A stretch of 64,000 bases of DNA from an uncultured delta proteobacterium (GCA_963842085.1 CAWJET010000002.1:1216001-1280000); one strand, 5' to 3'. Shown: positions 1 through 64,000, counted from the stretch's first letter. Numbers and translations: made by a program. The notes: generated by a model from the letters alone, not told the origin.

Positions 1-44
1 CGCAGCGATCGCGCGAATGCTTCATTCGATGGATCAGCCGGCGC

Positions 45-1190
45 ATGTCTCAACTGAACTATAAGGAATCGACGGTCGCGCGCGCGCGGCGAATCGTGAT
101 CAAGGTCGGCAGCGCCGTGTTGTCCGACGTCGAAGGGCTGCGTGTGGACGTGATCGAGCAGTTAGCGGCGCAGATCGAGTCGGCAGTGGGCGCGGGCCAG
201 GAAATCGTGATCGTCACGTCGGGCGCGGTGGCTGCGGGGCGCGCGCGCCTGTCGAAACTTCACGGCGCAACGATCGCGGCGCGCCAGGCCGCCGCCGCCA
301 CCGGGCAAATCGAGCTGATGTCGGCGTGGGCGCGCGCATTCGGCAGCCGCGATCGGAGCGTCGCGCAGATCTTGCTGACCCATCAGGACCTGGCGGAACG
401 CCGGCGCCGTCAGAATGCAAATCAAACGATTACTGAATTACTCGGCGCGGGCGTGATTCCGATCGTCAACGAGAACGACACGGTCGCGGTCGAGGAAATT
501 CGGCTCGGCGACAACGACGTGCTGTCATCGCTGGTCGCGAGCCTCGTGCAAGCGCAGCTTCTGATCATTTTGAGCGACGTGGATGGCGTGCTGACCGGCG
601 ACCCTCGCGAGCGCAGCGACGCGCGGCTGATACCGGTGATCGGCGATCCCGAAGCCGAGATGCGCGGGCTGGTCGCCGAAAACGCCGGTCCGCTCGGGGT
701 CGGCGGGATGGCGACCAAGTTGAAGGCGGCGCGGCAGGCGGCGCGCGCCGGAATCGCCGTCATAATCGCGCGCGGGCGCGAGGCCGGAATCGTGACCGCG
801 GCGCTGGACCCGGCGCGCGAGGCAGGCACGCTGATCGTGCCGGCTGGAGTGCGGCTCAAGAGCCGCAAGCATTGGATAGCATTCGCGCTGCGGCCGGCGG
901 GCTCGCTCGCGGTCGATAAGGGCGCGGCCGACGCGCTCCGCAACCGCGGACGTTCTCTGCTACCGTCGGGCGTGCGCGAAGTTCGCGGAGATTTCGGCGG
1001 CGGCGATTGCGTGAGCCTGCTCGATCCCGATGGCGTCGAGTTCGGGCGCGGGTTGGTGAACTATCCGGCGTCGGACGTGCTGAAAGTGGCTGGCAAGCGT
1101 TCGACTGAGATTCCGGCTCTGCTCGGGTACAAGGTGGCCGACGAGATTATCCATCGCGACAACTTTGTGCTGATCAAGGAAATCGCCTAG
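45..1190 (+). CDS. proB: glutamate 5-kinase with C-terminal PUA domain
   Basis: RIVIKVGS, VTSGAVAAG, PIVNENDTV, GDNDVLS and GGMATKL motifs; PUA tail EIIHRDN; upstream of proA. Confidence 0.97.
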   Translation: MSQLNYKESTVARARRIVIKVGSAVLSDVEGLRVDVIEQLAAQIESAVGAGQEIVIVTSGAVAAGRARLSKLHGATIAARQAAAATGQIELMSAWARAFGSRDRSVAQILLTHQDLAERRRRQNANQTITELLGAGVIPIVNENDTVAVEEIRLGDNDVLSSLVASLVQAQLLIILSDVDGVLTGDPRERSDARLIPVIGDPEAEMRGLVAENAGPLGVGGMATKLKAARQAARAGIAVIIARGREAGIVTAALDPAREAGTLIVPAGVRLKSRKHWIAFALRPAGSLAVDKGAADALRNRGRSLLPSGVREVRGDFGGGDCVSLLDPDGVEFGRGLVNYPASDVLKVAGKRSTEIPALLGYKVADEIIHRDNFVLIKEIA

Positions 1191-1328
1191 CGCATGGGGA
1201 AGGGTAAATCACTTAATTCAAGTGTGAACCCCGCCGTGGGTTTCAGCAGGGGTGACCCCTTCACCCAGTATTAGGAAGATCGGCGCTCAGTTTATTTGAG
1301 TGGGGTCCGGATATATTCTCGAAGTTGG

Positions 1329-2582
1329 ATGACGGTTGAAGCGGATACTATTGCTGCGCTGGGGCGGGCGCGGGCGGCGGCGCCCAAGATGGCGCTGGCG
1401 ACTACGGCGGAGAAAAACGATTTTCTGCGCCGGCTTGCGAGCGCGCTACGCGATTCGCGCGCGGAGATTATTCGGGCTAACGCGATCGACCTCGAGCGCG
1501 CGCGCAAGAGTGGACGGGGCGGAGCCTTCGTCGAGCGGCTGACGCTCAACGACCAGCGAATCGAAGCGATGGCCGCGGGCGTGCTGCAAGTCGAGGCGCT
1601 TGACGATCCGGTCGGCGCCGTAATCGAGAATTGGACGCGGCCCAACGGGCTGAAGATCGAAAAGAGGCGGGTGCCAATCGGCGTGATCGCGATGATTTAC
1701 GAATCGCGCCCCAACGTTACGGTCGATGCGGCGGCGCTGACGCTCAAAGCGGGCAACGCCGTAGTCCTGCGGGGCGGCAGCGAAGCGCTCAGCAGCAACG
1801 GACTTTTGGCGGGATTGATTTCGCGCGCATTGAAAGACGCCGGGCTCGAGCCGGACGCGGCGACATTTATCCGCGACCCGGATCGCGAAGTAATCCAGAT
1901 AATGAAGCGCAGCCGCGACCTGATCGACCTGATAATTCCGCGCGGAGGCAAGTCGTTGAAGGACGCGCTGGAAGGCTCGACGATTCCGCTGCTGCCGCAC
2001 TTCGACGGCAAATGCCATACCTATGTCGATCGGGCGGCGGATCTGAAGATGGCCGAGGAAATTTGCTTGAACGCAAAATGCTCGCGGCCTTCGGTCTGCA
2101 ATTCGATGGAGAAATTGTTGGTGCATCGCGAGGTCGCGCAGAAATTTCTGCCGTCGCTCGCTGCGCGGATGACGGCGGCCGGCGTCGAGATTCGCGGCGA
2201 CGATGCGACCCGAAAAATCGTGCCGGGGGCGCGCGTAGCGACTGACGAAGACTGGGACACGGAATATCTGGACTTGATCCTGGCGGTGAAAATCGTGGAT
2301 TCGGTTGACGAGGCGATCGCGTTTATCGCGCGTCACGGGTCTCATCTGGCGGACGCGATCGTCACCGGCGACGCGGAAACTGCCGCGCGCTTTGAACGCG
2401 AGGTCGATTCGGCTACCGTTTACGTGAATGCCTCGACGCGTTTCACCGACGGTTTCGAATTCGGATTCGGGGCGGAGACCGGAATCTCGACCAACCGGCT
2501 GCACGCGCGCGGGCCGATGGGGCTCAATGAGTTGACTACATATAAGTACGTCCTGCACGGCACCGGGCAAATCCGCGCCTGA
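1329..2582 (+). CDS. proA: gamma-glutamyl phosphate reductase
   Basis: IYESRPNVT, LRGGSEA, IPRGG, catalytic SVCNS, NASTRFTDG, HARGPMGL; ATG 1329 preferred over TTG 1296. Confidence 0.97.
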   Translation: MTVEADTIAALGRARAAAPKMALATTAEKNDFLRRLASALRDSRAEIIRANAIDLERARKSGRGGAFVERLTLNDQRIEAMAAGVLQVEALDDPVGAVIENWTRPNGLKIEKRRVPIGVIAMIYESRPNVTVDAAALTLKAGNAVVLRGGSEALSSNGLLAGLISRALKDAGLEPDAATFIRDPDREVIQIMKRSRDLIDLIIPRGGKSLKDALEGSTIPLLPHFDGKCHTYVDRAADLKMAEEICLNAKCSRPSVCNSMEKLLVHREVAQKFLPSLAARMTAAGVEIRGDDATRKIVPGARVATDEDWDTEYLDLILAVKIVDSVDEAIAFIARHGSHLADAIVTGDAETAARFEREVDSATVYVNASTRFTDGFEFGFGAETGISTNRLHARGPMGLNELTTYKYVLHGTGQIRA

Positions 2583-2605
2583 ACGGCGGCGCGAAATCAA
2601 ATCAA

Positions 2606-3244
2606 ATGCGGGTAGGATTGTTCGGCGGCAGTTTCAATCCGATTCACCTCGGGCATCTGCGGGCGGCCGAGGAAGTTCGCGAGGCGCTGCAGCTCGACCT
2701 GGTGTATTTCATTCCGGCCGCGTCGCCGCCGCATAAGGCGGAGGGCGAACTGGCGCCCGCGGAGCATCGGCTGGCGATGGTTCGGCTGGCGACCAAGGGC
2801 AATCGCCATTTCATGTCTTCGGACGTTGAGATTCGGCGCGCCGGACGTTCGTACACGATCGATACGGTGCGCTATTTCCTGGCTACCCTGCGCCAGCCAG
2901 CGACGCTGTACCTGCTGATGGGCGCGGACCAGTTTGCCGAGCTGGAGTCGTGGAAGGAGCCCGAGGAACTGGTGCGCCTGTGCAACTTCGCCGTTCATAC
3001 AAGGTTAACCGAAGGGAAAGAGGGGCCGCCGCGAATATCAGTTGCCGCGCTCAAACGGTTTGGCTACACTCAGGCAGACGACCACTACGTGCATTCGAGC
3101 GGACAAACGCTATCTTTCGTCGAAACCACGTTCCTACCCATTTCAGCGACTGAAATTCGCGGCAAACTGCAACACGGCGAATCGATCCGGTACCTGGTGC
3201 CGATCGACGTCGTCGATTACATCCAGCGCCACGCGCTGTATTGA
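2606..3244 (+). CDS. nadD: nicotinate-nucleotide adenylyltransferase
   Basis: GGSFNPIHLGH, PPHK, SYTIDT, MGAD, ISATEIR; proA-nadD-rsfS order. Confidence 0.96.
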   Translation: MRVGLFGGSFNPIHLGHLRAAEEVREALQLDLVYFIPAASPPHKAEGELAPAEHRLAMVRLATKGNRHFMSSDVEIRRAGRSYTIDTVRYFLATLRQPATLYLLMGADQFAELESWKEPEELVRLCNFAVHTRLTEGKEGPPRISVAALKRFGYTQADDHYVHSSGQTLSFVETTFLPISATEIRGKLQHGESIRYLVPIDVVDYIQRHALY

Positions 3245-3335
3245 GGCTCGCTCTGCTTAAATCTTCGCGTTCATTCCCATCCCGATCGAAACATCCACAG
3301 ACGGCGAACCCGCCGGCCAATCGCGGTCAGATTTC

Positions 3336-3725
3336 TTGACGGCGCTGAAGAAGGCAATCGTCGCGGCCGAAGCGGCGCTGGAAAAAAAGGCCTACGACCT
3401 GGTGGTGCTCCAAGCCGAGCATCTGAAACCGGTGGCGGATTATTTCCTGGTGGCAACCGGGCGCTCCGACGTGCAGGTGCAGGCGATCGCGCGCGGGATA
3501 GAGGAAGCGATGGGCAAGGCGGGACAGCGCGCGCTGGCGGTCGAGGGGCTGCATCATGCTCACTGGGTGGTGCTCGACTACGACGACGTCGTGATCCACC
3601 TGTTCTACGAACCGGCGCGCGAGTTCTACCGGCTCGAGCGCAATTGGATCGACGCGCACGAAGTGATGCTGCCGGAGCCGATTCGCAAACAGGCCGAGGG
3701 CCTGCGTATCCGCGCCAGCGGGTGA
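3336..3725 (+). CDS. rsfS: ribosome silencing factor (Iojap)
   Basis: ADYFLVATG, WVVLDYDDVVIHLF, REFYRLERNW; follows nadD. Confidence 0.95.
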   Translation: MTALKKAIVAAEAALEKKAYDLVVLQAEHLKPVADYFLVATGRSDVQVQAIARGIEEAMGKAGQRALAVEGLHHAHWVVLDYDDVVIHLFYEPAREFYRLERNWIDAHEVMLPEPIRKQAEGLRIRASG

Positions 3726-3746
3726 GCGCGGGCGCGTGCGGCTTGG

Positions 3747-3986
3747 TCAGATGTCGCGAACTATGTGCGAGATCCAGACCAGGACGACAGCACCGACCGT
3801 GGCGATCAGGATCGCACCGATCGCGCCGTTGGGGCCGGGAACGCCGAGTGACCCGAAGATCCATCCGCCGACGAGGCCTCCGATCAAACCGAGGATGAGG
3901 TCGCCGATCAGTCCGAAACCTGCGCCGCGCACCAGCTTCCCGGCCAGCCAGCCTGCGATGATTCCGACTATGATCCAATACAACAT
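3747..3986 (-). CDS. GlsB/YeaQ/YmgE family (transglycosylase-associated) membrane protein
   Basis: WIIVGIIAGWLAG...GLIGDLILGLIGGLVGG...ATVGAVVL pattern. Confidence 0.9.
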   Translation of the reverse strand: MLYWIIVGIIAGWLAGKLVRGAGFGLIGDLILGLIGGLVGGWIFGSLGVPGPNGAIGAILIATVGAVVLVWISHIVRDI

Positions 3987-4040
3987 CGTGGGGCCCTCAC
4001 TACGTTGTCGCGATAGCGCTCGAACGACGGAGCGCGACCG

Positions 4041-4160
4041 CTACTTTTTCTGTTCCATCGGAATGCCGCAGCACTTGAGCTGTCCGGAGCCGCCCTTGGT
4101 GACGATAACCTGCGATTTGCAGTTGCTGCAGATGTAAACTTTGCCGAGCTGATTTGCCAT
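4041..4160 (-). CDS. stand-alone desulforedoxin-like small protein, 39 aa (not in ORF track)
   Basis: Hand translation MANQLGKVYICSNCKSQVIVTKGGSGQLKCCGIPMEQKK: exact C-x2-C-x15-C-C spacing; AAGGA upstream. Confidence 0.85.
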   Translation of the reverse strand: MANQLGKVYICSNCKSQVIVTKGGSGQLKCCGIPMEQKK

Positions 4161-4214
4161 TCGTGGATCCTGATCCTTTCGGACGATTTGCCGCTTAAAA
4201 TTTGCGCCGAAAAT

Positions 4215-5003
4215 TCACGCGCCCCTGAACAGCGGTTTGCGCTTCTCGAGAAAAGCGCGCACGCCTTCGGCGCGGTCGGAAGTCGTTTGTAGCAGGGCGT
4301 ACAGATCCTCCTCAAGCCTGATGCCCTGCTCCAAGGTCATGTCGTAGCCCTTGAGCACGGCGTCCTTGACCAGCCGCGCGGCCAGCGGAGCGCGGCTCAG
4401 GATGGCTTGAGCGACGCGGCCGCCGGTGGCGGCGAGCTCGGCTGGGCTGTCGGCGAGATACGTGACCAGGCCCATGCGCATCGCGTCGCCCGCTTCCAGA
4501 GCCGTCCCGGTCAGCATCAGGCGGAGCGCGTTGCCGGCACCGACGAGGCGCGGGAGGCGCTGGGTTGCGCCGAAATGGGGCATTGCGCCGCGCTTCATTT
4601 GCGTGATGGCAAATCGAGCGGACGAAAGCGCGACCCGAATGTCGGCAGCCATCGCGAGTTCGAGACCTCCATCGAAGGCGTCACCGTTGAGGATGGCGAC
4701 CGTGGGCTTGGAAAGCACGGCGAGCGATTCGACCAGGCGCGGATCGACGGCGGCGTCGAAGCCGAGGCAGAACGCGGAGCCGGCGCCGGTGAGCGCGAGC
4801 ATCCGGGCGGCGTCGTCGTCCTCGACGTGCTCGAACAGCTCGAGCAGGCGGACGGCCATCGCGGGCGTGAGGATGGCGCGCAGGCTGGGAAATCGAAGCG
4901 TCGCGCTGACGCATCCGCCGGCAAAGGCAACGTCGATCGCGCCGGCGGGCGCTTGGCGCGCGGCGCGCCGCGGCCGGGATTTTTTGACGGGGCGCGGCGT
5001 CAG
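4215..5003 (-). CDS. enoyl-CoA hydratase/isomerase (crotonase) family protein; start uncertain
   Basis: AFCLGFD, GGLELAMAADIR, GATQRLPRLVG, EGVRAFLEKRKP; probable start overlaps the stop of the upstream ligase. Confidence 0.85.
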   Translation of the reverse strand: MTPRPVKKSRPRRAARQAPAGAIDVAFAGGCVSATLRFPSLRAILTPAMAVRLLELFEHVEDDDAARMLALTGAGSAFCLGFDAAVDPRLVESLAVLSKPTVAILNGDAFDGGLELAMAADIRVALSSARFAITQMKRGAMPHFGATQRLPRLVGAGNALRLMLTGTALEAGDAMRMGLVTYLADSPAELAATGGRVAQAILSRAPLAARLVKDAVLKGYDMTLEQGIRLEEDLYALLQTTSDRAEGVRAFLEKRKPLFRGA

Positions 5004-6568
5004 ACGCCTCCGGCGGGAGCGCGCAGATCCTTGCGCAGGATTTTGCCCAGCGGGTTTTTGGGCAGCACGTCGATGAACTCGATGCGCTCGGGACGCTTGA
5101 AGCTGGCCAGGCGCGAGCGGCAGAACTCGGCGAGCTCGGGCTCGGTCACCGAGCTTCCTTCGCGCACAACCACGAAAGCCTTGACGGTCTGCCCCCATTC
5201 GACGGAGGGCACGCCGATGACGGCGCATTCGTCGACGGCGGGATGGCTCATGAGGACGGTTTCGATTTCGGCGGGAGCGATGTTCTCGCCGCCGCGGATA
5301 ATCATGTCGTCCTTGCGGCCGGCGAAGAAGACGTAGCCGTCGTCGTCGAGCCATCCGAGGTCACCGGTCGCGCGCCATCCGTCGGGCAAGCGCGCGTCGT
5401 CGTCGCGGCCGGCGTAGCCTTTCATGATGCGCGGGGTGCGGATGATGATTTCGCCGACCTGGCCGTGCGGGAGGAACTTGCCGTCCTCGTCGCGGACGCG
5501 AATCTCGACGTCGGGCAGCGGTTTGCCGATCGAGTTGAGGCGCTTGAGCTTGAGTTCGACCTGATCGGGCGTGCCTTCGATTCTGTGATCGTCGGGGCCG
5601 AGCACGGTCAGCGACGAGGTTGTTTCGGTCTGGCCGTAGGCGTTCACGAAGCCGACTTTCTTCGGGAACACTTCGATCGCGCGGCGAATCACCTGCACCG
5701 GCATCGCGGCGCCGCCGTAGGCGAGGTTGGTCAGGCTGGAGAGATCGGTTTTGGCGAATGAGGGTTCGTCCATGATCTGCTTCATCATCGTGGGGACGAC
5801 GAGCGCATTCGTGACGCGCTCGCGCTGGACGAGGTCGAGCCACCCCTTCGCTTCGAACTGCGGCATCACGACGATCTTGCGGCCGGTCCAGATGTTGCTC
5901 ATGTACGCCATGGTTCCGGCGATGTGGTAAAACGGCACGCACACCAGCGCGACGCCGCGGTCGGTGCCGTCGGCCATCTCGATAGTGGCGGTCACGTAGG
6001 CGGTGAAGTCGCGAAAGCGCAACTGCACGCCCTTGGGCAGCGAGGTGGTGCCGCTGGTGTACATGAGGATCGAAACGTCCTCATCTTCGACCTCAGCTTC
6101 GGATTCATCGGGGTCGGCCCTGGCTACGAGATCGGCGAGACGCGGCAATCCGCGCGCGCCTTTGCCGAGCGCGACGATTTTGTTCGCGCTTAGCCGCGAC
6201 TGAATTCTGTTGATCAATTCGACATAACGATCGCCGACGAGCAATGCTTTCGCCTGCGCGGTGTTGACCATGTATTCGAGCTCGGCATCCTTGGCGCGAT
6301 AGTTGAGCGGCAGGAAGGTGAGTCCGGCCTTGGCGGCGGCGTAGTAACACTCGATGTAGAGATCGGAGTTGGTGTCGAGCACGGCGATGACGTCGCCATG
6401 CACCAAGCCAAACTGTTTGAAGACCGCGCACAGGCGCGAGATCTGGTCGTTCAGATCCGCATAGGTCAGGCGTCGCGGGCCGAAGACCAGGATTTCCTGG
6501 TCGGGCACGATCGACGATGGGATCGTGACGAAGTTAACCGTGTTCACAGCGGACGAATCCTCCACCAT
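5000..6568 (-). CDS. ANL-superfamily AMP-dependent ligase (acyl-CoA synthetase-like)
   Basis: YTSGTTSLPKG, YGQTET, ATGDLG, GRKDDMIIRGGENI, PKNPLGKI motifs. Confidence 0.93.
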   Translation of the reverse strand: MVEDSSAVNTVNFVTIPSSIVPDQEILVFGPRRLTYADLNDQISRLCAVFKQFGLVHGDVIAVLDTNSDLYIECYYAAAKAGLTFLPLNYRAKDAELEYMVNTAQAKALLVGDRYVELINRIQSRLSANKIVALGKGARGLPRLADLVARADPDESEAEVEDEDVSILMYTSGTTSLPKGVQLRFRDFTAYVTATIEMADGTDRGVALVCVPFYHIAGTMAYMSNIWTGRKIVVMPQFEAKGWLDLVQRERVTNALVVPTMMKQIMDEPSFAKTDLSSLTNLAYGGAAMPVQVIRRAIEVFPKKVGFVNAYGQTETTSSLTVLGPDDHRIEGTPDQVELKLKRLNSIGKPLPDVEIRVRDEDGKFLPHGQVGEIIIRTPRIMKGYAGRDDDARLPDGWRATGDLGWLDDDGYVFFAGRKDDMIIRGGENIAPAEIETVLMSHPAVDECAVIGVPSVEWGQTVKAFVVVREGSSVTEPELAEFCRSRLASFKRPERIEFIDVLPKNPLGKILRKDLRAPAGGV

Positions 6569-6574
6569 AGCAAA

Positions 6575-7306
6575 TCAGATTTTGGCGAGCCGCTTCCAGA
6601 GCCGGCGTTCGAGTTCGAGTCCCTGTCGTAGCGGCATATCGAGGCCTCCCCAGACCGCCAGCTTTAGCATCGCGGCCTGCTCGCCGGTGACACGGCCAAA
6701 GGCGCGGGCGAGCGCGAGCGCGCGACCGTCCAAGTCCGCCAAGGGCACAACTTCGGCGACCAAACCTATAAGTAACGCGTCTTGGGCGTCAATCCAACGG
6801 CCGGTGAGGCAAAGGTCCAGCGCCCGGCCGAGGCCGAGGCGGCGCGCGGCGGTTTGCGTGCCGGCGACGCCGGGAATCATGCCGGCGCCGGTCTCGGGCA
6901 GGGACAGGCGCGTGTCGGCGGCGGCGATCGCGAGGTCGCAAAGAAGGGCCATCTCGAGACCGCCGCCGACGGTGTAGCCGTGGATGGCCGCGATGGTCGG
7001 GATGGGCAGCGCGCGGAGCATCCCCCACACGTCGCGGCGAAAGCGGACCCATCGCGCGACAATCGGCGACGGCGCCATCCCGAATTCGGCGAGGTCGCCG
7101 CCGGTTGAGAAAGCCTGGCCGGCGCCCCGCAGGACCATCGCGCGAACCTCGCGATCGTCGTGGATCGCAGCGAGGATCTGAAACAGATCGTCGCGCATCG
7201 CCATGTTGTAGGCGTTGAATTGCGCGGGGCGATTGAGCGTAACCCACGCGACCGGACCGCGCTTGGCGTAGAGAACCGCGCTCGAACCGTTCGTTTTCGA
7301 CGGCAT
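6575..7306 (-). CDS. enoyl-CoA hydratase/isomerase family protein
   Basis: LNRP, FSTGGDL, GGGLEMAL, SLPE motifs. Confidence 0.9.
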   Translation of the reverse strand: MPSKTNGSSAVLYAKRGPVAWVTLNRPAQFNAYNMAMRDDLFQILAAIHDDREVRAMVLRGAGQAFSTGGDLAEFGMAPSPIVARWVRFRRDVWGMLRALPIPTIAAIHGYTVGGGLEMALLCDLAIAAADTRLSLPETGAGMIPGVAGTQTAARRLGLGRALDLCLTGRWIDAQDALLIGLVAEVVPLADLDGRALALARAFGRVTGEQAAMLKLAVWGGLDMPLRQGLELERRLWKRLAKI

Positions 7307-8865
7307 CAGGTGGAGCGCAGGTCGGCGCTGTCGCTGCTGGCGATGGCGGGACGGCCGCGCTCGTAAACCACGCGGCCGCCGACGATTGTGAGATCGACGG
7401 TGAGGTTCATCAATTCGGCGGGCGTGAGCGCGAACGGGTCGCGCGGCATCACGATAAGATCGGCCAGACGGTCGGGCTCGACGGCGCCGGCGTTGAGGCG
7501 GGCAAGGCGCGCGGCGTCGGAGGTGAAGAGCGCGAAGGCGTCCTGCACGGGGAGCGCTTCGGCGGGCGCGAGTTCAACGCCGTCGATAGTAGCGCGGGAT
7601 ACGGCGGCCACAATCGCGGCGAGCGGCCTGGCAGGTGTGACGGGAGCGTCGGTAGCGCCGACCAGGTGAACATTGGCGTCCTTGAGACTGCGCGCGCGGT
7701 AGAGATGAGCGATGAGGCCGGGCTCGGCGGCGTACTTGGGCCCGCGAAAATAGATGAAGCCGGGGTTGGTGACGACCCACACACCGAGCGCCACGAGCCG
7801 GTCGATGTAGTTGGGCGTGATGAGACCGCCGTGCTCGATGCGAAACCGCGGCATCTCGTGCGCGCCGGCGAATCGCGACTTGGCGGATTCGATCGCGGCG
7901 ACGGCCTCTTCCAATTCTTCGAGTTCGGTCACGTGAAAGGCGCAATCGAGTCCCAGGTCGAGCGCGCGGAGGACAGGGCGAGAGAGTCCGGCCGCGTCGT
8001 ACTGGTAGCCGGGCATGAACTTGGCGGCGGCCAGACTGATTCCGGCGGCGCGGGCAAGCTGCTCGCATCGATCGGCGTTGTCGAGATGCTGACCGCCGAT
8101 CATCACGCCGACGCGCTGGCAAATCGCGCCCGAACCCGCGAGCCTGGCCAGCTGTTCGACCTCGACCGGTCCGTTGCGCGCGGTGGCGTCGGTGAACGTC
8201 GTGACTCCGGCGGCGGCCAGTTCGCGGCTCATGATGCGCGCGCGTGATTCCGCTTCCGCGGCGGTCACCAGCGGGAGATGATCCGACAGCCACGTTTCCA
8301 TCCCGACGACGAGGCCGGTGAGCTTGCCGGCGGCGTCGCGAATCATGTTGGCGCCGGGGGGAGGAGTGAAGTCGGGAGCCTCGAGGCCCAGCAGCGCGAT
8401 CGCGCGCGAATTGAGCCAGGTCGCGTGCAGCGTCTGATGGCGCAGGCGGATCGGATTCTTGGGCAGCGAGTGATCGAGCTCGGCGCGCGTGGGCCCGCGC
8501 TTTTCGAGCATGAGCGCTTCATCGCATCCGAAGGCGCGCAGCCAGTTACCGGGCGGCGTCTTGCCGGCGGCAAGCCGCAGGTCGCCGAGCAGATCGCCGA
8601 CAGTGCGGCATCGCTGGACGGAGATCCCGGTGGCAGCCGCAGCAGCCTCGCGGAAATGGAGGTGCGAATCGATGAAGCCGGGCGCGAGGGTGCGTCCCGC
8701 GAGCTTGATCAGATGAGTTCGCGGACCGACCAGCGGTTTCAGCTGCGCGAAGGGTCCGTGCGCGGCGATCAACCCGCGCGAGATGGCAACCGAGTCGCTG
8801 CCGGGATGGCCGAGAACGAGACCCTCGTGCAGAACCAGGTCGGCTTTCCCGGGCGCAGCTTCCAT
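7306..8865 (-). CDS. metal-dependent amidohydrolase (Amidohydro_3/YtcJ-like)
   Basis: PGFIDSHLH, AFHVT, RIEHG, ATDAPV, LADLIV, TIVGGRVVY. Confidence 0.88.
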   Translation of the reverse strand: MEAAPGKADLVLHEGLVLGHPGSDSVAISRGLIAAHGPFAQLKPLVGPRTHLIKLAGRTLAPGFIDSHLHFREAAAAATGISVQRCRTVGDLLGDLRLAAGKTPPGNWLRAFGCDEALMLEKRGPTRAELDHSLPKNPIRLRHQTLHATWLNSRAIALLGLEAPDFTPPPGANMIRDAAGKLTGLVVGMETWLSDHLPLVTAAEAESRARIMSRELAAAGVTTFTDATARNGPVEVEQLARLAGSGAICQRVGVMIGGQHLDNADRCEQLARAAGISLAAAKFMPGYQYDAAGLSRPVLRALDLGLDCAFHVTELEELEEAVAAIESAKSRFAGAHEMPRFRIEHGGLITPNYIDRLVALGVWVVTNPGFIYFRGPKYAAEPGLIAHLYRARSLKDANVHLVGATDAPVTPARPLAAIVAAVSRATIDGVELAPAEALPVQDAFALFTSDAARLARLNAGAVEPDRLADLIVMPRDPFALTPAELMNLTVDLTIVGGRVVYERGRPAIASSDSADLRST

Positions 8866-8917
8866 TTTGGAACGTGTGCCTTCGCCGCGCGACCGAGGGC
8901 CGCGGCGTTCGGGGATC

Positions 8918-9061
8918 CTAGTCGGAACTTGGAAGCGGTTTGGCTTCCTTGATCTTCATCGCCTGGTCGCAACATTCGAGGCCGCCGTCCCCCGCCTTGT
9001 TGCAGAGCACCTCGGTGCCGCACTTTTCGCACATGTAACGCTTACCGAGCACGTTAGCCAT
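8918..9061 (-). CDS. stand-alone desulforedoxin-like small protein with C-terminal KPLPSSD tail, 47 aa
   Basis: MANVLGKRYMCEKCGTEVLCNKAGDGGLECCDQAMKIKEAKPLPSSD; C-x2-C-x15-C-C; AAGGAG RBS before ATG 9061. Confidence 0.85.
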   Translation of the reverse strand: MANVLGKRYMCEKCGTEVLCNKAGDGGLECCDQAMKIKEAKPLPSSD

Positions 9062-9128
9062 CGATACACTCCTTAAATCCGGGCGCTTTGGGCCGGCATG
9101 GCAAAACTTAAAGTATCGCTTCAACTCA

Positions 9129-10112
9129 TCAATTCTGCGCGAACGGCAAATCAACCACGGTCGCGGCGCCGTCCTCGCCGACTTTCAGCTCCATCCCGGG
9201 CGTCCATGCGCTGTGATGCAAAATCGCAAGCCCGATCGCGCCCCGGCGCGGCGAGCGCACCGCGCTCGTCACACGGCCGACTTCCTTGCCGGCCAGAGTA
9301 AGCACCGCGCCGACGTACGGCGCGTCCGCAGTACTGAACTTAAGTCCGAACATCCGTCTTTTCAAACCGCCGCGCGCGGTCGCCCGCTCGATCGTCTCCT
9401 GCCCCAGGTAGCATCCCTTGTTGAACGAGATCGCGCCATTGAGGCGCGCCTCGAGCGCGATCGTCTTGTCAGCGGTATCGACGCCGACGAGGGCGACGCC
9501 GTTTTCGACGCGAATGGTTTCGAGCACTGAAGGATCGACGCGGCTTGAACCCGGGGTCTTCGCCAGAATTGAGGCGATCGTTGCGTCGATCGAATCGCGC
9601 GAAGCGATCACTGATGCGGCCGGTCCGCCGTAACGAGGCAGGTTGCCGACGAGCGAGCCCCCGGCCTCGACGCAGCTCCACGGGGCAAGCGAACTGACGC
9701 CTGTCGCGTCCAGCGCGGCGGGTCCCTCGACATCGAGCACGGCGAGGTCAGCGGCATCTTCGAATTCGACATCGTCGGCGACCAGCAATCGCTCGAGATG
9801 CGCGCGCGTGCGCGTCCATGCGTTGGCGTCGATGTCGAGGATGAGCGCGCCGGCGGTCACCCAGATGAAGGCGTCGGCAATCACGTGCGCGTGCTCGGTC
9901 AGAAACAGCGCGGGCAGGATGGCGCCGGGGCGCGCGCCCTTTACGTCGGCGGTACACATCCCGTGGAAGAACGAGGCGCGATCGTCGCCGATCACGCGCA
10001 CAACGATTCGAGCCTCGAGGACGACGACGCCCGCGGCGTGCATGACCGCATCGTAGCCGGAGGAATCGAGCGCGAGCGCGGCCGGACGCTCGGATGTTTC
10101 GAGATGCGCCAC
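9129..10112 (-). CDS. ygfZ: folate-binding protein YgfZ (GcvT-like)
   Basis: Signature KGCYLGQE; GcvT-like N- and C-terminal parts. Confidence 0.9.
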   Translation of the reverse strand: MAHLETSERPAALALDSSGYDAVMHAAGVVVLEARIVVRVIGDDRASFFHGMCTADVKGARPGAILPALFLTEHAHVIADAFIWVTAGALILDIDANAWTRTRAHLERLLVADDVEFEDAADLAVLDVEGPAALDATGVSSLAPWSCVEAGGSLVGNLPRYGGPAASVIASRDSIDATIASILAKTPGSSRVDPSVLETIRVENGVALVGVDTADKTIALEARLNGAISFNKGCYLGQETIERATARGGLKRRMFGLKFSTADAPYVGAVLTLAGKEVGRVTSAVRSPRRGAIGLAILHHSAWTPGMELKVGEDGAATVVDLPFAQN

Positions 10113-10282
10113 AACGGGATCAGGATACTAGAAAGTGGCGGCGTTGCGTACTCTGTTCCTCACTTCGGCTGCAGCAAGTTGAGTGATCGGTCTACAAACA
10201 AAATGCAGGCCCTGTAGACTTATAGTTAGGCGGCGGCATAGACCGCCAGGTGAAGCGCTGATAGTGTCTGCACCGCGAACAG

Positions 10283-11284
10283 ATGCTTGCCAGGTTGACA
10301 AGACTTGGGATCGCTTGCGACGCGCCGCCCGCGCAATTGCGGTCAGCCCGCGAGCATTTCGAGCAGCATAACTATCTGCGGTTGCCGGGCTTCGTCGAAT
10401 CTCGCCTGCTCCGGTTGATTCAGCGTCACCTGCGCAGCGCCGGGTTCGAGGAAAGAACCCATAGCGTCGGACGCGAGCTCACGCTTTCGGACAGACCGCT
10501 GGCCAATGTCTTTCACGTCCTGATGAACGATCCAAAGCTGTTCCGTCTGATTCGGCAGGTCACCGGATGCGGGCGCATCGGATGCTTCACGGGCCGGCTC
10601 TACCAGATGGTCGCGCGCCAGGGACAGGACTTCCACTGGCACAATGATCTGCTGGACGATCGGAAGGTCGCGATCTCGGTCAACTTGAGTGACGCGCCGT
10701 ATCGTGGCGGTACTCTGCAGATTCGCGACACCTCCAGCCGCGCGCGCGAGGTAGTTCCGAACCTTGGTTTCGGCGACGCGATCATTTTCCGCGTTGCCGG
10801 GCATCTCGTGCACCGCGTCACTCCGGTCACGGGAAAGTTTCCGAAGACCGCTCTTACCGGATGGTTCCGCGCCCGACCCAGGCACACGTCAGTGCATCAG
10901 GATTTGATCGCCCGGTCCGAAGCTGCGATCGCCAGCCAAGCCATCCGCCGGCAGCGGAGTCTCGCGATGCCCTCGCGGGACGACGTCGCGAAGATCCCAC
11001 CTGATGTCGTATCGCAAAGCTCGGGGCGCGAGACCTTCGTGGCCAGCATCGGCAGGTCGATGTGCTATGGCTTGAATGAGACCGGCGTTCGGATTTGGCA
11101 GCTTATGGCCCAGGGCCACGCTATGCGCTCGATCTCGGCCGCCCTCGCGCGCGAATACGAAGCCCCACGCCGGGAAGTCGAACGCGACGTTTTGGCACTG
11201 GCCTATCAGCTCGCGCAGCGGGACCTGGTCAAGGTAGTTCGCGCCACCAACTCGCGACGCGTCCGCGAAGCCGTCATGGCGTAG
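10283..11284 (+). CDS. 2OG-Fe(II) oxygenase fused to C-terminal PqqD/RiPP-recognition element
   Basis: WHND...YRGGTL...GDAIIF...HRVTPV; C-terminal YGLNETGVRIWQLM...LAREYE...VERDVLAL...L is PqqD-like. Confidence 0.8.
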   Translation: MLARLTRLGIACDAPPAQLRSAREHFEQHNYLRLPGFVESRLLRLIQRHLRSAGFEERTHSVGRELTLSDRPLANVFHVLMNDPKLFRLIRQVTGCGRIGCFTGRLYQMVARQGQDFHWHNDLLDDRKVAISVNLSDAPYRGGTLQIRDTSSRAREVVPNLGFGDAIIFRVAGHLVHRVTPVTGKFPKTALTGWFRARPRHTSVHQDLIARSEAAIASQAIRRQRSLAMPSRDDVAKIPPDVVSQSSGRETFVASIGRSMCYGLNETGVRIWQLMAQGHAMRSISAALAREYEAPRREVERDVLALAYQLAQRDLVKVVRATNSRRVREAVMA

Positions 11285-11326
11285 GTCGCCACGGATCGTA
11301 GCTTCCGAAACTCCAGATTTGGCCCT

Positions 11327-12244
11327 CTAAGTCTCGCCATCGACGCGGCCGTGCGTGAGATATCCCGAGCCCATCGTCCCGAATTTGCGCTCGCGCGCGC
11401 GGCGCAACTCCGCCGGTTTCAGCTTGACCAACCGCTTGAGATGCCGCGCCAGCACCGCGCCGATCAGATGCGCCGCTTCGGCCGGCGCGGTGTGCGCTCC
11501 GCCTGCAGGCTCGGGCACGATCTCGTCGATCAGTCCCAGCTCGAGCAAGTCGGGCGCAGACAGTTTCAGCGCCGATGCCGCCGCGGCAACGTTCTCCTCG
11601 CCGCCCGCGCGCCACAAAATCGCCGCGCATCCTTCCGGCGTGATCACCGAGTAGCACGCGTTCTCCTGCATCAGCACCACGTTCGCAACTCCCAGCGCGA
11701 GCGCGCCGCCCGAGCCGCCCTCGCCGATCACGCACGTGACGATCGGCACCGTCAGCCGCGCCATCAGCTCCAGGTTGCGCGCGATCGCCTCGATCTGCCC
11801 GCGCTCCTCCGCGCCGACGCCCGACTCTGCCCCCTGCGTGTCGATCAGCGTGATTATCGGCAACCTGAACCGCTCCGCCAGTTCGTAAAGCCGCGTCGCC
11901 TTGCGATAGCCCTCGGGCAGCGGCTTGCCGAAGTTGCGCTTGATTCTCTCGGTGGTCGAGCGGCCGCGCTGATGCCCGACCACGGCCACCGCGCGGGGTC
12001 CGAAATAGGCGAGCCCCGCCACGATCGCGCCGTCGTCGGCGAAGCACCGGTCGCCATGGATCTCAATAAAGTCGCGCATCAGCAGGTCGATGTAGTCGAG
12101 CGTCTGCGGCCGATTGGGATGCCGTGCAAGGCGCACGCGTTCGATCGCGCTGCGCGGCTCCGGCCCCGGCGCCTCGACGGTCGCGATTTCGTTGCCGCGA
12201 TTTTTCGCGCCGCGCGCCTTATGTCCGTTCGAATTGTCTTTCAA
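11327..12244 (-). CDS. accA: acetyl-CoA carboxylase carboxyltransferase alpha subunit
   Basis: LARHPNRP, HGDR, GHQRG, NFG..PEGYRKA, GAEERGQ, GEGGSGGALAL. Confidence 0.92.
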   Translation of the reverse strand: MKDNSNGHKARGAKNRGNEIATVEAPGPEPRSAIERVRLARHPNRPQTLDYIDLLMRDFIEIHGDRCFADDGAIVAGLAYFGPRAVAVVGHQRGRSTTERIKRNFGKPLPEGYRKATRLYELAERFRLPIITLIDTQGAESGVGAEERGQIEAIARNLELMARLTVPIVTCVIGEGGSGGALALGVANVVLMQENACYSVITPEGCAAILWRAGGEENVAAAASALKLSAPDLLELGLIDEIVPEPAGGAHTAPAEAAHLIGAVLARHLKRLVKLKPAELRRARERKFGTMGSGYLTHGRVDGET

Positions 12245-13221
12245 TCTGATCCGCGCCCACTGGTTGCAAAAAATTTCTCGAACAACGCAAAAGCATCCTG
12301 AGCGCCGCGCTCCGGGTCAAGCCACACGATCTCGGGCTCGCGGCGAAACCACGTCAGCTGACGCTTGGCCAGCCGCCGCGATTCCTGCTTGGCTTGCGCA
12401 ATCGCCTCGTCCAGCGCGACCTCGCCGCGCAGATACGCCGCCATCTGCTTGTATCCGATCGTACTAAGCGGCGGCTTCTCCGGCGAGTATCCAGCCTCCA
12501 CCAGCGCGCGCACCTCCGCGACCAGCCCGGCCGCGACCATCTGGTCGAAGCGCCGGTCGATCGCTTCGTAGAGCTTTTTCCGCTCGACCTCGACGCCCAC
12601 CGTCAGAGTGTGATAGCCGGCGTCAGCGAACCGATGCCGCCGCTGATGCGCCGAGATTGTTTCGCCGGTCAACTCGAAGACTTCCAACGCCCGCGCGATT
12701 CGGTACAGATCGTTGACGCCGATTCGGTTCGCCGCCTCGGGATCGATCTCGCGCAATCGCTGATGCAGCTGCGGGACGCCCTGCTCCGCCGCGATTTTCG
12801 CCAGTCGAGCGCGAATTTCCGCCGATGCGGCCGGGCCGCGAAAGATCCCGCCGCGGATCACGCGCAGATAAAGTCCGCTACCGCCGACCACCAGCGGATT
12901 TCGCCTCCGTGCCGCGATTCCTTCGATCGCCGCACGCGCAAGCTCGGCGAACTCCGCCACGTCGAGCGGCCGGTCAGGATCGCGCACGTCTATAAGATGA
13001 TGCGGCACGCGCCGGCGGTCCTCGGCGGACGGTTTCGCCGTGCCGAGATCCATCCCGCGATAAAACTGCCGCGAGTCGGCGTTGATTATCTCGCAGTTCA
13101 AGCGCTCCGCCACCGCCATGGCGAGCGCGGACTTGCCCGCCCCCGTCGGCCCGACTATGAAACCGACCGCGATCATAGCCGGTCGTACCGCCTCGCTTGT
13201 CTGCGCCGGCGAAAAACTCAT
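12241..13221 (-). CDS. miaA: tRNA dimethylallyltransferase
   Basis: GPTGAGKS, DSRQFYRGMDLGTAKP, GGSGLY, AKRQLTWF; coupled to mutL. Confidence 0.97.
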   Translation of the reverse strand: MSFSPAQTSEAVRPAMIAVGFIVGPTGAGKSALAMAVAERLNCEIINADSRQFYRGMDLGTAKPSAEDRRRVPHHLIDVRDPDRPLDVAEFAELARAAIEGIAARRRNPLVVGGSGLYLRVIRGGIFRGPAASAEIRARLAKIAAEQGVPQLHQRLREIDPEAANRIGVNDLYRIARALEVFELTGETISAHQRRHRFADAGYHTLTVGVEVERKKLYEAIDRRFDQMVAAGLVAEVRALVEAGYSPEKPPLSTIGYKQMAAYLRGEVALDEAIAQAKQESRRLAKRQLTWFRREPEIVWLDPERGAQDAFALFEKFFATSGRGSD

Positions 13222-15056
13222 CGACGAAACATTCGTTCGATTTGCCCGCGTCCGAACTGAATATGCACCGGGCGTCCGTGCGGGCAGTTGGTCTTGAACT
13301 CGGTGCGATCAAGTTCCGCGAGCAGCGAATGGATTTCCGCCGAATCGAGCACGCGCCCGACGCGAACCGAGCCGTGACACGCGAGCTGCTTCAGCCAGTT
13401 CTCGAATGCGGCCTCCCCGCCGCCGCGAAAGCCGGTCTCGCCCATGCTCTCGATCATATCGCCGAGCAGCTTCGCGCCACCCTCCGGCCCGAACACCGCC
13501 GGCGCGCCCTTGAGCAGCAGGGTAGTCGGCCCGAACGGCTCGACGTCGAAGCCCATCGCGCGTATTTCAGTGAGAGCGGCATGTACCATGGTGGAGCGTG
13601 CGGGGTTCAGCTCGACGGGCACCGGCGCGAGCATCGCCTGAGTGCGAATCCCGCCGTCGCGGAGTTCGCGGCGCAGCTTTTCGAACGTAACGCGCTCGTG
13701 CGCCGCGTGCTGATCGATCAGGAGCAAGCCCTCCTCGGTCTCGAGCGCGATATAGCCGGCGAAGATTTGCCCGATCACGCGGAGCTGCGAGTACATCGGG
13801 ATTGGCGCCGGCGGATGCGCGGCCGTCGCGGCGCCGCCGGGGCGCGCGTCGCGATCGTAGGCGAGGGTCAGCGAGCGTTGAAACGCGGCGGGACCGGGCG
13901 CATCGGGCACGAGCCGCAGTGGAGCGTCGCCGCGCGCAGTCGGAGCCGATTGGCCGGCGCGAGCATCCTCGGCACTCGGCGACATCGTGATTAGTCCCAT
14001 CGCGGTGTCATCGGCGGACTGAGTCGGGGACTCGGCAAGACTTGCAGCGGGCGTGTTTTCGGTCTGGTCCGCCAGCCGATCGCGAATCGCATGATAGACC
14101 GCGTCAAAAACCGCGCCGCCGTTGCGAAACCGCACTTCGGTCTTCATCGGATGCACGTTCACATCAACATCTTCGGGGCGCATATCGACGAACAGCAACG
14201 CCGCCGGATGGCGTCCGCGCGGGATCAGCGTCTGGTAGGCCTGCTCGATCGCGCGAATCAGCATCCGGTCGCGCACCGAGCGGCCGTTGACGAACGTGAA
14301 GATCATCCTGCCGGTGGCGAACGACTCCTGGCTGGATGCGGCCAGACCTTGTGCGCGAATGCCGGGACGATCGAGGTCAAACGCGAGCATTTTAGTCGCG
14401 ATTTTGGGACCGAACACCTGGCGGAATCGTTCGAGCACGGAGTTGGCGCGCGGCAAATCGAAGACGGTGCGGCCGTCGGCAGTCAGGCGGAAAGCGATGT
14501 GATGATTTGCGAGCGCGACGCGCTGGAACGCCTCGGCGATTGCACCCTGCTCGGTCGCCAGCGTTTTCAGGAACTTGAGCCGCGCCGGAGTGTTGAAGAA
14601 CAGTTGCCGGACCTCGATTCGCGTGCCCGCTGCCATCGCGCACGTGCGGGTATCCTCGATATTGGCGGCCTCGGCTGCGACCTCGACGCCGTGTTCGTCG
14701 GCGGCGCGGCGCGTTTGCATCCGAAGATGCGACACGCTCGCAATCGAAGCGAGCGCCTCGCCGCGAAACCCGAGCGTACGAATCGCGCTCAGGTCGGCGG
14801 CGCTTCGAATCTTCGAGGTTGCATGACGCCGGAGCGAAAGGATCGCGTCGGCGCGCGTCATGCCGCAGCCGTCGTCGGCGACCGCGATCAGCGCCGACCC
14901 GCCGCCCAGAATTTCCACGCTGACCGAGCGCGCACCCGCGTCGAGCGAGTTCTCGACCAGCTCCTTGACGGCAGAGGCGGGTCGCTCGACGACTTCGCCC
15001 GCCGCGATCTGGCTGGCGACTTGCTCGGGCAGGATGTGGACTATGTGTTCGGACAT
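13218..15056 (-). CDS. mutL: DNA mismatch repair endonuclease MutL
   Basis: IAAGEVVERP, GFRGEAL, DVNVHPMK, DQHAAHER, CPHGRP. Confidence 0.98.
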   Translation of the reverse strand: MSEHIVHILPEQVASQIAAGEVVERPASAVKELVENSLDAGARSVSVEILGGGSALIAVADDGCGMTRADAILSLRRHATSKIRSAADLSAIRTLGFRGEALASIASVSHLRMQTRRAADEHGVEVAAEAANIEDTRTCAMAAGTRIEVRQLFFNTPARLKFLKTLATEQGAIAEAFQRVALANHHIAFRLTADGRTVFDLPRANSVLERFRQVFGPKIATKMLAFDLDRPGIRAQGLAASSQESFATGRMIFTFVNGRSVRDRMLIRAIEQAYQTLIPRGRHPAALLFVDMRPEDVDVNVHPMKTEVRFRNGGAVFDAVYHAIRDRLADQTENTPAASLAESPTQSADDTAMGLITMSPSAEDARAGQSAPTARGDAPLRLVPDAPGPAAFQRSLTLAYDRDARPGGAATAAHPPAPIPMYSQLRVIGQIFAGYIALETEEGLLLIDQHAAHERVTFEKLRRELRDGGIRTQAMLAPVPVELNPARSTMVHAALTEIRAMGFDVEPFGPTTLLLKGAPAVFGPEGGAKLLGDMIESMGETGFRGGGEAAFENWLKQLACHGSVRVGRVLDSAEIHSLLAELDRTEFKTNCPHGRPVHIQFGRGQIERMFRR

Positions 15057-15216
15057 AATCAACTAGACAGTGTAGCTTTTGGACTGGTTAGCTGGATACA
15101 CAAGCAACTCGCCGCGGGCCGTGTCAAAAACCGGGGGCTTGCTGTTGCACGGGTTGAAGATTGCGGCGGGTTTTGAAAAGCTCTCGGCGCGGCGCGCTGG
15201 CCGCAACCATCAAGCG

Positions 15217-16452
15217 ATGAGAAAAATGACGGTAATGCTGCTCGGCGCGGCAATCATTGTGGCCGCGGCCGCGGCGGGTGCGTGCGCGGCGCCGATCAAA
15301 ATTGGAGTCGGCGTGATCGGACCGATCTCGGCGCAAACCGAGGCCGATATCGACGAAGTCGTCGGCAAGCTGCCGAACGTGAAGGCAGTGCCGATTCAGC
15401 CCCCCGGCGGGGTCGATGCGTGCGTCAGGCGATTTGTCGCGGGCGATCCGGACGATCGGCTTGATGCGGTGATGGTCGTGAGCCTACCGCCCGAATCGTT
15501 TCAATCGCAGCGCGACTCGAACGAGGCCAAGTTTACCGGCGCCTACGAGATCTGGACGCTGAATCTCTCGACGCTGACCGAGGACCGGCATCGCTTCACC
15601 TTCACCGACAGCGAGCCGGTGATAGGCGGTGCGTCGGCGTTCCTCGCGCTGCCGGCGCAGGTGTTCGCCGAGCGCGCGACCGGCAAGAAACTAATCTCGA
15701 GCGACCAATGGCAGGCGTTCGAGGCGGTGCAGACGCGGGTCGAGGCCAAGCTGGTCGCGGCGACCAAGCTCTACCTGGCGACCGCGCCGATCCGCGATAC
15801 CGCGCCGCTCGTTCCGCTCGACACGGCGAAAGCCCTGCTCGATCGCGGCGACGGCGAGGACGCGATGGCGGTGTTCAAGTCGGCGGGGCTCAACAATCCC
15901 GAAGTTCAGCGGATGATCGCGAACGCGCAGGGCCAGTTGCGGCGCAGTGCGGCGAATGCGCTGCTGGGACGCACGCTCGGAGCGATGGCGGGCGGGAACG
16001 CGGGCGAGGCGCGCATAATCCTGGCCGACTACGAGAAGGCGCCGTCGGCCGAGAGCTCGCGCGCGAATTCGATTCGGCGGGTGCTGGCGTACGTGCCCGA
16101 CCGTCACACCGAATCGACCTATGACGGCGTGATCAAGAACGACGTGCCAATGCTCGATCACGCGGCGTTCGTTGCGATGATCAAGCAGCTCTTCAGCGAG
16201 CAGACCGGCACTATCCCCAACGAAGTGATCGTTGCCGCCAAGGACCTGACGGTCGAGGACAAGGACGCGCCGCAGGGGCTCAAGATACAGCTCGACAGCT
16301 ATGCGGGCGCGCTCGGGCGCAGCGCGTGGCTGATGAGCCTCAAGTGCGGATGCGACGCGGGCGCGGTGCTGACGGGAGAAGCGGCGGGCGAGGCGCTGCT
16401 GAAGGCGAAGTATTCACCCTCTTTCAAGCGGCCGCAGGTCGGGCTACCCTAG
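15217..16452 (+). CDS. hypothetical exported protein
   Basis: Long ORF with core-like codon usage; signal-peptide-like MRKMTVMLLGAAIIVAAAAAGACA. Confidence 0.75.
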   Translation: MRKMTVMLLGAAIIVAAAAAGACAAPIKIGVGVIGPISAQTEADIDEVVGKLPNVKAVPIQPPGGVDACVRRFVAGDPDDRLDAVMVVSLPPESFQSQRDSNEAKFTGAYEIWTLNLSTLTEDRHRFTFTDSEPVIGGASAFLALPAQVFAERATGKKLISSDQWQAFEAVQTRVEAKLVAATKLYLATAPIRDTAPLVPLDTAKALLDRGDGEDAMAVFKSAGLNNPEVQRMIANAQGQLRRSAANALLGRTLGAMAGGNAGEARIILADYEKAPSAESSRANSIRRVLAYVPDRHTESTYDGVIKNDVPMLDHAAFVAMIKQLFSEQTGTIPNEVIVAAKDLTVEDKDAPQGLKIQLDSYAGALGRSAWLMSLKCGCDAGAVLTGEAAGEALLKAKYSPSFKRPQVGLP

Positions 16453-16482
16453 CATGATCATCCAGGTTCAAACGGAAGACTC

Positions 16483-16671
16483 ATGAGACATTGCGCCTAT
16501 TGCAAGAAGCAGCCGTCAGTCGGCAACAACGTCAGTCACGCCAACAACAAAACCAAGCGGCGCTGGAATCCCAACCTGCAGGAAGTGCGCGCGGAGATAA
16601 ACGGCAACGTGCGGCGAATCCTGGTCTGCACGCGATGCATTCGCGCGGGCAAGGTCAGGAAGAGCGCCTGA
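16483..16671 (+). CDS. rpmB: 50S ribosomal protein L28
   Basis: CAYC...[20 protein letters not shown]...CTRC. Confidence 0.97.
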
Positions 16672-16689
16672 CAGGACGCCCCCGATTTC

Positions 16690-17040
16690 TCACAACAACG
16701 CTTCGAGCTTTTCCGGCGGACGCGCGATGATCGCACGCTTGCCGCGAATAACGATCGGGCGCTGCATCAGCTCGGGATGCACGAGCAGGAGCGCGACCAC
16801 CGCCTTCTTGTCGGCGTAGTCGGCGGGATTCAAGCCGAGTTCCTTGAAGCGCTTGTCTTTGCGGACCAGGTCGGCGACGGGGGCGTCGAGCAGGGCGACG
16901 ATTTTCTCCAGTCGCTCGCGAGTCGGATGGTCTTTGAGATATTCGATGATGTCGAACTCGACATCGCGCGCGCGAAGCATTTCGAGCGCGCCGCGCGAGT
17001 TCCCTCATCCGGGATTGTGATACAGCGTTATGCGTTCCAT
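16690..17040 (-). CDS. arsC: ArsC/Spx-family reductase, probable selenoprotein (UGA codon 12)
   Basis: MERITLYHNPG-TGA-GNSRGALEML... is in frame with the 96-aa ORF ending HPELMQRPIV...IARP; TGA at 17005-17007 occupies the HNPxC catalytic position. Confidence 0.85.
16954..17002 (-). promoter_or_regulatory. candidate bacterial SECIS hairpin
   Basis: Starts 2 nt after the UGA: GAACTCG...CGAGTTC outer stem, GCGCG/CGCGC middle stem, CGAA-ATGC-TTCG apical stem-loop. Confidence 0.55.
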
Positions 17041-17166
17041 CGTTTCCTCGATAAAGCATTAGCTCCGATGCCGGACTGTATCGACTCTGCCACGTGCGGG
17101 CTTTGATGGGAATGCCTTGAGCGGCTACAATGCAGCCGGCGCGAAGCCTATTGCCATGGAGTCGTC

Positions 17167-17769
17167 GTGAAGAACATTTCCAATCGCAAGTGGGGCCGCA
17201 ATTTCAGTTTAGCGGCGGCAGCTCTATCAGTGGCAGTCGCCGCGGGCCTGGCGGCCGGGGCGCGAATTGCCGGCGCGGCAAACGTCAGTGGCACTATGAC
17301 GTACCGCAACGGCAAGCCGGCGGAGCGCCGCCAGCTCCATTACGAGAACCGCGTCACCAGCGATATCTACGTCGCGCCGACCAAGCCCGACGGCTCGTTC
17401 ACGGCGGACCTGCCGCCGGGGCTGTACGATCTTCGCGCCGAACGCGGTGTCATTCTCGCCAGCAAGATTCGCGTTGACAACGAAGACGTGAACATCGGGC
17501 ATATCGTCGAGCCGGCACCGCTGGATGTGCGCCGCCCGTTCGAGCATGAAGGAGTGGCGGAGGCGCTCGTCGAGAGCCCGGCGCCCGCAACCGCGAACGT
17601 CGTGTCAGGACGTCCACTCGAGGCAATGAAATACGGGCACGAGGCGGTTGCTCCGTTCGGCGCTCCGGTCGGGACGCCGGCACCGGAGAATACCCCGCTT
17701 GGCGAGGCTACGCCGGTGGCGGCAGCATCGCCGTCGGCGATGGAATCGCCACTTTCCGGCGGATACTGA
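17167..17769 (+). CDS. exported protein with carboxypeptidase-regulatory-like beta-sandwich
   Basis: Signal peptide, then VSGT...TKPDGSF..DLPPGLYDLRA; Pro/Ala-rich tail. Confidence 0.75.
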   Translation: MKNISNRKWGRNFSLAAAALSVAVAAGLAAGARIAGAANVSGTMTYRNGKPAERRQLHYENRVTSDIYVAPTKPDGSFTADLPPGLYDLRAERGVILASKIRVDNEDVNIGHIVEPAPLDVRRPFEHEGVAEALVESPAPATANVVSGRPLEAMKYGHEAVAPFGAPVGTPAPENTPLGEATPVAAASPSAMESPLSGGY

Positions 17770-18155
17770 GAGGTCCGGAGCTTTGGCTCGGACTCGTTTG
17801 TGAGGAACGGGACCCGAATCTGTGCCCATCCCGATTACGCTTGCGGCCCTTATGTTGATTTCCCCAGTCCTTCGCATCGCCGCTGCTTTTGGATTTCTTG
17901 GTAGGCAGAACCAGCCAGAGCCGCGGGAATGCGGACATGCCTTCCGGCAGTTAGCGCCGAATTGAGATCCGAGCGCGAACGGCCGCGCGCTACGTCGGTG
18001 GCAATGTTGAACCTGCTCGAGGTGTCCGGCATCGCGATGCAGCTGACAAACTCGCTCAATCGATTAAGGCGTGGAGTGTCGTGGCGCAAGCCTCGAATGC
18101 AGCAGGCAAAAGTGAATCAAAGACCCGACGCCACTAACTTGCCACCGGGATACCT

Positions 18156-19604
18156 GGTGATGTCCCGAGCGTCGTTGAATTTGACGGCAGCAGCGGCAGT
18201 TCGCATTCCTACGCAGCCTCCTCAGTTGCGTCAAGCTTCGAAAGGTCTGCTCGCAATGCGCGCTTAAGCAGCGAGAGATGACGATAGCCCCGGATCCGTC
18301 TGAAGTGCTCCTCGGCCTGCAGCAGACCGACCGCGGCCCAGCGGCTGATCATGTCGCCCGAACGCCAGCGGGTCACATTACGGCTGGTGCGACGCGCTGA
18401 ACCGATCAGATTCTCGATCGCGTTGGTAGTGACCAGGAAGCCTCGCAGCGGCGCCGGCAGCTCCAGTTTCAAGACCGTGAGCGTTTCCTCCATTCCTTCG
18501 CGCAGACTGGCCGCGGCGCCGTTCTCGCCATTGCGTTCCAGCCACTGCAGCAGCGGCTTCAGTCGGCGCCGCGCCAGCTCGGCCGAATCGCTGGCCCAGG
18601 CGGCTGAGAGTGCACGGGCGACGTGGGCCTTGCGGCTTTGCGGCAAGTGATCGAGCACGTTGCGCTTCTTATGAACCTGACATCTTTGCACCACCACCAG
18701 ATCGCCGAAGACATCAGTCAGTGCCTTGCGGATGCCGCGCCCGCCATCGATCACACACAGGGTGCGGCCCTCTACCTTGAGTCCGCGCTCGAGGAGGTTC
18801 TGCAGCAGCGCGGTTGAGAGCGCGGCGTTCTCGGTCGACCCTAGCCACAGGCCCAGCACTACTTTGCGCCCGTCCGCCAAGATCCTCAGCGCCACCACCA
18901 CCGTGCGTCGGGCGACCTCCACCCCGTCGAGCATCAGCACCAGCAGATCGAGCTGGTCGAGCCGGCGGGTAAGCTGCTCGCGCAGCTGGTCGGTCATCCG
19001 TGCGATCAGGTGGCGGCTCGCCGCACTCTTGCTCGTCCCCCGCGCCGCTACGCCCACCGGCGGCGGCTCCAGGCTCTTCTCATAACCGCGGGTCGAGACT
19101 CCGAGCAGGATCTGATTGAGTACTCGCGCGGGCACCGGATCGATACGCTGGAAGTGCTCGACCGTGGGCAGCTGCTCCTCGCCGCCCACGAGGTTGCGTA
19201 CCCGCGGGCGGTTGACCACAATCCGCCGCCCACCGAATGGCAGTTCGGCCGGCGCCGAGCCCCAGCGATAATGTGAACGCTCCTTCGAATGCTTGCCCTT
19301 CGGACCGGCGAGCTGCTCGGCGTCACGTTCGAACAGTTCGCCCAGTGCGCTCAGTCCCACTTGCTGGACCCACTCCAACAGCGCCTGTTTGCTGCGCGCC
19401 ATCCCCTCGATCATCGGCAGCAACAGCTGCTGCGCGCTTAACAGCAGGCCCCCACCGGCTTGCTTAGCCTCCCGGCTCTTTGCTCTGTTCCTCATCGGCG
19501 GCTCCTTTCCCCCTCGGGGACGGTGTTGTTGGCACGACCCATTCTCAGGCCGGCCTGGAGCCGCCGCTACCTATTCAAATTTCAACATTCGGGGGGACAT
19601 CGCC
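18156..19604 (-). mobile_element. IS256-family insertion sequence
   Basis: Imperfect TIRs GGTGATGTCCCGAGCGTCGTTGAATTTGA / GGCGATGTCCCCCCGAATGTTGAAATTTGA; no target duplication visible. Confidence 0.9.
18209..19495 (-). CDS. IS256-family transposase
   Basis: GVSTR, LMLDG, VIDG..GI, QRCQVHK, TTNAIE motifs. Confidence 0.93.
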   Translation of the reverse strand: MRNRAKSREAKQAGGGLLLSAQQLLLPMIEGMARSKQALLEWVQQVGLSALGELFERDAEQLAGPKGKHSKERSHYRWGSAPAELPFGGRRIVVNRPRVRNLVGGEEQLPTVEHFQRIDPVPARVLNQILLGVSTRGYEKSLEPPPVGVAARGTSKSAASRHLIARMTDQLREQLTRRLDQLDLLVLMLDGVEVARRTVVVALRILADGRKVVLGLWLGSTENAALSTALLQNLLERGLKVEGRTLCVIDGGRGIRKALTDVFGDLVVVQRCQVHKKRNVLDHLPQSRKAHVARALSAAWASDSAELARRRLKPLLQWLERNGENGAAASLREGMEETLTVLKLELPAPLRGFLVTTNAIENLIGSARRTSRNVTRWRSGDMISRWAAVGLLQAEEHFRRIRGYRHLSLLKRALRADLSKLDATEEAA

Positions 19605-20654
19605 GAAGCTCACATTAACATCGACTATCTCTGGCGCGGCAACCACCTGGCCCTGACGCGCCGCTTGGAGTCGTTGAATTTCGTGGAGCGAGTTGTCTCG
19701 CGACTGTTGAATTTTGGCTCGAAAACGAAAAGCGAGCGCTACGGCTTCCTTAAGGCATGTGAATGCGCGAACCGCCGCTTGGATGTCCGTGCTATGTTCG
19801 CCTTCGGCTCCACCCGTTTCGGCGGTTTCGGCAGGCGTTTGACTAGACTTAGCCTTGTTCGCCGCCAGCGAGGCCTCGCGCAAGCGGTCATTTAGGTGCT
19901 TCACCAAAATTAATTCAGAGGAACTCAGTCCTCCAGACACCCGTAAGAATTCTCTAGTGAGAGCTAGTCGTGATTCCTCTACGGTACCATCGTCAAGCTT
20001 ACTCTCGGTCGTAGCCCGCATGTTGCTGTTGGTGCGCGCTTTCTCTTTCTCTTTCAGAAACTCCATAATTTCCGGGAGTTTATCAAACCGTTGACCCGTC
20101 TCGCCGCTTATGAACTTGAGGTGGTTAAAGAGCTCGCTTAAAGACAGATTGCCGAGCGATTCTGGAGTGACCAGAAGAGCCGATATGACCTTGTCGATAC
20201 GATCGAGCAGCCACGCGTCTTTGATCCAGCGTTCGGCGAAGTATTCCTGGACCGTGCCTTCGGGCCTCAAATCAGCCAACGCCCCGTCCACAAATTCGGA
20301 AAATTGCTGCGGGTCCTCGCCTTCAATTAAAGCAAATTTCCCAAGCAACCCATGCTTGAAAGATTTCGTAGCCGGGCTCACTCTATCAGCATCCGAGCGT
20401 GGTTCGGTGCTGCCGTCGGCGTTTTGAAAATTCGCTGCGGTCGGCTGCGAAGCCGCCACTTTCATCTTCTCGTCTGACGCTTCCTCCCGGGCGTCTAGCT
20501 TCGGTTCTTCGCGGAGAATATCATCCATGCTGAAACGTGCTGCGGCATTCTCGTTCACCAGATAATCATCTTGCTTCTGTTCGTCAGTCATTATTCTATC
20601 TCCTATATGGCGCGCCATCGCGCGCTCTCGTTTTAGTGTGTGAGGATTCCACAC
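19575..20654 (-). CDS. hypothetical protein of the STGP/KHGL family; C-terminus cut by IS256
   Basis: STEPRS...KHGLLG...EDPQQF...DLRPEG; paralog of 20850-21635 and 55328-56035; last codons come from the IS end. Confidence 0.7.
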   Translation of the reverse strand: MWNPHTLKRERAMARHIGDRIMTDEQKQDDYLVNENAAARFSMDDILREEPKLDAREEASDEKMKVAASQPTAANFQNADGSTEPRSDADRVSPATKSFKHGLLGKFALIEGEDPQQFSEFVDGALADLRPEGTVQEYFAERWIKDAWLLDRIDKVISALLVTPESLGNLSLSELFNHLKFISGETGQRFDKLPEIMEFLKEKEKARTNSNMRATTESKLDDGTVEESRLALTREFLRVSGGLSSSELILVKHLNDRLREASLAANKAKSSQTPAETAETGGAEGEHSTDIQAAVRAFTCLKEAVALAFRFRAKIQQSRDNSLHEIQRLQAARQGQVVAAPEIVDVNVSFGDVPPNVEI

Positions 20655-20849
20655 GCCCGCTCAGGAAGCTCCTGACCCGGTCGGCGCTTGAGTTAAAACT
20701 TGCTACGCGATCGACCTTGATGATCTTCGATAGAGCGACCCGCGGTCAGTGATCATTGGCTTCGTTTGGTAATTTTGCCTCAAATTTCGATCCTCCGCTT
20801 TCTCCTTGAAAGTCGCGTTAACCTCGACAACTTCCGGCAGGGCAACCAG

Positions 20850-21635
20850 TTAGCCTTGGCGCTCGGCTTGGAGCCGTTGAAGCCGGTGGAGCGCGTCGCC
20901 GAGCGACCGTTCAATTTTGGTTCGATAACGTAATTCGAGAGCCGCGGCCGCTCGATTGAGCACAAACGCACGCGCTATCGTGTTGATGGACGCTTCGGTG
21001 GAAGCGGCGCTACGTTCGTCTTCGGCAGATGTTTGAATAGACTGAGCTTTGTTCGCCGCCGACGCCGCTATGAAACGGGCAATCATGTGTTTGACTAGGA
21101 TTGATTGGACGGAGTTCCATTCGTCTCCTAGCCTTGCGAGCTTCTCGGCGCTCGCCAAATGAGACTCCCACACGGAGCCTGCGTCGAGTTCATTCTGCGC
21201 CAGAGTCTGCATATTGCGCTCAATGTCAACGAGAAATTTTAATGTCTCTGGAAGCTCGTCAAACCGTCGACCGCTATCATCACAAAAGAATCTGAAGACC
21301 TCTAACATCTCGAATACGGAAAGTTCATCAAGCGATTCCTGATTCACCAGTAAGGCCGATTCGCCATTATCGAGACGATCGATCCGCCACATGTCTTTGA
21401 TCAAGCGATCGACCAAGCTCTCTTCGACCATGCCCCGAGGCTTCAGGTCAGCGCGCATCGCCTGCGCAAATTCGGAAAACTCGTGCGGGTCCTCGCCTGG
21501 AACTGGATCGAATTCCCCAAGCAGCCCGTGCTTTGCAGAGTTCATAGCCGACCTCGCTTTTCCTGCGTCCGTACGAGGACCGGTGCTACGCTTTGCGTTC
21601 CTCCGGTTCGCCGCGATTTGTTTTCTTGTTGCCAT
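20850..21635 (-). CDS. hypothetical protein MATRKQIAANRRNA..STGPRT..GK (slightly truncated by a nonsense codon)
   Basis: Family N-terminus; after TAA the frame continues LVALPEVVEVN, matching paralog QVVAAPEIVDVN. Confidence 0.75.
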   Translation of the reverse strand: MATRKQIAANRRNAKRSTGPRTDAGKARSAMNSAKHGLLGEFDPVPGEDPHEFSEFAQAMRADLKPRGMVEESLVDRLIKDMWRIDRLDNGESALLVNQESLDELSVFEMLEVFRFFCDDSGRRFDELPETLKFLVDIERNMQTLAQNELDAGSVWESHLASAEKLARLGDEWNSVQSILVKHMIARFIAASAANKAQSIQTSAEDERSAASTEASINTIARAFVLNRAAAALELRYRTKIERSLGDALHRLQRLQAERQG

Positions 21636-21725
21636 TTGTTCATGTTTCCGGCCAACGATGTCACCGATGCCCCTTTTGATCCTCCAGCAGACCGGAAGCC
21701 TCGGTCAGAGCGAGCGCCACGACCG

Positions 21726-22115
21726 TCAATCTTCGGAGTCCTCCTCCTCGTCCGTAGTGTTGCTGCTCGCTGCTAGGTCTTCTTCGACGCGACGAAATTC
21801 TAGTTCGCCGCTTCGCGCGTCGTTGACCTCCCGGGCGATCCGCTTCGGTGTTATCCGCGGCCATCCGTTGATGCTGCTGGCCTTGAGGAGGCCCAAGGCT
21901 TCACCGTTATCAATGAGGAGCAAATTAAAGTCGAGGAGCATTTCGTTCAAATCAGAAATGAAACGCTGATCGAGTCGCCGGCGTCCCGTTATGCGCTTCA
22001 GAGTCTTTTCCGAAACCCGATTGCGAACCAGATCCTTTCCCAATTCACGCTCCTTTCGCCTGACCATTAAAGCGACGAGCAGCGCCGCCTCCCTTACTGT
22101 TGGCAATTCTCGCAT
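21726..22115 (-). CDS. hypothetical protein
   Basis: 129-aa ORF with acidic tail, AGGA upstream. Confidence 0.6.
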   Translation of the reverse strand: MRELPTVREAALLVALMVRRKERELGKDLVRNRVSEKTLKRITGRRRLDQRFISDLNEMLLDFNLLLIDNGEALGLLKASSINGWPRITPKRIAREVNDARSGELEFRRVEEDLAASSNTTDEEEDSED

Positions 22116-22509
22116 TTCAGAGTTTCCTTTTCAAGGGTTGTTGATCATATTTCTTGATTGAAAATAAATGATCACTAGCTGTTTCTGATTATTTATACCA
22201 CCGAATCAACCTGATGCAAGAGTCGTCGCCGACAGCTCGCGACGAGACTCGACTTCAAGCGATGGTCCGATGATGTAGTCGCTCAATCGGAGGAATGATT
22301 GGCCGCTGGCGGCAGTAAGCTTGAGGAATTGCCCGCAATTCACTGCAAAGTTATTAGTCTTTTCTGCTGAAATTCCCGGGTAGGGCCGCGCAATGTAAAT
22401 TCGATTTGCCCATTTCCTGTTCCCGGAATTCGTTGCTGGGCGCACACCCTCTTAGGCAATGGTTGCGATCGATTCGCGATATCCAACGGTCCAGGTTTAC
22501 TTCTCCAGC

Positions 22510-22884
22510 TCAAATCGCAATCTTGAGCGCTATCTCCTCAAAGACCACCTGCGGCACTTTGACCTTGCATTTGCCATGAGGCTTTTTAAAGATTCGCACT
22601 AGGCCATGTCGCTCCAAAATCCGAATATCCTCTTGCACATTCTTGAAGTTCCGTTCGACCATTTTCGCAAGCTCATAGAGCGATGCCGGATGCCGGGTTC
22701 GAATCGGTCGCATAAGCGAGAGCCGCTCACGCGTCAGGAAGTTTCGGGCCGCTTCGATGCTTGTGAAGCCGACTTCATCACGCGATTTCTTTGATATTCA
22801 ACCCGTTCGGACACCGTCATAGGTTTTGGCGAAATCGTCTGCTACTTCGTTTAGTGACTTGATCGAAAAGGTAACTGTCTTCAT
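22510..22884 (-). pseudogene. HVO_A0114-like HTH antitoxin with in-frame nonsense codon
   Basis: MKTVTFSI...GVRTG*ISKKSRDEVGFTSIEAARNFLTRERL..HPASLYELAKMVERNFKNVQEDI; TGA at 22798-22800; no cognate toxin upstream. Confidence 0.75.
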
Positions 22885-23085
22885 TTTGTTTCTCCTGCCA
22901 ATGCGGTCGCTTGAGCAAGGAAATCTGCGGCGAGCTGTCTCGCCGTTACAAAGGAATAAGGCTCCTCGGATTAGGCGCGCACCGGCACACTGAGCTCGCG
23001 CAACGCGAGGTGCCGAAAAGGCGATGTCTGCGCGAATATCGACGTACCGCGCCGATGCACTCTTGCAGATTAGACCGGAGCCAAC

Positions 23086-23568
23086 TCAACCAGCCGGAGC
23101 CAACTCAACCAGCTGAATGGTACGGCTGGTCCTTTTCTGGTAGTCCGCGTATGCGGGGTACATGGCAACCAGCCTGGGCCACATCTCTTGTCTTTCTTCA
23201 GGTGCGAGGGTGCTCGCGCGATAGGCGCCGCGCACCCACCGTCGCTCTACTGTCACCTCGGGATTCGCCACCAGGTTCAAATGCCAATCAGGGGCCTTGT
23301 CGCTGCCGCCGAATGACGCCACCACATAGAGCTTGCCGTCGCGCTCCAGGTACAGCAGCGGCTTGGAGATCTCGCGCCCGCTCTTGCGCCCGCGCACCGT
23401 GAGCACCAAGGTATTCCAGTTCAGAGGCGACCATCCGTCGACTAATCGATAGAACGCCCATGCATGCTGCTGAACCATCGCGAGAACGCCAGCGTCATCG
23501 GATCTGTCTTCATGCTCGCACTCCCGATTGCAGGCCGCGGAGGACTCTGCTTGGAGGTCGGAGAGCAT
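23086..23568 (-). CDS. deazaflavin (F420)-dependent nitroreductase (DDN) family; start uncertain
   Basis: LTVRGRKSG, VVASFGG..PDWHLNLVANP, YADYQKRTSRTI. Confidence 0.85.
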   Translation of the reverse strand: MLSDLQAESSAACNRECEHEDRSDDAGVLAMVQQHAWAFYRLVDGWSPLNWNTLVLTVRGRKSGREISKPLLYLERDGKLYVVASFGGSDKAPDWHLNLVANPEVTVERRWVRGAYRASTLAPEERQEMWPRLVAMYPAYADYQKRTSRTIQLVELAPAG

Positions 23569-23947
23569 TGGTCAAATTGTGGGTGGTCGTGATCGACCGG
23601 CAGCCGTACGTCCGCTCTGCGATCGCGCATTACGGACGTATTCAGAAGAACACTACAGCCCTTACGTGAAGTTGAAGGCGGCGGACTAGGAATTCGACAA
23701 GGTGAAGGTGGAAGAGATGCCGGACATGAAGGAAAAGGTCGCCGCCGCGATGGCAGACAAGTACTGGATGGACGTCCTCATCCGGCACGAGTCGCATCCC
23801 GATGGTCGCGCGCCTGGTTCCAGAGTCGCCTTCATCCGAGACGTCATCACACTGATTGCTATTCCAGATTTCGCCGTTCTGGCCGCCAGGATCCTTGGGC
23901 GGCACGGTGTGCAGCGGATGGCAGCGCACCGTCAGCGATTCGCAAAG

Positions 23948-25123
23948 TCAATCGTGATCGTGCTCGCGTCTTACCTGACGCTCGGCTGAATCGAGGTCGG
24001 CCTTCGGCAGACCAAACCGATTCATCATCCGGTAAACTGTGTAGCGCGATACGCCCAGTAACTCGGAAGCGCGCCGGCAATTCCCCTCGGTCGCCTGCAG
24101 CGCGCGAATCAGTGCGAGCTTCGAGGCCTCGCGGATTACGGCGTCGAGCGAGTAAGGCCAATCCTTCCCCACGCCATTGACGCCGCCCTCGACGAGGTCG
24201 AGTGCGCCATTTGGCAGCATCAAATCGACGGGCAAGCCAGTCGGCTCGCAGGCGGCATTTTCATGGTGAAGGGGCAGATCGTCGAGATCGATACGGTCGC
24301 TTTCGTTCATCAGAACCGCGTTCTCGATTACATGCCCGAGCTCGCGGACGTTACCAAGCCACTCATTGGCGCACACTGCGTCCATGGCGGCGCGCGAGAC
24401 GAATTTCACGTCTTTGCCGAACAGGCGGTTGAAATGCTCGATAAAATGAGCGACGAAGGCGGGAATTGCCTCGCGCCGTTCGCGAAGGGGAGGAACCAGG
24501 ATTGCCGGGGAGTTGAGCCGATAGTAGAGATCGTCGCGGAATTGCCCTGCCTTCACCATCGCGCGCAGGTCGCGATTGGTCGCCGCGACCAGCCGAATAT
24601 CAACCGAGTAGCAACGCGACGAACCGACCGGCTGGATCTCGTGTGTCTCGACAGCGTGCAGCAGCTTGGGCTGCAATTGGAGCGGAAGCTCGCCGATTTC
24701 GTCCAAAAACAGTGTTCCGCCATTGGCCGAGCGGAAATAGCCGAGCGAATCCTCGCGCGCATCAGTGAAGGCACCCCGCACATGGCCGAAGAGCTGCGAT
24801 TCGGCCAGCGAGTCCACCAGGTTGGAGCAATTGAAGGTCACGAAGGGGCCGCCCGCGGCCGAGCCCAGCGTGTGCAACGCTCGAGCGACCAGCTCTTTGC
24901 CGGTCCCGGACTCGCCGTGAATCAGGACGGTCGTCTTATACGAACTCAAGCGTGTGATGGTTTTCAGTACCTTGCGCAGTTGCGCAGACCGCACGACCAT
25001 TCCGCCAAACCGTTCCGACCCCTGCGCAAGATGCTCCAGGCTCAACCATTCGCACGCGGCCGCCGTCGGCTCGGCGCGAAGATTATTCATCGCAGCCGCG
25101 ACCAGCAATCCGTTCGCCGACAT
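23948..25123 (-). CDS. sigma54-dependent activator (AAA+ and Fis HTH) without an evident sensor domain
   Basis: GESGTGKE, GAFTDA, LFLDEIGE, GNVREL, C-terminal HTH; GGAG RBS before ATG 25123. Confidence 0.9.
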   Translation of the reverse strand: MSANGLLVAAAMNNLRAEPTAAACEWLSLEHLAQGSERFGGMVVRSAQLRKVLKTITRLSSYKTTVLIHGESGTGKELVARALHTLGSAAGGPFVTFNCSNLVDSLAESQLFGHVRGAFTDAREDSLGYFRSANGGTLFLDEIGELPLQLQPKLLHAVETHEIQPVGSSRCYSVDIRLVAATNRDLRAMVKAGQFRDDLYYRLNSPAILVPPLRERREAIPAFVAHFIEHFNRLFGKDVKFVSRAAMDAVCANEWLGNVRELGHVIENAVLMNESDRIDLDDLPLHHENAACEPTGLPVDLMLPNGALDLVEGGVNGVGKDWPYSLDAVIREASKLALIRALQATEGNCRRASELLGVSRYTVYRMMNRFGLPKADLDSAERQVRREHDHD

Positions 25124-25165
25124 CGTAGTCTCCCTGGCGTCCCAAATCGTATCTCTTCCTTCAGG

Positions 25166-25181
25166 TGCAGAAGGCGTGCCA
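25166..25181 (-). promoter_or_regulatory. sigma54 -24/-12 promoter
   Basis: TGGCACGCCTTCTGCA about 40 nt upstream of ATG 25123. Confidence 0.7.
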
Positions 25182-25387
25182 TGAACTGCCTCCACAACAA
25201 TGCTCCAAAAAGCGACTGTATTTGCTGGATCTAGCGAAGCTGGCGAACCGATCGAGGGACAAGAAGGCGAACGTTGATCTGATACATTTCCGCAGCTGCC
25301 TCAGAAATGAAGCACCGCTGACGAAGGCCCTTCAGAAGCTCCTCTATCCAAATAGATGCGCACGAGCTAGCAGCGACAGAGGCGAGA

Positions 25388-25435
25388 GTCCTTGATGCCG
25401 GCGAACAGCGCGGTGACGGTCTTGCGCTCACCGTC
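25388..25435 (-). pseudogene. fragment of class III nucleotide cyclase gene
   Basis: Translates DGERKTVTALFAGIK, versus EGERKTVTALFADIK at ~58020. Confidence 0.75.
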
Positions 25436-25594
25436 GCGAGTCTCTGGCCGGGTGATCTCGCTGATCATGCTCTACAAGGTCGACCGGTCGCTCCGTCCCC
25501 CAGACGACTTCGCGAAGCCTTGGCGGATATGTTCCAGCAGCCGCAACGCCGAGCGCTCCATGGTCCGTTCGTCCCTGCTTTCGCAGGTGACCAA

Positions 25595-27160
25595 TCAGCG
25601 TAGCCCGTATTCCTTGATCTTGCGCTGAAGCGAGATGCGCGAGATGCCGAGCACGGTTGCGGTGCGCGACACGTTGCCACCGTTGTGGGCGAGCACTTCG
25701 GCGATGTGGCGGGCCTCGAAGCCCGCTCGCGCTTGCCGCAAAAGGGTGCCATCCGGGGCCGGCGTCGCAGAGATTTTGAGGGGCTTCGCTTTCGAATCTG
25801 CCGCCACTCCTCGTAACTCGTCGGACAAATGTTCGGGGCTTATGCTCTCACCGCGGGGCGCGAGAACCACCGCGCGTTCGATCTCATTCTGGAGCTCGCG
25901 GATATTGCCCGGCCAATCGTACTTCTCCAACAGGTCCAGGGCGGCAGGATCAAATTCACGGATCTCCTTCTGCTGGCGCTCGCTTGCGATCGCCAGGAAT
26001 CGAGCCGCGAGCAATGGGATGTCGCGCCGCCGCGCGCGCAGCGGTGGAAGCTGGATCGGGAAAGCAGCGAGGCGGTAGTAAAGATCGGCGCGAAACGAGC
26101 CCGCCGCGACCGCCGCCTTGAGATCGCGATTGGTCGCAGAGAATACCCTCACGTTGACCTTCTCGGACCGGGTATCGCCGACCGAGATGATCTCTCCGTC
26201 CTGAAGCACGCGCAGCAGCGTCGGCTGCATCGCGAGCGGCATTTCGCCTATCTCGTCGAGAAAAATGATCCCGCCGGAAGCGGCGCGGAAGAACCCAGGC
26301 TGATCGCGGTCTGCGCCGGTAAAGGCGCCGCGGCGATGACCAAACAGCTCGCTCTCAAGCAAGTGCTCAGAAAGCGCGGCGCAGTTGACCGCCAGGAAAG
26401 GCTTGTCGGCCCGCGCGCTCATCCGATGGATCGCGCGCGCGACGTGCTCCTTGCCAGAGCCAGTCTCACCCACGAGCAGTACCGAGATCGGTGAGACCGC
26501 GGCGCTGTTCATGAGATGGTAAACTTCGGCCATCTCGGGGCTGACGCCGATGATTTCGTCGAGCAGCTCGTGGCGGGCGAGGTCGCGCCGAAGCGCACCC
26601 ACCTCGGTCCGCAGCATTTCCTCGGAGGCCTTTAGCTTGCCGACCCGATCCGCGTTGTGAATCGCCAAGGCGACGCTGTCCGCCAGCGCCTCCAACAGGG
26701 CCAGATCGTTGTCCGAGAACGCTTCCCTCCCCAGCGGGTTCACCGCCTCGATCACGCCCAGGCGAATCTCGTTAGCGACCAGCGGAGCCGCGAGCACCGA
26801 ACGGGTGGTGAGGCCGGTCTTCTTGTCGACGCCGGAATAGAAGTGGCTGTCGGTGGAAACGTTGTCGATTCTCACCGAGCGGCCGGTCTGGAAGACCTCG
26901 CCTGCTATCCCCTTGCCGACCGGCACGCGCACACGAGCGAGGCGTTTTGCAACCTTGGGGTCGCGATCGGAGAAGTACGGGAAATATAGTTCCTGGCTCT
27001 CGGCGTCGAGCAGCATTACCGAGACGCCATCTGCGTCCAGCACTTCGCGGCACTTGCTCGTCACCAGCTCGATCAGTGGGACGAGCTCAAGACGGCTCGC
27101 AAAGGCATTGCCCAGTTCGTAAATCAGCCGGTAGGGCAGACTGCCCTTGGGACTCTCCAT
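25595..27160 (-). CDS. GAF-domain sigma54-dependent activator (NifA/FhlA-like)
   Basis: N-terminal GAF ([23 protein letters not shown]), [25 protein letters not shown]. Confidence 0.93.
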
Positions 27161-27631
27161 ACTTCAGAGCCGCGCGGCGACGCCGGCCTTCTGGAGCATA
27201 ATACACGAGAGCGCCTTAGGTCATCTAGTTGGGAGCCACGAGGCACGGAGCGCCGGCCTTAGGGAAGCCCTCAGCTGGTCCCTCCAATTTCGGCCCCTTG
27301 GGGCTCAGAGACGATTACGCTGTGTTCGCACCCACTCTAGGGATCCGAGCGCGAACGGTCGCACGTTCCATCGCACGCTGTGCTGACCTGCTCAAGGTGG
27401 GCGGTCGTGCCGTTTTGCTCACCACGTAAAGCGAAATGGGTTCGTTCGGCAAAAAATGGAAAACTACTCTTCGCCAACTATTAGCGTTTGCAAGCTGGCT
27501 TCGACTCAGGTCCGAATGTCGCGTTTGCAAACCGTTTGGCCTTGGTGGGAGTCTGAATCAGGATTCAAAGTGGAAATTCCGATCTAGTCGAGACCGATCA
27601 GAGGAACCGACGGCAAGCAAGGGAGAGCGAC

Positions 27632-28531
27632 ATGGCTCGTATCCACGCAAACGGGATTGATATCGAGTACGAAGAATTTGGCCCGAAAACCGGCACGCCG
27701 GTGCTTCTGATCATGGGACTGGGTGCGCAGCTGACGCGCTGGCCGCTGGAATTTATCGAAATTCTTACGTCGCGAGGATATCGGGTAATTCGCTACGACA
27801 ATCGCGACGTGGGGCTGTCGCAAAAGTTCGACAGCGCGGGACCGGCCGATGTCGTCAAGATGATGGCCGAGATGGCGCAGGGAAAAAAGCCAAGCGTCGC
27901 GTACACGCTGGAGGATATGGCGAACGATGCGGCGGGACTGCTCGACGCGCTTCGGATCGACAAGGCGCATATCGTGGGCGCGTCGTTGGGCGGGGCGATC
28001 GGGCAGCTCGTCGCCGCGAACCATCCAGGGAAAACGCTTTCATTCACCTCAATCATGTCCTCAAGCGGGAACAGCGTGCTTCCTCCGCCAAGGCCCGAAG
28101 CGATGGCCGTGCTCCTGAACCGTCCGCCGGCAGGTGATGTCGAGGCAACCATCGAGGCCGGGGTGAAGGCGTACAAGACGATCGGCAGCCCCGGCTATCC
28201 CACGGACGAAAGTGAAATACGCCGGCGCGTGGCCGAAGACTTCAAGCGATCGAATTATCCCGCGGGCTTTTCCCGGCAGGCGGCCGCCGCGCTGGCAAAC
28301 GGCGATCGGCGCGCGGCGCTCAAACGGATCGAAGCGCCCACGGTCGTCATTCACGGCGCGGACGATCCGCTCGTGCCGATTGAGGGCGGCCGCGATACGG
28401 CGGCGAATATCGCGGGCGCAGAGCTGATCGAAATTCCAGGCATGGGGCATGACCTCCCGGCCGCGCTCTATTCCAGAGTCGTTGACGCAATCGAATCAGT
28501 GGCGAAGCGCGCGCGCGTCGGTACGTCGTAG
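27632..28531 (+). CDS. alpha/beta-fold hydrolase (parent of the dispersed repeats)
   Basis: LIMGLG, YDNRDVG, nucleophile GASLG, HGADDPLVP, GMGHD; GGGAG RBS. Confidence 0.93.
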   Translation: MARIHANGIDIEYEEFGPKTGTPVLLIMGLGAQLTRWPLEFIEILTSRGYRVIRYDNRDVGLSQKFDSAGPADVVKMMAEMAQGKKPSVAYTLEDMANDAAGLLDALRIDKAHIVGASLGGAIGQLVAANHPGKTLSFTSIMSSSGNSVLPPPRPEAMAVLLNRPPAGDVEATIEAGVKAYKTIGSPGYPTDESEIRRRVAEDFKRSNYPAGFSRQAAAALANGDRRAALKRIEAPTVVIHGADDPLVPIEGGRDTAANIAGAELIEIPGMGHDLPAALYSRVVDAIESVAKRARVGTS

Positions 28532-28643
28532 GGGGAGGCGAAGTGGCTGCGGCAACCCAGCTGGCATTGGGCTTCCACTTTCTACGCCAATCCGCAAAAC
28601 CATCGGCAAACGGTCCGCGGCTATCTTCAGCCTGCCTACGCGG

Positions 28644-29043
28644 CTACTTCGTCCAGTTTTCGATCCGCAAGTCTGGGATGTGCGTGAAGTCGCGCTCATT
28701 ATTCGTCACTAGCGTCGCCTGTTGCACGAGCGCAATGTGCAGCGATCCAGAGATCATGATCCGCGATCATTTCACCGCGCCTTGCGAGATCGGCTTTGAT
28801 AGCACCGAACCGCTCGGCAATCGCCGGAGTGAAAGGCAGGAGTTTCACCCTTGCAAAGAATCGGCGGTAGCGGCGCAGATTCTTCTCGACCTGCGCGGAG
28901 CGGAAAATGCCGAAGTAGAGCTCGCCAAGCGTGATCAGCGAAATATAACGGCTTGAGGCACGAGTCGCCTAAAGCCGCGTGACGACCGCCGGCATCGCCC
29001 TCATGTAGTAGATGATCGTGTCCGTATCCAGGAGCCAATTCAC
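28644..29043 (-). pseudogene. vapC: VapC/PIN toxin, inactivated
   Basis: MNWLLDTDTIIYY..VTRL*..ISLITLGELYFG..DHDLWIAAH(frameshift)LVTNNERDF..IENW. Confidence 0.8.
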
Positions 29044-29297
29044 GGCGCGTCGAGCTCAGGTGCGTCACTTTTGTTGCGTCGGTTTGCGTGAATCGCACGG
29101 ATCATGTCGTCGGCCTCGATGGGTGAAAGCGTCTCGCGAATATCGATCCACGGGTCGTTCTGGCACGGCGCCTTTCTCGCACTCGCTCTGGTCACGGTGA
29201 TACTGACTTCCTCATCAGGTACAAGATGGAAGCGGCGGCGGAGCCCAGGACTTAATTCCTTTGCTCTGACATTCCGTACCGTAACGCGGTTGCGCAC
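29040..29297 (-). CDS. probable antitoxin upstream of vapC
   Basis: 85 aa; GTGA overlap with the PIN gene. Confidence 0.65.
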   Translation of the reverse strand: MRNRVTVRNVRAKELSPGLRRRFHLVPDEEVSITVTRASARKAPCQNDPWIDIRETLSPIEADDMIRAIHANRRNKSDAPELDAP

Positions 29298-29395
29298 AAA
29301 TTGGCTCCTTCTAAAACGATGCTGGTGACTAGCATGCAGGGAACCGCGACCGCGCCCAAGTTAAATCGGTACGCCGAACGGTTCAGGCGCGGGAC

Positions 29396-29827
29396 TCGAG
29401 GCCAGGGTGAAGGCGTACAAGACGATCGGGAGCCCCGGCTATCCTACGGACGAAAGGGAAATACGCCGGCGGGTGACCGAGGATTTCAAGCGATCGAATT
29501 ATCCGGCGGGCTTTTCCCGGCAGGCGGCCGCCGCGCTGGCAAATGGCGATCGGCGCGCGGCGCTCAAACGGATCAAGGCGCCCACGGTCGTCATTCGGCG
29601 CGGACGATCCGCTCGTGCCGATTGAGGGCGGCCGCGATACGGCGGCGAATATCGCGGGAGCGGAGCTCATAGAAATTCCAGGCATGGGGCATGACCTCCC
29701 GGCCGCGCTCTATTCCAGGGTCGTTGACGCAATCGAATCAGTGGCGAAGCGCGCGCGCGTCGGTACGTCGTAGGCGATGTCGAAGTGGCTGCGCCAACCA
29801 AGCTGGCGTCGGGCTTCCAGTTTCTAC
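29396..29827 (+). repeat. 3' copy of the alpha/beta-hydrolase gene plus downstream flank
   Basis: Matches ~28152-28585 with substitutions and a 2-nt deletion; stop at 29771-29773. Confidence 0.92.
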
Positions 29828-29830
29828 AAC

Positions 29831-29873
29831 AATTCCCGGGCATGGGGCATGACCTGCCAGCAGCGCTCTATTC
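29831..29873 (+). repeat. short internal copy of the hydrolase 3' region
   Basis: AATTCCCGGGCATGGGGCATGACCTGCCAGCAGCGCTCTATTC versus ~28432-28473. Confidence 0.85.
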
Positions 29874-29874
29874 G

Positions 29875-29928
29875 GCACTGTCCTAAAACGCGACCGATTG
29901 TCCTAAGTGCCGACTGCGAGTGTCCTAA
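29875..29928 (+). repeat. triple TGTCCTAA phased repeat, copy 1
   Basis: TGTCCTAA at 29879, 29899 and 29921; whole ~55-bp block recurs at 34763. Confidence 0.8.
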
Positions 29929-30600
29929 TTGACGGTGGATAGACGTTCGCGCGGCAATCTGGTAGTGGCGGAAATTTGCTGACCGGGGTTTGGCCCCCCC
30001 TTCCCCCGGTCGGTGTTCGGGCTGGCGACTGAATTGGGACACCCCTCCCGCTTTCGCTGGCCCGTTCTTTTCAGGCGAGCGCGGCGGCGTGGCGGGACTT
30101 CATTCTTTGACTTTGTGGACTTTGTGGACTGTGCGTAAAAACACACGGCCCCCCAGTTCGCGCTCATCGCGCGTCCATTCTCCGCTCGCTGGCAATTCTT
30201 CGATCAGCGATGCGATCACTGGATTTATCTCGCCCGATCAAGCTGCTCCGCTGGTCGGCTGGACCCTGCCTGACGAGTTCGCGACCCTGCGCCGTCTGCT
30301 CGAGGCCCGCCTGGGTGGCGACCACCTCAGCCCGGGCCTACCTGAGCCTGCTGGCGGGAGGGGCAGCGTCATGAGCGATACACCGCAGGTGCTGCTGGCT
30401 CATCACCTCAAGGCGCTGAGGCTTCCGACCTTCCTGCGTGAGTACGACAAGCTGGCGCGCCAGTGCGCCGCCGAAGGCGTCGACCACTCCCGCTACCTGC
30501 TGCGTCTGGCCGAGCTGGAGATGATCGACCGGGAACGGCGGACTGGAGTTGACCCGGTTTCGTGGAGTGTGTTGGGGAAGAGAGTGAGGGAGGAAAGACG

Positions 30601-30915
30601 ATGGCCAAGACACATCCACCATACCCGGCTGAGTATCGGCGGCGGATAGTCGAACTGGCGCGCGCAGGCCGGCCGCTGACGGAATTGGCGCGAGAGTTTG
30701 AGCCGACGTTAGAGTCGATTCGGCAGTGGGTGAGACAGGCAGAGCTGGATGAAGGAGTGAGAAACGATGGCCTGACCACAAGTGAGCGCGAGGAATTGAG
30801 CCGACTGCGGCGCGAGAACCGGATTTTGCGCGAAGAGCGTGAGATCCTATCAAAAGCCGCGGCCTGGTTCGCCACGGAGACCGGCTCAGTGCCGTCACGG
30901 CGTTCCAATTCGTGA
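30601..30915 (+). CDS. IS3 OrfA (HTH)
   Basis: YPAEYRRRIVEL..IRQWV..ELSRLRRENRILREEREIL; AAAAG possible -1 slip site. Confidence 0.9.
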   Translation: MAKTHPPYPAEYRRRIVELARAGRPLTELAREFEPTLESIRQWVRQAELDEGVRNDGLTTSEREELSRLRRENRILREEREILSKAAAWFATETGSVPSRRSNS

Positions 30916-31892
30916 GCGCGAATCAGGCCATGTACGCAATCGCCACGATGTGCCGGGTGCTGGAGGTCTCCACCAGCGGCTACTGGGCGTGGCTAAGACG
31001 ACCGCGGTCGGCGTGGGCTCGGGCCGACGCGCAATTGACGGCGCGCATTCGCGCGATTCATGAACGGTCGCGCACCAGCTATGGCGCTCCGCGCATTCAT
31101 GCCGAGCTGTTAGCCGACGGCATCGCGGTCGGACGTAAGCGGGTGGCGCGGCTGATGCGCGCGGCGGGACTTCACGGAGTCAGCCGGCGCAAGTGGATCA
31201 CCACCACGGTTCGCGATCGCGCCGCGCGACCGGCGCCGGATCTGGTCGAGCGTAACTTCACCGCGGCGGCGCCCAATCAGCTGTGGGTCGCCGATATCAC
31301 CTATGTTCCAACCTGGGCCGGCTTTCTGTACCTGGCGGTTGTCCTCGACGCGTTTAGCCGCCGCGTGATTGGGTGGGCGATGGAGAATCATCTGCGCACC
31401 GAGCTGGTGTTGGCAGCGCTCAATATGGCGCTCGGGCAGCGCCGGCCGACCACGGTAATCCATCATTCCGACCAGGGCACCCAATACACCTCGATCGCGT
31501 TCGGCATGCGTTGCCGTGAGGCAGGAGTGCGTGCCTCGATGGGTTCGGTAGGCGACTGTTTCGACAACGCGATGTGCGAAAGCTTTTTCGCCACCCTGGA
31601 ATGCGAGCTGCTCGACCGCCACCGTTTCAAAACCCAGGTCGAGGCGAGGATGGCGATCTTCGACTTCATCGAGGGCTGGTACAATCCGCACCGCCGCCAC
31701 TCCGCCCTCGGCTATCGTTCGCCGCTCGAGTACGAACAAATCTATCGGGCCGAACCGAATCAAAGCATGCGGAGCTCGACCGCTCTGCGCACCGCTTGGC
31801 CGCCGAACAACGCGGCGGCCGGCGCGCTGCACGGCGCCGCGCTCTCGGATCAAGATTCCATAACGCTTTCCGGCCCCAGCCCCAATCGGTGA
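30912..31892 (+). CDS. IS3 OrfB (DDE transposase)
   Basis: WVADITY, HSDQGTQY, DNAMCESFF, YNPHRRHS. Confidence 0.93.
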   Translation: MSANQAMYAIATMCRVLEVSTSGYWAWLRRPRSAWARADAQLTARIRAIHERSRTSYGAPRIHAELLADGIAVGRKRVARLMRAAGLHGVSRRKWITTTVRDRAARPAPDLVERNFTAAAPNQLWVADITYVPTWAGFLYLAVVLDAFSRRVIGWAMENHLRTELVLAALNMALGQRRPTTVIHHSDQGTQYTSIAFGMRCREAGVRASMGSVGDCFDNAMCESFFATLECELLDRHRFKTQVEARMAIFDFIEGWYNPHRRHSALGYRSPLEYEQIYRAEPNQSMRSSTALRTAWPPNNAAAGALHGAALSDQDSITLSGPSPNR

Positions 31893-32760
31893 GGGCTGGG
31901 GCCGAAAAGCTGGTACCAGATGAACATCAAAACGGAACTCTCGACGAGACAAAACCAATGAACTAAAACCAAGCCCTAAACCGTCCACCGAAACGGGGCA
32001 GCTCCAGACCGTCGAGCGCCGGATAAAGGAAGCCAGGTTTCCCGCGGTCAAGAGTCTCGACAGCTTCGACTTCACCGCCATCCCATCGCTCAACAAGACT
32101 CTGGTGCTGGAGCTGGCTCGCTCGGAGTACGTCGCCCGCCGCGAGAACGTCATCGCGCTTGGTAACAGCGGCACCGGCAAGACTCACATCGCGCTGGGGC
32201 TCGGACTGGCCGCTTGCCAGAAGGGCCTCGCGGTCGGCTTCACCACCGCAGCGGCGCTGGTCAATGAACTGCACGAAGCGAGGGACGAAAAGCGCCTGCA
32301 GCGTCTGCAACGCCAGCTCGCCGGCTTAAAGCTGCTGATCGTCGACTACGTGCCGCTCTCGGCGACCGGCGCCGAGCTGCTGTTCGAGGTCTTCAGCCAA
32401 CGCTACGAGCGCGGCTCGATCATCGTCACCAGCAACTTGCCCTTCGATGAGTGGACCGGGGTGTTCGGCTCCGAGCGACTGACCGGCGCGCTGCTCGATC
32501 GCCTTACTCATCATGTCCATATCCTCGAGATGAACGGCGACAGCTTCAGGCTCAAACACGGCAGGCGTCAGATCGCTGACGATCCTCAACCGACCGAAGC
32601 CGGATAAGACCCCTCCGAGATCGTCGCTCGAACCCGGGAGTTCCTCGAACGGGGGGAAAATCCCCCTCGCACTCCTCCTGCCGGAACTCAAGCCAAGCCC
32701 GGCCAGACTGATGCATTTTTGCTCCGGCCTGTTGATGTACTTTTACTCCGGCGTTGACAC

Positions 32761-33480
32761 TCATTGGAGCAGCGCGCCGCGTACGCTCCGAAGACGCCCG
32801 TTGTAAGCCGTTCGCGGCGCCTCAAGCCGTGAAACTGGCGGCAAACGCGTCGTTTTCGAATTATCGCCGTTGATGTCGGTTTTAACTTGCGGCAGAGCCT
32901 GTCTTGCCCTGGACTGCCATTTGTTCAGCAAAAGGTACTGCTTTCCTCGGCGAATCAGAAGGTCATTTTCGGCCATTTCTGCGAGAAGGCGGCTGACCAT
33001 CGGCCTCGAGCAGCCGATCATTTCTGCAAGGTCTTCATGCGCAAGTTCCGGAATCAGGATGGTGCCACGCGCGTCTTTGACGCCCGCACGCTCGGCAAGC
33101 TCGCTCAGCACGACTTCCAGGCGTTCTTCGAAGAGAAGATTCAACAGCATCGCAAACCAGCGCAGATTTTGTGACCAGTAAGCATTTAGCGCCCGGAGCG
33201 CTTCGACCATGGCGTTCGCATCGAGGCTCCGCAGAATGCGCGCTATGTGGTCACGACTGACAAGCGCCACCACACATTTGCTCGAGCTTTGCGCTTCGAA
33301 CAGGCGCGCATGGCGACCCTTTGAATCAACATAATCGTCGAATCCAATCAAATCGCCCGGTCCCGCCAGGCGGATCAACGTACGGCTGCCATCGCCAACC
33401 GCACAATAGATCTTGAGATCTTGACGTAACCGGCAAGGACACACGCCAAGAGATCGTCTTTGGAACCTTCCCTACATCTC
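32761..33480 (-). pseudogene. Crp/Fnr-family regulator frameshifted near the 5' end
   Basis: GPGDLIG..HEDLAEMIGCSRPMVSRLL; tandem GATCTTGA duplication at 33409-33424 breaks DLLACVLAGYVKIYC; 5' limit approximate. Confidence 0.75.
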
Positions 33481-33580
33481 CCATCCACGAATTTTTCTTG
33501 TTCCGCCGATTTTTCGATCGGCCCTTAATCCATCTTTTTTTCCCGAAAGAGAGGTCTGGGCGAATAATTCATTGTCAACT

Positions 33581-33617
33581 CGATTCCTGTGGATAATTCG
33601 CCGATTCCTGTGGATAG
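33581..33617. repeat. direct repeat containing DnaA-box-like sequences
   Basis: CGATTCCTGTGGATA twice, 21 nt apart; TGTGGATAA (33588-33596) is a perfect DnaA box. Confidence 0.55.
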
Positions 33618-33885
33618 CTCCTCGTCGTAGGGAAAATTAACAATTAGGAGTAATTGAAATCTATTAAAGTAACCTAAAAGTCCATGGTGTTGTTTAAGCG
33701 ACGTCAAAATACTGCAAATGTGGACGCTAAGGCAAGTACATCACCAAAGGTGAACCGTGCATCCTAGCAATTCAAACGCTGACTGCTGCTAACCATGACA
33801 TACCACCAAAACGCACGAAGGCGCCCTTACGGACCCGATCCGAGTGGTATTGGCAAAACTTCGAAAGGTCCGCCCCGTAGCGTCG

Positions 33886-34041
33886 TACGGCGGCGAATAT
33901 CGCGGGCGCGGAGCTGATCGAAATTCCTGGCATGGGGCATGACCTGCCGGCCGCGCTCTATTCCAGGATCGTTGACGCGATCGAATCAGTGGCGAAGCGC
34001 GCGCGTGTCGGTGCGTCGTAGGCGATGCCGAAGCGGGTGCG
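33886..34041 (+). repeat. 3' copy of the alpha/beta-hydrolase gene
   Basis: Matches ~28396-28550; stop at 34019-34021. Confidence 0.92.
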
Positions 34042-34157
34042 GAATACTTCCAGTGTACGGATCTCGCACGAATACTGTCACCGGCAACTCCCTTGACCTC
34101 AGTTGATCCTTTTACCGAGGATCGTTGGGGCGGTAAACGGTTACCAGATTCGAAGAG

Positions 34158-34505
34158 TTAACGCGACACGGCAGCCGTGTCGCCCGAATTTCCTGGGGTC
34201 GAGTGCTGGGCGCAGGACCAGCCTGTCACCTGCGAGGCTTTGTCGGGTGTTAGGTTAGGGTCGTCGTAAACAAGGTCTATCAGCCCCCAGAGCAAAACCT
34301 TGAGGTCGTCATCGAGTCCGTCGTTGTGCCGGACGATTTCCATTTCGCGCAAACGCGGAATGCCCTCGTCGCGCGCCTCTGCCGCCTGCCTGGCTACCTG
34401 ACTTAACAGCCCGCAAAAGGCGGGATCAACAGCGCAGGCTGGAGTTGTGGCGGCCAGCACGCAGAGCGCGGCAATGGCTATAGCCTTAAACCTTCGCGCG
34501 CTCAT
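34158..34505 (-). CDS. hypothetical exported protein
   Basis: Signal-like MSARRFKAIAIAALCVLAATTPACA; two Cys in the mature part. Confidence 0.6.
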   Translation of the reverse strand: MSARRFKAIAIAALCVLAATTPACAVDPAFCGLLSQVARQAAEARDEGIPRLREMEIVRHNDGLDDDLKVLLWGLIDLVYDDPNLTPDKASQVTGWSCAQHSTPGNSGDTAAVSR

Positions 34506-34742
34506 GATAATTTCCAATTCGTTAGCGCTCCGAAGTGTCCTCACATTTTGGCAGCGCGTCGCTTCCGATTATAGACGGGCGCGCGGCTGGAAGGCGCATG
34601 GCGAGCTCAGCACAAAGCTTGAGACCGACCCGGACTGGCGCACGCTTGTCGCGTAGGTAACCTCGAGTGACAAGCCCTCTGCGGATCTGGTTTCATCGGC
34701 GGTCTACGCCGAGATCCCGCTCGGCTGAACGAATACCGCCGG

Positions 34743-34817
34743 AGGACAGTGCCCACGGGAAAGCACTGTCCTAAAAGGGCAACTGAGTGTCATAAGTGCC
34801 GGGCGCGAGTGTCCTAA
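34743..34817 (+). repeat. 10-bp inverted repeat plus triple TGTCCTAA block, copy 2
   Basis: AGGACAGTGC-N10-GCACTGTCCT; TGTC(C/A)TAA at 34767, 34788 and 34810. Confidence 0.8.
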
Positions 34818-34908
34818 GGTTGATCGATATACGCAGGTGGGAGCAAATTTGCTACAAGGTGGCGCTGGCCGGGTTTGCCGCCTTTCCGTCCGCGCCGGGC
34901 TGGCGTCC

Positions 34909-35139
34909 TTATGTGCGTCGGAAGTTTTTTTTCCCTTGTTCCTCGGCCATCCACTTTTCGATTGCACCTCTCGCGAACCGGTACAAGGAGCCGACCCTGA
35001 AACCGGGAATTTGACCATCGCGAGCCAGCTTTTCGAGTGTCCTCTGATGAATGCCGAAATACTGAGCTACTTCGGTAGCCGTCATGATCTGGCCGAGGCC
35101 AGCAACGCGACGGGGCTTCATTTCCGGTCTTTCTGTCAA
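34909..35139 (-). CDS. excisionase-like HTH_17 DNA-binding protein
   Basis: IMTATEVAQYFGI...LARDGQIPGFRVG..YRF. Confidence 0.85.
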   Translation of the reverse strand: MTERPEMKPRRVAGLGQIMTATEVAQYFGIHQRTLEKLARDGQIPGFRVGSLYRFARGAIEKWMAEEQGKKNFRRT

Positions 35140-35902
35140 CGTTTGCTGCCGCTCTGACCTATTATAGTGCTTGGATTATAGTGGTTGGACGACGCAATTC
35201 ATCTCATCTATTGGAGTCAGTTATGGCGTATATCGGCCAAGAGTTAAAACCCGGTGATGTTGTGGAAACTGCAGAAATCTACGAAGTCGAGCACCGATCG
35301 AAAGCACGAACAGAAGGCTTGATTGACAAAGGAATTCGAGGCGGCCGAGATGATCGAACCGCCGCACCGCGGGACTGGAGCCGAGGATCACAGGAGAGCT
35401 AAAGTCGTTTTTCGGACGAATTCTACTTGGCCGCATCTGCGGGACGCGACGTGCCGAAACGCTGAAGAGGGGCTCCTAGCTTGCCCCCAAACTGCCCGTC
35501 TTGCCCCGACGAAGTTCCCCGGTGCCACGTCTCGCGATCCTTTTGGCTGCAGCGCTCATGGCACGCATGTTCGGCAACGCCGACCACACAAGCACGACCA
35601 CAGTGAGTGTGACGAGATTTGCGAGTATCAGGGCGGTGATCCCCACGGTTACCCCATTGTCGTCGGATTTGAGTTCATTCTACATTTAGTAGAGTAACGC
35701 TACACACCATCCAAGTCCAGCGGTGAGAGGCCCATGGGCTTCAAATGACGCGTGCGGAAGTGGACATGCGGCGTGGTCCGGGACGAAGATCGGCTTGTCG
35801 GCACCGAATCAAAACTAATCCGGGGCGCGCTGACTCGCCACTCAATGAAGCGTGAAAGCCAGTTTCGGTTTCACTCACTCTTTTTCCGGCGGGGTCAGCC
35901 GA

Positions 35903-36292
35903 TCAACTCGCTGAGCGTTCGACGAATTCCAGGCGATTGCCCCAGGGGTCGCGCACGAAGAACCGCTCCTGGCCGGGAAATCGGTTGCCCGCGATTGTTT
36001 CGACGCCGGCTGTTTCGAGGCGATTGCGAAGCGCTTCAAGATTGGGGACGCGAAAGGCCGGGTGACGGCGCGACGCCTTGTTGACCACCGACGCGTCTTT
36101 CTCTGTGGTCAAGTGGAGCTGCTGCACACCACATCGGTACCATGCGCCGGGGCTGCCGCTGTCGGTGTTGGCGGGACGCTCGAGCGGCTCGAGGCCAAGC
36201 AGCTCCTGGTAGAATGCGCGCGCCTTCGAGAGCGCGTCGGCGCTGGTATCGATCAGAAGATTTACGTGATCGAGTCCGATAATCAGGTCCAT
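35903..36292 (-). CDS. VOC/glyoxalase family protein
   Basis: LDHVNL..ARAFY..LGL, QLHL, HPAF, RDPWGNRLEF. Confidence 0.88.
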   Translation of the reverse strand: MDLIIGLDHVNLLIDTSADALSKARAFYQELLGLEPLERPANTDSGSPGAWYRCGVQQLHLTTEKDASVVNKASRRHPAFRVPNLEALRNRLETAGVETIAGNRFPGQERFFVRDPWGNRLEFVERSAS

Positions 36293-36400
36293 CGGCATCC
36301 TCTTCGCATTCACCCGGTCGAGTAGAGTTTTTTCCAGCGAGCGTTCCGAGTCAATCGCCTTAAGCGTTCGCGACCAGCGTGGTATATCGTTGCGACATCC

Positions 36401-38386
36401 GTGAATTTTCGGTGGCTTCAAAAGCTCGCGACCGCTGCCTCGGTAATTGCCGCGATTTACCTGCTCTCGATCCTCGTGACGGGCGGCTATGCGGTGAATT
36501 TCGCAGGCGCCAGGTTCGACGCCAACAAGCTATGGCCCGCGATCGTCGCGACACTCGGATTCGCGCTGCTGCACACGGTCTTTCGAAACGGCTCGATCGA
36601 AGGCGCGTGTAAATCAAGCCCGGGATTCATAATTTTCTCGGTTGCGCTGATCGTATTTCTGGCCAACGGCCGTACGATTTCCGGCGGCGATTCGGTGCCC
36701 GCGAAAAACCTGCCGCTCAGCATCCTTGGCCACGGACACTTCTACCTCGATCAACTGGTAACCCCCGGCGAGAAAAAGATCCCCTACTATCTGCGTGAGA
36801 GTGGCGGGCATTACGTGTCCGACTATCCGGTCGGCGCCGCGCTGATAGCGTTGCCATTCTATGCGCCCTCGATCGTATGCGGCGTCAGCCCGAGCAGCCG
36901 GATTTTCTCCGAGCTCGAGAAAGTTTCGGCGGCGACGATCGTGGCGCTCTCGGTCCTGCTGCTCTACATGGCCGCCGCGCGCGTGACCGCCGACTGGATG
37001 GCGATGTTGCTGACGTTGGTCTATGCGTTTGGGACCACCAGCCTCAGCGTGAGCAGCCAGGCGTTATGGCAGCACGGACCGGCCCAACTCGCGCTCACCG
37101 CGGCGATCTATTGCCTGGTGCGCGCCCGCGACGAGTCGCGCTGGGCGGGATACGCTGGGCTGCCGCTCGCATTCGAGGTGATCACGCGTCCAGCCGACGT
37201 ATTAATCGCTGCGCCGCTCGGCTTGTATGTGCTCGTAAGCTATCGGCGCGAGATTTGGACATTCGCCGCAACCGCAATTGCCCCCGTTCTTTTTCAAGTG
37301 TGGTACAACGCCACTTACTTCGGCACGCCGTTTCGAAGCCAATTTTTCACACAGGCGGCTTCGGTGGGTGGCCAGCGCGTGCCGTCCGCCGGATTCTGGG
37401 CGACTCCCCTCGCGCGCGGACTGGCCGTGGTTGTACTGAGTCCCGGTCGCGGACTGCTCTTCTACTCTCCGATCTTCATTCTCTCGTTCGCGGGATTGGC
37501 GCTCGCGTGGCGCAAGAATGGCGAGGTTCTTCTGCGCTACTTGGGTATCTGCGCGATTCTGAGCATATTGCTCGTCGCGAAATGGCATAAGTCCTCCGGC
37601 GGCGAGTCTTTCGGCCCGCGCCTGCTCGCGGATGTCACGCCGATAATGGCGTTTGCCCTGATCCCCCTCGCAGACTGCCTCCGCAATCGCCGCGCGCTCG
37701 TGGTCGTGTTCGCTGTGCTGGGCGTATGGTCGATCGCCGCCAACGCGTCCGGCGCGTTCATCAGCTATCGAGCATGGAACAACTGGACCCTCGGCGATCC
37801 GGACACTCGGTTGTGGCTGTGGGGCGACAATCCGGTCGTCGATCCGATGCGTTCGACCTTCGACTCGATGAGAATCGCGCTGGAACATCGCGCGACGAGC
37901 CGCAACTCTCCAGACACGCTCGACGCCCTGCTGGTCACGCTGAGCGCGCCTCCGCCCGAGGCCGCGCCGGGAGCGCGCGTCCATGTCTCGATCCGTGCGA
38001 CCAACACCGGCAAAGCGGTGTGGCTCACCGGACATTCACCGGATGAACGTGGGGTGGTCAGTTTGGGATGGGAGTGGAAGCGCGACGGTAAAGAGATCGC
38101 TGACAGTGAAGTCCGGCGCGAGCTTCACCTGAATGTCTTTCCCGGCGATTCGATGGAGCTTGAAGCGTCCGCGATCACGCCTGATGCGCCGGGGCGTTAT
38201 GAACTGGAAATTTCGCTCGCGGTCCAAACCGCGGGACAGATCGCGCGACCGATAGGAACGCCGCTAGCGGTCGCGGTAACAGTGGCGCCATCAATCAACT
38301 CGACGCGATTCTACTTTCCCGGGTTCGTATCGAAATGCACCCAAAAATCGGTGCCCCGAACCGCTCCGACGGCGTTGGGTGTGTGA
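36401..38386 (+). CDS. polytopic membrane protein, GT-C glycosyltransferase-like, with C-terminal Ig-like domain
   Basis: Many TM segments, SQALWQHG, PGRGLLFYSP, FGPR; tail ATNTGKAVW..PGDS..PDAPGRYEL. Confidence 0.7.
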   Translation: MNFRWLQKLATAASVIAAIYLLSILVTGGYAVNFAGARFDANKLWPAIVATLGFALLHTVFRNGSIEGACKSSPGFIIFSVALIVFLANGRTISGGDSVPAKNLPLSILGHGHFYLDQLVTPGEKKIPYYLRESGGHYVSDYPVGAALIALPFYAPSIVCGVSPSSRIFSELEKVSAATIVALSVLLLYMAAARVTADWMAMLLTLVYAFGTTSLSVSSQALWQHGPAQLALTAAIYCLVRARDESRWAGYAGLPLAFEVITRPADVLIAAPLGLYVLVSYRREIWTFAATAIAPVLFQVWYNATYFGTPFRSQFFTQAASVGGQRVPSAGFWATPLARGLAVVVLSPGRGLLFYSPIFILSFAGLALAWRKNGEVLLRYLGICAILSILLVAKWHKSSGGESFGPRLLADVTPIMAFALIPLADCLRNRRALVVVFAVLGVWSIAANASGAFISYRAWNNWTLGDPDTRLWLWGDNPVVDPMRSTFDSMRIALEHRATSRNSPDTLDALLVTLSAPPPEAAPGARVHVSIRATNTGKAVWLTGHSPDERGVVSLGWEWKRDGKEIADSEVRRELHLNVFPGDSMELEASAITPDAPGRYELEISLAVQTAGQIARPIGTPLAVAVTVAPSINSTRFYFPGFVSKCTQKSVPRTAPTALGV

Positions 38387-38787
38387 ACTTCAAATGAACT
38401 GCTGCGCATCGCTCCGAGTATTACGGAGTGCAGATCGCCGGCCAACAGTCCGACCTTGGTCGGTGCGCCGACCCCGTTCACCAAGACGCTCTCATCTATG
38501 GTCAGCGTTGACGATGCGGTCAATTGCATAAAACTTTTATCGACCAGGCCGATCGTCAGCGACGAGTTCGGCCCCGTCATGATCTTATCGTGCAGCATGA
38601 TCAGCTCATTCATCTTCGCCGGCGTCGTCGCGCCATTGCGCTCGATGTTCGCCACACCTTGAAGTTGCGTGATCGTGCCGACGGTGTTTTGCGCGTGCGC
38701 GGCCGGGACCGCCGCCACTAACGTCAGCATCACCAGCGCGAAGAGCGCCGCCGTTCGAAAGAAACTCATCAGAATTTCCGTTTTCAA
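38311..38787 (-). CDS. FecR-domain exported protein
   Basis: Signal peptide; DKIMTG..; FEVHTPNAVGAVRGTDF. Confidence 0.8.
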   Translation of the reverse strand: MKTEILMSFFRTAALFALVMLTLVAAVPAAHAQNTVGTITQLQGVANIERNGATTPAKMNELIMLHDKIMTGPNSSLTIGLVDKSFMQLTASSTLTIDESVLVNGVGAPTKVGLLAGDLHSVILGAMRSSSFEVHTPNAVGAVRGTDFWVHFDTNPGK

Positions 38788-39074
38788 TGGTCAGCCTGTT
38801 AGCACCGACAACGTGCGTTCAGCAAACTCTAGTCTACAGGCTTTCCAGCAGGCTAAAAAGGGCTGTGGTCACGAAAAATTCTACGTACGCCGGCCAAAAG
38901 CAGCCAGTCGCCATGTACCGCTGCAAATTCAACCTGTCAGGGTATCACCTCTGCTGGGAATATCAGATCATCTCGACTGGCGCGAGGTTGAGTTCCGCGC
39001 CACTCGCCTAATTCACCAGTCCGAAACGCCGAATTTTCTGACCTAACCGATTGTCAAATGTAGCGAACGTTCAC

Positions 39075-39135
39075 GTGCGACCCGCGGAAGCTAGGTGCAG
39101 GGCGTCGGCAAAGTCCATTCCCTTCGCGTGCCCCG
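39075..39135 (-). pseudogene. PIN toxin fragment
   Basis: KGMDFADALHLAS motif only. Confidence 0.55.
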
Positions 39136-39350
39136 GGGACGGGTTGGGCGGCTCCGGCGGTTTTCTCGCCTCAATGCTCCTGCTCAGCGTCGGTACAACT
39201 CGTGTGTGTGGCGAATTGCCGATTCTGGGAAAATCAGTAATTCGCCACACACGGCACGAATTTCGATGTTTAGCGTGCGCCAGCACGTTTTTGCGTGTAG
39301 AATATTGCTGCTTGGTGTAGGCTCTGCTATTTCAAAAGAGGGAGACGACT

Positions 39351-40445
39351 ACGAGATATCAGACGACAGCGGCAGCGTTTGCGGCTTGTATGTTGGCGAT
39401 CGGCACCGCGTCGATACCGGCCGGTGCAGTCATCGACTGCATTCAACAATCCACGGTGACTCGCCCGATTGAGCTTGGCGTTTCGGGCGGAAACATCAAC
39501 TCGTTCATCCAGAGCAATCAAGGGGAATTCTGCTCCAGCGGCACACTGGGGTCGATGGTTCAGGATCAGAGCACGAACAAATTCATCCTCAGCAATAATC
39601 ATGTGCTGGCCGATATCAACCTGGCGACGCCCGGCCAGCTCATCGTACAACCCGGCTTGGCGGACACAGCCTGCGACGAGATTCCGAGTGATGCGGTTGC
39701 AACCTTCAGCCGCACCGTCAATATCAATTTCGGCGGCAAGAACACCATCGACGCAGCCATCGCGGCCGTAAATGCAGGAGATGTGAGCGCCGACATCCTC
39801 AATATCGGGCCAATCGCCAGCTCGGCGGCGACGCCAACGATCGGGCTGGCTGTCCAGAAAATGGGCCGCACGACTTGCTTGACGACCGGAAGGATTACGG
39901 CGGTCCGAGTCAAAGCCAAGATAAGCTACTACACCGGTGGCAAGACAAAACAAGCGAAATTCGTCGACCAGATTTTGATTAGCGTGCCGAACTTTAGCGG
40001 AGCTGGCGACTCTGGGTCGCTGATCGTAACCCAAGACAGTTGCCCTCAGGCGGTCGCCCTCCTTTTCGCTGGCTCCTCGGACCAGTCCCAAACGCTGGCC
40101 AACCCGATTTCGGCCGTTCTGAGCGGTCTGAACGTTTCGATGGTGGGCGGTTGCACTTCTGCGGCAGCGCCCGAGACGCCGCAAACTGATCTCGAAGCCG
40201 ATAACGTGGGCATGTCAAAGGAAGTCGCCGAAGCAGCCACCGCGGTTCGCGACCGGCACGAGAACGAACTGATGAGCATCGCCGGCGCCGTCGGCACCGG
40301 AATCGGGATTGGCGATCAACCCGGTCAAGCCGCGATCGAAGTCTACGTCAGGAAGCTGAGGCCGCAGGAGCAAGCCGCCTTGCCGAAAGAGGTCGAAGGG
40401 ATACCAGTCAAGCTAATCGAGAACGGCGGATTCGTCGCTTACTGA
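39351..40445 (+). CDS. secreted trypsin-like (Nal1-like) serine protease
   Basis: GTLG, LSNNHV, IDAAIA, KMGRTT, GDSGS; GAGGGAG RBS precedes in-frame ACG at 39351, first ATG at 39390. Confidence 0.8.
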   Translation, partial: TRYQTTAAAFAACMLAIGTASIPAGAVIDCIQQSTVTRPIELGVSGGNINSFIQSNQGEFCSSGTLGSMVQDQSTNKFILSNNHVLADINLATPGQLIVQPGLADTACDEIPSDAVATFSRTVNINFGGKNTIDAAIAAVNAGDVSADILNIGPIASSAATPTIGLAVQKMGRTTCLTTGRITAVRVKAKISYYTGGKTKQAKFVDQILISVPNFSGAGDSGSLIVTQDSCPQAVALLFAGSSDQSQTLANPISAVLSGLNVSMVGGCTSAAAPETPQTDLEADNVGMSKEVAEAATAVRDRHENELMSIAGAVGTGIGIGDQPGQAAIEVYVRKLRPQEQAALPKEVEGIPVKLIENGGFVAY

Positions 40446-40763
40446 ACGCCGCCCCCCGAGCGGACGGCTCGCTCTACTCCTGCCGTCTGCCTCCTAGACG
40501 GCAAGAATTCACTTGCTCAGGCGAATGCTGCGGAAAGTTCGAGAGCTAAAGACGCATTCGCGCGGAATACGAGACACCTCCAATGGTTCGGAGCGGCGAT
40601 TGTGAAGCGGCTGAGAACGCTGCGAGACCGGCCAAACGATGTGACCGTGCGGACGTTTGAGAGCCATCGCGATGACCGAGAGCAGAGCGTTCGGTCTGCT
40701 GAAGAAACGGGTCTACTGATCATTGCCCCGATTCAACATCATTTTTACGCGGCGCCAGTGACT

Positions 40764-41501
40764 TCATTGACCGATCCGGGTTCCGAGGAAAAGACGCCTG
40801 AACTGGCCAAGCATGCTACTTTCTGCATCCCTCGCTGAATGCCACTCAGGCAGTTTCATCAGAGCCTCGCGGCGAATACGGTCGAGCATTTCGGTAATGC
40901 CCGGTGACGGTTCGGTTCTCTCGTACTGGACATCGAGTCGCTCGGACGGAACGGTTGTTTGTGGGTCCGCGAGTTTTCTGGCTGCGCGAATTTCGCGCAG
41001 AATGGACAGCAGGTCCTGCTTGCAAGTCAAAGATCCCAGCATAGATACGTGGGACAGCGCTCGCAGCTCCCCAGGAGTCACCTGGAGGCGCTCGAGCATT
41101 TCACGGTCGGCGCAAAATTCTTCGATGATTTCGTGCTCCGTTTTTGAAGCTTCGACCTGGTAGTCGGAGAACTCCGGATTCCAAGCGCCTTGGAATGCCG
41201 AGATTTGCTCCGGCTCTTGCTCGTCGATACCTGAACCCGGCCCTGTCGAAGCCTCGAGAAAGGTCCCCGGCACGGGTGACTCCGACGACATGGTTGAAAA
41301 AACGTTGCCACCGACAAGCTCGAACGTCTGCTCGCAACCTTCCTGCAATTGAGCGGGTCGTTGTTCTTCTGCTGCTGGCGACGAGCAAGTCGGCGGCGCC
41401 CCTTTCGTTTTGAGAGAATCGAAAGCATCCAGAAAGTCACGGACTAATCGTTTCGCGTCGACAGGCACTGCCAATTTCGGTTCGTTCATGCTCGTGTGCA
41501 T
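40764..41501 (-). CDS. hypothetical protein (paralog of 44231-44992); start uncertain
   Basis: High similarity between copies, e.g. HEIIEEFCAD..LERL.VT.GELRALSH.SMLGSL. Confidence 0.7.
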   Translation of the reverse strand: MHTSMNEPKLAVPVDAKRLVRDFLDAFDSLKTKGAPPTCSSPAAEEQRPAQLQEGCEQTFELVGGNVFSTMSSESPVPGTFLEASTGPGSGIDEQEPEQISAFQGAWNPEFSDYQVEASKTEHEIIEEFCADREMLERLQVTPGELRALSHVSMLGSLTCKQDLLSILREIRAARKLADPQTTVPSERLDVQYERTEPSPGITEMLDRIRREALMKLPEWHSARDAESSMLGQFRRLFLGTRIGQ

Positions 41502-41535
41502 TAATCCTGCGTCTGAGTTTTCTGCATGTTTGAAG

Positions 41536-41994
41536 CTACTGGGGCAAACCCTCGGAGCCTCCAAAACTCTGCGCCAGTTCTGAGAATTCTCTGCGAAGAG
41601 TCTTGGCCGGCTCAAACGCAGTAACGAGATGCGTGAGTCGATCCTGAAGCGCAGCCGCCGGTTCGAGCGCTGCCGCGAGTTGGTTCAAACTTTCGCCGAA
41701 TGATACCGAAAGCTGATTGAGCTCCTGATCCAAACCTTCCAGGGGCGAGAATTGTTTCAGCACCTGTCGAAGCTGGTTCTGGAAATTGCGCATGGGCTCA
41801 AGCACCTTGGCGAGTTCCTTGATCTGCACCTCGAACTGGCGGAGGGGCTCAAATACATTTGCCAGTTCGGAAAGTTGGTGCATCGGTTCCAGGATGAACG
41901 CAATCTGAGCGAGCTGCTCCTGCAGCGGCTTGACCTGTTCAAAAACCGTCGACACCGCGAAAGCCGGCTGAAACGAACCCTGCTGATTTGACAT
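41536..41994 (-). CDS. amphipathic helical repeat protein (paralog of 45001-45462)
   Basis: (F/L)EP repeats mostly 17 aa apart; GGAGGA RBS. Confidence 0.78.
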   Translation of the reverse strand: MSNQQGSFQPAFAVSTVFEQVKPLQEQLAQIAFILEPMHQLSELANVFEPLRQFEVQIKELAKVLEPMRNFQNQLRQVLKQFSPLEGLDQELNQLSVSFGESLNQLAAALEPAAALQDRLTHLVTAFEPAKTLRREFSELAQSFGGSEGLPQ

Positions 41995-42058
41995 CTTCTT
42001 CGATCCTCCCATTAAGCTGCGATTACATTATATGTAAGGCCGTTTTTTACAGTGATGA

Positions 42059-42074
42059 TGCACCGTGCGTGCCA
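42059..42074 (-). promoter_or_regulatory. sigma54 -24/-12 promoter
   Basis: TGGCACGCACGGTGCA upstream of ATG 41994; equivalent motif in the duplicate module. Confidence 0.65.
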
Positions 42075-42429
42075 TATCATCCGTTCTTCCTGAACAGATT
42101 TGGATGCGTATCGTCGAGGGTTAGGAGCGGAGGCTTCGGTCTCGCGCTAGATTCTATTACCGCGAAGTCACTGGACACAATTTTGCCTCAATCATAGCTT
42201 CAATTTCTGTCGGATTTTGAAAAAGTATGTGAAGGCTTAAGATGCTTCGGCGACTTTTCGCTTCGCGTCAGGGTCCGTGCCCGGCCAATGAATCTCAGCC
42301 TTGAGGCATTCTCTCTGAGAGGGTCGAAAAACGGCGCGCAAGCTATAATCGTAGAAAATTCTTCTCAGACGACGTGAATTGACCGCTGAAATGCGGCGGA
42401 AGCAGCAATCGCACGTTGCGTTATCGCAC

Positions 42430-42660
42430 AGAACCGGGTCATCATGTCGGCGATCTGCAACACCATCTTGATCGACTTTCAGCTCGAGCCGGCCACCGGA
42501 TGTGCCGAGCGACTGCGGGGCTTGCGACCACTAAAACTTACCAGGCCCCCAACAAACCCGCACTGCACGGCAACAAAGGCGACTACCGCGACTTCTTCGA
42601 GTCCTGCCGCGCGCTCAAGGTCACGCCCTCGTGTGGCCCAAAACTGGCGCGGCCAGGCGG
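42430..42660 (+). pseudogene. IS5-family transposase remnant
   Basis: LIDFQLEPATGCAER and NKGDYRDFFESCRALKVTP..VAQN in shifted frames. Confidence 0.6.
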
Positions 42661-43197
42661 TTGTGCAATCGTGTCCCCTGAAGCGTGGAAAGTGTAGAGA
42701 TGGCAAGAAGCAGAGGCGGCAGCCAGGTTTCTTAAGAGACCCGGTCTGTAACTTGGTTCCCCCAGTCGATACGGATGCGGGTTAAGGTTTCGTGTCGCTC
42801 ATTTGAACGCCCTTCAAACCACCGGGGCGATTGCAGCGGAAGCCGAAGAACATAAAGGCAAGCCAATCTGGCGGTGACGAGCCGGACCGCCGTTCGCGGA
42901 AGCTGGCGCACTTGACCAAACTGTTGGAAAAAAAGGAATGCGCGATCGAGATCCCTGCCTTCGTGCTCAGGAGGGGAGACTCGAACTCCAAACCCTTGTC
43001 CGATGTTCCACGTCGCCAAATTCATGACTGGTCGGAAGGAGGCTTGCGGCGCTCTTAGATGAGAGGGCCCATGGCTCCGCACCCATCGAAGGAAAGGTGC
43101 AGAATATCACGAAGTGGGTTGATAGCGTCGCGTCAGGCGGATCTGGACGTCGCTTTGCTGAGCTTTTTTCAATCGACGCGGGCGCGTCGCTGAATTG

Positions 43198-43860
43198 TTA
43201 GAAGTGGAAATCGCCTACGATCCGCTGTCCTATCAGGTCGGTAGTCGGGAGTCGTTTGGGATTCGATTCGAACCACCACCGCCGTGGACGCTTTTCCTTA
43301 GTTGCTAGAGCGCATTCGAGTCGTTTCCGGGTATCTCCGCCGAAGATCGTCACCAGGCGCCGAAGTTGCGCGAGATCAAACTCCTCGAACTTTTCGTCCA
43401 TCAATTCCCCAATCCTTTCCACACCGTGAATACGGATCAGTTCCTTGGCGCCCTCGGCTCCGTACAGCGCCTCTGCAGATATCCGCAGCATGGCCATTTC
43501 GTCTTGCGATGATAGCCATAGTACGACATCCGGATAGGCTGCGAGGAACCATCGGGGATACCCAGGTGGAGCCTTGACGCCCTTGTCGAAGGCTGCCGCC
43601 GAGGTCGTTGGCTTCCCGGCTTCGTCAGGCGATGTCGCGGGTGGCGATCCGGAAAGTTCAACATAGTTTGCCAGAAAATCCGCCGGATTGATCGAATCCG
43701 GAAGGAAAAACGTCTTAAGCAGTTCATTCGTGTTCGGGACGTCGTCCAACGTGCCCCCATCGATTAGTTGAGCCCACGTGACAGGCTTCCTGGCGCCGTG
43801 ACGGAACGGTATGAATACTGTACAAAGCAGGGCGCCGGAGATGAGAACGATCCAAATCAT
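43198..43860 (-). CDS. hypothetical protein with N-terminal membrane anchor
   Basis: 220-aa ORF, hydrophobic N-terminus. Confidence 0.55.
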   Translation of the reverse strand: MIWIVLISGALLCTVFIPFRHGARKPVTWAQLIDGGTLDDVPNTNELLKTFFLPDSINPADFLANYVELSGSPPATSPDEAGKPTTSAAAFDKGVKAPPGYPRWFLAAYPDVVLWLSSQDEMAMLRISAEALYGAEGAKELIRIHGVERIGELMDEKFEEFDLAQLRRLVTIFGGDTRKRLECALATKEKRPRRWWFESNPKRLPTTDLIGQRIVGDFHF

Positions 43861-44230
43861 TGTCTGGTTTCGGTTTCGAGGTTGCGGTCCGAGCGGCCAG
43901 GATTGCTACGGCGAGTTACCCCTTCGCGCCAATTAAGGTGGGGATCAGCCAGTTTCGCCAAGGGTTCAAACCGCTTGGAATGTTCCGGCATCTCTGAAGC
44001 TACACCGTATCGCTTGGCTTCTATGTCAAACAGTATCATCCTGTTTTCACCAGTCAGGATCCGGCGGTTGTCGAGACTCATTGCCGGCTAAGGCTTCGAG
44101 TTCGGCAATGGTCTGCGAGCAGAAGATGCCGATTAGATGACCGACGCCTGGCGCTAGCTTGGGCGACACTTCTGCTCCTGATCACTCCGCCAATTCAATG
44201 TCATCTTTACACGGCGCCGGCTGATTTCAG

Positions 44231-44992
44231 TCATCGATCAAGGCTCCGAGGAAAAAGACGCCTGAACCGACCAAACATGCTGCTTTCGGCATCGCTCGCT
44301 GAATGCCACTCAGGCAGTTTCATCAGGGCCTCGCGGCGAATACGGTCGAGCATTTCGGTAATGTCCGGTGCCGACGGTTCGATTCTCTCGTTCTGTACAT
44401 CGAGTGGTTCGGACGGAACGGTTGTTTGCGGCTCCGCGAGTTCCCCGCCTTCGCGAATTTGGCGCAGGACGAACAGCACGTCCTGCTTGGAAGTCAAAGA
44501 TCCCAACATAGATATGTGAGACAGCGCTCGGAGCTCCCCACGAGTTACGTTGAGGCGCTCGAGGACTTCATGGTCTGCGCAAAATTCTTCGATGATTTCG
44601 TGCTGGCTTCTTGAAGCTTCGATCTGGTGGTCCGAGGGCTCTGAATTCCCAGCGCCTTGGAATGCCGAGATTTGTTCCGGGTCTTGCTCATCGATATCTG
44701 AATTCGGCACCGCCGAAGCCCCGAGAGGCGCCTCCGGCATGGGTGGATCCGCGGACATGGCTGAAAGAGCGCCCTCACCCACAAGGTCGAACGCCTGCTC
44801 ACAGGCTTCCTGCAATTGGGCAGGTCGTTGTTCTTCTGCTGCCGGCGACGAGCAAGTCGCCGGCGCCGGCACCGTTTTGAGTGAATTGAAGGCGTCGAGA
44901 AGGTCACGGACCAATCGTTCCGTGTCTACACCTGCTGCCAATTTCGCCTCCTTCATGCCAGGCCTCAACCCTGTGATTGACTTTTTCTGCAT
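44231..44992 (-). CDS. hypothetical protein (duplicate module gene 2)
   Basis: Paralog of 40764-41501. Confidence 0.72.
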   Translation of the reverse strand: MQKKSITGLRPGMKEAKLAAGVDTERLVRDLLDAFNSLKTVPAPATCSSPAAEEQRPAQLQEACEQAFDLVGEGALSAMSADPPMPEAPLGASAVPNSDIDEQDPEQISAFQGAGNSEPSDHQIEASRSQHEIIEEFCADHEVLERLNVTRGELRALSHISMLGSLTSKQDVLFVLRQIREGGELAEPQTTVPSEPLDVQNERIEPSAPDITEMLDRIRREALMKLPEWHSASDAESSMFGRFRRLFPRSLDR

Positions 44993-45000
44993 GTTTGAAG

Positions 45001-45462
45001 CTACTGGGGCAAACCCTCGGAGCCCCGATCGAAACTGTGCGCCAGTTCCGAGAATTCCCGGCGAAGGGTCTGGGCCGGCTCGAACGCAGTGACGAGATAC
45101 GTGAGTCGGTCCTGAAGCGTAGCCGCCGGTTCGAGTGCTGCCGCGAGTTGGTTCAAACTTTCGCCGAATGATACCGAAAGCTGATCGAGCTCCTGGTCCA
45201 GCGTCTGCAGGGGTGTGAATTGCTGCAGGACCTGTCGAAGCTGGTTCTGGAAACTGCGCATCGGCTCGAGCACTTTGGCCAGTTCCTTGATCTGCGCCTC
45301 GAAGTCGCGCAGCGGCTCAAACACATTTGCCAGCTCGGAAAGCTGGTGCATCGGTTCGAGGATGAACGCGATCTGAGCGAGCTGCTCCTGGAGCGGCTTG
45401 ACCTGTTCAAAAACCGTCGACACCGCGAAACCCGGCTGAAACGAACCCTGCTGATTTGACAT
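45001..45462 (-). CDS. amphipathic helical repeat protein (duplicate module gene 1)
   Basis: Near-identical protein to 41536-41994 with many synonymous changes; AGGAGG RBS. Confidence 0.78.
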   Translation of the reverse strand: MSNQQGSFQPGFAVSTVFEQVKPLQEQLAQIAFILEPMHQLSELANVFEPLRDFEAQIKELAKVLEPMRSFQNQLRQVLQQFTPLQTLDQELDQLSVSFGESLNQLAAALEPAATLQDRLTYLVTAFEPAQTLRREFSELAHSFDRGSEGLPQ

Positions 45463-45534
45463 CTTCTTCGGTCCTCCTATTAGTTGCTTATGCCTGCAGG
45501 CGCCATCGGCGGTAACCTGCCTTCCATCCATTAG

Positions 45535-45550
45535 TGCATCCTGCGTGCCA
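45535..45550 (-). promoter_or_regulatory. sigma54 -24/-12 promoter
   Basis: TGGCACGCAGGATGCA upstream of ATG 45462. Confidence 0.65.
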
Positions 45551-46002
45551 TCTGCCAATTTGTAGGGTTTTATAACTGAATGTTAGGCTATAAGAACTAT
45601 CGGTAGGCCAAATCTACTCATGTGTTCCTTTTGAACACAATTGGATGTTTATGTCGTGAAATGGTCCGAGCGGCGGTGTTCGGTTCTGGCGGTATATTCT
45701 GCCCTTGATACATCAGCGACACAATTTCGTATCAATTGTACTACATTTTGTTTCATAGCTGCCAACTTTTGTTGAATTTTGAAGAGCTACGCGAGGGTTT
45801 AGAATGCTTCGGCAAACTTTATCTTCGCTACAACCTGTGTCCCCCGCCAATGAGTCTTAGCTTTGAGGCATTCTCGTCCTGAAGAAATCCTTGCGTTTGG
45901 GAGACTCGACGCGGAGCGGAAGGCAGGACGATGCAGGAGACGGATAACGCCTTTTGCGAACGGCGAGCCAGCCTGGAAGTGGCGTTTTACACGGGGAAAC
46001 CT

Positions 46003-46080
46003 TGAAAAAGATTCGCGAAGCTTAGCGGCGAGGCGGCCGCACGAATGCTTGGGGCAGGAAATACGTTCGCCTCAGCCTGC
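46003..46080 (+). repeat. diverged ~80-bp repeat, copy 1
   Basis: GCTTGGG.CAGGAAATACGTTCGC.TCAGCC.GC shared with 51390-51472. Confidence 0.75.
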
Positions 46081-46134
46081 GTCCCCTTTCTCTTGGCATC
46101 GGTTGGCATTTGGATCTACAAATCCCAGAATATA

Positions 46135-46419
46135 GTGAGCGCAACGACTGCCAAAATCACGGTGGAAAAGGTCGGTGCGATCGTGCTCCCGAAACGGGTG
46201 CGGGAACAGCTGCAGATCGCCCCGGGTGACGAATTGGAGCTGGAGAGCCTGCACGATCGGATCACGCTACGTCCGTTGCGCGGCAACGCGCAGCTACGAA
46301 AAAAGCGCGGCGTCTGGGTCTTCCATTGCGGCGAGCCGCTATCAGCCTCGACGGTTGAAGAAACCATCAAGCAGGTCCGGCGCGAACGCGAAGAAGGGAA
46401 CCTCGGACAAAGCCATTGA
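46135..46419 (+). CDS. AbrB/MazE-type antitoxin, toxin partner absent
   Basis: GAIVLPKRVREQLQIAPGDELEL..GVWVF; overlapping TTGA start leads into unrelated DNA. Confidence 0.8.
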   Translation: MSATTAKITVEKVGAIVLPKRVREQLQIAPGDELELESLHDRITLRPLRGNAQLRKKRGVWVFHCGEPLSASTVEETIKQVRREREEGNLGQSH

Positions 46420-46424
46420 GAGAG

Positions 46425-46562
46425 CTAGCAATTACTTTTGTGCCTGTGCCGAAAGGCGGCAGGAATTGGCTGGCCCAATTTCTCATCCCGAACGCTCCCG
46501 TCTTGATCGAAATACAACGCAAATGCAACCAGCACAATGAGGAGTAACAAACCAACTGGCAT
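46425..46562 (-). CDS. small single-TM protein, 45 aa (not in ORF track)
   Basis: MPVGLLLLIVLVAFALYFDQDG...; GAGGTG RBS; consensus sigma54 promoter just upstream. Confidence 0.55.
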   Translation of the reverse strand: MPVGLLLLIVLVAFALYFDQDGSVRDEKLGQPIPAAFRHRHKSNC

Positions 46563-46590
46563 AGCCGTCACCTCTCTTCACACCTTACGA

Positions 46591-46606
46591 AGCAACTTGC
46601 GTGCCA
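46591..46606 (-). promoter_or_regulatory. sigma54 -24/-12 promoter (consensus)
   Basis: TGGCACGCAAGTTGCT. Confidence 0.75.
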
Positions 46607-47109
46607 TCGTCGGCGCTGATGTTCGCGCCCTTTCTCTTCTTGGCTGTCTTCCCTGAGATAGTCACAGGCGCGCCCGCATATCAGTGCACATCCCTACTAC
46701 AAGGAAAATTTTCATTTCACGGCTATCGAATTGAAGCGATGGGGAAACGGGCTGCGACCTAAACCAAAACCGACCAATTCCTGATCGAGGTCAGAATTTA
46801 ACCGCGCGATCTTCGCTTCACTGGGGCCGCGCTCGATCGAGCGCGGAAATCGCTGCAACTTTGCGCGGTGGTCGAGGTATTGTCAGACGGGATTTATTGG
46901 AGCTCCTTCGCTTGGCCCGAAGCTCTCTCTGTGGCGGTTTAGATAGCCTATCGTCGAGACGCAGGGGCATTGCCGACGCCATGCCGATCGAGAATTTTCA
47001 GCGCTCCGGGAATATCTGCCGGCGGCCCGCTCGCCGAAATACCCCTCGCTGCGCAGCGCGGCAAGCGGCAAGTTTCTCGGCGACCGCGACGTTGTGAATT
47101 GATTGAGGG

Positions 47110-47754
47110 TCATATCTTCCGCGTCGGCAACAGCGCGTCAGCACCGACGTTTGGAGACCGGGGGGCGAAATTACTTTCTAATGGCTCAGCCTGTCGTTTC
47201 GCTCGCTTCATGACCGTCGCTTCATGACCGCCAGTCTCGCATTTTCGGATTTTCCGGATGGTAAAAAGAATTTGAAATTTCCGGACGCAGAGGTAGGGTA
47301 GGAAAAGCTCAACATTTATAAGGAAGATTTCCCTAATTTGGGCCGACAGGGCTTTCTTTCCGGACCTGTTGAAAATGAGCCCTTCGACTTGCCTGAACTC
47401 GCGAAAGTTCGAGGTAACCAGGATCAGGTCGTGGGCAAGAGCGGTCCCCGCGATCAAAATATCGTACGCTCCCATTGGCCGTCCCCGGCGCTTCAGGATG
47501 GCACGTGCCTTGGCCGTGGCCTCGGTCGCTCCGTCGTCATAAAGCAGCACGCGGATTGTCCCGAGAAAGGCGTCCATAACCGGTCCGAGTCGGCGGGCGA
47601 GCTTGGAATTCAGCAACAGCCCGTACTCGATCTCCATCTGAGTGATTGCGCTGGCCGCCAGATCCTCTGGCGCGGCCGCCTTGATGCGCTCAAGGGTCTG
47701 GCGCTGGCCCTGAGCGAAATCGCTCAGTACGCAGGTATCAAGTAGAAATCGCAT
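47110..47754 (-). pseudogene. vapC: VapC/PIN toxin with native stop lost (reads through into unrelated DNA)
   Basis: MRFLLDTC..EIEYG..GAYDILIAGTAL..LVTSNFREF.QVEGL, then ~85 aa of non-PIN tail; activity unknown. Confidence 0.75.
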
Positions 47755-47783
47755 TGAACGGTTCGAGGAGGATCGCAAGAACC

Positions 47784-47981
47784 TCAAGCAGCCGCGCCAG
47801 ATCTGATTCCCCGGATTCCTTGAAAATGCATGACCTCTGTCGGCCACTTGGCGGGTCGGCGGCGGTTTAGCCACTCGCCGACCGCTTCACGAATCAGGGC
47901 GTTGCGCGTCCTGCCGCTCTCTCTGGCGGTCTGGTTGAGGCGCTCGACCAGCTCATCGTTGAGGTGAACGCTGAAATTCAT
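47784..47981 (-). CDS. ribbon-helix-helix (CopG) antitoxin
   Basis: MNFSVHLNDELVERL..ARESGRTRNALIREAV; directly upstream of the PIN gene. Confidence 0.82.
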   Translation of the reverse strand: MNFSVHLNDELVERLNQTARESGRTRNALIREAVGEWLNRRRPAKWPTEVMHFQGIRGIRSGAAA

Positions 47982-48167
47982 GGCTGGAATGATAATAGGT
48001 TAGGTTCGCAAAGAGAGTCCTTTTACCGCCCCAGCCCCTTCCGGTTAGCGCCTCGATCATGCTGCTCACTCGTCCCGTCATTCATGGCGGTCAATTTTCT
48101 TCTTCCCGTCTGTCTTGCGAGCGAGGCGACGCAGGCAGAAACTCACGCGGCGCCGAGGACTCACTCC

Positions 48168-50369
48168 TCAGGGGTTGCACAACCATTGATTCAGCTTCGA
48201 CCACCGGGCTTCGGCGCGCGAATCTTTTACCGCGATCGCCAACGCCTTGCGCTGTCCCACCAACACCACCAGCTTCTTGGCGCGCGTGATACCGGTGTAA
48301 ACCAGGTTGCGCCGCAGCATCAGGTAATGCTGCGTCGAAAGCGGAATAACTACTGCTGGATATTCCGACCCCTGCGCCTTATGGATCGTGGTTGCAAACG
48401 CGGGTAAGAGCTCGTCGAGTTCGCCGAAATCGTAAGTAACCGGTCGGCCATCGAACTCTACCACGACTTCCTGCCCGTCCACGTCCACGTCCCGAACGAA
48501 GCCGATATCGCCGTTGAAGACGTCCTTGTCATAGTCATTGGCGGTCTGCATCACTTTGTCGCCAACTCGGAAGGACCACCCGAACCGCGCCACTGTTGGC
48601 TTGCTCTCGTCACCGTTGAGGGTCAACTGCAGATCGTGGTTGAGCGACCGCGCACCGAGGCGTCCCCGGTTCATCGGGCAAAGAACCTGCACATCGCGAA
48701 TCGGATCGAAACCGAATCGCGCTGGAATGCGGCTGTGAACGATCTCCAGAATCTTGTGCGCCGCGTCATCGGGGTCTGCCGCCTCGACAAAGTAGAAGTC
48801 CGAGCTCTCATTCACCGAGTTTTCCAGGTCCGGCATTTGGCCGCGGTTGATTCTATGTGCGTTGATCACGATGCGGCTTTGCGCTGCCTGACGGAATACT
48901 TCGGTAAGACGTGCTACGGGTACGGCTCCCGAATTAATGATGTCGGCCAGCACCTGCCCCGGACCGACTGACGGTAACTGGTCCACGTCGCCGACCAGAA
49001 CCAGGCCCGAACTGGGCGGCAGCGCCTTTATGAGCGAAGCCATCAGCGGCACGTCCACCATCGAAGTCTCGTCCACAACCAGAAGTCCGCATTCCAGCTG
49101 ATTGGCCTCGCCTCTCTTGAATCCACCGTGCCTGGGATCCGCCTCGAGCAGGCGATGAATGGTCTTGGCGATCAATCCCGTGCTCTCGGCGAGCCGCTTC
49201 GCCGCCCGCCCCGTCGGGGCGCACAACGCCACCGACACCGCCTTCGCTCGAAGAATCTTTAGCAGCGAATTGACTAAAGTGGTTTTGCCGACCCCGGGTC
49301 CACCGGTAATCACGAGCACCTTGCTAACCAGCGCCAGTCTCAGAGCGGCGCGCTGGCTGGCGGCCAAGGACACCTCGAGCTTCTTTTCGACCCAAGCAAT
49401 GGCCCGCTCGGCGTTAATGGTCGGCCACGGCGGCGGTTCCTTGGCCAGGGCCCGCAACCGTTGCGCTATGATTCGTTCGGCGCGCCAGAGGTGCGCGAGA
49501 AAAATGCAACGCTGGTCGCCGATCTCATCCGCCGTCAAGAATCCGCTAGCGACCTCAGCAACCACTGCATCGCGGAGCGCTTCTCCGGAGATTTCGAGCA
49601 GTTTTTCTGCCAGGGCGATAAGTTCATCCTCGGGCAGTCCGCAGTGACCGTCAGAGACGGCTTCGGTTAGCGCGTAGACAACGCCAGCCCGTGCCCGAAT
49701 CGTCGCGGTCTTGGAGATTCCGAGCCGTTCCGCGATGACGTCGGCAGATTTGAAGCCGATGCCTACGATGTCACGCGCAAGGCAATACGGGTTTTCGGTC
49801 ACCAGTGGTATCGCATCCGCCCCGTAGGTCTTGTAAATGCGAACCGCCCGCGAGGTACTCACCCCGTGACCTTGCAGAAACGCCATGATTTCACGAATCA
49901 CCTTCTGGTCGGACCAGCCCGCGATGATTCGCTCCGCGCGCTTTGGGCCGATGCCTTCGACCTGAAATAGTCGCTGCGGTTCGTGCTCGATGATCTCGAA
50001 CACTGCGTCGCTGAAGGTAGTTATCAGCCGCCGAGCGAAGATGGGTCCGATTCCCTTGATGAGACCCGAGCCGAGATATTTCTCCATGCCCTCGGCGGAA
50101 GTTGGTGGCGCGATCCTGAGGAATGTGGCGCGAAATTGCCGGCCGTGGTCGCGGTGGGTTTCCCATCTCCCACTGGCCTGAACGTATTCGCCCGCCGAAA
50201 CTGACGGCGCCGCGCCAAGCACCGTAACCAGATCATTCTGCCCGCGAACTTTGACCCGTAAAACGCAGAACCCGTTATCCGGATTATGGAAAGTGACCCG
50301 CTCAACCAGACCCGATAGCGGTTCCCGGTCGCCGGCTGAATTAAATCGGGGATTCCCGTTAGGTGCCAC
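48168..50369 (-). CDS. recD2: ATP-dependent RecD2-like helicase
   Basis: LSGLVERVTFHN, HhH GIGP, GGPGVGKTT, APTGRAAKR, DETSMVD, TIHKAQGSE, YTGITRA; GTG start 50369. Confidence 0.93.
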   Translation of the reverse strand: MAPNGNPRFNSAGDREPLSGLVERVTFHNPDNGFCVLRVKVRGQNDLVTVLGAAPSVSAGEYVQASGRWETHRDHGRQFRATFLRIAPPTSAEGMEKYLGSGLIKGIGPIFARRLITTFSDAVFEIIEHEPQRLFQVEGIGPKRAERIIAGWSDQKVIREIMAFLQGHGVSTSRAVRIYKTYGADAIPLVTENPYCLARDIVGIGFKSADVIAERLGISKTATIRARAGVVYALTEAVSDGHCGLPEDELIALAEKLLEISGEALRDAVVAEVASGFLTADEIGDQRCIFLAHLWRAERIIAQRLRALAKEPPPWPTINAERAIAWVEKKLEVSLAASQRAALRLALVSKVLVITGGPGVGKTTLVNSLLKILRAKAVSVALCAPTGRAAKRLAESTGLIAKTIHRLLEADPRHGGFKRGEANQLECGLLVVDETSMVDVPLMASLIKALPPSSGLVLVGDVDQLPSVGPGQVLADIINSGAVPVARLTEVFRQAAQSRIVINAHRINRGQMPDLENSVNESSDFYFVEAADPDDAAHKILEIVHSRIPARFGFDPIRDVQVLCPMNRGRLGARSLNHDLQLTLNGDESKPTVARFGWSFRVGDKVMQTANDYDKDVFNGDIGFVRDVDVDGQEVVVEFDGRPVTYDFGELDELLPAFATTIHKAQGSEYPAVVIPLSTQHYLMLRRNLVYTGITRAKKLVVLVGQRKALAIAVKDSRAEARWSKLNQWLCNP

Positions 50370-50734
50370 CTGACAATCTTCCAGACTGGTGATGTTAGTC
50401 CTATGAGCGCGCCGGTTTCGACCAACTGCGCATGATAGCTGCCTCAATCTGTCCTGCGTGCTCGCGGCAGCAATGCGCGGGGGGACGGCTCCGCGGTCTT
50501 TCTCTCGAACTCCCAGGGTACCACTGGCACTCGTGACGTTCGCTCGCTCCGGCGCCGTCTTCACGATACGACATTTTCATCGCGGCTTGGGTGGGCCGAC
50601 GGACCATGTCCAGTTTCCCTCTCGGTAAATCACATCGCGCCGCCCGGCCCCGCCTTAACACTCTCAACCGCGAAAGGCACGAACCCCAGTGTAGACCAAA
50701 ATTCCAAAATTCTGGTCTATTATAGAATGCAGTG

Positions 50735-51065
50735 ATGGCAGCTTGGACGGTCGAGCTGAAGGAATCGGTCATCGATGACCTGCGAGCGCTCGGAATCAAA
50801 CAGGGCCGCGCTGTGCTGAGAGAGGCCAGCGCCCGGTTGGCGGAAAACCCGCTGGTTCAGACGCGGCATCTCAAAACACTACGACCGAATCCGGTGGCGG
50901 AACGTGAGTTTGAGGCTTTTTGGTCGTTACCGGGTATTGTTTACAGTCGCAGAGGCTGAAGCGACAGTCACTATCGTCCTGGTCGGGAAGAAACGGGGAA
51001 ACTCGCTGTACGTGCAGGACAAGAGGATTATCGCCCATGAAAGTAGTTCCACTGAGCGAGGCTAA
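50735..51065 (+). pseudogene. RelE/ParE toxin, frameshifted
   Basis: WTVELKESVIDDL..LKTLRPNPVAERE / LRLFGRYRVLF..VTIVLVG in two frames (shift near 50908). Confidence 0.78.
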
Positions 51066-51318
51066 GGCCAAACTGAGCCGCTACGGTCGGCTATGCTACG
51101 GCGAGCCGGTCGTGGTGACAGTCAACGGCAGACCGTCGTTTCAACTGGTGCCGTTAGAAGAAGGTGACGATCTGATCGACCGCCTGATCGAACAGCATCC
51201 GGGCTTCCGCAAGCTCCTCGAGCGCCGATTGCGCGAGCGCAGCGTGTCGGTGGCTGTGGCGCAGCGGCGGCTCGCGAGAGGTGGGCCGGTTAGAACACCG
51301 CGGGCTCGCCATCGCTAA
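51037..51318 (+). CDS. Phd/YefM antitoxin
   Basis: MKVVPLSEAKAKLS..EPVVVTVNGRP..LVP. Confidence 0.85.
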   Translation: MKVVPLSEAKAKLSRYGRLCYGEPVVVTVNGRPSFQLVPLEEGDDLIDRLIEQHPGFRKLLERRLRERSVSVAVAQRRLARGGPVRTPRARHR

Positions 51319-51389
51319 AGTGGCCATTCTGAGGGAACGCTCCCTCAACAACCGATGCCTGGGAAGCAACGAAACGTCTGGCGCCTGCT

Positions 51390-51472
51390 TTGAAGAAGAT
51401 TCGTGCCCAAGCTCAAGGGGCGAAGCAGCCGCGCTAACGCTTGGGACAGGAAATACGTTCGCGTCAGCCCGC
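51390..51472 (+). repeat. diverged ~80-bp repeat, copy 2
   Basis: See 46003-46080; one frame reads ..RANAWDRKYVRVSPQF*. Confidence 0.75.
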
Positions 51473-51486
51473 AGTTTTGATTGCCT

Positions 51487-51805
51487 TTACTTGTCCCCGG
51501 TAGAAGTGCGGATCGGCCGCTGGTACGGCACGAGATCGAGGCCGGGAATGTCCTCGAAGTCACGCCGATTCCTGGTCAGAAAACGGTGAGAATGCTGCAA
51601 CGCTTGGCTGGCAAGCCAAAGATCTTGAACACGGTATCGGTGCTGTCTGCCAGCGGCGCTGATTTGGGCCGCCAGGCTGCCGATTATGTCGCCGGTTACC
51701 CCATCCACTGCGATGAGCGGTTTGCGTCGAATCCGATGCAGGGCGGCGAGACGCCGCTGGCGGATTCGCGGTTCTTGCGCGACCTCAGCTCCGAACCTGA
51801 GTTCG
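51487..51805 (-). pseudogene. PIN toxin, 5'-truncated
   Basis: RFGAE..QDLWLASQALQH..LTRNRRDFEDIPGL; N-terminal DT motif missing. Confidence 0.75.
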
Positions 51806-51819
51806 GCGGTCGAGAAGCA

Positions 51820-51893
51820 TCAAGGAACCGCACGACCGGCAAGGGAGAGCAACATGGCTCGTATCAACGCAAACGGGATTGATATCGAGTACG
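51820..51893 (+). repeat. 5' copy of the alpha/beta-hydrolase gene (RBS plus first 13 codons)
   Basis: GCAAGGGAGAGC.ACATGGCTCGTATC.ACGCAAACGGGATTGATATCGAGTACG matches ~27617-27671. Confidence 0.9.
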
Positions 51894-52221
51894 TCACTGC
51901 CGGCACCGGTCACGGGGGGGAAGCAGGCCTTTCATACCAACATTCCCTCCTCCATTGGTCGGGCAGATTCCGATGTGCTCTCTGCCCGGCCTTGACAGCG
52001 GCGGAGCAATTCAATGCCGGCGTGCGGAGCGTCAGCGTTCCAATTCAGAGATGCGGCGGTTTTCAACGGAGAGGCGCGAAGGGTCGTGATGGCTGCCGTG
52101 TGTACAGCCCGGCCGTCGCCCTTGGCGTTTCTCTGCACTCACGAACATGTGTGCTGATATGGCGGTAGCCGAGGTCACCGAAGGCGGAAACCAATCATGC
52201 CCACACTAACGGTTGCGGCGG

Positions 52222-52644
52222 TCAGCGCCTTTGCAACGAGTAGCTCTTTGGGGCGTGCACTCTAAGGTAGTCGCGCAGCGATTCAACACCCTGGCCGCGG
52301 GTCGTGGGTTGCCAGCGGCCTGCGGACTTTTCTTCGGCCCACCATTGGTTGGCAGCAAGCCTGATGTAGACGGTGCTACTGTTCCCGACCCTGGCGCTGC
52401 CGCGACTCCCAAAATGACTCAAAGGCAGGTTGAATTCGTCAAACAGTTCCTGCCAGTAACTCCAGTTCAGACGAAAGGCGGTCGTTGGTGCGCCGTCAGG
52501 AACGTCCTCGGGCTTGATCGCGTAGCGCTCTGTCAGCGCCTTCTGCAAGCGGTGCGCAGCCTCTTTCTCTGCCGCCAAGGCTCCTTTATCGGTGGAGATC
52601 CTACGCAACAGCACGATCTTTCGCAGCACGTCTTCGACCTTCAT
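52222..52644 (-). CDS. hypothetical protein with DUF2786-like N-terminal helical hairpin
   Basis: VLRKIVLLRRIS..GA..AEKEAAHRL..LTERY; AGGGGG RBS. Confidence 0.65.
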   Translation of the reverse strand: MKVEDVLRKIVLLRRISTDKGALAAEKEAAHRLQKALTERYAIKPEDVPDGAPTTAFRLNWSYWQELFDEFNLPLSHFGSRGSARVGNSSTVYIRLAANQWWAEEKSAGRWQPTTRGQGVESLRDYLRVHAPKSYSLQRR

Positions 52645-52855
52645 CTACCCCCTCTAGTTTGGTGACTCAGTGATTGCGCATGAAACTAGCTGTGTCACTT
52701 GCTTATTTTCAAGAACGCTGATGACGGATATGCACAGCTGAGGCACACCGAAGATTAGTCGCGAGTTGCGCGCCGAGCTCAGCCGACCGGTCAATGGAAT
52801 TGCCATGCGAGCCTGAGTCCCGGGCGCATTCACGATTTGCGAGCGGGTTAGCGTG

Positions 52856-53638
52856 TCATGGTTTTCGCTTCGAAGTGATCTTAGGCGATAGGGACCCTGC
52901 TTTTGGCTCGAGTTCGTAAACGGAGATGTGAACCGGGCTCGCCGCGGTGAACAGGCTTCGGTCCCATCCGCCGTATCGCTCTCGGAGTCGCATTCCGGCA
53001 AGGCGCGCCATCAGGTCCAACTCGCTCGGATAGGCGAAGCGCAATTGCAACGGATACAGCTGCACTCCGCCCGCGGTGAACAGGATGTGTTGTGCGCGGA
53101 CAGTCTGGTTCACGACATCGTTGGTCACCGAATCGAGCAGCGCGTGATCGGTCCCGACATCAACCGCCGCGACTCGCTGGCGCTGGGCAAGAAGCGAGTG
53201 ATCGGGATTGAATGCTTCAACTACGAACGCGCCTGCCGGAAGAATGCGCTTCGCTACGCGCTGAAAGCATCGCACTTGCTCGTCCTGATCCGGAAGTGCG
53301 AAAAGAGTGCTGAACGCTACGTAGACAAGACCGAAGCCGCCGGTAACCTTCACATCGGCGAAGTTTCCCATTACGACCGGTATGTCCGCGCCCCCCGGTT
53401 TGGCACGCATCTTCGCGACCATCGCGGGCGACGCATCGATTCCCGTCACGCGCACGCCGCGCGCGGCCAGCGCTATCGCTATTCTGCCGGTGCCGATTCC
53501 AAGTTCGAGCGCTCGACGCTTGCCCGCGAGCGGGGCGAGAAAATCCGCGACCGTCTCCGGATTGTCGCGCTTTCCGTATAGGAGATCGTAGACTTCGGCG
53601 ATTCGCTCTCCGTATGTGGTTTCGTCGTACTCGGCCAT
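52856..53638 (-). CDS. class I SAM-dependent methyltransferase
   Basis: ALELGIGTGRI, GIDASPAM, PSELDLMARLAG. Confidence 0.9.
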   Translation of the reverse strand: MAEYDETTYGERIAEVYDLLYGKRDNPETVADFLAPLAGKRRALELGIGTGRIAIALAARGVRVTGIDASPAMVAKMRAKPGGADIPVVMGNFADVKVTGGFGLVYVAFSTLFALPDQDEQVRCFQRVAKRILPAGAFVVEAFNPDHSLLAQRQRVAAVDVGTDHALLDSVTNDVVNQTVRAQHILFTAGGVQLYPLQLRFAYPSELDLMARLAGMRLRERYGGWDRSLFTAASPVHISVYELEPKAGSLSPKITSKRKP

Positions 53639-53808
53639 GCGTGGACGAAATCAAAGCGGCGCCTTGGCGTCAAACGGAAAGATGCGTAGCCTTCGACCTA
53701 CGACGACTCCTGGGTTCTGAAAACCTCGAACCCGTCGAAAAGTCCTGGAGTCCTGTGAAAATAGCCAGACGAACCACCACCAAGGAGGATTCCACGACTG
53801 GAAACAGG

Positions 53809-55016
53809 ATGGCTGCTAGCACGACGACTCGATGGCGCGACTGGGCTCTTCTGCTAGCTGCGGCAGCTTATCTGTTTGCGCTCTACTATTTCGAGATCAG
53901 CTCTAAAGAGCGCCAGATCGACTTCGGCGCCTACTATGTGTGGGGCTTTGCAGCTCGCCACGGCCTCGATCCCTACCGCTCAAGCGTGCTGCCACCGATC
54001 ATGAATGCGCTTCAAGTCGACGCAGTTCCCGCCAATTATCCACCGCTGGTCTTGTTGGCCTTCGAGCCTCTGAGCTTGCTGCCTGTGCGGACGGCGTTCT
54101 GGATATGGTGCGGAACGAACTTTGCTCTGCTGCTTATGGGGCTCGCGATAATGATCCGCTGTGCGGGCGGACGAGGTTCTCCGGTAGCCATTCTCGCGCT
54201 GGCGCTGCTCTATGGTCCGATCAGCGATGAACTGTATTGGGGAGAGTCTGACTTGGTTGTGATGCTGCTGATCGCGCTGTCCCTGCGGGCTATCCGTCGG
54301 TCCTCCGACGCGACCTGCGGGATCTCGCTCGCGCTCGCGGCTTTGTGGAAAGGGTTTCCGGCGGCAATCCTGGTTGGATTCATCACCGATCGCCGGCCGC
54401 GTTTGCTGTTGGCGGCAGCTTTGACCCTGCTCACCGGGGCGGCAGTTTCGGTTATGATTTTCGGTCCCGGTCTGAATTTGGAGTTCGCAGACTCGGCATG
54501 GCAGACAAGTAGTTCGGCGCTGCTTTCGTATTCCATCAACGGGTCGTTCGCCGCATTGATCACCCGCGGCGTTCAGTCGGCTGCTCGCGCGTATCCGAGT
54601 GCGCCGTGGCCGGCGGTGCGTCTTGTGGCGATCCTGCAGTGGAGATTGTGTTTTTTCTATTGGCAGTGCATGGGGTCTCGATAGCGAACAGAAGCGGACG
54701 CCCTGAGTTCGCCTTCGCGCTTTGGGTCGCGTGGCTCCTGCCGCTGCTAACCGCCGTCTGGTTTCATCGTCTCACCTTCTTTCTCGTTTTTCTTCTGTTG
54801 CTCGCGCGCGCGGAAGGCACCAGCGTTCGGGCGCGACGCGCCGGACTTATCTGCTACGGTCTTGCTCAGATAGGACTCATCATTGCCTGGACCCGGTGGC
54901 TGACAGTCCCCGCCCATGACGAGCTGACCCAGAACGGGCTGGGCGCTGCAACTTTTCTTGCTATGGTGTTCGGCTTCAGCGCAGCCTACCTGATGTGTGC
55001 TGACACTCGAGGTTGA
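53809..55016 (+). pseudogene. GT87 (DUF2029) membrane glycosyltransferase, frameshifted near 54640
   Basis: DFGAYY, DPY, NYPP, LWKGFP, NGS; hydrophobic C-terminal part in another frame. Confidence 0.72.
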
Positions 55017-55040
55017 GCGCCGTCGAATCGATGGTGGTGG

Positions 55041-55151
55041 GAATCCGGGCATGGGGCATGACCTGCCGGCCGCGCTCTCTTCCAGGATCGTAGACGCGAT
55101 CGAATCAGTGGCGAAGCGCGCGCGCGTTGGTGCGTCGTAGGCGACGGCGAA
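55041..55151 (+). repeat. 3' copy of the alpha/beta-hydrolase gene
   Basis: GGGCATGGGGCATGACCTGCCGGCCGCG...GCGTCGTAG; stop at 55138-55140. Confidence 0.92.
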
Positions 55152-55327
55152 TGAATGCGCGCTGCCGGCGCGGCATCAATCGGAAACGGAATCAGGAGCG
55201 GCCGTCGAGCGGTTCGGGAGAGTTGCGGCTCGTCGAACGGTCAGCTAAGAGAAGCACGCCTCGCGTAACGCTCTGCATTCCAATTGGCTTTGTTTTGTAA
55301 ATTTTGATCAGGCCGATTGCCCTCCTG

Positions 55328-56035
55328 CTATTGGGGATCTCCGTCGGATTTCCCGTTAGCGCCAGTCTCTTCGATGTCGATCCCAGCGGGCGCAGGGACG
55401 TTTACGTCCACATCAACAACTTCGGGAACTGGGACATGCTGGCCGGCACGCCTTGCTTGCAATCGTTCCAGTTCGTGCAGCATTCTCAGCACCGATCGAA
55501 AAAGCGCCGCTTCGTGCCGCCAGAGATTTGATAATGGTTGTGAAAACTTTTCCAACACGCGCGTAACGTGGAATGAAGGACCCTCGAGTTCGGCCTTCGC
55601 GCGGGCGAGCCTCTGCTTGGCATCCTCATGAGCCTGACGGTCGCAGGCTTCTACCCCCTTCGTTTTATACGATGGAATGTAGTCCTTCTCGTACTGCCCA
55701 ACCGATTCCTCCGCTTGCTTCACGAGTAATTCTTGAAAACCGCGCCTATAGAATGTCGCTTCAAAGCCTGGGACTCTGCGGAGCCGCCAAAGGTAAACTA
55801 CAATCTTCTCGGCCAATGCGCCTTCGAGCGCGCCCTGAGGATCCAAGCTGCTCAATAGATCCGCGCGAAAGGACTCATACTCGTCCGGGTTCTCGTTTGG
55901 CAAGACTACGTCGCGGCCCGTGAGTCCATGTTTGAGCGCGTTCGAGCTTACGCGCGCCTTCCCCTCCGCTGAACGTGGCCCCGTGCTCTGCAGCGCATTT
56001 CTGCGGTTTGCTTTGATCTGTCGGACGCTTGCCAT
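55328..56035 (-). CDS. hypothetical protein MASVRQIKANRRNA..STGP family
   Basis: STGPRSAEGK..NALKHGL..WRLRR; GAGGAG RBS. Confidence 0.8.
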   Translation of the reverse strand: MASVRQIKANRRNALQSTGPRSAEGKARVSSNALKHGLTGRDVVLPNENPDEYESFRADLLSSLDPQGALEGALAEKIVVYLWRLRRVPGFEATFYRRGFQELLVKQAEESVGQYEKDYIPSYKTKGVEACDRQAHEDAKQRLARAKAELEGPSFHVTRVLEKFSQPLSNLWRHEAALFRSVLRMLHELERLQARRAGQHVPVPEVVDVDVNVPAPAGIDIEETGANGKSDGDPQ

Positions 56036-56169
56036 TTGCTTCTCCTCTTTGAAAGTTTTGACATCAGTTTGCAAATTCTGATCCAACAAACGACGGGCCG
56101 GGATGAAATGATTTCCGCCGGGACTGCTACACGTAAACGTCGACGCCGTGCACCAATGCAACACATTTC

Positions 56170-56506
56170 GCGCATTCCTTCCATTCAGCCGTGGCGGCTC
56201 GAGCATCGGCTCGGCGTCAGCGAGCCGAAGGATCTCATGCTGCTCGAAGCGGGCCAGGATCTATCGCCGCAAATCAGGAAGACGGATCTGTTATTGGTGG
56301 ACCGGTCAGCCGGCAACAAGTTGCCGCGGGGTGAGGGTCTCTATGTTGTTTTTTCCGTGCCTACGGGACTCGCCGTGAGGCGGGTCGAGGTTGGTCTCAA
56401 GCGGGGCTTCGTGGTCAGCGGGCCGGGAATCTCGGAAGAGCTAGAGCCGATGGAGATTGATCGATTGCTGGTCGGCAGGGTGATTTTTCGAGGGGAGAGA
56501 ATCTGA
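56170..56506 (+). pseudogene. C-terminal S24-like domain of a phage-repressor-like gene (fragment)
   Basis: LSPQI..DLLLVDRS..GEGLYVV..VRRV..LVGRVIF; no HTH. Confidence 0.55.
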
Positions 56507-56509
56507 CGG

Positions 56510-56758
56510 AACTTGGGCTTTGGAAGCGGCAAGCTCGGCCACGCTGTCCTCGCCGCGCAGACCCGCGATCACGATCCTGACACTTGTCCTCAGGCGATAA
56601 GTGCCGCCGGGTCGCCCGCCTTTACATCGCGTACCGTCTTCTCCGCTTCCTCCGTGCGCATATCGATTTTCGATCGCATCTTCCGCTCCTTCCACGGTTA
56701 AAGATGAGCTCTCGTCCGCAATCGCCTCGAGTTGTCCAACTTGTGCTGACGGGGAGCA
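56510..56758 (-). mobile_element. IS3-family left end plus degraded orfA
   Basis: End TGCTCCCCGTCAGCACAAGTTGGACA; RIVIAGLRGEDSVAEL. Confidence 0.75.
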
Positions 56759-56798
56759 CTCTGGTCACGCACGCTGGCGCTGATGGCTACAGTCAGAT

Positions 56799-57098
56799 AT
56801 GATGACCATTATGACCAGGATGACTACCATGCATCGCCAGGTCCACGGTCAAGCGACATGGGCGGTTGCGGAGGCCAAGGCGCGATTCAGCGAAGTGATC
56901 AACCGCGCGTTGGCGGATGGTCCGCAGACCATCACCCGCAAGGGTCAAAAGGCCGTGGTCGTCGTGTCGGCCGAGGAGTGGCAGCGCAAGACCAAACGCA
57001 AAGGCAACCTTGCGGAGTTTTTCGCAGCATCGCCCCTGCGAGGCTCGGACCTCACGGTCAAGCGGTCGAAAGATGGGCGGCGCGAGATCGAGTTGTGA
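56799..57098 (+). CDS. Phd/YefM antitoxin
   Basis: WAVAEAKARFSEVI..GPQTITRKG..AVVVVS; GTGA overlap with the toxin; start may be 56829. Confidence 0.88.
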   Translation: MMTIMTRMTTMHRQVHGQATWAVAEAKARFSEVINRALADGPQTITRKGQKAVVVVSAEEWQRKTKRKGNLAEFFAASPLRGSDLTVKRSKDGRREIEL

Positions 57099-57520
57099 AT
57101 TTTCTGCTCGACACCAACGTGGTGTCGGAATGGGTCAGGCCGCAACCGGACCGCAACGTTAACTCGTGGCTGGCCGAGGTCGACGAAGACCGCATGTTCA
57201 TCAGCGTGATTTCGTTCGCGGAGCTCCGGCGCGGGGTCGAGATGTTACCGGCCGGGCGCCGGCGCGAGCGGCTGGCTGCATGGCTTGCCGAGGAGCTCCC
57301 TGTGCGGTTCGAAGAGCGCATCCTCGACATTGATCAGCACGTTGCCGGCACTTGGGGTGTGATTATGGCACGGGGGCAGAAGATTGGCCTGACGCTCGGA
57401 TCGATGGACGCATTCGTCGCCGCCACGGCGGAGGCGCACTGTCTCACTCTCGCCACCCGCAACGTCAAGGACTTCGAGCGCTTGGGTATTTCCCTGCTTG
57501 ACCCATGGCAACCGGGTTAA
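57095..57520 (+). CDS. vapC: VapC/PIN toxin (intact)
   Basis: FLLDTNVVSE, SVISFAEL, MDAFVAATA, LATRNVKDF, DPW. Confidence 0.92.
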   Translation: MNFLLDTNVVSEWVRPQPDRNVNSWLAEVDEDRMFISVISFAELRRGVEMLPAGRRRERLAAWLAEELPVRFEERILDIDQHVAGTWGVIMARGQKIGLTLGSMDAFVAATAEAHCLTLATRNVKDFERLGISLLDPWQPG

Positions 57521-57769
57521 TATGGGCGCGGCCTGCCCACTTTCGTTCCGAAGCCCTGCTCTCCGATCCGGGCGCTTGTAGCACCTTATCGCCGAAATAC
57601 CGTAACTGGGTGACCAATCCCACCCGCGCTGAGCTGCCAAGCTGGCACGAAGCGTGATGGAAGAAGCCGAGCGTCGCCAATCGAGCCCTCTTCGTGTCGT
57701 TTTAGGAACACTGCGGCGTTTCGGGAGTGCGCGCCAGGTGTGTTAGTCATCAAGGCGACAAGAGACACC

Positions 57770-60700
57770 ATGCGTTGCCCGTCCTGCAATCACGACAACC
57801 GCGCCGAGCGCCGCTTCTGCGTGGAATGCGGGGCCGCGCTCGCTGCGCTGTGCGCCGCGTGTGGGGCATCGAACGAGCCCGGCGAGAAGTTCTGCGGCAG
57901 CTGCGGGGGCGCGCTTTCCATCTCGCCGGCGGCCCGCCCTCCATCGTCAGGGGCGCGGGCCGAGACTCCCGAGCCAGCGCTACGGGTTCGCCCGGAAGCG
58001 CCGACCAGCGAAATTCCCGAGGGCGAGCGCAAGACAGTTACGGCGCTGTTTGCCGACATCAAGGGTTCGACCGAGCTTGAGCAGGACCTCGACCCCGAAG
58101 AGGCGCGCATGATTGTCGATCCCGCGTTGAAGCTGATGATCGATGCGGTGCGACGTTACGACGGTTACATCGTCCAGAGCACCGGCGACGGCATCTTCGC
58201 GCTCTTCGGCGCGCCGGTCGCGCACGAGGACCATCCGCAGCGCGCGCTTTATGCCGCCCTCCGGATGCAGGAGGAACTGAACAAATACTCGGCGAGATTG
58301 CGCGAGGCTGGCAACGCGCCGCTCGAAGCGCGTGTCGGCGTGAACTCGGGCGAGGTCGTGATCCGCTCGATCACAACCGGAGCAGGTCACACGGAGTACA
58401 CGCCGATCGGGCATACGGCCAATCTAGCCTCGCGGATGCAGGTGCTTGCGCCGACCGGCTCGATTGCCATCAGCGAGCAGACGCGCGCGCTGGTCGAGGG
58501 ATACTTCGCGCTCAAACCGCTCGGCCCGACCAAGGTCAAAGGCGTGAGCGAGCCCGTCAACGTTTATGAGATCACGGGCTTGGGGCCTCTGCGCACCCGT
58601 TTACAGCGTTCAGCCGGGCGCGGGTTCACCAAATTCGTCGGGCGTGAGCGCGAGATGGCGTCGATGGAAGCCGCGGCCGAGCGCGCCAAATCGGGACACG
58701 GACAGATCGTTGCCGCGATGGCGGAGGCGGGCACGGGCAAGTCGCGCCTGTTCTTTGAGTTCAAGGCCAAGAACCAGTCGGGCTGGATGGTGCTCGAAGC
58801 GTTTTCGGTCTCGCACGGCAAAGCTTCGGCCTACCTGCCGGTGATCGATCTGCTGCAGAGCTATTTCAGGATCACTGGCGAAGATGACCAGCGCGTACGG
58901 CGCGAAAAGGTCGCCGGCAGGCTTTCGATCCTCGACCCTTCGCTTGAGGATGCACGCCCCTATCTGTTCGTGCTGCTTGGAATCGTCGAGGGCGAAGACC
59001 CGCTGGCGCAGACGGATGCGCAGATTCGAAAACGCCGCACGTTGGATGCGATAAAACGGATCCTGCTGCGCGAGTCGCTCAATCAGCCGTTGATGGTGAT
59101 CTTCGAAGATCTGCACTGGATCGACGAGCAGACTCAGGAGTTGCTGAATCTTCTCGCCGACTCGATAGCCACTGCTCGCATCCTGCTGCTGGTGAACTAC
59201 CGCCCCGAGTACTCGCATCAGTGGGGCAGCAAGACTTACTATACGCAGTTGCGCCTCGATCCGTTGGGCAAGGAATCTGCCGACGAGATGCTCTCGTCGC
59301 TGGTGGGCGGCGACAAGGATATGATCCCGCTCAAGCGGCTGATCATTGAGAAGACCGAGGGCAACCCGTTCTTCATGGAAGACAGTGCTGGTGCTTTTTG
59401 ACGAAGGGGCGCTGGTACGCAACGGAACGGTAAAGCTCACCAAGTCACTCAATGACCTCAAGATCCCGCCTACCGTGCAGGCGATTCTCGCCGCACGCGT
59501 CGACCGGCTGCCGACGGATGAAAAAGAATTACTGCAGACGCTAGCGGTAACCGGCAAGGAGTTTTCGCTGTCGCTTGTACGAGCGGTCTTCAAGAAGTCC
59601 GACGATGAAATCAGCCGGATGCTGAATGATCTGCAGCTGGCCGAGTTCATCTATGAGCAGCCGGCGGTTGGCGACATCGATTACACGTTCAAACACGCGC
59701 TCACCCAGGAGGTCGCCTACAACTCGGTCCTGATCGAGCGGCGGAAAGCTCTTCACGAGCGCGCGGGACAGGCGCTGGAATCGATGTTCGCCGAACAGCG
59801 GAACGATCACCTCGCCGAATTGGCGCATCACTACAGTCGCAGCAGTAACCGACCGAAGGCCGTGGAGTACCTGCGACTTGCGGGGCAACAAGCCGCACAG
59901 CGGTCTGCAAATGCTGAGGCGATCAATAATTTCACAAGCGCCCTGGAAATATTGAAGTCACTGCCCGACACCCCGCAACGCGCTCGGCAGGAATTGGAAT
60001 TAGAGACGATGCTTGGTCCTGCTTTGATTGCCACCAAGGGCAACGCAGCGCCGGAAGTTGGAGCGGTCTACGAGCGGGCGGTCGAGCTGGCTCGGCAAGT
60101 GGGAGAAGATGCTCAACTGTTTCCGGTCTTGTTTGGACTGCGATCCTACCATTTTGTCCGTGGCGAGCTGCGGCCTGCATCGGAACTCGCGCAGCAACTC
60201 GTGAGCTCGGCCGAAAGCCTGCAAGACTCTGGTTTGCTGGTGGAAGCCCATCTGGCGCGAGGCAATTCGCTTTTTGTCCTAGGAGAGTTGATCCCCGCCC
60301 TGGATCACTTCGAGCGGGCCGTCACCATCTACGATCCTCGGATGCATCACAGTCATGCGTTTCTCTATGGACTGGACCCGGGGGTGTTTTGCCTCGTCCG
60401 GATCGGGTGGGGCTTGACGCTTCGCGGCTATCCGGACCGGGGTCTACGAAAGGCTGGCGAGGCAATCGCCCTGGCCCAGCAACAGGCTCACCACTTTAGC
60501 TTGGCGGTGGCCTTGAATCACGCGTCCACGGAACATCACCTCCGCAGGGACTGGCCAGCAATGCAGCGACAAGCGGAGGCGGCGATCGCACTGTGCACCG
60601 AGCAAGGATTTGAAGGCATTCTGGCGCAAGCAACTGCGCATCGGGGAATCGCGCTGGCCTGGCAGGGTCAGACGCAGGAAGGAATCGCGCTGATCCAGCG

Positions 60701-61151
60701 TGGGTTGGCCGCCTCTGGGGCCACAGGCGCGGCGCTATTTCGACCGAATTTCCTATCTTATCTGGCGGAGTCATATTTGACTGCGAAGCGATTTGAGGAA
60801 GGGCTGACCGCGGTGGCCAAGGGGATCGCGATAGCTGAAGAAACGGGGGAGCGTCTCTACGAAGCCAGGTTGCTCCGGCTGAAGGGCGAATTGCTCCTGG
60901 CGCAGGACTGGTCAAATGCGACCGCGGCCGAGCAATGCTTGCGCGACGCGATCGAAGCTAGCGGCCGGCAGGGCACGAAGTTACTTCAGCTGCGCGCGAC
61001 GACATCACTCGCGCGCTTGCTCGCCAAGCAAGGCAATCGCGACGACGCGCGCGAGATGCTCGCCGAGATCTACAACTGGTTCACCGAGGGCTTCGACACC
61101 GCCGATTTGAAAGAAGCCGAGGCGCTGCTCGACGAGCTGAGTGCAGCTTGA
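57770..61151 (+). pseudogene. double-zinc-ribbon / class III nucleotide cyclase / AAA ATPase / TPR protein, one frameshift
   Basis: CPSC..FCVECG, ERKTVTALFADIKGST, GDG, FVGRERE, AGTGKSRL, EDLHWID, GNPFF; ATGGAAGACAGT at ~59376 lacks 2 nt; ends [11 protein letters not shown]. Confidence 0.88.
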
Positions 61152-61238
61152 CGGCTCCTCCGCGTCATGAACAAGTCTCGCTTACGCAAACGCACACGGA
61201 GCAAGAGAAATGGCAGGTCGAGTCTCGGGCAAAGTAGC

Positions 61239-61292
61239 GCCTCGTTCGTGACGGGACTCCCGATGCCGGTAGACGGTGGTTACGTCGCGCAA
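61239..61292 (+). pseudogene. isolated C-terminal scrap of an SDR oxidoreductase gene
   Basis: ASFVTGLPMPVDGGYVAQ. Confidence 0.7.
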
Positions 61293-61295
61293 TTG

Positions 61296-61718
61296 TTATT
61301 CCGCCATTGCCTCGCCCGATCCACCGAACTCCGCTGGAAAGTCCTTGAACTTGGGCAGGCCGTCCCGCATGGGCAGCACCGTCTCAGCATAGTTGACGTG
61401 CACCCCAGGGGTAAAAGTAAGGGTAGGAATAGTCGCGGCAAACACGTCCACCAGGCCCAGGGTCGGATGTTTCGACATTAGGTGCCCGCCGCACTTCGTA
61501 CAATACTGACGATGGGCGAAGTCGGTCTTATGGAACGTCGCGATATGCTCGACCCCTGATGTGACGCGCACGGCTTCCGGTTTCCAGAGGGTGAAGGCGT
61601 TCACGGGTCCACCGGACCATGACCGACAAGAACGGCAATGGCAGTAGCCCATGGCCTCAGGTGACCCGGTGGCCTCCAGTTTTACAGCACCACAAAAGCA
61701 GCTTCCGACGTGAGTCAC
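61296..61718 (-). CDS. GFA/Mss4-like family protein
   Basis: GSCFCGAV, YCHCRSCR, YCTKCG; GGAGG RBS. Confidence 0.9.
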   Translation of the reverse strand: MTHVGSCFCGAVKLEATGSPEAMGYCHCRSCRSWSGGPVNAFTLWKPEAVRVTSGVEHIATFHKTDFAHRQYCTKCGGHLMSKHPTLGLVDVFAATIPTLTFTPGVHVNYAETVLPMRDGLPKFKDFPAEFGGSGEAMAE

Positions 61719-61836
61719 AACTCCCTCCGTTAAGCTCGGATTTCCTTCTAAGTCCCCGATTCAACTCCCCGTATAGACCGAACGGCTCCCCGCTACAAGG
61801 TTCTGCACACTGGACCATCTGGATCCCCACTAAACC

Positions 61837-61955
61837 GGGCAAAACGCGATGAGGCGCGCGCGACGCTCGCCGACATCTACAACTGGTATACCGAAGGCTT
61901 CGACACCGCCGATTTGAAGGACGCGAAGGCGCTGCTCGACGAATTGGGTGCATAG
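61837..61955 (+). repeat. 3' copy of the cyclase/AAA/TPR gene
   Basis: [36 protein letters not shown], versus 61030-61151. Confidence 0.9.
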
Positions 61956-62036
61956 CGCCTGGCTCACGGCACCCACTGGCGGTGCGAACCCCAGCTGGGG
62001 ACACAATGCACCAAGTAGCCTGCTCCGGGGCCCTGT

Positions 62037-62689
62037 TCAGGCGGCGGCTTGCGCGCCGGAATCCCGCCGCAGGCGCTTCCACTCGCGTGGCGTCAGCTCG
62101 AGGGCCAGCCGGGCCGGATGGGTCGAGACGCGGTCGATCACATCGCGCAAATAGACGAACGGATTGATCAGGACCTCCTGCACTTGTGCGCTCAGCCGAT
62201 CAAACGACCGGCGCAGATCCGTCGCGCCGCGCGCGACAAACACCCGCACCGACGCCGGCAGCGTCAGCATGTCGTCTGCAGGGCCTGGAGCACCCGCTGC
62301 AGGGTGTCGGTATCGGCTCCCGCCGGCACGCGCACCATATGACCGTTGTGCAGGACGATCTCCAGAACCGCTGGTGTCCCTGGAACCTTCACCGGCTTGG
62401 GCACTTCGGTGAACACCACCACGTTCTCCGCTGCTGCGCGGTTCATCTTCTCCTCGCCGGCGTGCCGGAAGACCTGCCGCCACCAGCTCAGAGTGCTTGG
62501 TGGGATTCCACGCTGCTGCCCAAACTCGCGCAGCGTCAACCCGCTACGCTGCCAACGGGCCAACACCCGGCGCATCTGCCGTGCCCGCACTAATGTCGTC
62601 GACCCCATTCTCCCCATCGATTCGTACCTCCGAACCCATCTGCGGTATGCGCGCCGCGCCGGAGGAGATGGAGTTGGTCACACGGTTAC
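62037..62689 (-). mobile_element. IS66-family internally deleted element
   Basis: Left end GTAACCGTGTGACC at 62689; tnpA 62264-62617; tnpB start (TDLRRSFD) fused to tnpC tail (NPFVYLRDV..LTPREW); right end not recognised. Confidence 0.85.
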
Positions 62690-63023
62690 GAAATACCTCA
62701 CCGTCATCAGGTGCTCATGTCGTGATAGCGTCCGACGCTGGCGCATCGCATCGGAGCCGCTCGGTTCCCCCCGATACCGTCGCCAAACTGGAAACATGGC
62801 AAGGCCTTGCGGGCGAATCGAGAGCGCTGACCGCAGAAGGTCACGACTCCGAATCTTCGTCACCCACGAACTCTTCGATTGAGATCCCAGAAGCGCGCGA
62901 TGGACGAAGAGCGTGCTTGAGGGTACTCACATGGCCCTTTTGAATCCAATCATTGATAGCCGTGTTTGAAACTCCGCAAAGGAGCCTAGCGCAGCAACCT
63001 TGGCAGCGCGCACGCGTTGTCGG

Positions 63024-63308
63024 TCAAGCTAGCTCCAACCGCAGCCGCTTCCCGAGGACTTTTGCGGCGCGGGCCATCGTTCGCAGCGTCACCGATTCGT
63101 TTTTCGGGTCCAGCAGGCGATCGAGCGCGGCGCGGCTCGTGCGCATCGCGCGCGCCATGTTCGACTTTGACATTCGCTTCTCCCCCATCCCGCGCTCGAC
63201 CTGCCATGCGATCAACCGCTTAAGCGCGGCGACCTCCGCCTCGGCAAGGGTGCCGTCCTCGGCGAGCAACTCGTCAAGTGAGGAGCCGACATGTTTACGT
63301 GGTTTCAT
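63024..63308 (-). CDS. XRE/HigA-like antitoxin
   Basis: HVGSSLDELL..MARAMRTSRAALDRLLDP.N.SVTL.T. Confidence 0.88.
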   Translation of the reverse strand: MKPRKHVGSSLDELLAEDGTLAEAEVAALKRLIAWQVERGMGEKRMSKSNMARAMRTSRAALDRLLDPKNESVTLRTMARAAKVLGKRLRLELA

Positions 63309-63662
63309 CGTTCCGTCTCCAATCTGCGCTTGCGATCGATAGCCAAGTCCAGGTCTGATTTTGGAATTTTCTGCGATTTCTTCATGAAGGCATGGAGCAA
63401 GACCATTTCGCCCTCGGCGATGCAGAACAGCACACGCGCGATTCTGTTGCCTGCCAGATTCGTTCTGACCTCGTAAAGCCCCTTCCCCATCGGACGGCAG
63501 ACCGGCATCCCGATGGGCCATCCGTACTCGACCGTCTTGATGTCAGTTCCGATAAAGAAACGGTCCTGCTTGTCCAAGGACTTGAACCATTCTCTGACCG
63601 GCTCGCCGCCACTGTCAGTTCGATAGAATCGCGCCGGTTTTCCGCTTCCGCTCCACAGCCAT
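63305..63662 (-). pseudogene. Gp49-like RelE toxin, +1 frameshift near the start
   Basis: ARFYRTDSGGEPVREW..GWPIGMP..GLYEVR..LLHAFMKKSQK; ATG 63662 is 1 nt out of frame (GGAAAACC). Confidence 0.75.
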
Positions 63663-64000
63663 TAAGGAGCGTATCAGAAATGGTACATATAAGTCGAACC
63701 GCCCATCTCAGATATGAGTCGGCGGCGGCGGGGTCGAAATTCCCTTCGGCCAGATTTTGGCTGGAAGCGCCGCAATCAGGGGCGAAAGAATAACGATGCG
63801 GCGTGCCGGTCGAAGAACCGCACGCTGCACCGTTATTTCACCGAGATTGATACAGGACACCGGCGAGAACCTGCGGTCTGCGCCAACCCCGCAACCCCTC
63901 GGGGTGGCAGATCAACGTGGGTGGTGTGAGGTTCCTGGAGATCGGTCACGACGATTGCCCCTGCATGCGGCAACTGATGTGGAAGTACCGCGACGTGCCG

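Follow-up and report, generated by a model that had tools for sequence, protein, structure and literature searches.

Known systems that leave repeated gene ends

Integrating elements are well known to duplicate part of the gene that they target (PMC9897764). In tandem attachment-site (att) arrays, which lie at the 3' ends of tRNA or protein genes, attL restores the gene and attR stays as a partial copy. The locus described here, in a window of 64,000 nucleotides that was analysed as a whole, resembles such arrays in having an intact hydrolase gene at one end, followed by co-oriented, 5'-truncated copies that form direct repeats between unrelated cargo, with what appears to be the newest layer closest to the gene. 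It differs from them in lacking the integrase gene that each element carries, usually beside att, and in its variable junction distances, microhomology joins and 5' pieces. Direct repeats also bound amplification units, for which the translocatable units of IS26 provide an analogy. As in Campbell-type insertions and amplification units, repeat and cargo vary in copy number here and the distal repeat lies on the original flank; unlike in IS-bounded units, the repeat is the end of a metabolic gene, is 5-12% diverged and has no known dedicated enzyme.

Through relaxed homologous recombination, Rad52-like phage recombinases can assemble mosaics out of defective prophages, as De Paepe et al. described in 2014 (PMC3945230). 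In that paper, Erf/Exo pairs equalled lambda Red in recombining substrates of 78% identity, and a divergence of 12% cost Erf/Exo recombination only about 100-fold. The outcome described there is similar to the hydrolase region, a mosaic of short diverged fragments in a genome with Erf and an exonuclease, but the exchanges studied there were between phage and prophage in E. coli, whereas the seam here is a chromosomal gene end known from sequence alone.

Orphan Rhs/CdiA/MafB cassettes also repeat gene-end pieces downstream of a full-length gene. Unlike in those systems, the pieces here are copies of one conserved Abhydrolase_1 C-terminus, and neither variable toxic C-termini (alternative toxin tips) nor adjacent immunity genes were found. 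Integrons likewise array unrelated cargo at one locus, but no intI was found beside this array (PF00589 and a tblastn search for remnants), the cargo brings its own regulators and occupies both strands, and the punctuation consists of gene pieces of 43-440 nt. Judged by cargo strands and boundary pieces, these are not the mostly promoterless, co-oriented cassettes that attC sites bound in integrons.

The hydrolase gene and its truncated copies

The genome analysed is a Candidatus Binatus metagenome assembly of two contigs (C1 and C2). It holds one intact close copy of the gene (tblastn of the genome), at 27632-28531 (+) of the window, which encodes a 299-aa alpha/beta-hydrolase (Pfam Abhydrolase_1, 1.4e-22). 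The best NCBIfam match, macrolide esterase NF052610 (EstT-like), reached 174.3 bits where the cut-off is 420, and the hydrolase therefore falls outside that family. Genome-wide, seven 5'-truncated 3' pieces were counted (four in the window, another of 43 nt, and two at other loci, C1:2521511-2521876 and C2:1443635-1444054(-)), together with three 5' pieces with variable ends, at 51809-51893 in the window, C1:1556880-1557095 and C1:1558713-1558954. None of these 10 fragments is a middle-only piece. In coordinates of the intact gene and its flank (ref), 28436-28473 is common to all 3' pieces, with no mappable crossover, and 28436-28542 to six of the seven.

When the gene region was compared with the window by BLASTN, every 3' piece fell on the + strand, downstream of the intact gene. 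A 16-nt motif has five exact copies on that strand (28439, 29681, 29839, 33929 and 55048) and a sixth match with two mismatches at 63389; in 100 shuffles the mean was 0.04 and six matches were never reached. The repeated same-orientation 3' pieces of the preliminary description are thus real features of the window, and its fragment coordinates and TCCAGAGTC/TCCAGGGTC/TCCAGGATC variants were correct on re-check; its list is extended by the 5' piece at 51809-51893 and the pieces elsewhere in the genome. As it had also stated, three pieces run through the stop codon into the flank: F2 for 60 nt, F4 for 21-45 nt and F5 for 11 nt.

Downstream of the gene, a 60-nt flank common to gene and F2 (28532-28591, +), termed vapBC-type and related to the native flank as a diverged form of it, leads into a vapBC remnant (28592-29395, -), in which six-frame translation revealed a PIN-type VapC with an in-frame stop and a VapB-like ORF, both without a Pfam match. 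F2 follows (29396-29833, +; ref 28152-28591), with 93-95% identity to the gene; it is a pseudogene with a 2-nt deletion and makes up, with the vapBC remnant, a 1.24-kb repeat unit. The 43-nt F3 (29831-29873, +; ref about 28428-28473; 88% by BLASTN, for ref 28432-28473) derives from a different allele and is closest to L008. An AATTCC/AATCC microhomology marks its junction with the F2 flank, and three TGTCCTAA repeats come after it. An IS3-family element at 30543-32021 (+), with copies elsewhere that are 99.6-99.9% identical, was inserted later into an IS21-type istB remnant (about 30400-32607); the joints without the IS, 30537/30540 to 32007/32008, are present in metagenome contigs. Truncation of F3 by an IS21 end was considered and dropped, given that just the istB remnant is present and the multi-copy part begins near 30236-30315. 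F4 (33886-34054, +; 91% by BLASTN over 33886-34042) comprises ref 28396-28552 and a diverged native-type flank, and about 870 nt beyond it lies an excisionase-family HTH_17 gene at 34909-35136 (-) (Pfam 1.5e-13; TIGR01764 6.1e-14; PHROG excisionase families).

The native downstream flank of the hydrolase locus, followed by a PIN/RHH toxin-antitoxin pair, is located at 46722-48073. Further on, the 5' piece of a second hydrolase copy (51809-51893, +; ref 27587-27671) consists of 45 nt of upstream sequence and the first 13 codons, and is separated by a methyltransferase gene (-) and a GT87 glycosyltransferase gene (+) (52856-54684) from F5 (55044-55151, +; ref 28435-28542; 89% by BLASTN). Overall, the cargo between pieces includes pseudogenes, IS, regulators and toxin-antitoxin pairs. 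No tRNA or tmRNA gene was detected in the window, and in 19-64 kb no Rfam family reached its gathering score.

The pieces are copies of one C-terminus at 86-95% identity, and over ref 28436-28542 their identity to the gene drops with distance (F2 95.3%, F4 89.7%, F5 88.8%). Third codon positions hold 75 of the 109 differences between fragments and gene, and 36 of 46 in the comparison with the intact gene of L008, while the private changes of the pieces on C1 (5,3,5) and C2 (3,3,3) are distributed evenly over codon positions. Thus, the alleles diverged while functional and decayed later, which bears out the proposed origin of the fragments from diverged alleles.

Metagenome contigs and related strains

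A strain-chimeric or collapsed assembly could in principle have produced the pattern, given that the genome is a metagenome assembly and the hydrolase segments are deeper than their neighbours, as multi-copy sequence would be. However, Logan contigs from four soil runs of two studies cover 28486-29535, 28503-29502, 29745-30304, 32932-33927 and 33976-35624 with 0-2 differences from the window, and bridge the unique gene/vapBC/F2, F2/F3 and F4 junctions; the best-matching runs may include the source sample. Because short-read contigs cross these junctions, and a separate metagenome contig (L181/L182) keeps the order of gene, vapBC and fragment at 91% identity, the array is not an assembly chimera; that explanation, which the preliminary description had itself asked to be checked, is largely refuted and very improbable. 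No excision joint was seen in contigs of the four runs, in which rare variants are lost. A joint 27671->33925 in one contig, considered as an excision product, is best explained by the 51809-55151 locus.

In L181/L182, the intact gene is followed by vapBC, a fragment (ref 28152-28552), the native flank and sequence like window 46722-48073, to which L181 2230-3454 is 91% identical. Since the native flank is at 46722 in the window and next to the fragment in L181, about 18 kb have been layered between. Compared with the window, the distal repeat in this strain lies on the original flank and the proximal intact gene on the insert. The repeat unit also differs in copy number: L195 has the fragment and then a second vapBC unit, L181/L182 have one unit, and the window has one unit plus the beginning of a further flank, the vapBC-type flank that F2 carries, as though F2 had once been followed by another unit. 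Relatives therefore do differ from the window in their cargo at this gene, as the preliminary description had anticipated. The array is old, since its fragments are pseudogenes and the L181 strain has it in common with the window at 91% identity, and gives no sign of current activity.

Beyond these strains, fragments were found at none of 79 homologous hydrolase loci in other genomes, and seven of the 79 (Parvibaculum and kin) carry 2-3 tandem full-length hydrolase paralogs. A DNA search of 30 relatives found no hydrolase fragments, with only a 68-nt upstream repeat matching widely, and the three genomes with the hydrolase gene hold full-length copies only.

Recombinase genes and the Erf-type island

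The reported lack of a visible integrase holds for both tyrosine and serine types. Pfam scans found no integrase or resolvase in ORFs of at least 58 aa in 28.4-57.6 kb or of at least 100 aa in 19-64 kb. Phage_integrase (PF00589) has 15 matches genome-wide and Resolvase nine, the nearest at C2:1167771; none falls inside the window or close to a fragment elsewhere. Searched by tblastn, 22 of the genome's own recombinases gave nothing below E 0.03 in the window and nothing convincing in the three other fragment regions, where the best match (E 7e-6) spans 20 aa and lies 8.7 kb into the C2 region. Furthermore, neither the flanks of 10 island copies in relatives nor the surroundings of the 79 homologous hydrolase loci contained a recombinase, and NCBIfam and PHROGs scans of unknown ORFs returned only the excisionase-family HTH, a protease and weak matches.

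Several hydrolase fragments abut or sit within an island that is 5-12 kb in size, multi-copy, integrase-less and abundant in Binatia. The pieces on C1 and C2 precede one shared module of about 4.7 kb with a repressor, a cro-like gene, Erf (PF04404), a YqaJ/RecE-like exonuclease (PF09588), HNH and a P-loop protein; the Erf and exonuclease genes have four copies in the genome. In the window, 127 nt separate F5 from the left end of the island (AATTGGCTTTGTTTTGTAAA) to its right, and the left part that is present (55279-56532) comprises a conserved 292-aa ORF (55331-56206, -) and a truncated CI-like repressor gene (56036-56506, +), and is cut short by a 245-bp multi-copy repeat. A remnant of the island's small repressor gene is located at 62750-62982 (-); on C1, this sequence comes immediately after the hydrolase piece. 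Pieces starting at ref 28181 (nine metagenome contigs) and ref 28251 (four) adjoin island sequence or sequence like window 50644-51808, and in L180 a piece lies between the CI-like gene and the cro/Erf side of the island.

No direct repeats of at least 17 nt surround 16 island copies, bar paralogous SBBP-repeat genes in L156, and the relatives' copies lie among ordinary host genes (16 loci). Target duplication is thus not a general property of the island. Foldseek matched the predicted model of the helicase candidate (mean pLDDT 61.9) best to D5-like primase-helicases (AsfvPrimPol, E 9e-5, TM 0.26; poxvirus D5/E5; NrS-1; SCCmec Cch), and ACTGACGATC iterons come after this gene. The P-loop protein found nothing below E 0.3 in a PDB sequence search, the leftmost conserved protein (255-360 aa) was assigned no family by NCBIfam or PHROGs scans, and an ESM Atlas search matched the 292-aa protein to unnamed clusters only. 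Among the best-ranked matches of a literature search on Binatia mobile elements, none dealt with Binatia. The island resembles PICI/SaPI and SCCmec-type elements in its small size, repressors, candidate D5-like helicase beside iterons, multiple copies and, in some copies, a small terminase. Unlike them, it has no integrase and no detected att repeats, and it carries Erf, the RecE-like exonuclease and HNH.

Origin of the array

The explanation that we favour, at about even confidence, is homology-anchored recombination at the gene end, both Campbell-type and unequal, supplemented by illegitimate joins and decay. The hydrolase gene would lie at the inner edge of a flexible region of low coding density, and its last 100-440 bp with a short flank would serve as shared homology for joining DNA from related strains, namely toxin-antitoxin blocks and blocks that carry or derive from the integrase-less Erf/exonuclease/HNH/helicase island. 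This might occur by single crossover of a circle bearing a 5'-truncated hydrolase end (Campbell-type insertion) or by unequal crossing-over between hydrolase copies; either would leave the intact gene proximal and a truncated copy distal on the older flank. Repeated rounds would stack layers, the newest adjoining the gene, and the array would later be eroded by microhomology joins, IS insertions and deletions. The island may have captured some hydrolase ends that are now carried inside it, which would account for the pieces at other loci. The joins may have been made by homologous recombination, possibly with the help of the island's Erf/exonuclease pair. In favour of this explanation are the arrangement in L181/L182, the varying copy number of the repeat unit, the drop in identity with distance from the gene, the excess of third-position changes, the missing recombinases, the island module beside several pieces and the tolerance of Erf/Exo pairs to divergence. 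Against it, neither a crossover point nor a hybrid allele could be shown, the F2/F3 microhomology join lies outside the gene, 5' pieces with variable ends exist, the first layer (vapBC) has no island genes, the island lacks a general target duplication, the array is old and gene ends of another family are scattered in this genome too.

Alternatively, the pieces may be passive debris of several full-length copies, introduced as island cargo or tandem paralogs and broken by unrelated events, with no anchoring role, which we consider unlikely. The three 5' pieces fit this explanation, as do the paralogs at seven of 79 loci, the pieces inside an island in L180 and on C1, and an unrelated cyclase-TPR family with at least 12 orphan 3' ends, from which it follows that gene-end debris is general in this genome. 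Moreover, 51809-51893 and F5 flank the 3.15-kb methyltransferase-GT87 block in register and look like one copy with its middle replaced, so that no anchor mechanism is needed there. Upstream sequence resembles window 50644-51355 in eight of nine class-B metagenome loci and window 51622-51808 in three of four of class C; given this upstream sequence in common with the second locus, these fragment classes read as its deletion derivatives. However, debris does not predict the L181 arrangement or the copy-number difference in L195, middle-only pieces are missing, and the four 3' pieces of the window are all co-oriented downstream of the intact gene.

Site-specific integration, with the last ~110 nt of the gene as attB, an attP carrying a surrogate gene end and a recombinase that acts in trans or is an unrecognised island product, seems to us distinctly unlikely. 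It accords with the stretches shared by the 3' pieces, the recurrence of discrete breakpoints in independent metagenomes (28181 at nine loci, 28251 at four), the excisionase-family gene beyond F4, the unassigned leftmost island protein and the precedent of target-gene duplication. Against it, no tyrosine or serine recombinase, whole or degraded, was found in any of the regions searched, the distance from stop codon to island differs each time (11, ~60, ~125 and 138 nt), and islands elsewhere have no flanking repeats. An abundant, self-replicating Binatia island without an integrase might spread together with captured host-gene ends and use them as a portable homology "att", its own Erf/exonuclease inserting the circularised DNA after transfer, so that a single crossover in the host gene would rebuild the gene and leave a truncated copy; this we regard as quite improbable.

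Under homology-anchored accretion, the truncated tails are fossil seams, and the locus looks like layered genome accretion rather than a dedicated cassette machine. Of the landing pad proposed in the preliminary description, the bounding of cargo by co-oriented 3' pieces stands. Neither the integron-like array nor a dedicated cassette system is supported, given the two cargo orientations, the pseudogenes and IS inside, the F2/F3 join, the 5' pieces, the pieces that are passengers in or beside a phage-like island at other loci and in other metagenomes, the similar ends of the cyclase-TPR family and the lack of fragments at the 79 loci.

Implications

In genomes of this kind, the repetition of gene ends is not in itself a sign of an integron-like machine. 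A portable "att", if real, would amount to natural recombineering, an integration system by which cargo is stacked at a metabolic gene. Should homologous recombination rather than an integrase have made the seams, the locus would document, layer after layer, how a soil bacterium assembles a flexible region in the absence of site-specific recombinases. It would also connect such assembly with the Erf-bearing island, an undescribed element that is very common in Binatia, an uncultured class.

Truncated Hydrolase Gene Ends and Their Surroundings

The 4.93-Mb genome consists of two contigs, C1 and C2, the window being C2:1216001-1280000, and it holds one intact close copy of the alpha/beta-hydrolase gene (window 27632-28531, + strand). 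The GGCATGGGGCATGACC motif of the gene end has five exact occurrences on the + strand of the window, against a mean of 0.04 in shuffled sequences. BLASTN of the hydrolase gene region against the window located four 5'-truncated 3' pieces, all on the + strand: F2 (29396-29833; 93% identity; matching gene-region coordinates, "ref", 28152-28591), F3 (29831-29873; ref 28432-28473), F4 (33886-34042; 91% identity; ref 28396-28552) and F5 (55044-55151; 89% identity; ref 28435-28542). Both results confirm the repeated truncated gene ends of the preliminary description, which had overlooked a 5' piece at 51809-51893 (+; ref 27587-27671). Genome-wide comparison added two 3' pieces, the C1 piece (C1:2521511-2521876) and the C2 piece (C2:1443635-1444054, - strand), and two 5' pieces (C1:1556880-1557095 and C1:1558713-1558954); no middle-only pieces were found across the genome.

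The intact gene is preceded by two sigma-54 activator genes (23948-27160). Just 5' of it lies an element of about 68 nt (27513-27581), a candidate regulatory or repeat element with further copies in the genome (75-92% identity) and in many genomes of the genus (e.g., six matches each in G005 and G008). In locus L009, the hydrolase gene likewise lies 3' of a sigma-54 response regulator and adjoins a glyoxalase gene, which has a window counterpart at 35903-36421. The end of F3 is the start of three direct TGTCCTAA copies, spaced by 20 and 23 nt (29879-29929).

Beyond approximately 19 kb, the window is a mosaic of low coding density: the score is 0.12-0.42 in bins of C2:1.24-1.32 Mb, and the contig mean is 0.71. 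Many segments reappear in diverged form at C2:1.28-1.56 Mb, C1:1.53-1.66 Mb and C1:2.51-2.58 Mb. Annotation places a VapC gene with an in-frame stop and a VapB gene at 28.6-29.3 kb, between the intact gene and F2. An istB remnant is interrupted by an IS3-family element (30543-32021) with copies elsewhere of 99.6-99.9% identity. The window further contains a Crp-like gene, an excisionase-family HTH gene (34909-35136, - strand), a glyoxalase gene (35903-36421), protease, MazE-like, PIN/RHH, RecD2-like helicase and Phd genes, and a methyltransferase with a GT87 glycosyltransferase. A 1.3-kb internal duplication coding for coiled-coil proteins (40713-42014 and 44175-45482; 85% identity) also has diverged counterparts at C1:1659-1661 kb.

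Tyrosine and serine recombinases, with 15 and 9 matches genome-wide, are absent from the window and from the surroundings of the other fragments (closest match at C2:1167771), and tblastn with 22 of the genome's recombinases gave no remnant in the window below E 0.03. The earlier remark that no integrase is visible therefore holds for the window and the fragment surroundings. The window has no tRNA genes, and its 19-64 kb portion matched no Rfam family.

Related Strains and Metagenome Loci

A metagenome search with a 31-nt degenerate motif returned 31 loci. Full-length hydrolase genes occupy seven of these (six contigs), pieces starting at ref 28181 (class B) nine, pieces starting at ref 28251 (class C) four, and pieces from 28125 and 28152 two more; six loci are distant homologues and three gave no match. 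Sequence resembling window 50644-51355 (Phd) lies upstream of eight of the nine class B pieces, the ninth having no upstream sequence, and eight of nine are followed by sequence of a multi-copy, integrase-less Erf/exonuclease/HNH/putative-helicase element (the island). L180 has the island's CI-like gene first, then a Phd-like gene, the hydrolase piece and the cro/Erf side of the island. Sequence like window 51622-51808, which in the window lies just before the 5' piece, precedes three of the four class C pieces.

A native downstream flank (GAAGTAGCTGCGGAACGCCTCCAGTATCGGCAG...) is common to four full-length genes (L166, L170, L174 and L192). F4 and the C2 piece are followed by diverged forms of this flank, and in L155, whose genome lacks the hydrolase, a remnant of 54 to 75 nt adjoins an island. 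The most informative metagenome contig, L181/L182, carries an intact gene, vapBC, a fragment (28152-28552), the native flank and sequence like window 46722-48073. By this order, about 18 kb (28.5-46.7 kb) separates the window gene from its native flank, of which about 17 kb (F3 to 46.7 kb) is missing from the L181/L182 strain. L195 has a second vapBC unit after the fragment; thus, the copy number of the 1.24-kb fragment-plus-vapBC unit varies.

In three genomes that carry the gene at 82-87% DNA identity, every copy is full-length. Neither orphan pieces nor recombinase matches were found at 79 homologous loci in other genomes, seven of which hold tandem full-length paralogues. The neighbours of the gene in L009 and L010 are ordinary metabolic genes. 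In L192, a 75-nt native-flank stretch (like window 46722-46795) is doubled as a direct repeat (2229-2304 and 3354-3427) enclosing about 1.05 kb that resembles DNA beside an island right end (L154); it is another repeat-bounded insert at the hydrolase locus.

The Erf Island

The same module lies 3' of both the C1 and C2 pieces, the copies sharing 88.6% identity over 3.7 kb. It comprises a small Cro/YdaS-like repressor (- strand), a cro-like ORF, Erf (PF04404), a YqaJ/RecE-like exonuclease (PF09588), HNH and a P-loop protein of 570-640 aa. Four full copies are present in the genome (C1:1640783-1646228, - strand; C1:2515114-2526725; C2:1312079-1319261; C2:1438673-1443201, - strand), some also with a small terminase. 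The exonuclease occurs in 16 of 47 genomes of the genus, with at most six matches apiece. For the P-loop protein, scoring of 8000 candidates gave at least 2793 homologues (E <= 1e-5), none of which is named or has a Pfam domain. The AlphaFold prediction of its structure is weak (mean pLDDT 61.9); its best Foldseek matches are D5-like primase-helicases, led by AsfvPrimPol (E 9e-5, TM 0.26), with poxvirus D5/E5, NrS-1 and SCCmec Cch next. These matches offer a D5-like primase-helicase as a tentative lead to its identity.

The island ends are sharp. The right end has ACTGACGATC iterons plus an inverted copy, and one type of left end starts AATTGGCTTTGTTTTGTAAA. The leftmost gene encodes a conserved protein of 255-360 aa (ANRRN-motif family) with no family assignment. 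Three paralogues lie in the window on the - strand (19578-20654, 20853-21635 and 55331-56206), with an N-terminal motif QIxANRxNAxxSTGPR..GK...NAxKHGL and a C-terminal LxRLQxxRxG; Atlas neighbours of the family are unnamed and in part phage-derived. In relatives, the island's neighbours are ordinary genes of the host; none of the 84 ORFs flanking 10 copies is an integrase, and no direct repeats of 17 nt or longer were found flanking 16 copies.

In the window, an island left end lies at 55279, 127 nt past the end of F5, and island sequence continues to 56532; a small-repressor remnant lies at 62750-62982. On C1, the left end is at C1:2515114 and the hydrolase piece lies inside the island, preceded there by a small terminase gene, GT87, BrnT/BrnA and an ArdC-N fragment. 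The window's island remnant is cut off by a repeat of about 245 bp (56526-56759), which could be a MITE or IS end and has at least 13 copies of about 84% identity on both contigs. A hairpin repeat of 50 nt with a perfect stem (GTGTGTGGCGAATT...AATTCGCCACACAC; 39203-39252), present in at least 11 genome copies, also adjoins island ends in relatives (L157). Inside one island copy, a 160-bp stretch (C2:1439164-1439322) consists of just the two ends of the 30543-32021 IS3-family element, at 100% identity, and looks like a MITE-like deletion derivative.

Origin of the Array

F2 is closest to the gene (sisters, 95%), and the other pieces retain states of the outgroup L008 (GACCTG, CCAGGATC and GACGCG). 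Third codon positions hold 75 of 109 differences to the gene, as in comparisons between intact genes, and changes private to the C1 and C2 pieces are distributed evenly. This pattern shows that the alleles diverged while they were working genes, either in other strains or as paralogues, and that truncation and drift came afterwards. Both of these pieces have breakpoint 28177-28181 in common with class B yet fall outside it in the tree; island copies are mutually 84-94% identical. An old capture that diverged together with the island would fit these two pieces.

A strain-chimeric assembly, the objection raised in the preliminary description itself, is highly improbable. Between 73 and 83% of sampled words of 27400-34200 were found in seven public soil runs from two studies. 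Independent contigs of four of these runs, the best-matching of which possibly include the genome's own source sample, span 28486-29535, 28503-29502, 29745-30304, 32932-33927 and 33976-35624 with 0-2 differences, so that every unique inner-array junction is bridged. The gene-vapBC-fragment order also recurs in the separate L181/L182 contig at 91% identity.

Homology-anchored accretion at the hydrolase gene end is the preferred reading, at about even odds. Circular DNA carrying a truncated hydrolase end would enter by a Campbell-type single crossover, and hydrolase copies would also cross over unequally, so that the gene end is duplicated and layers are stacked; microhomology joins, IS insertions and deletions would follow. 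The F2|F3 junction shows microhomology (AATTCC/AATCC). Joining may plausibly have been aided by the four Erf/exonuclease pairs of the genome; one study describes such pairs as recombining 78%-identical DNA efficiently, a 12% divergence costing only about 100-fold (PMC3945230). Pure decay of several full-length copies is rather unlikely, and is favoured by the hydrolase 5' pieces, by the 51809-55151 copy with its middle replaced, and by the adenylate-cyclase/AAA/TPR family (57740-61151). This family has orphan ends at 12 or more loci genome-wide (3' ends at window 61842-61952 and 25390-25439); a few are 5' ends, and all 3' ends stop at the stop codon past a conserved tail. Somewhat more doubtful is a site-specific recombinase that is unrecognised or acts in trans. 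In its favour, the segment 28436-28542 is common to six of the seven 3' pieces, breakpoints recur and an excisionase-like gene is present; partial target duplication is standard for integrating elements (PMC9897764).

Comparison With Known Systems

In its layout, the hydrolase locus behaves as an att-site array of tandem islands would. However, such arrays and integrons both need an integrase, and none was found at the locus, which therefore falls outside both families. The interpretation in the preliminary description is upheld in part: the integron-like array is not supported for the same reason, whereas the repeat-bounded units, with cargo differing between strains, stand. Repeat-bounded, homologously inserted units are matched in both flank topology and copy-number variation. 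A related idea, of gene-end plus intergenic units, is described for tandem paralogue clusters (PMC2568036), and the top-ranked literature matches contained no account of such elements in Binatia. Greater novelty lies in the Erf island, with its lack of an integrase, as a lead in its own right.
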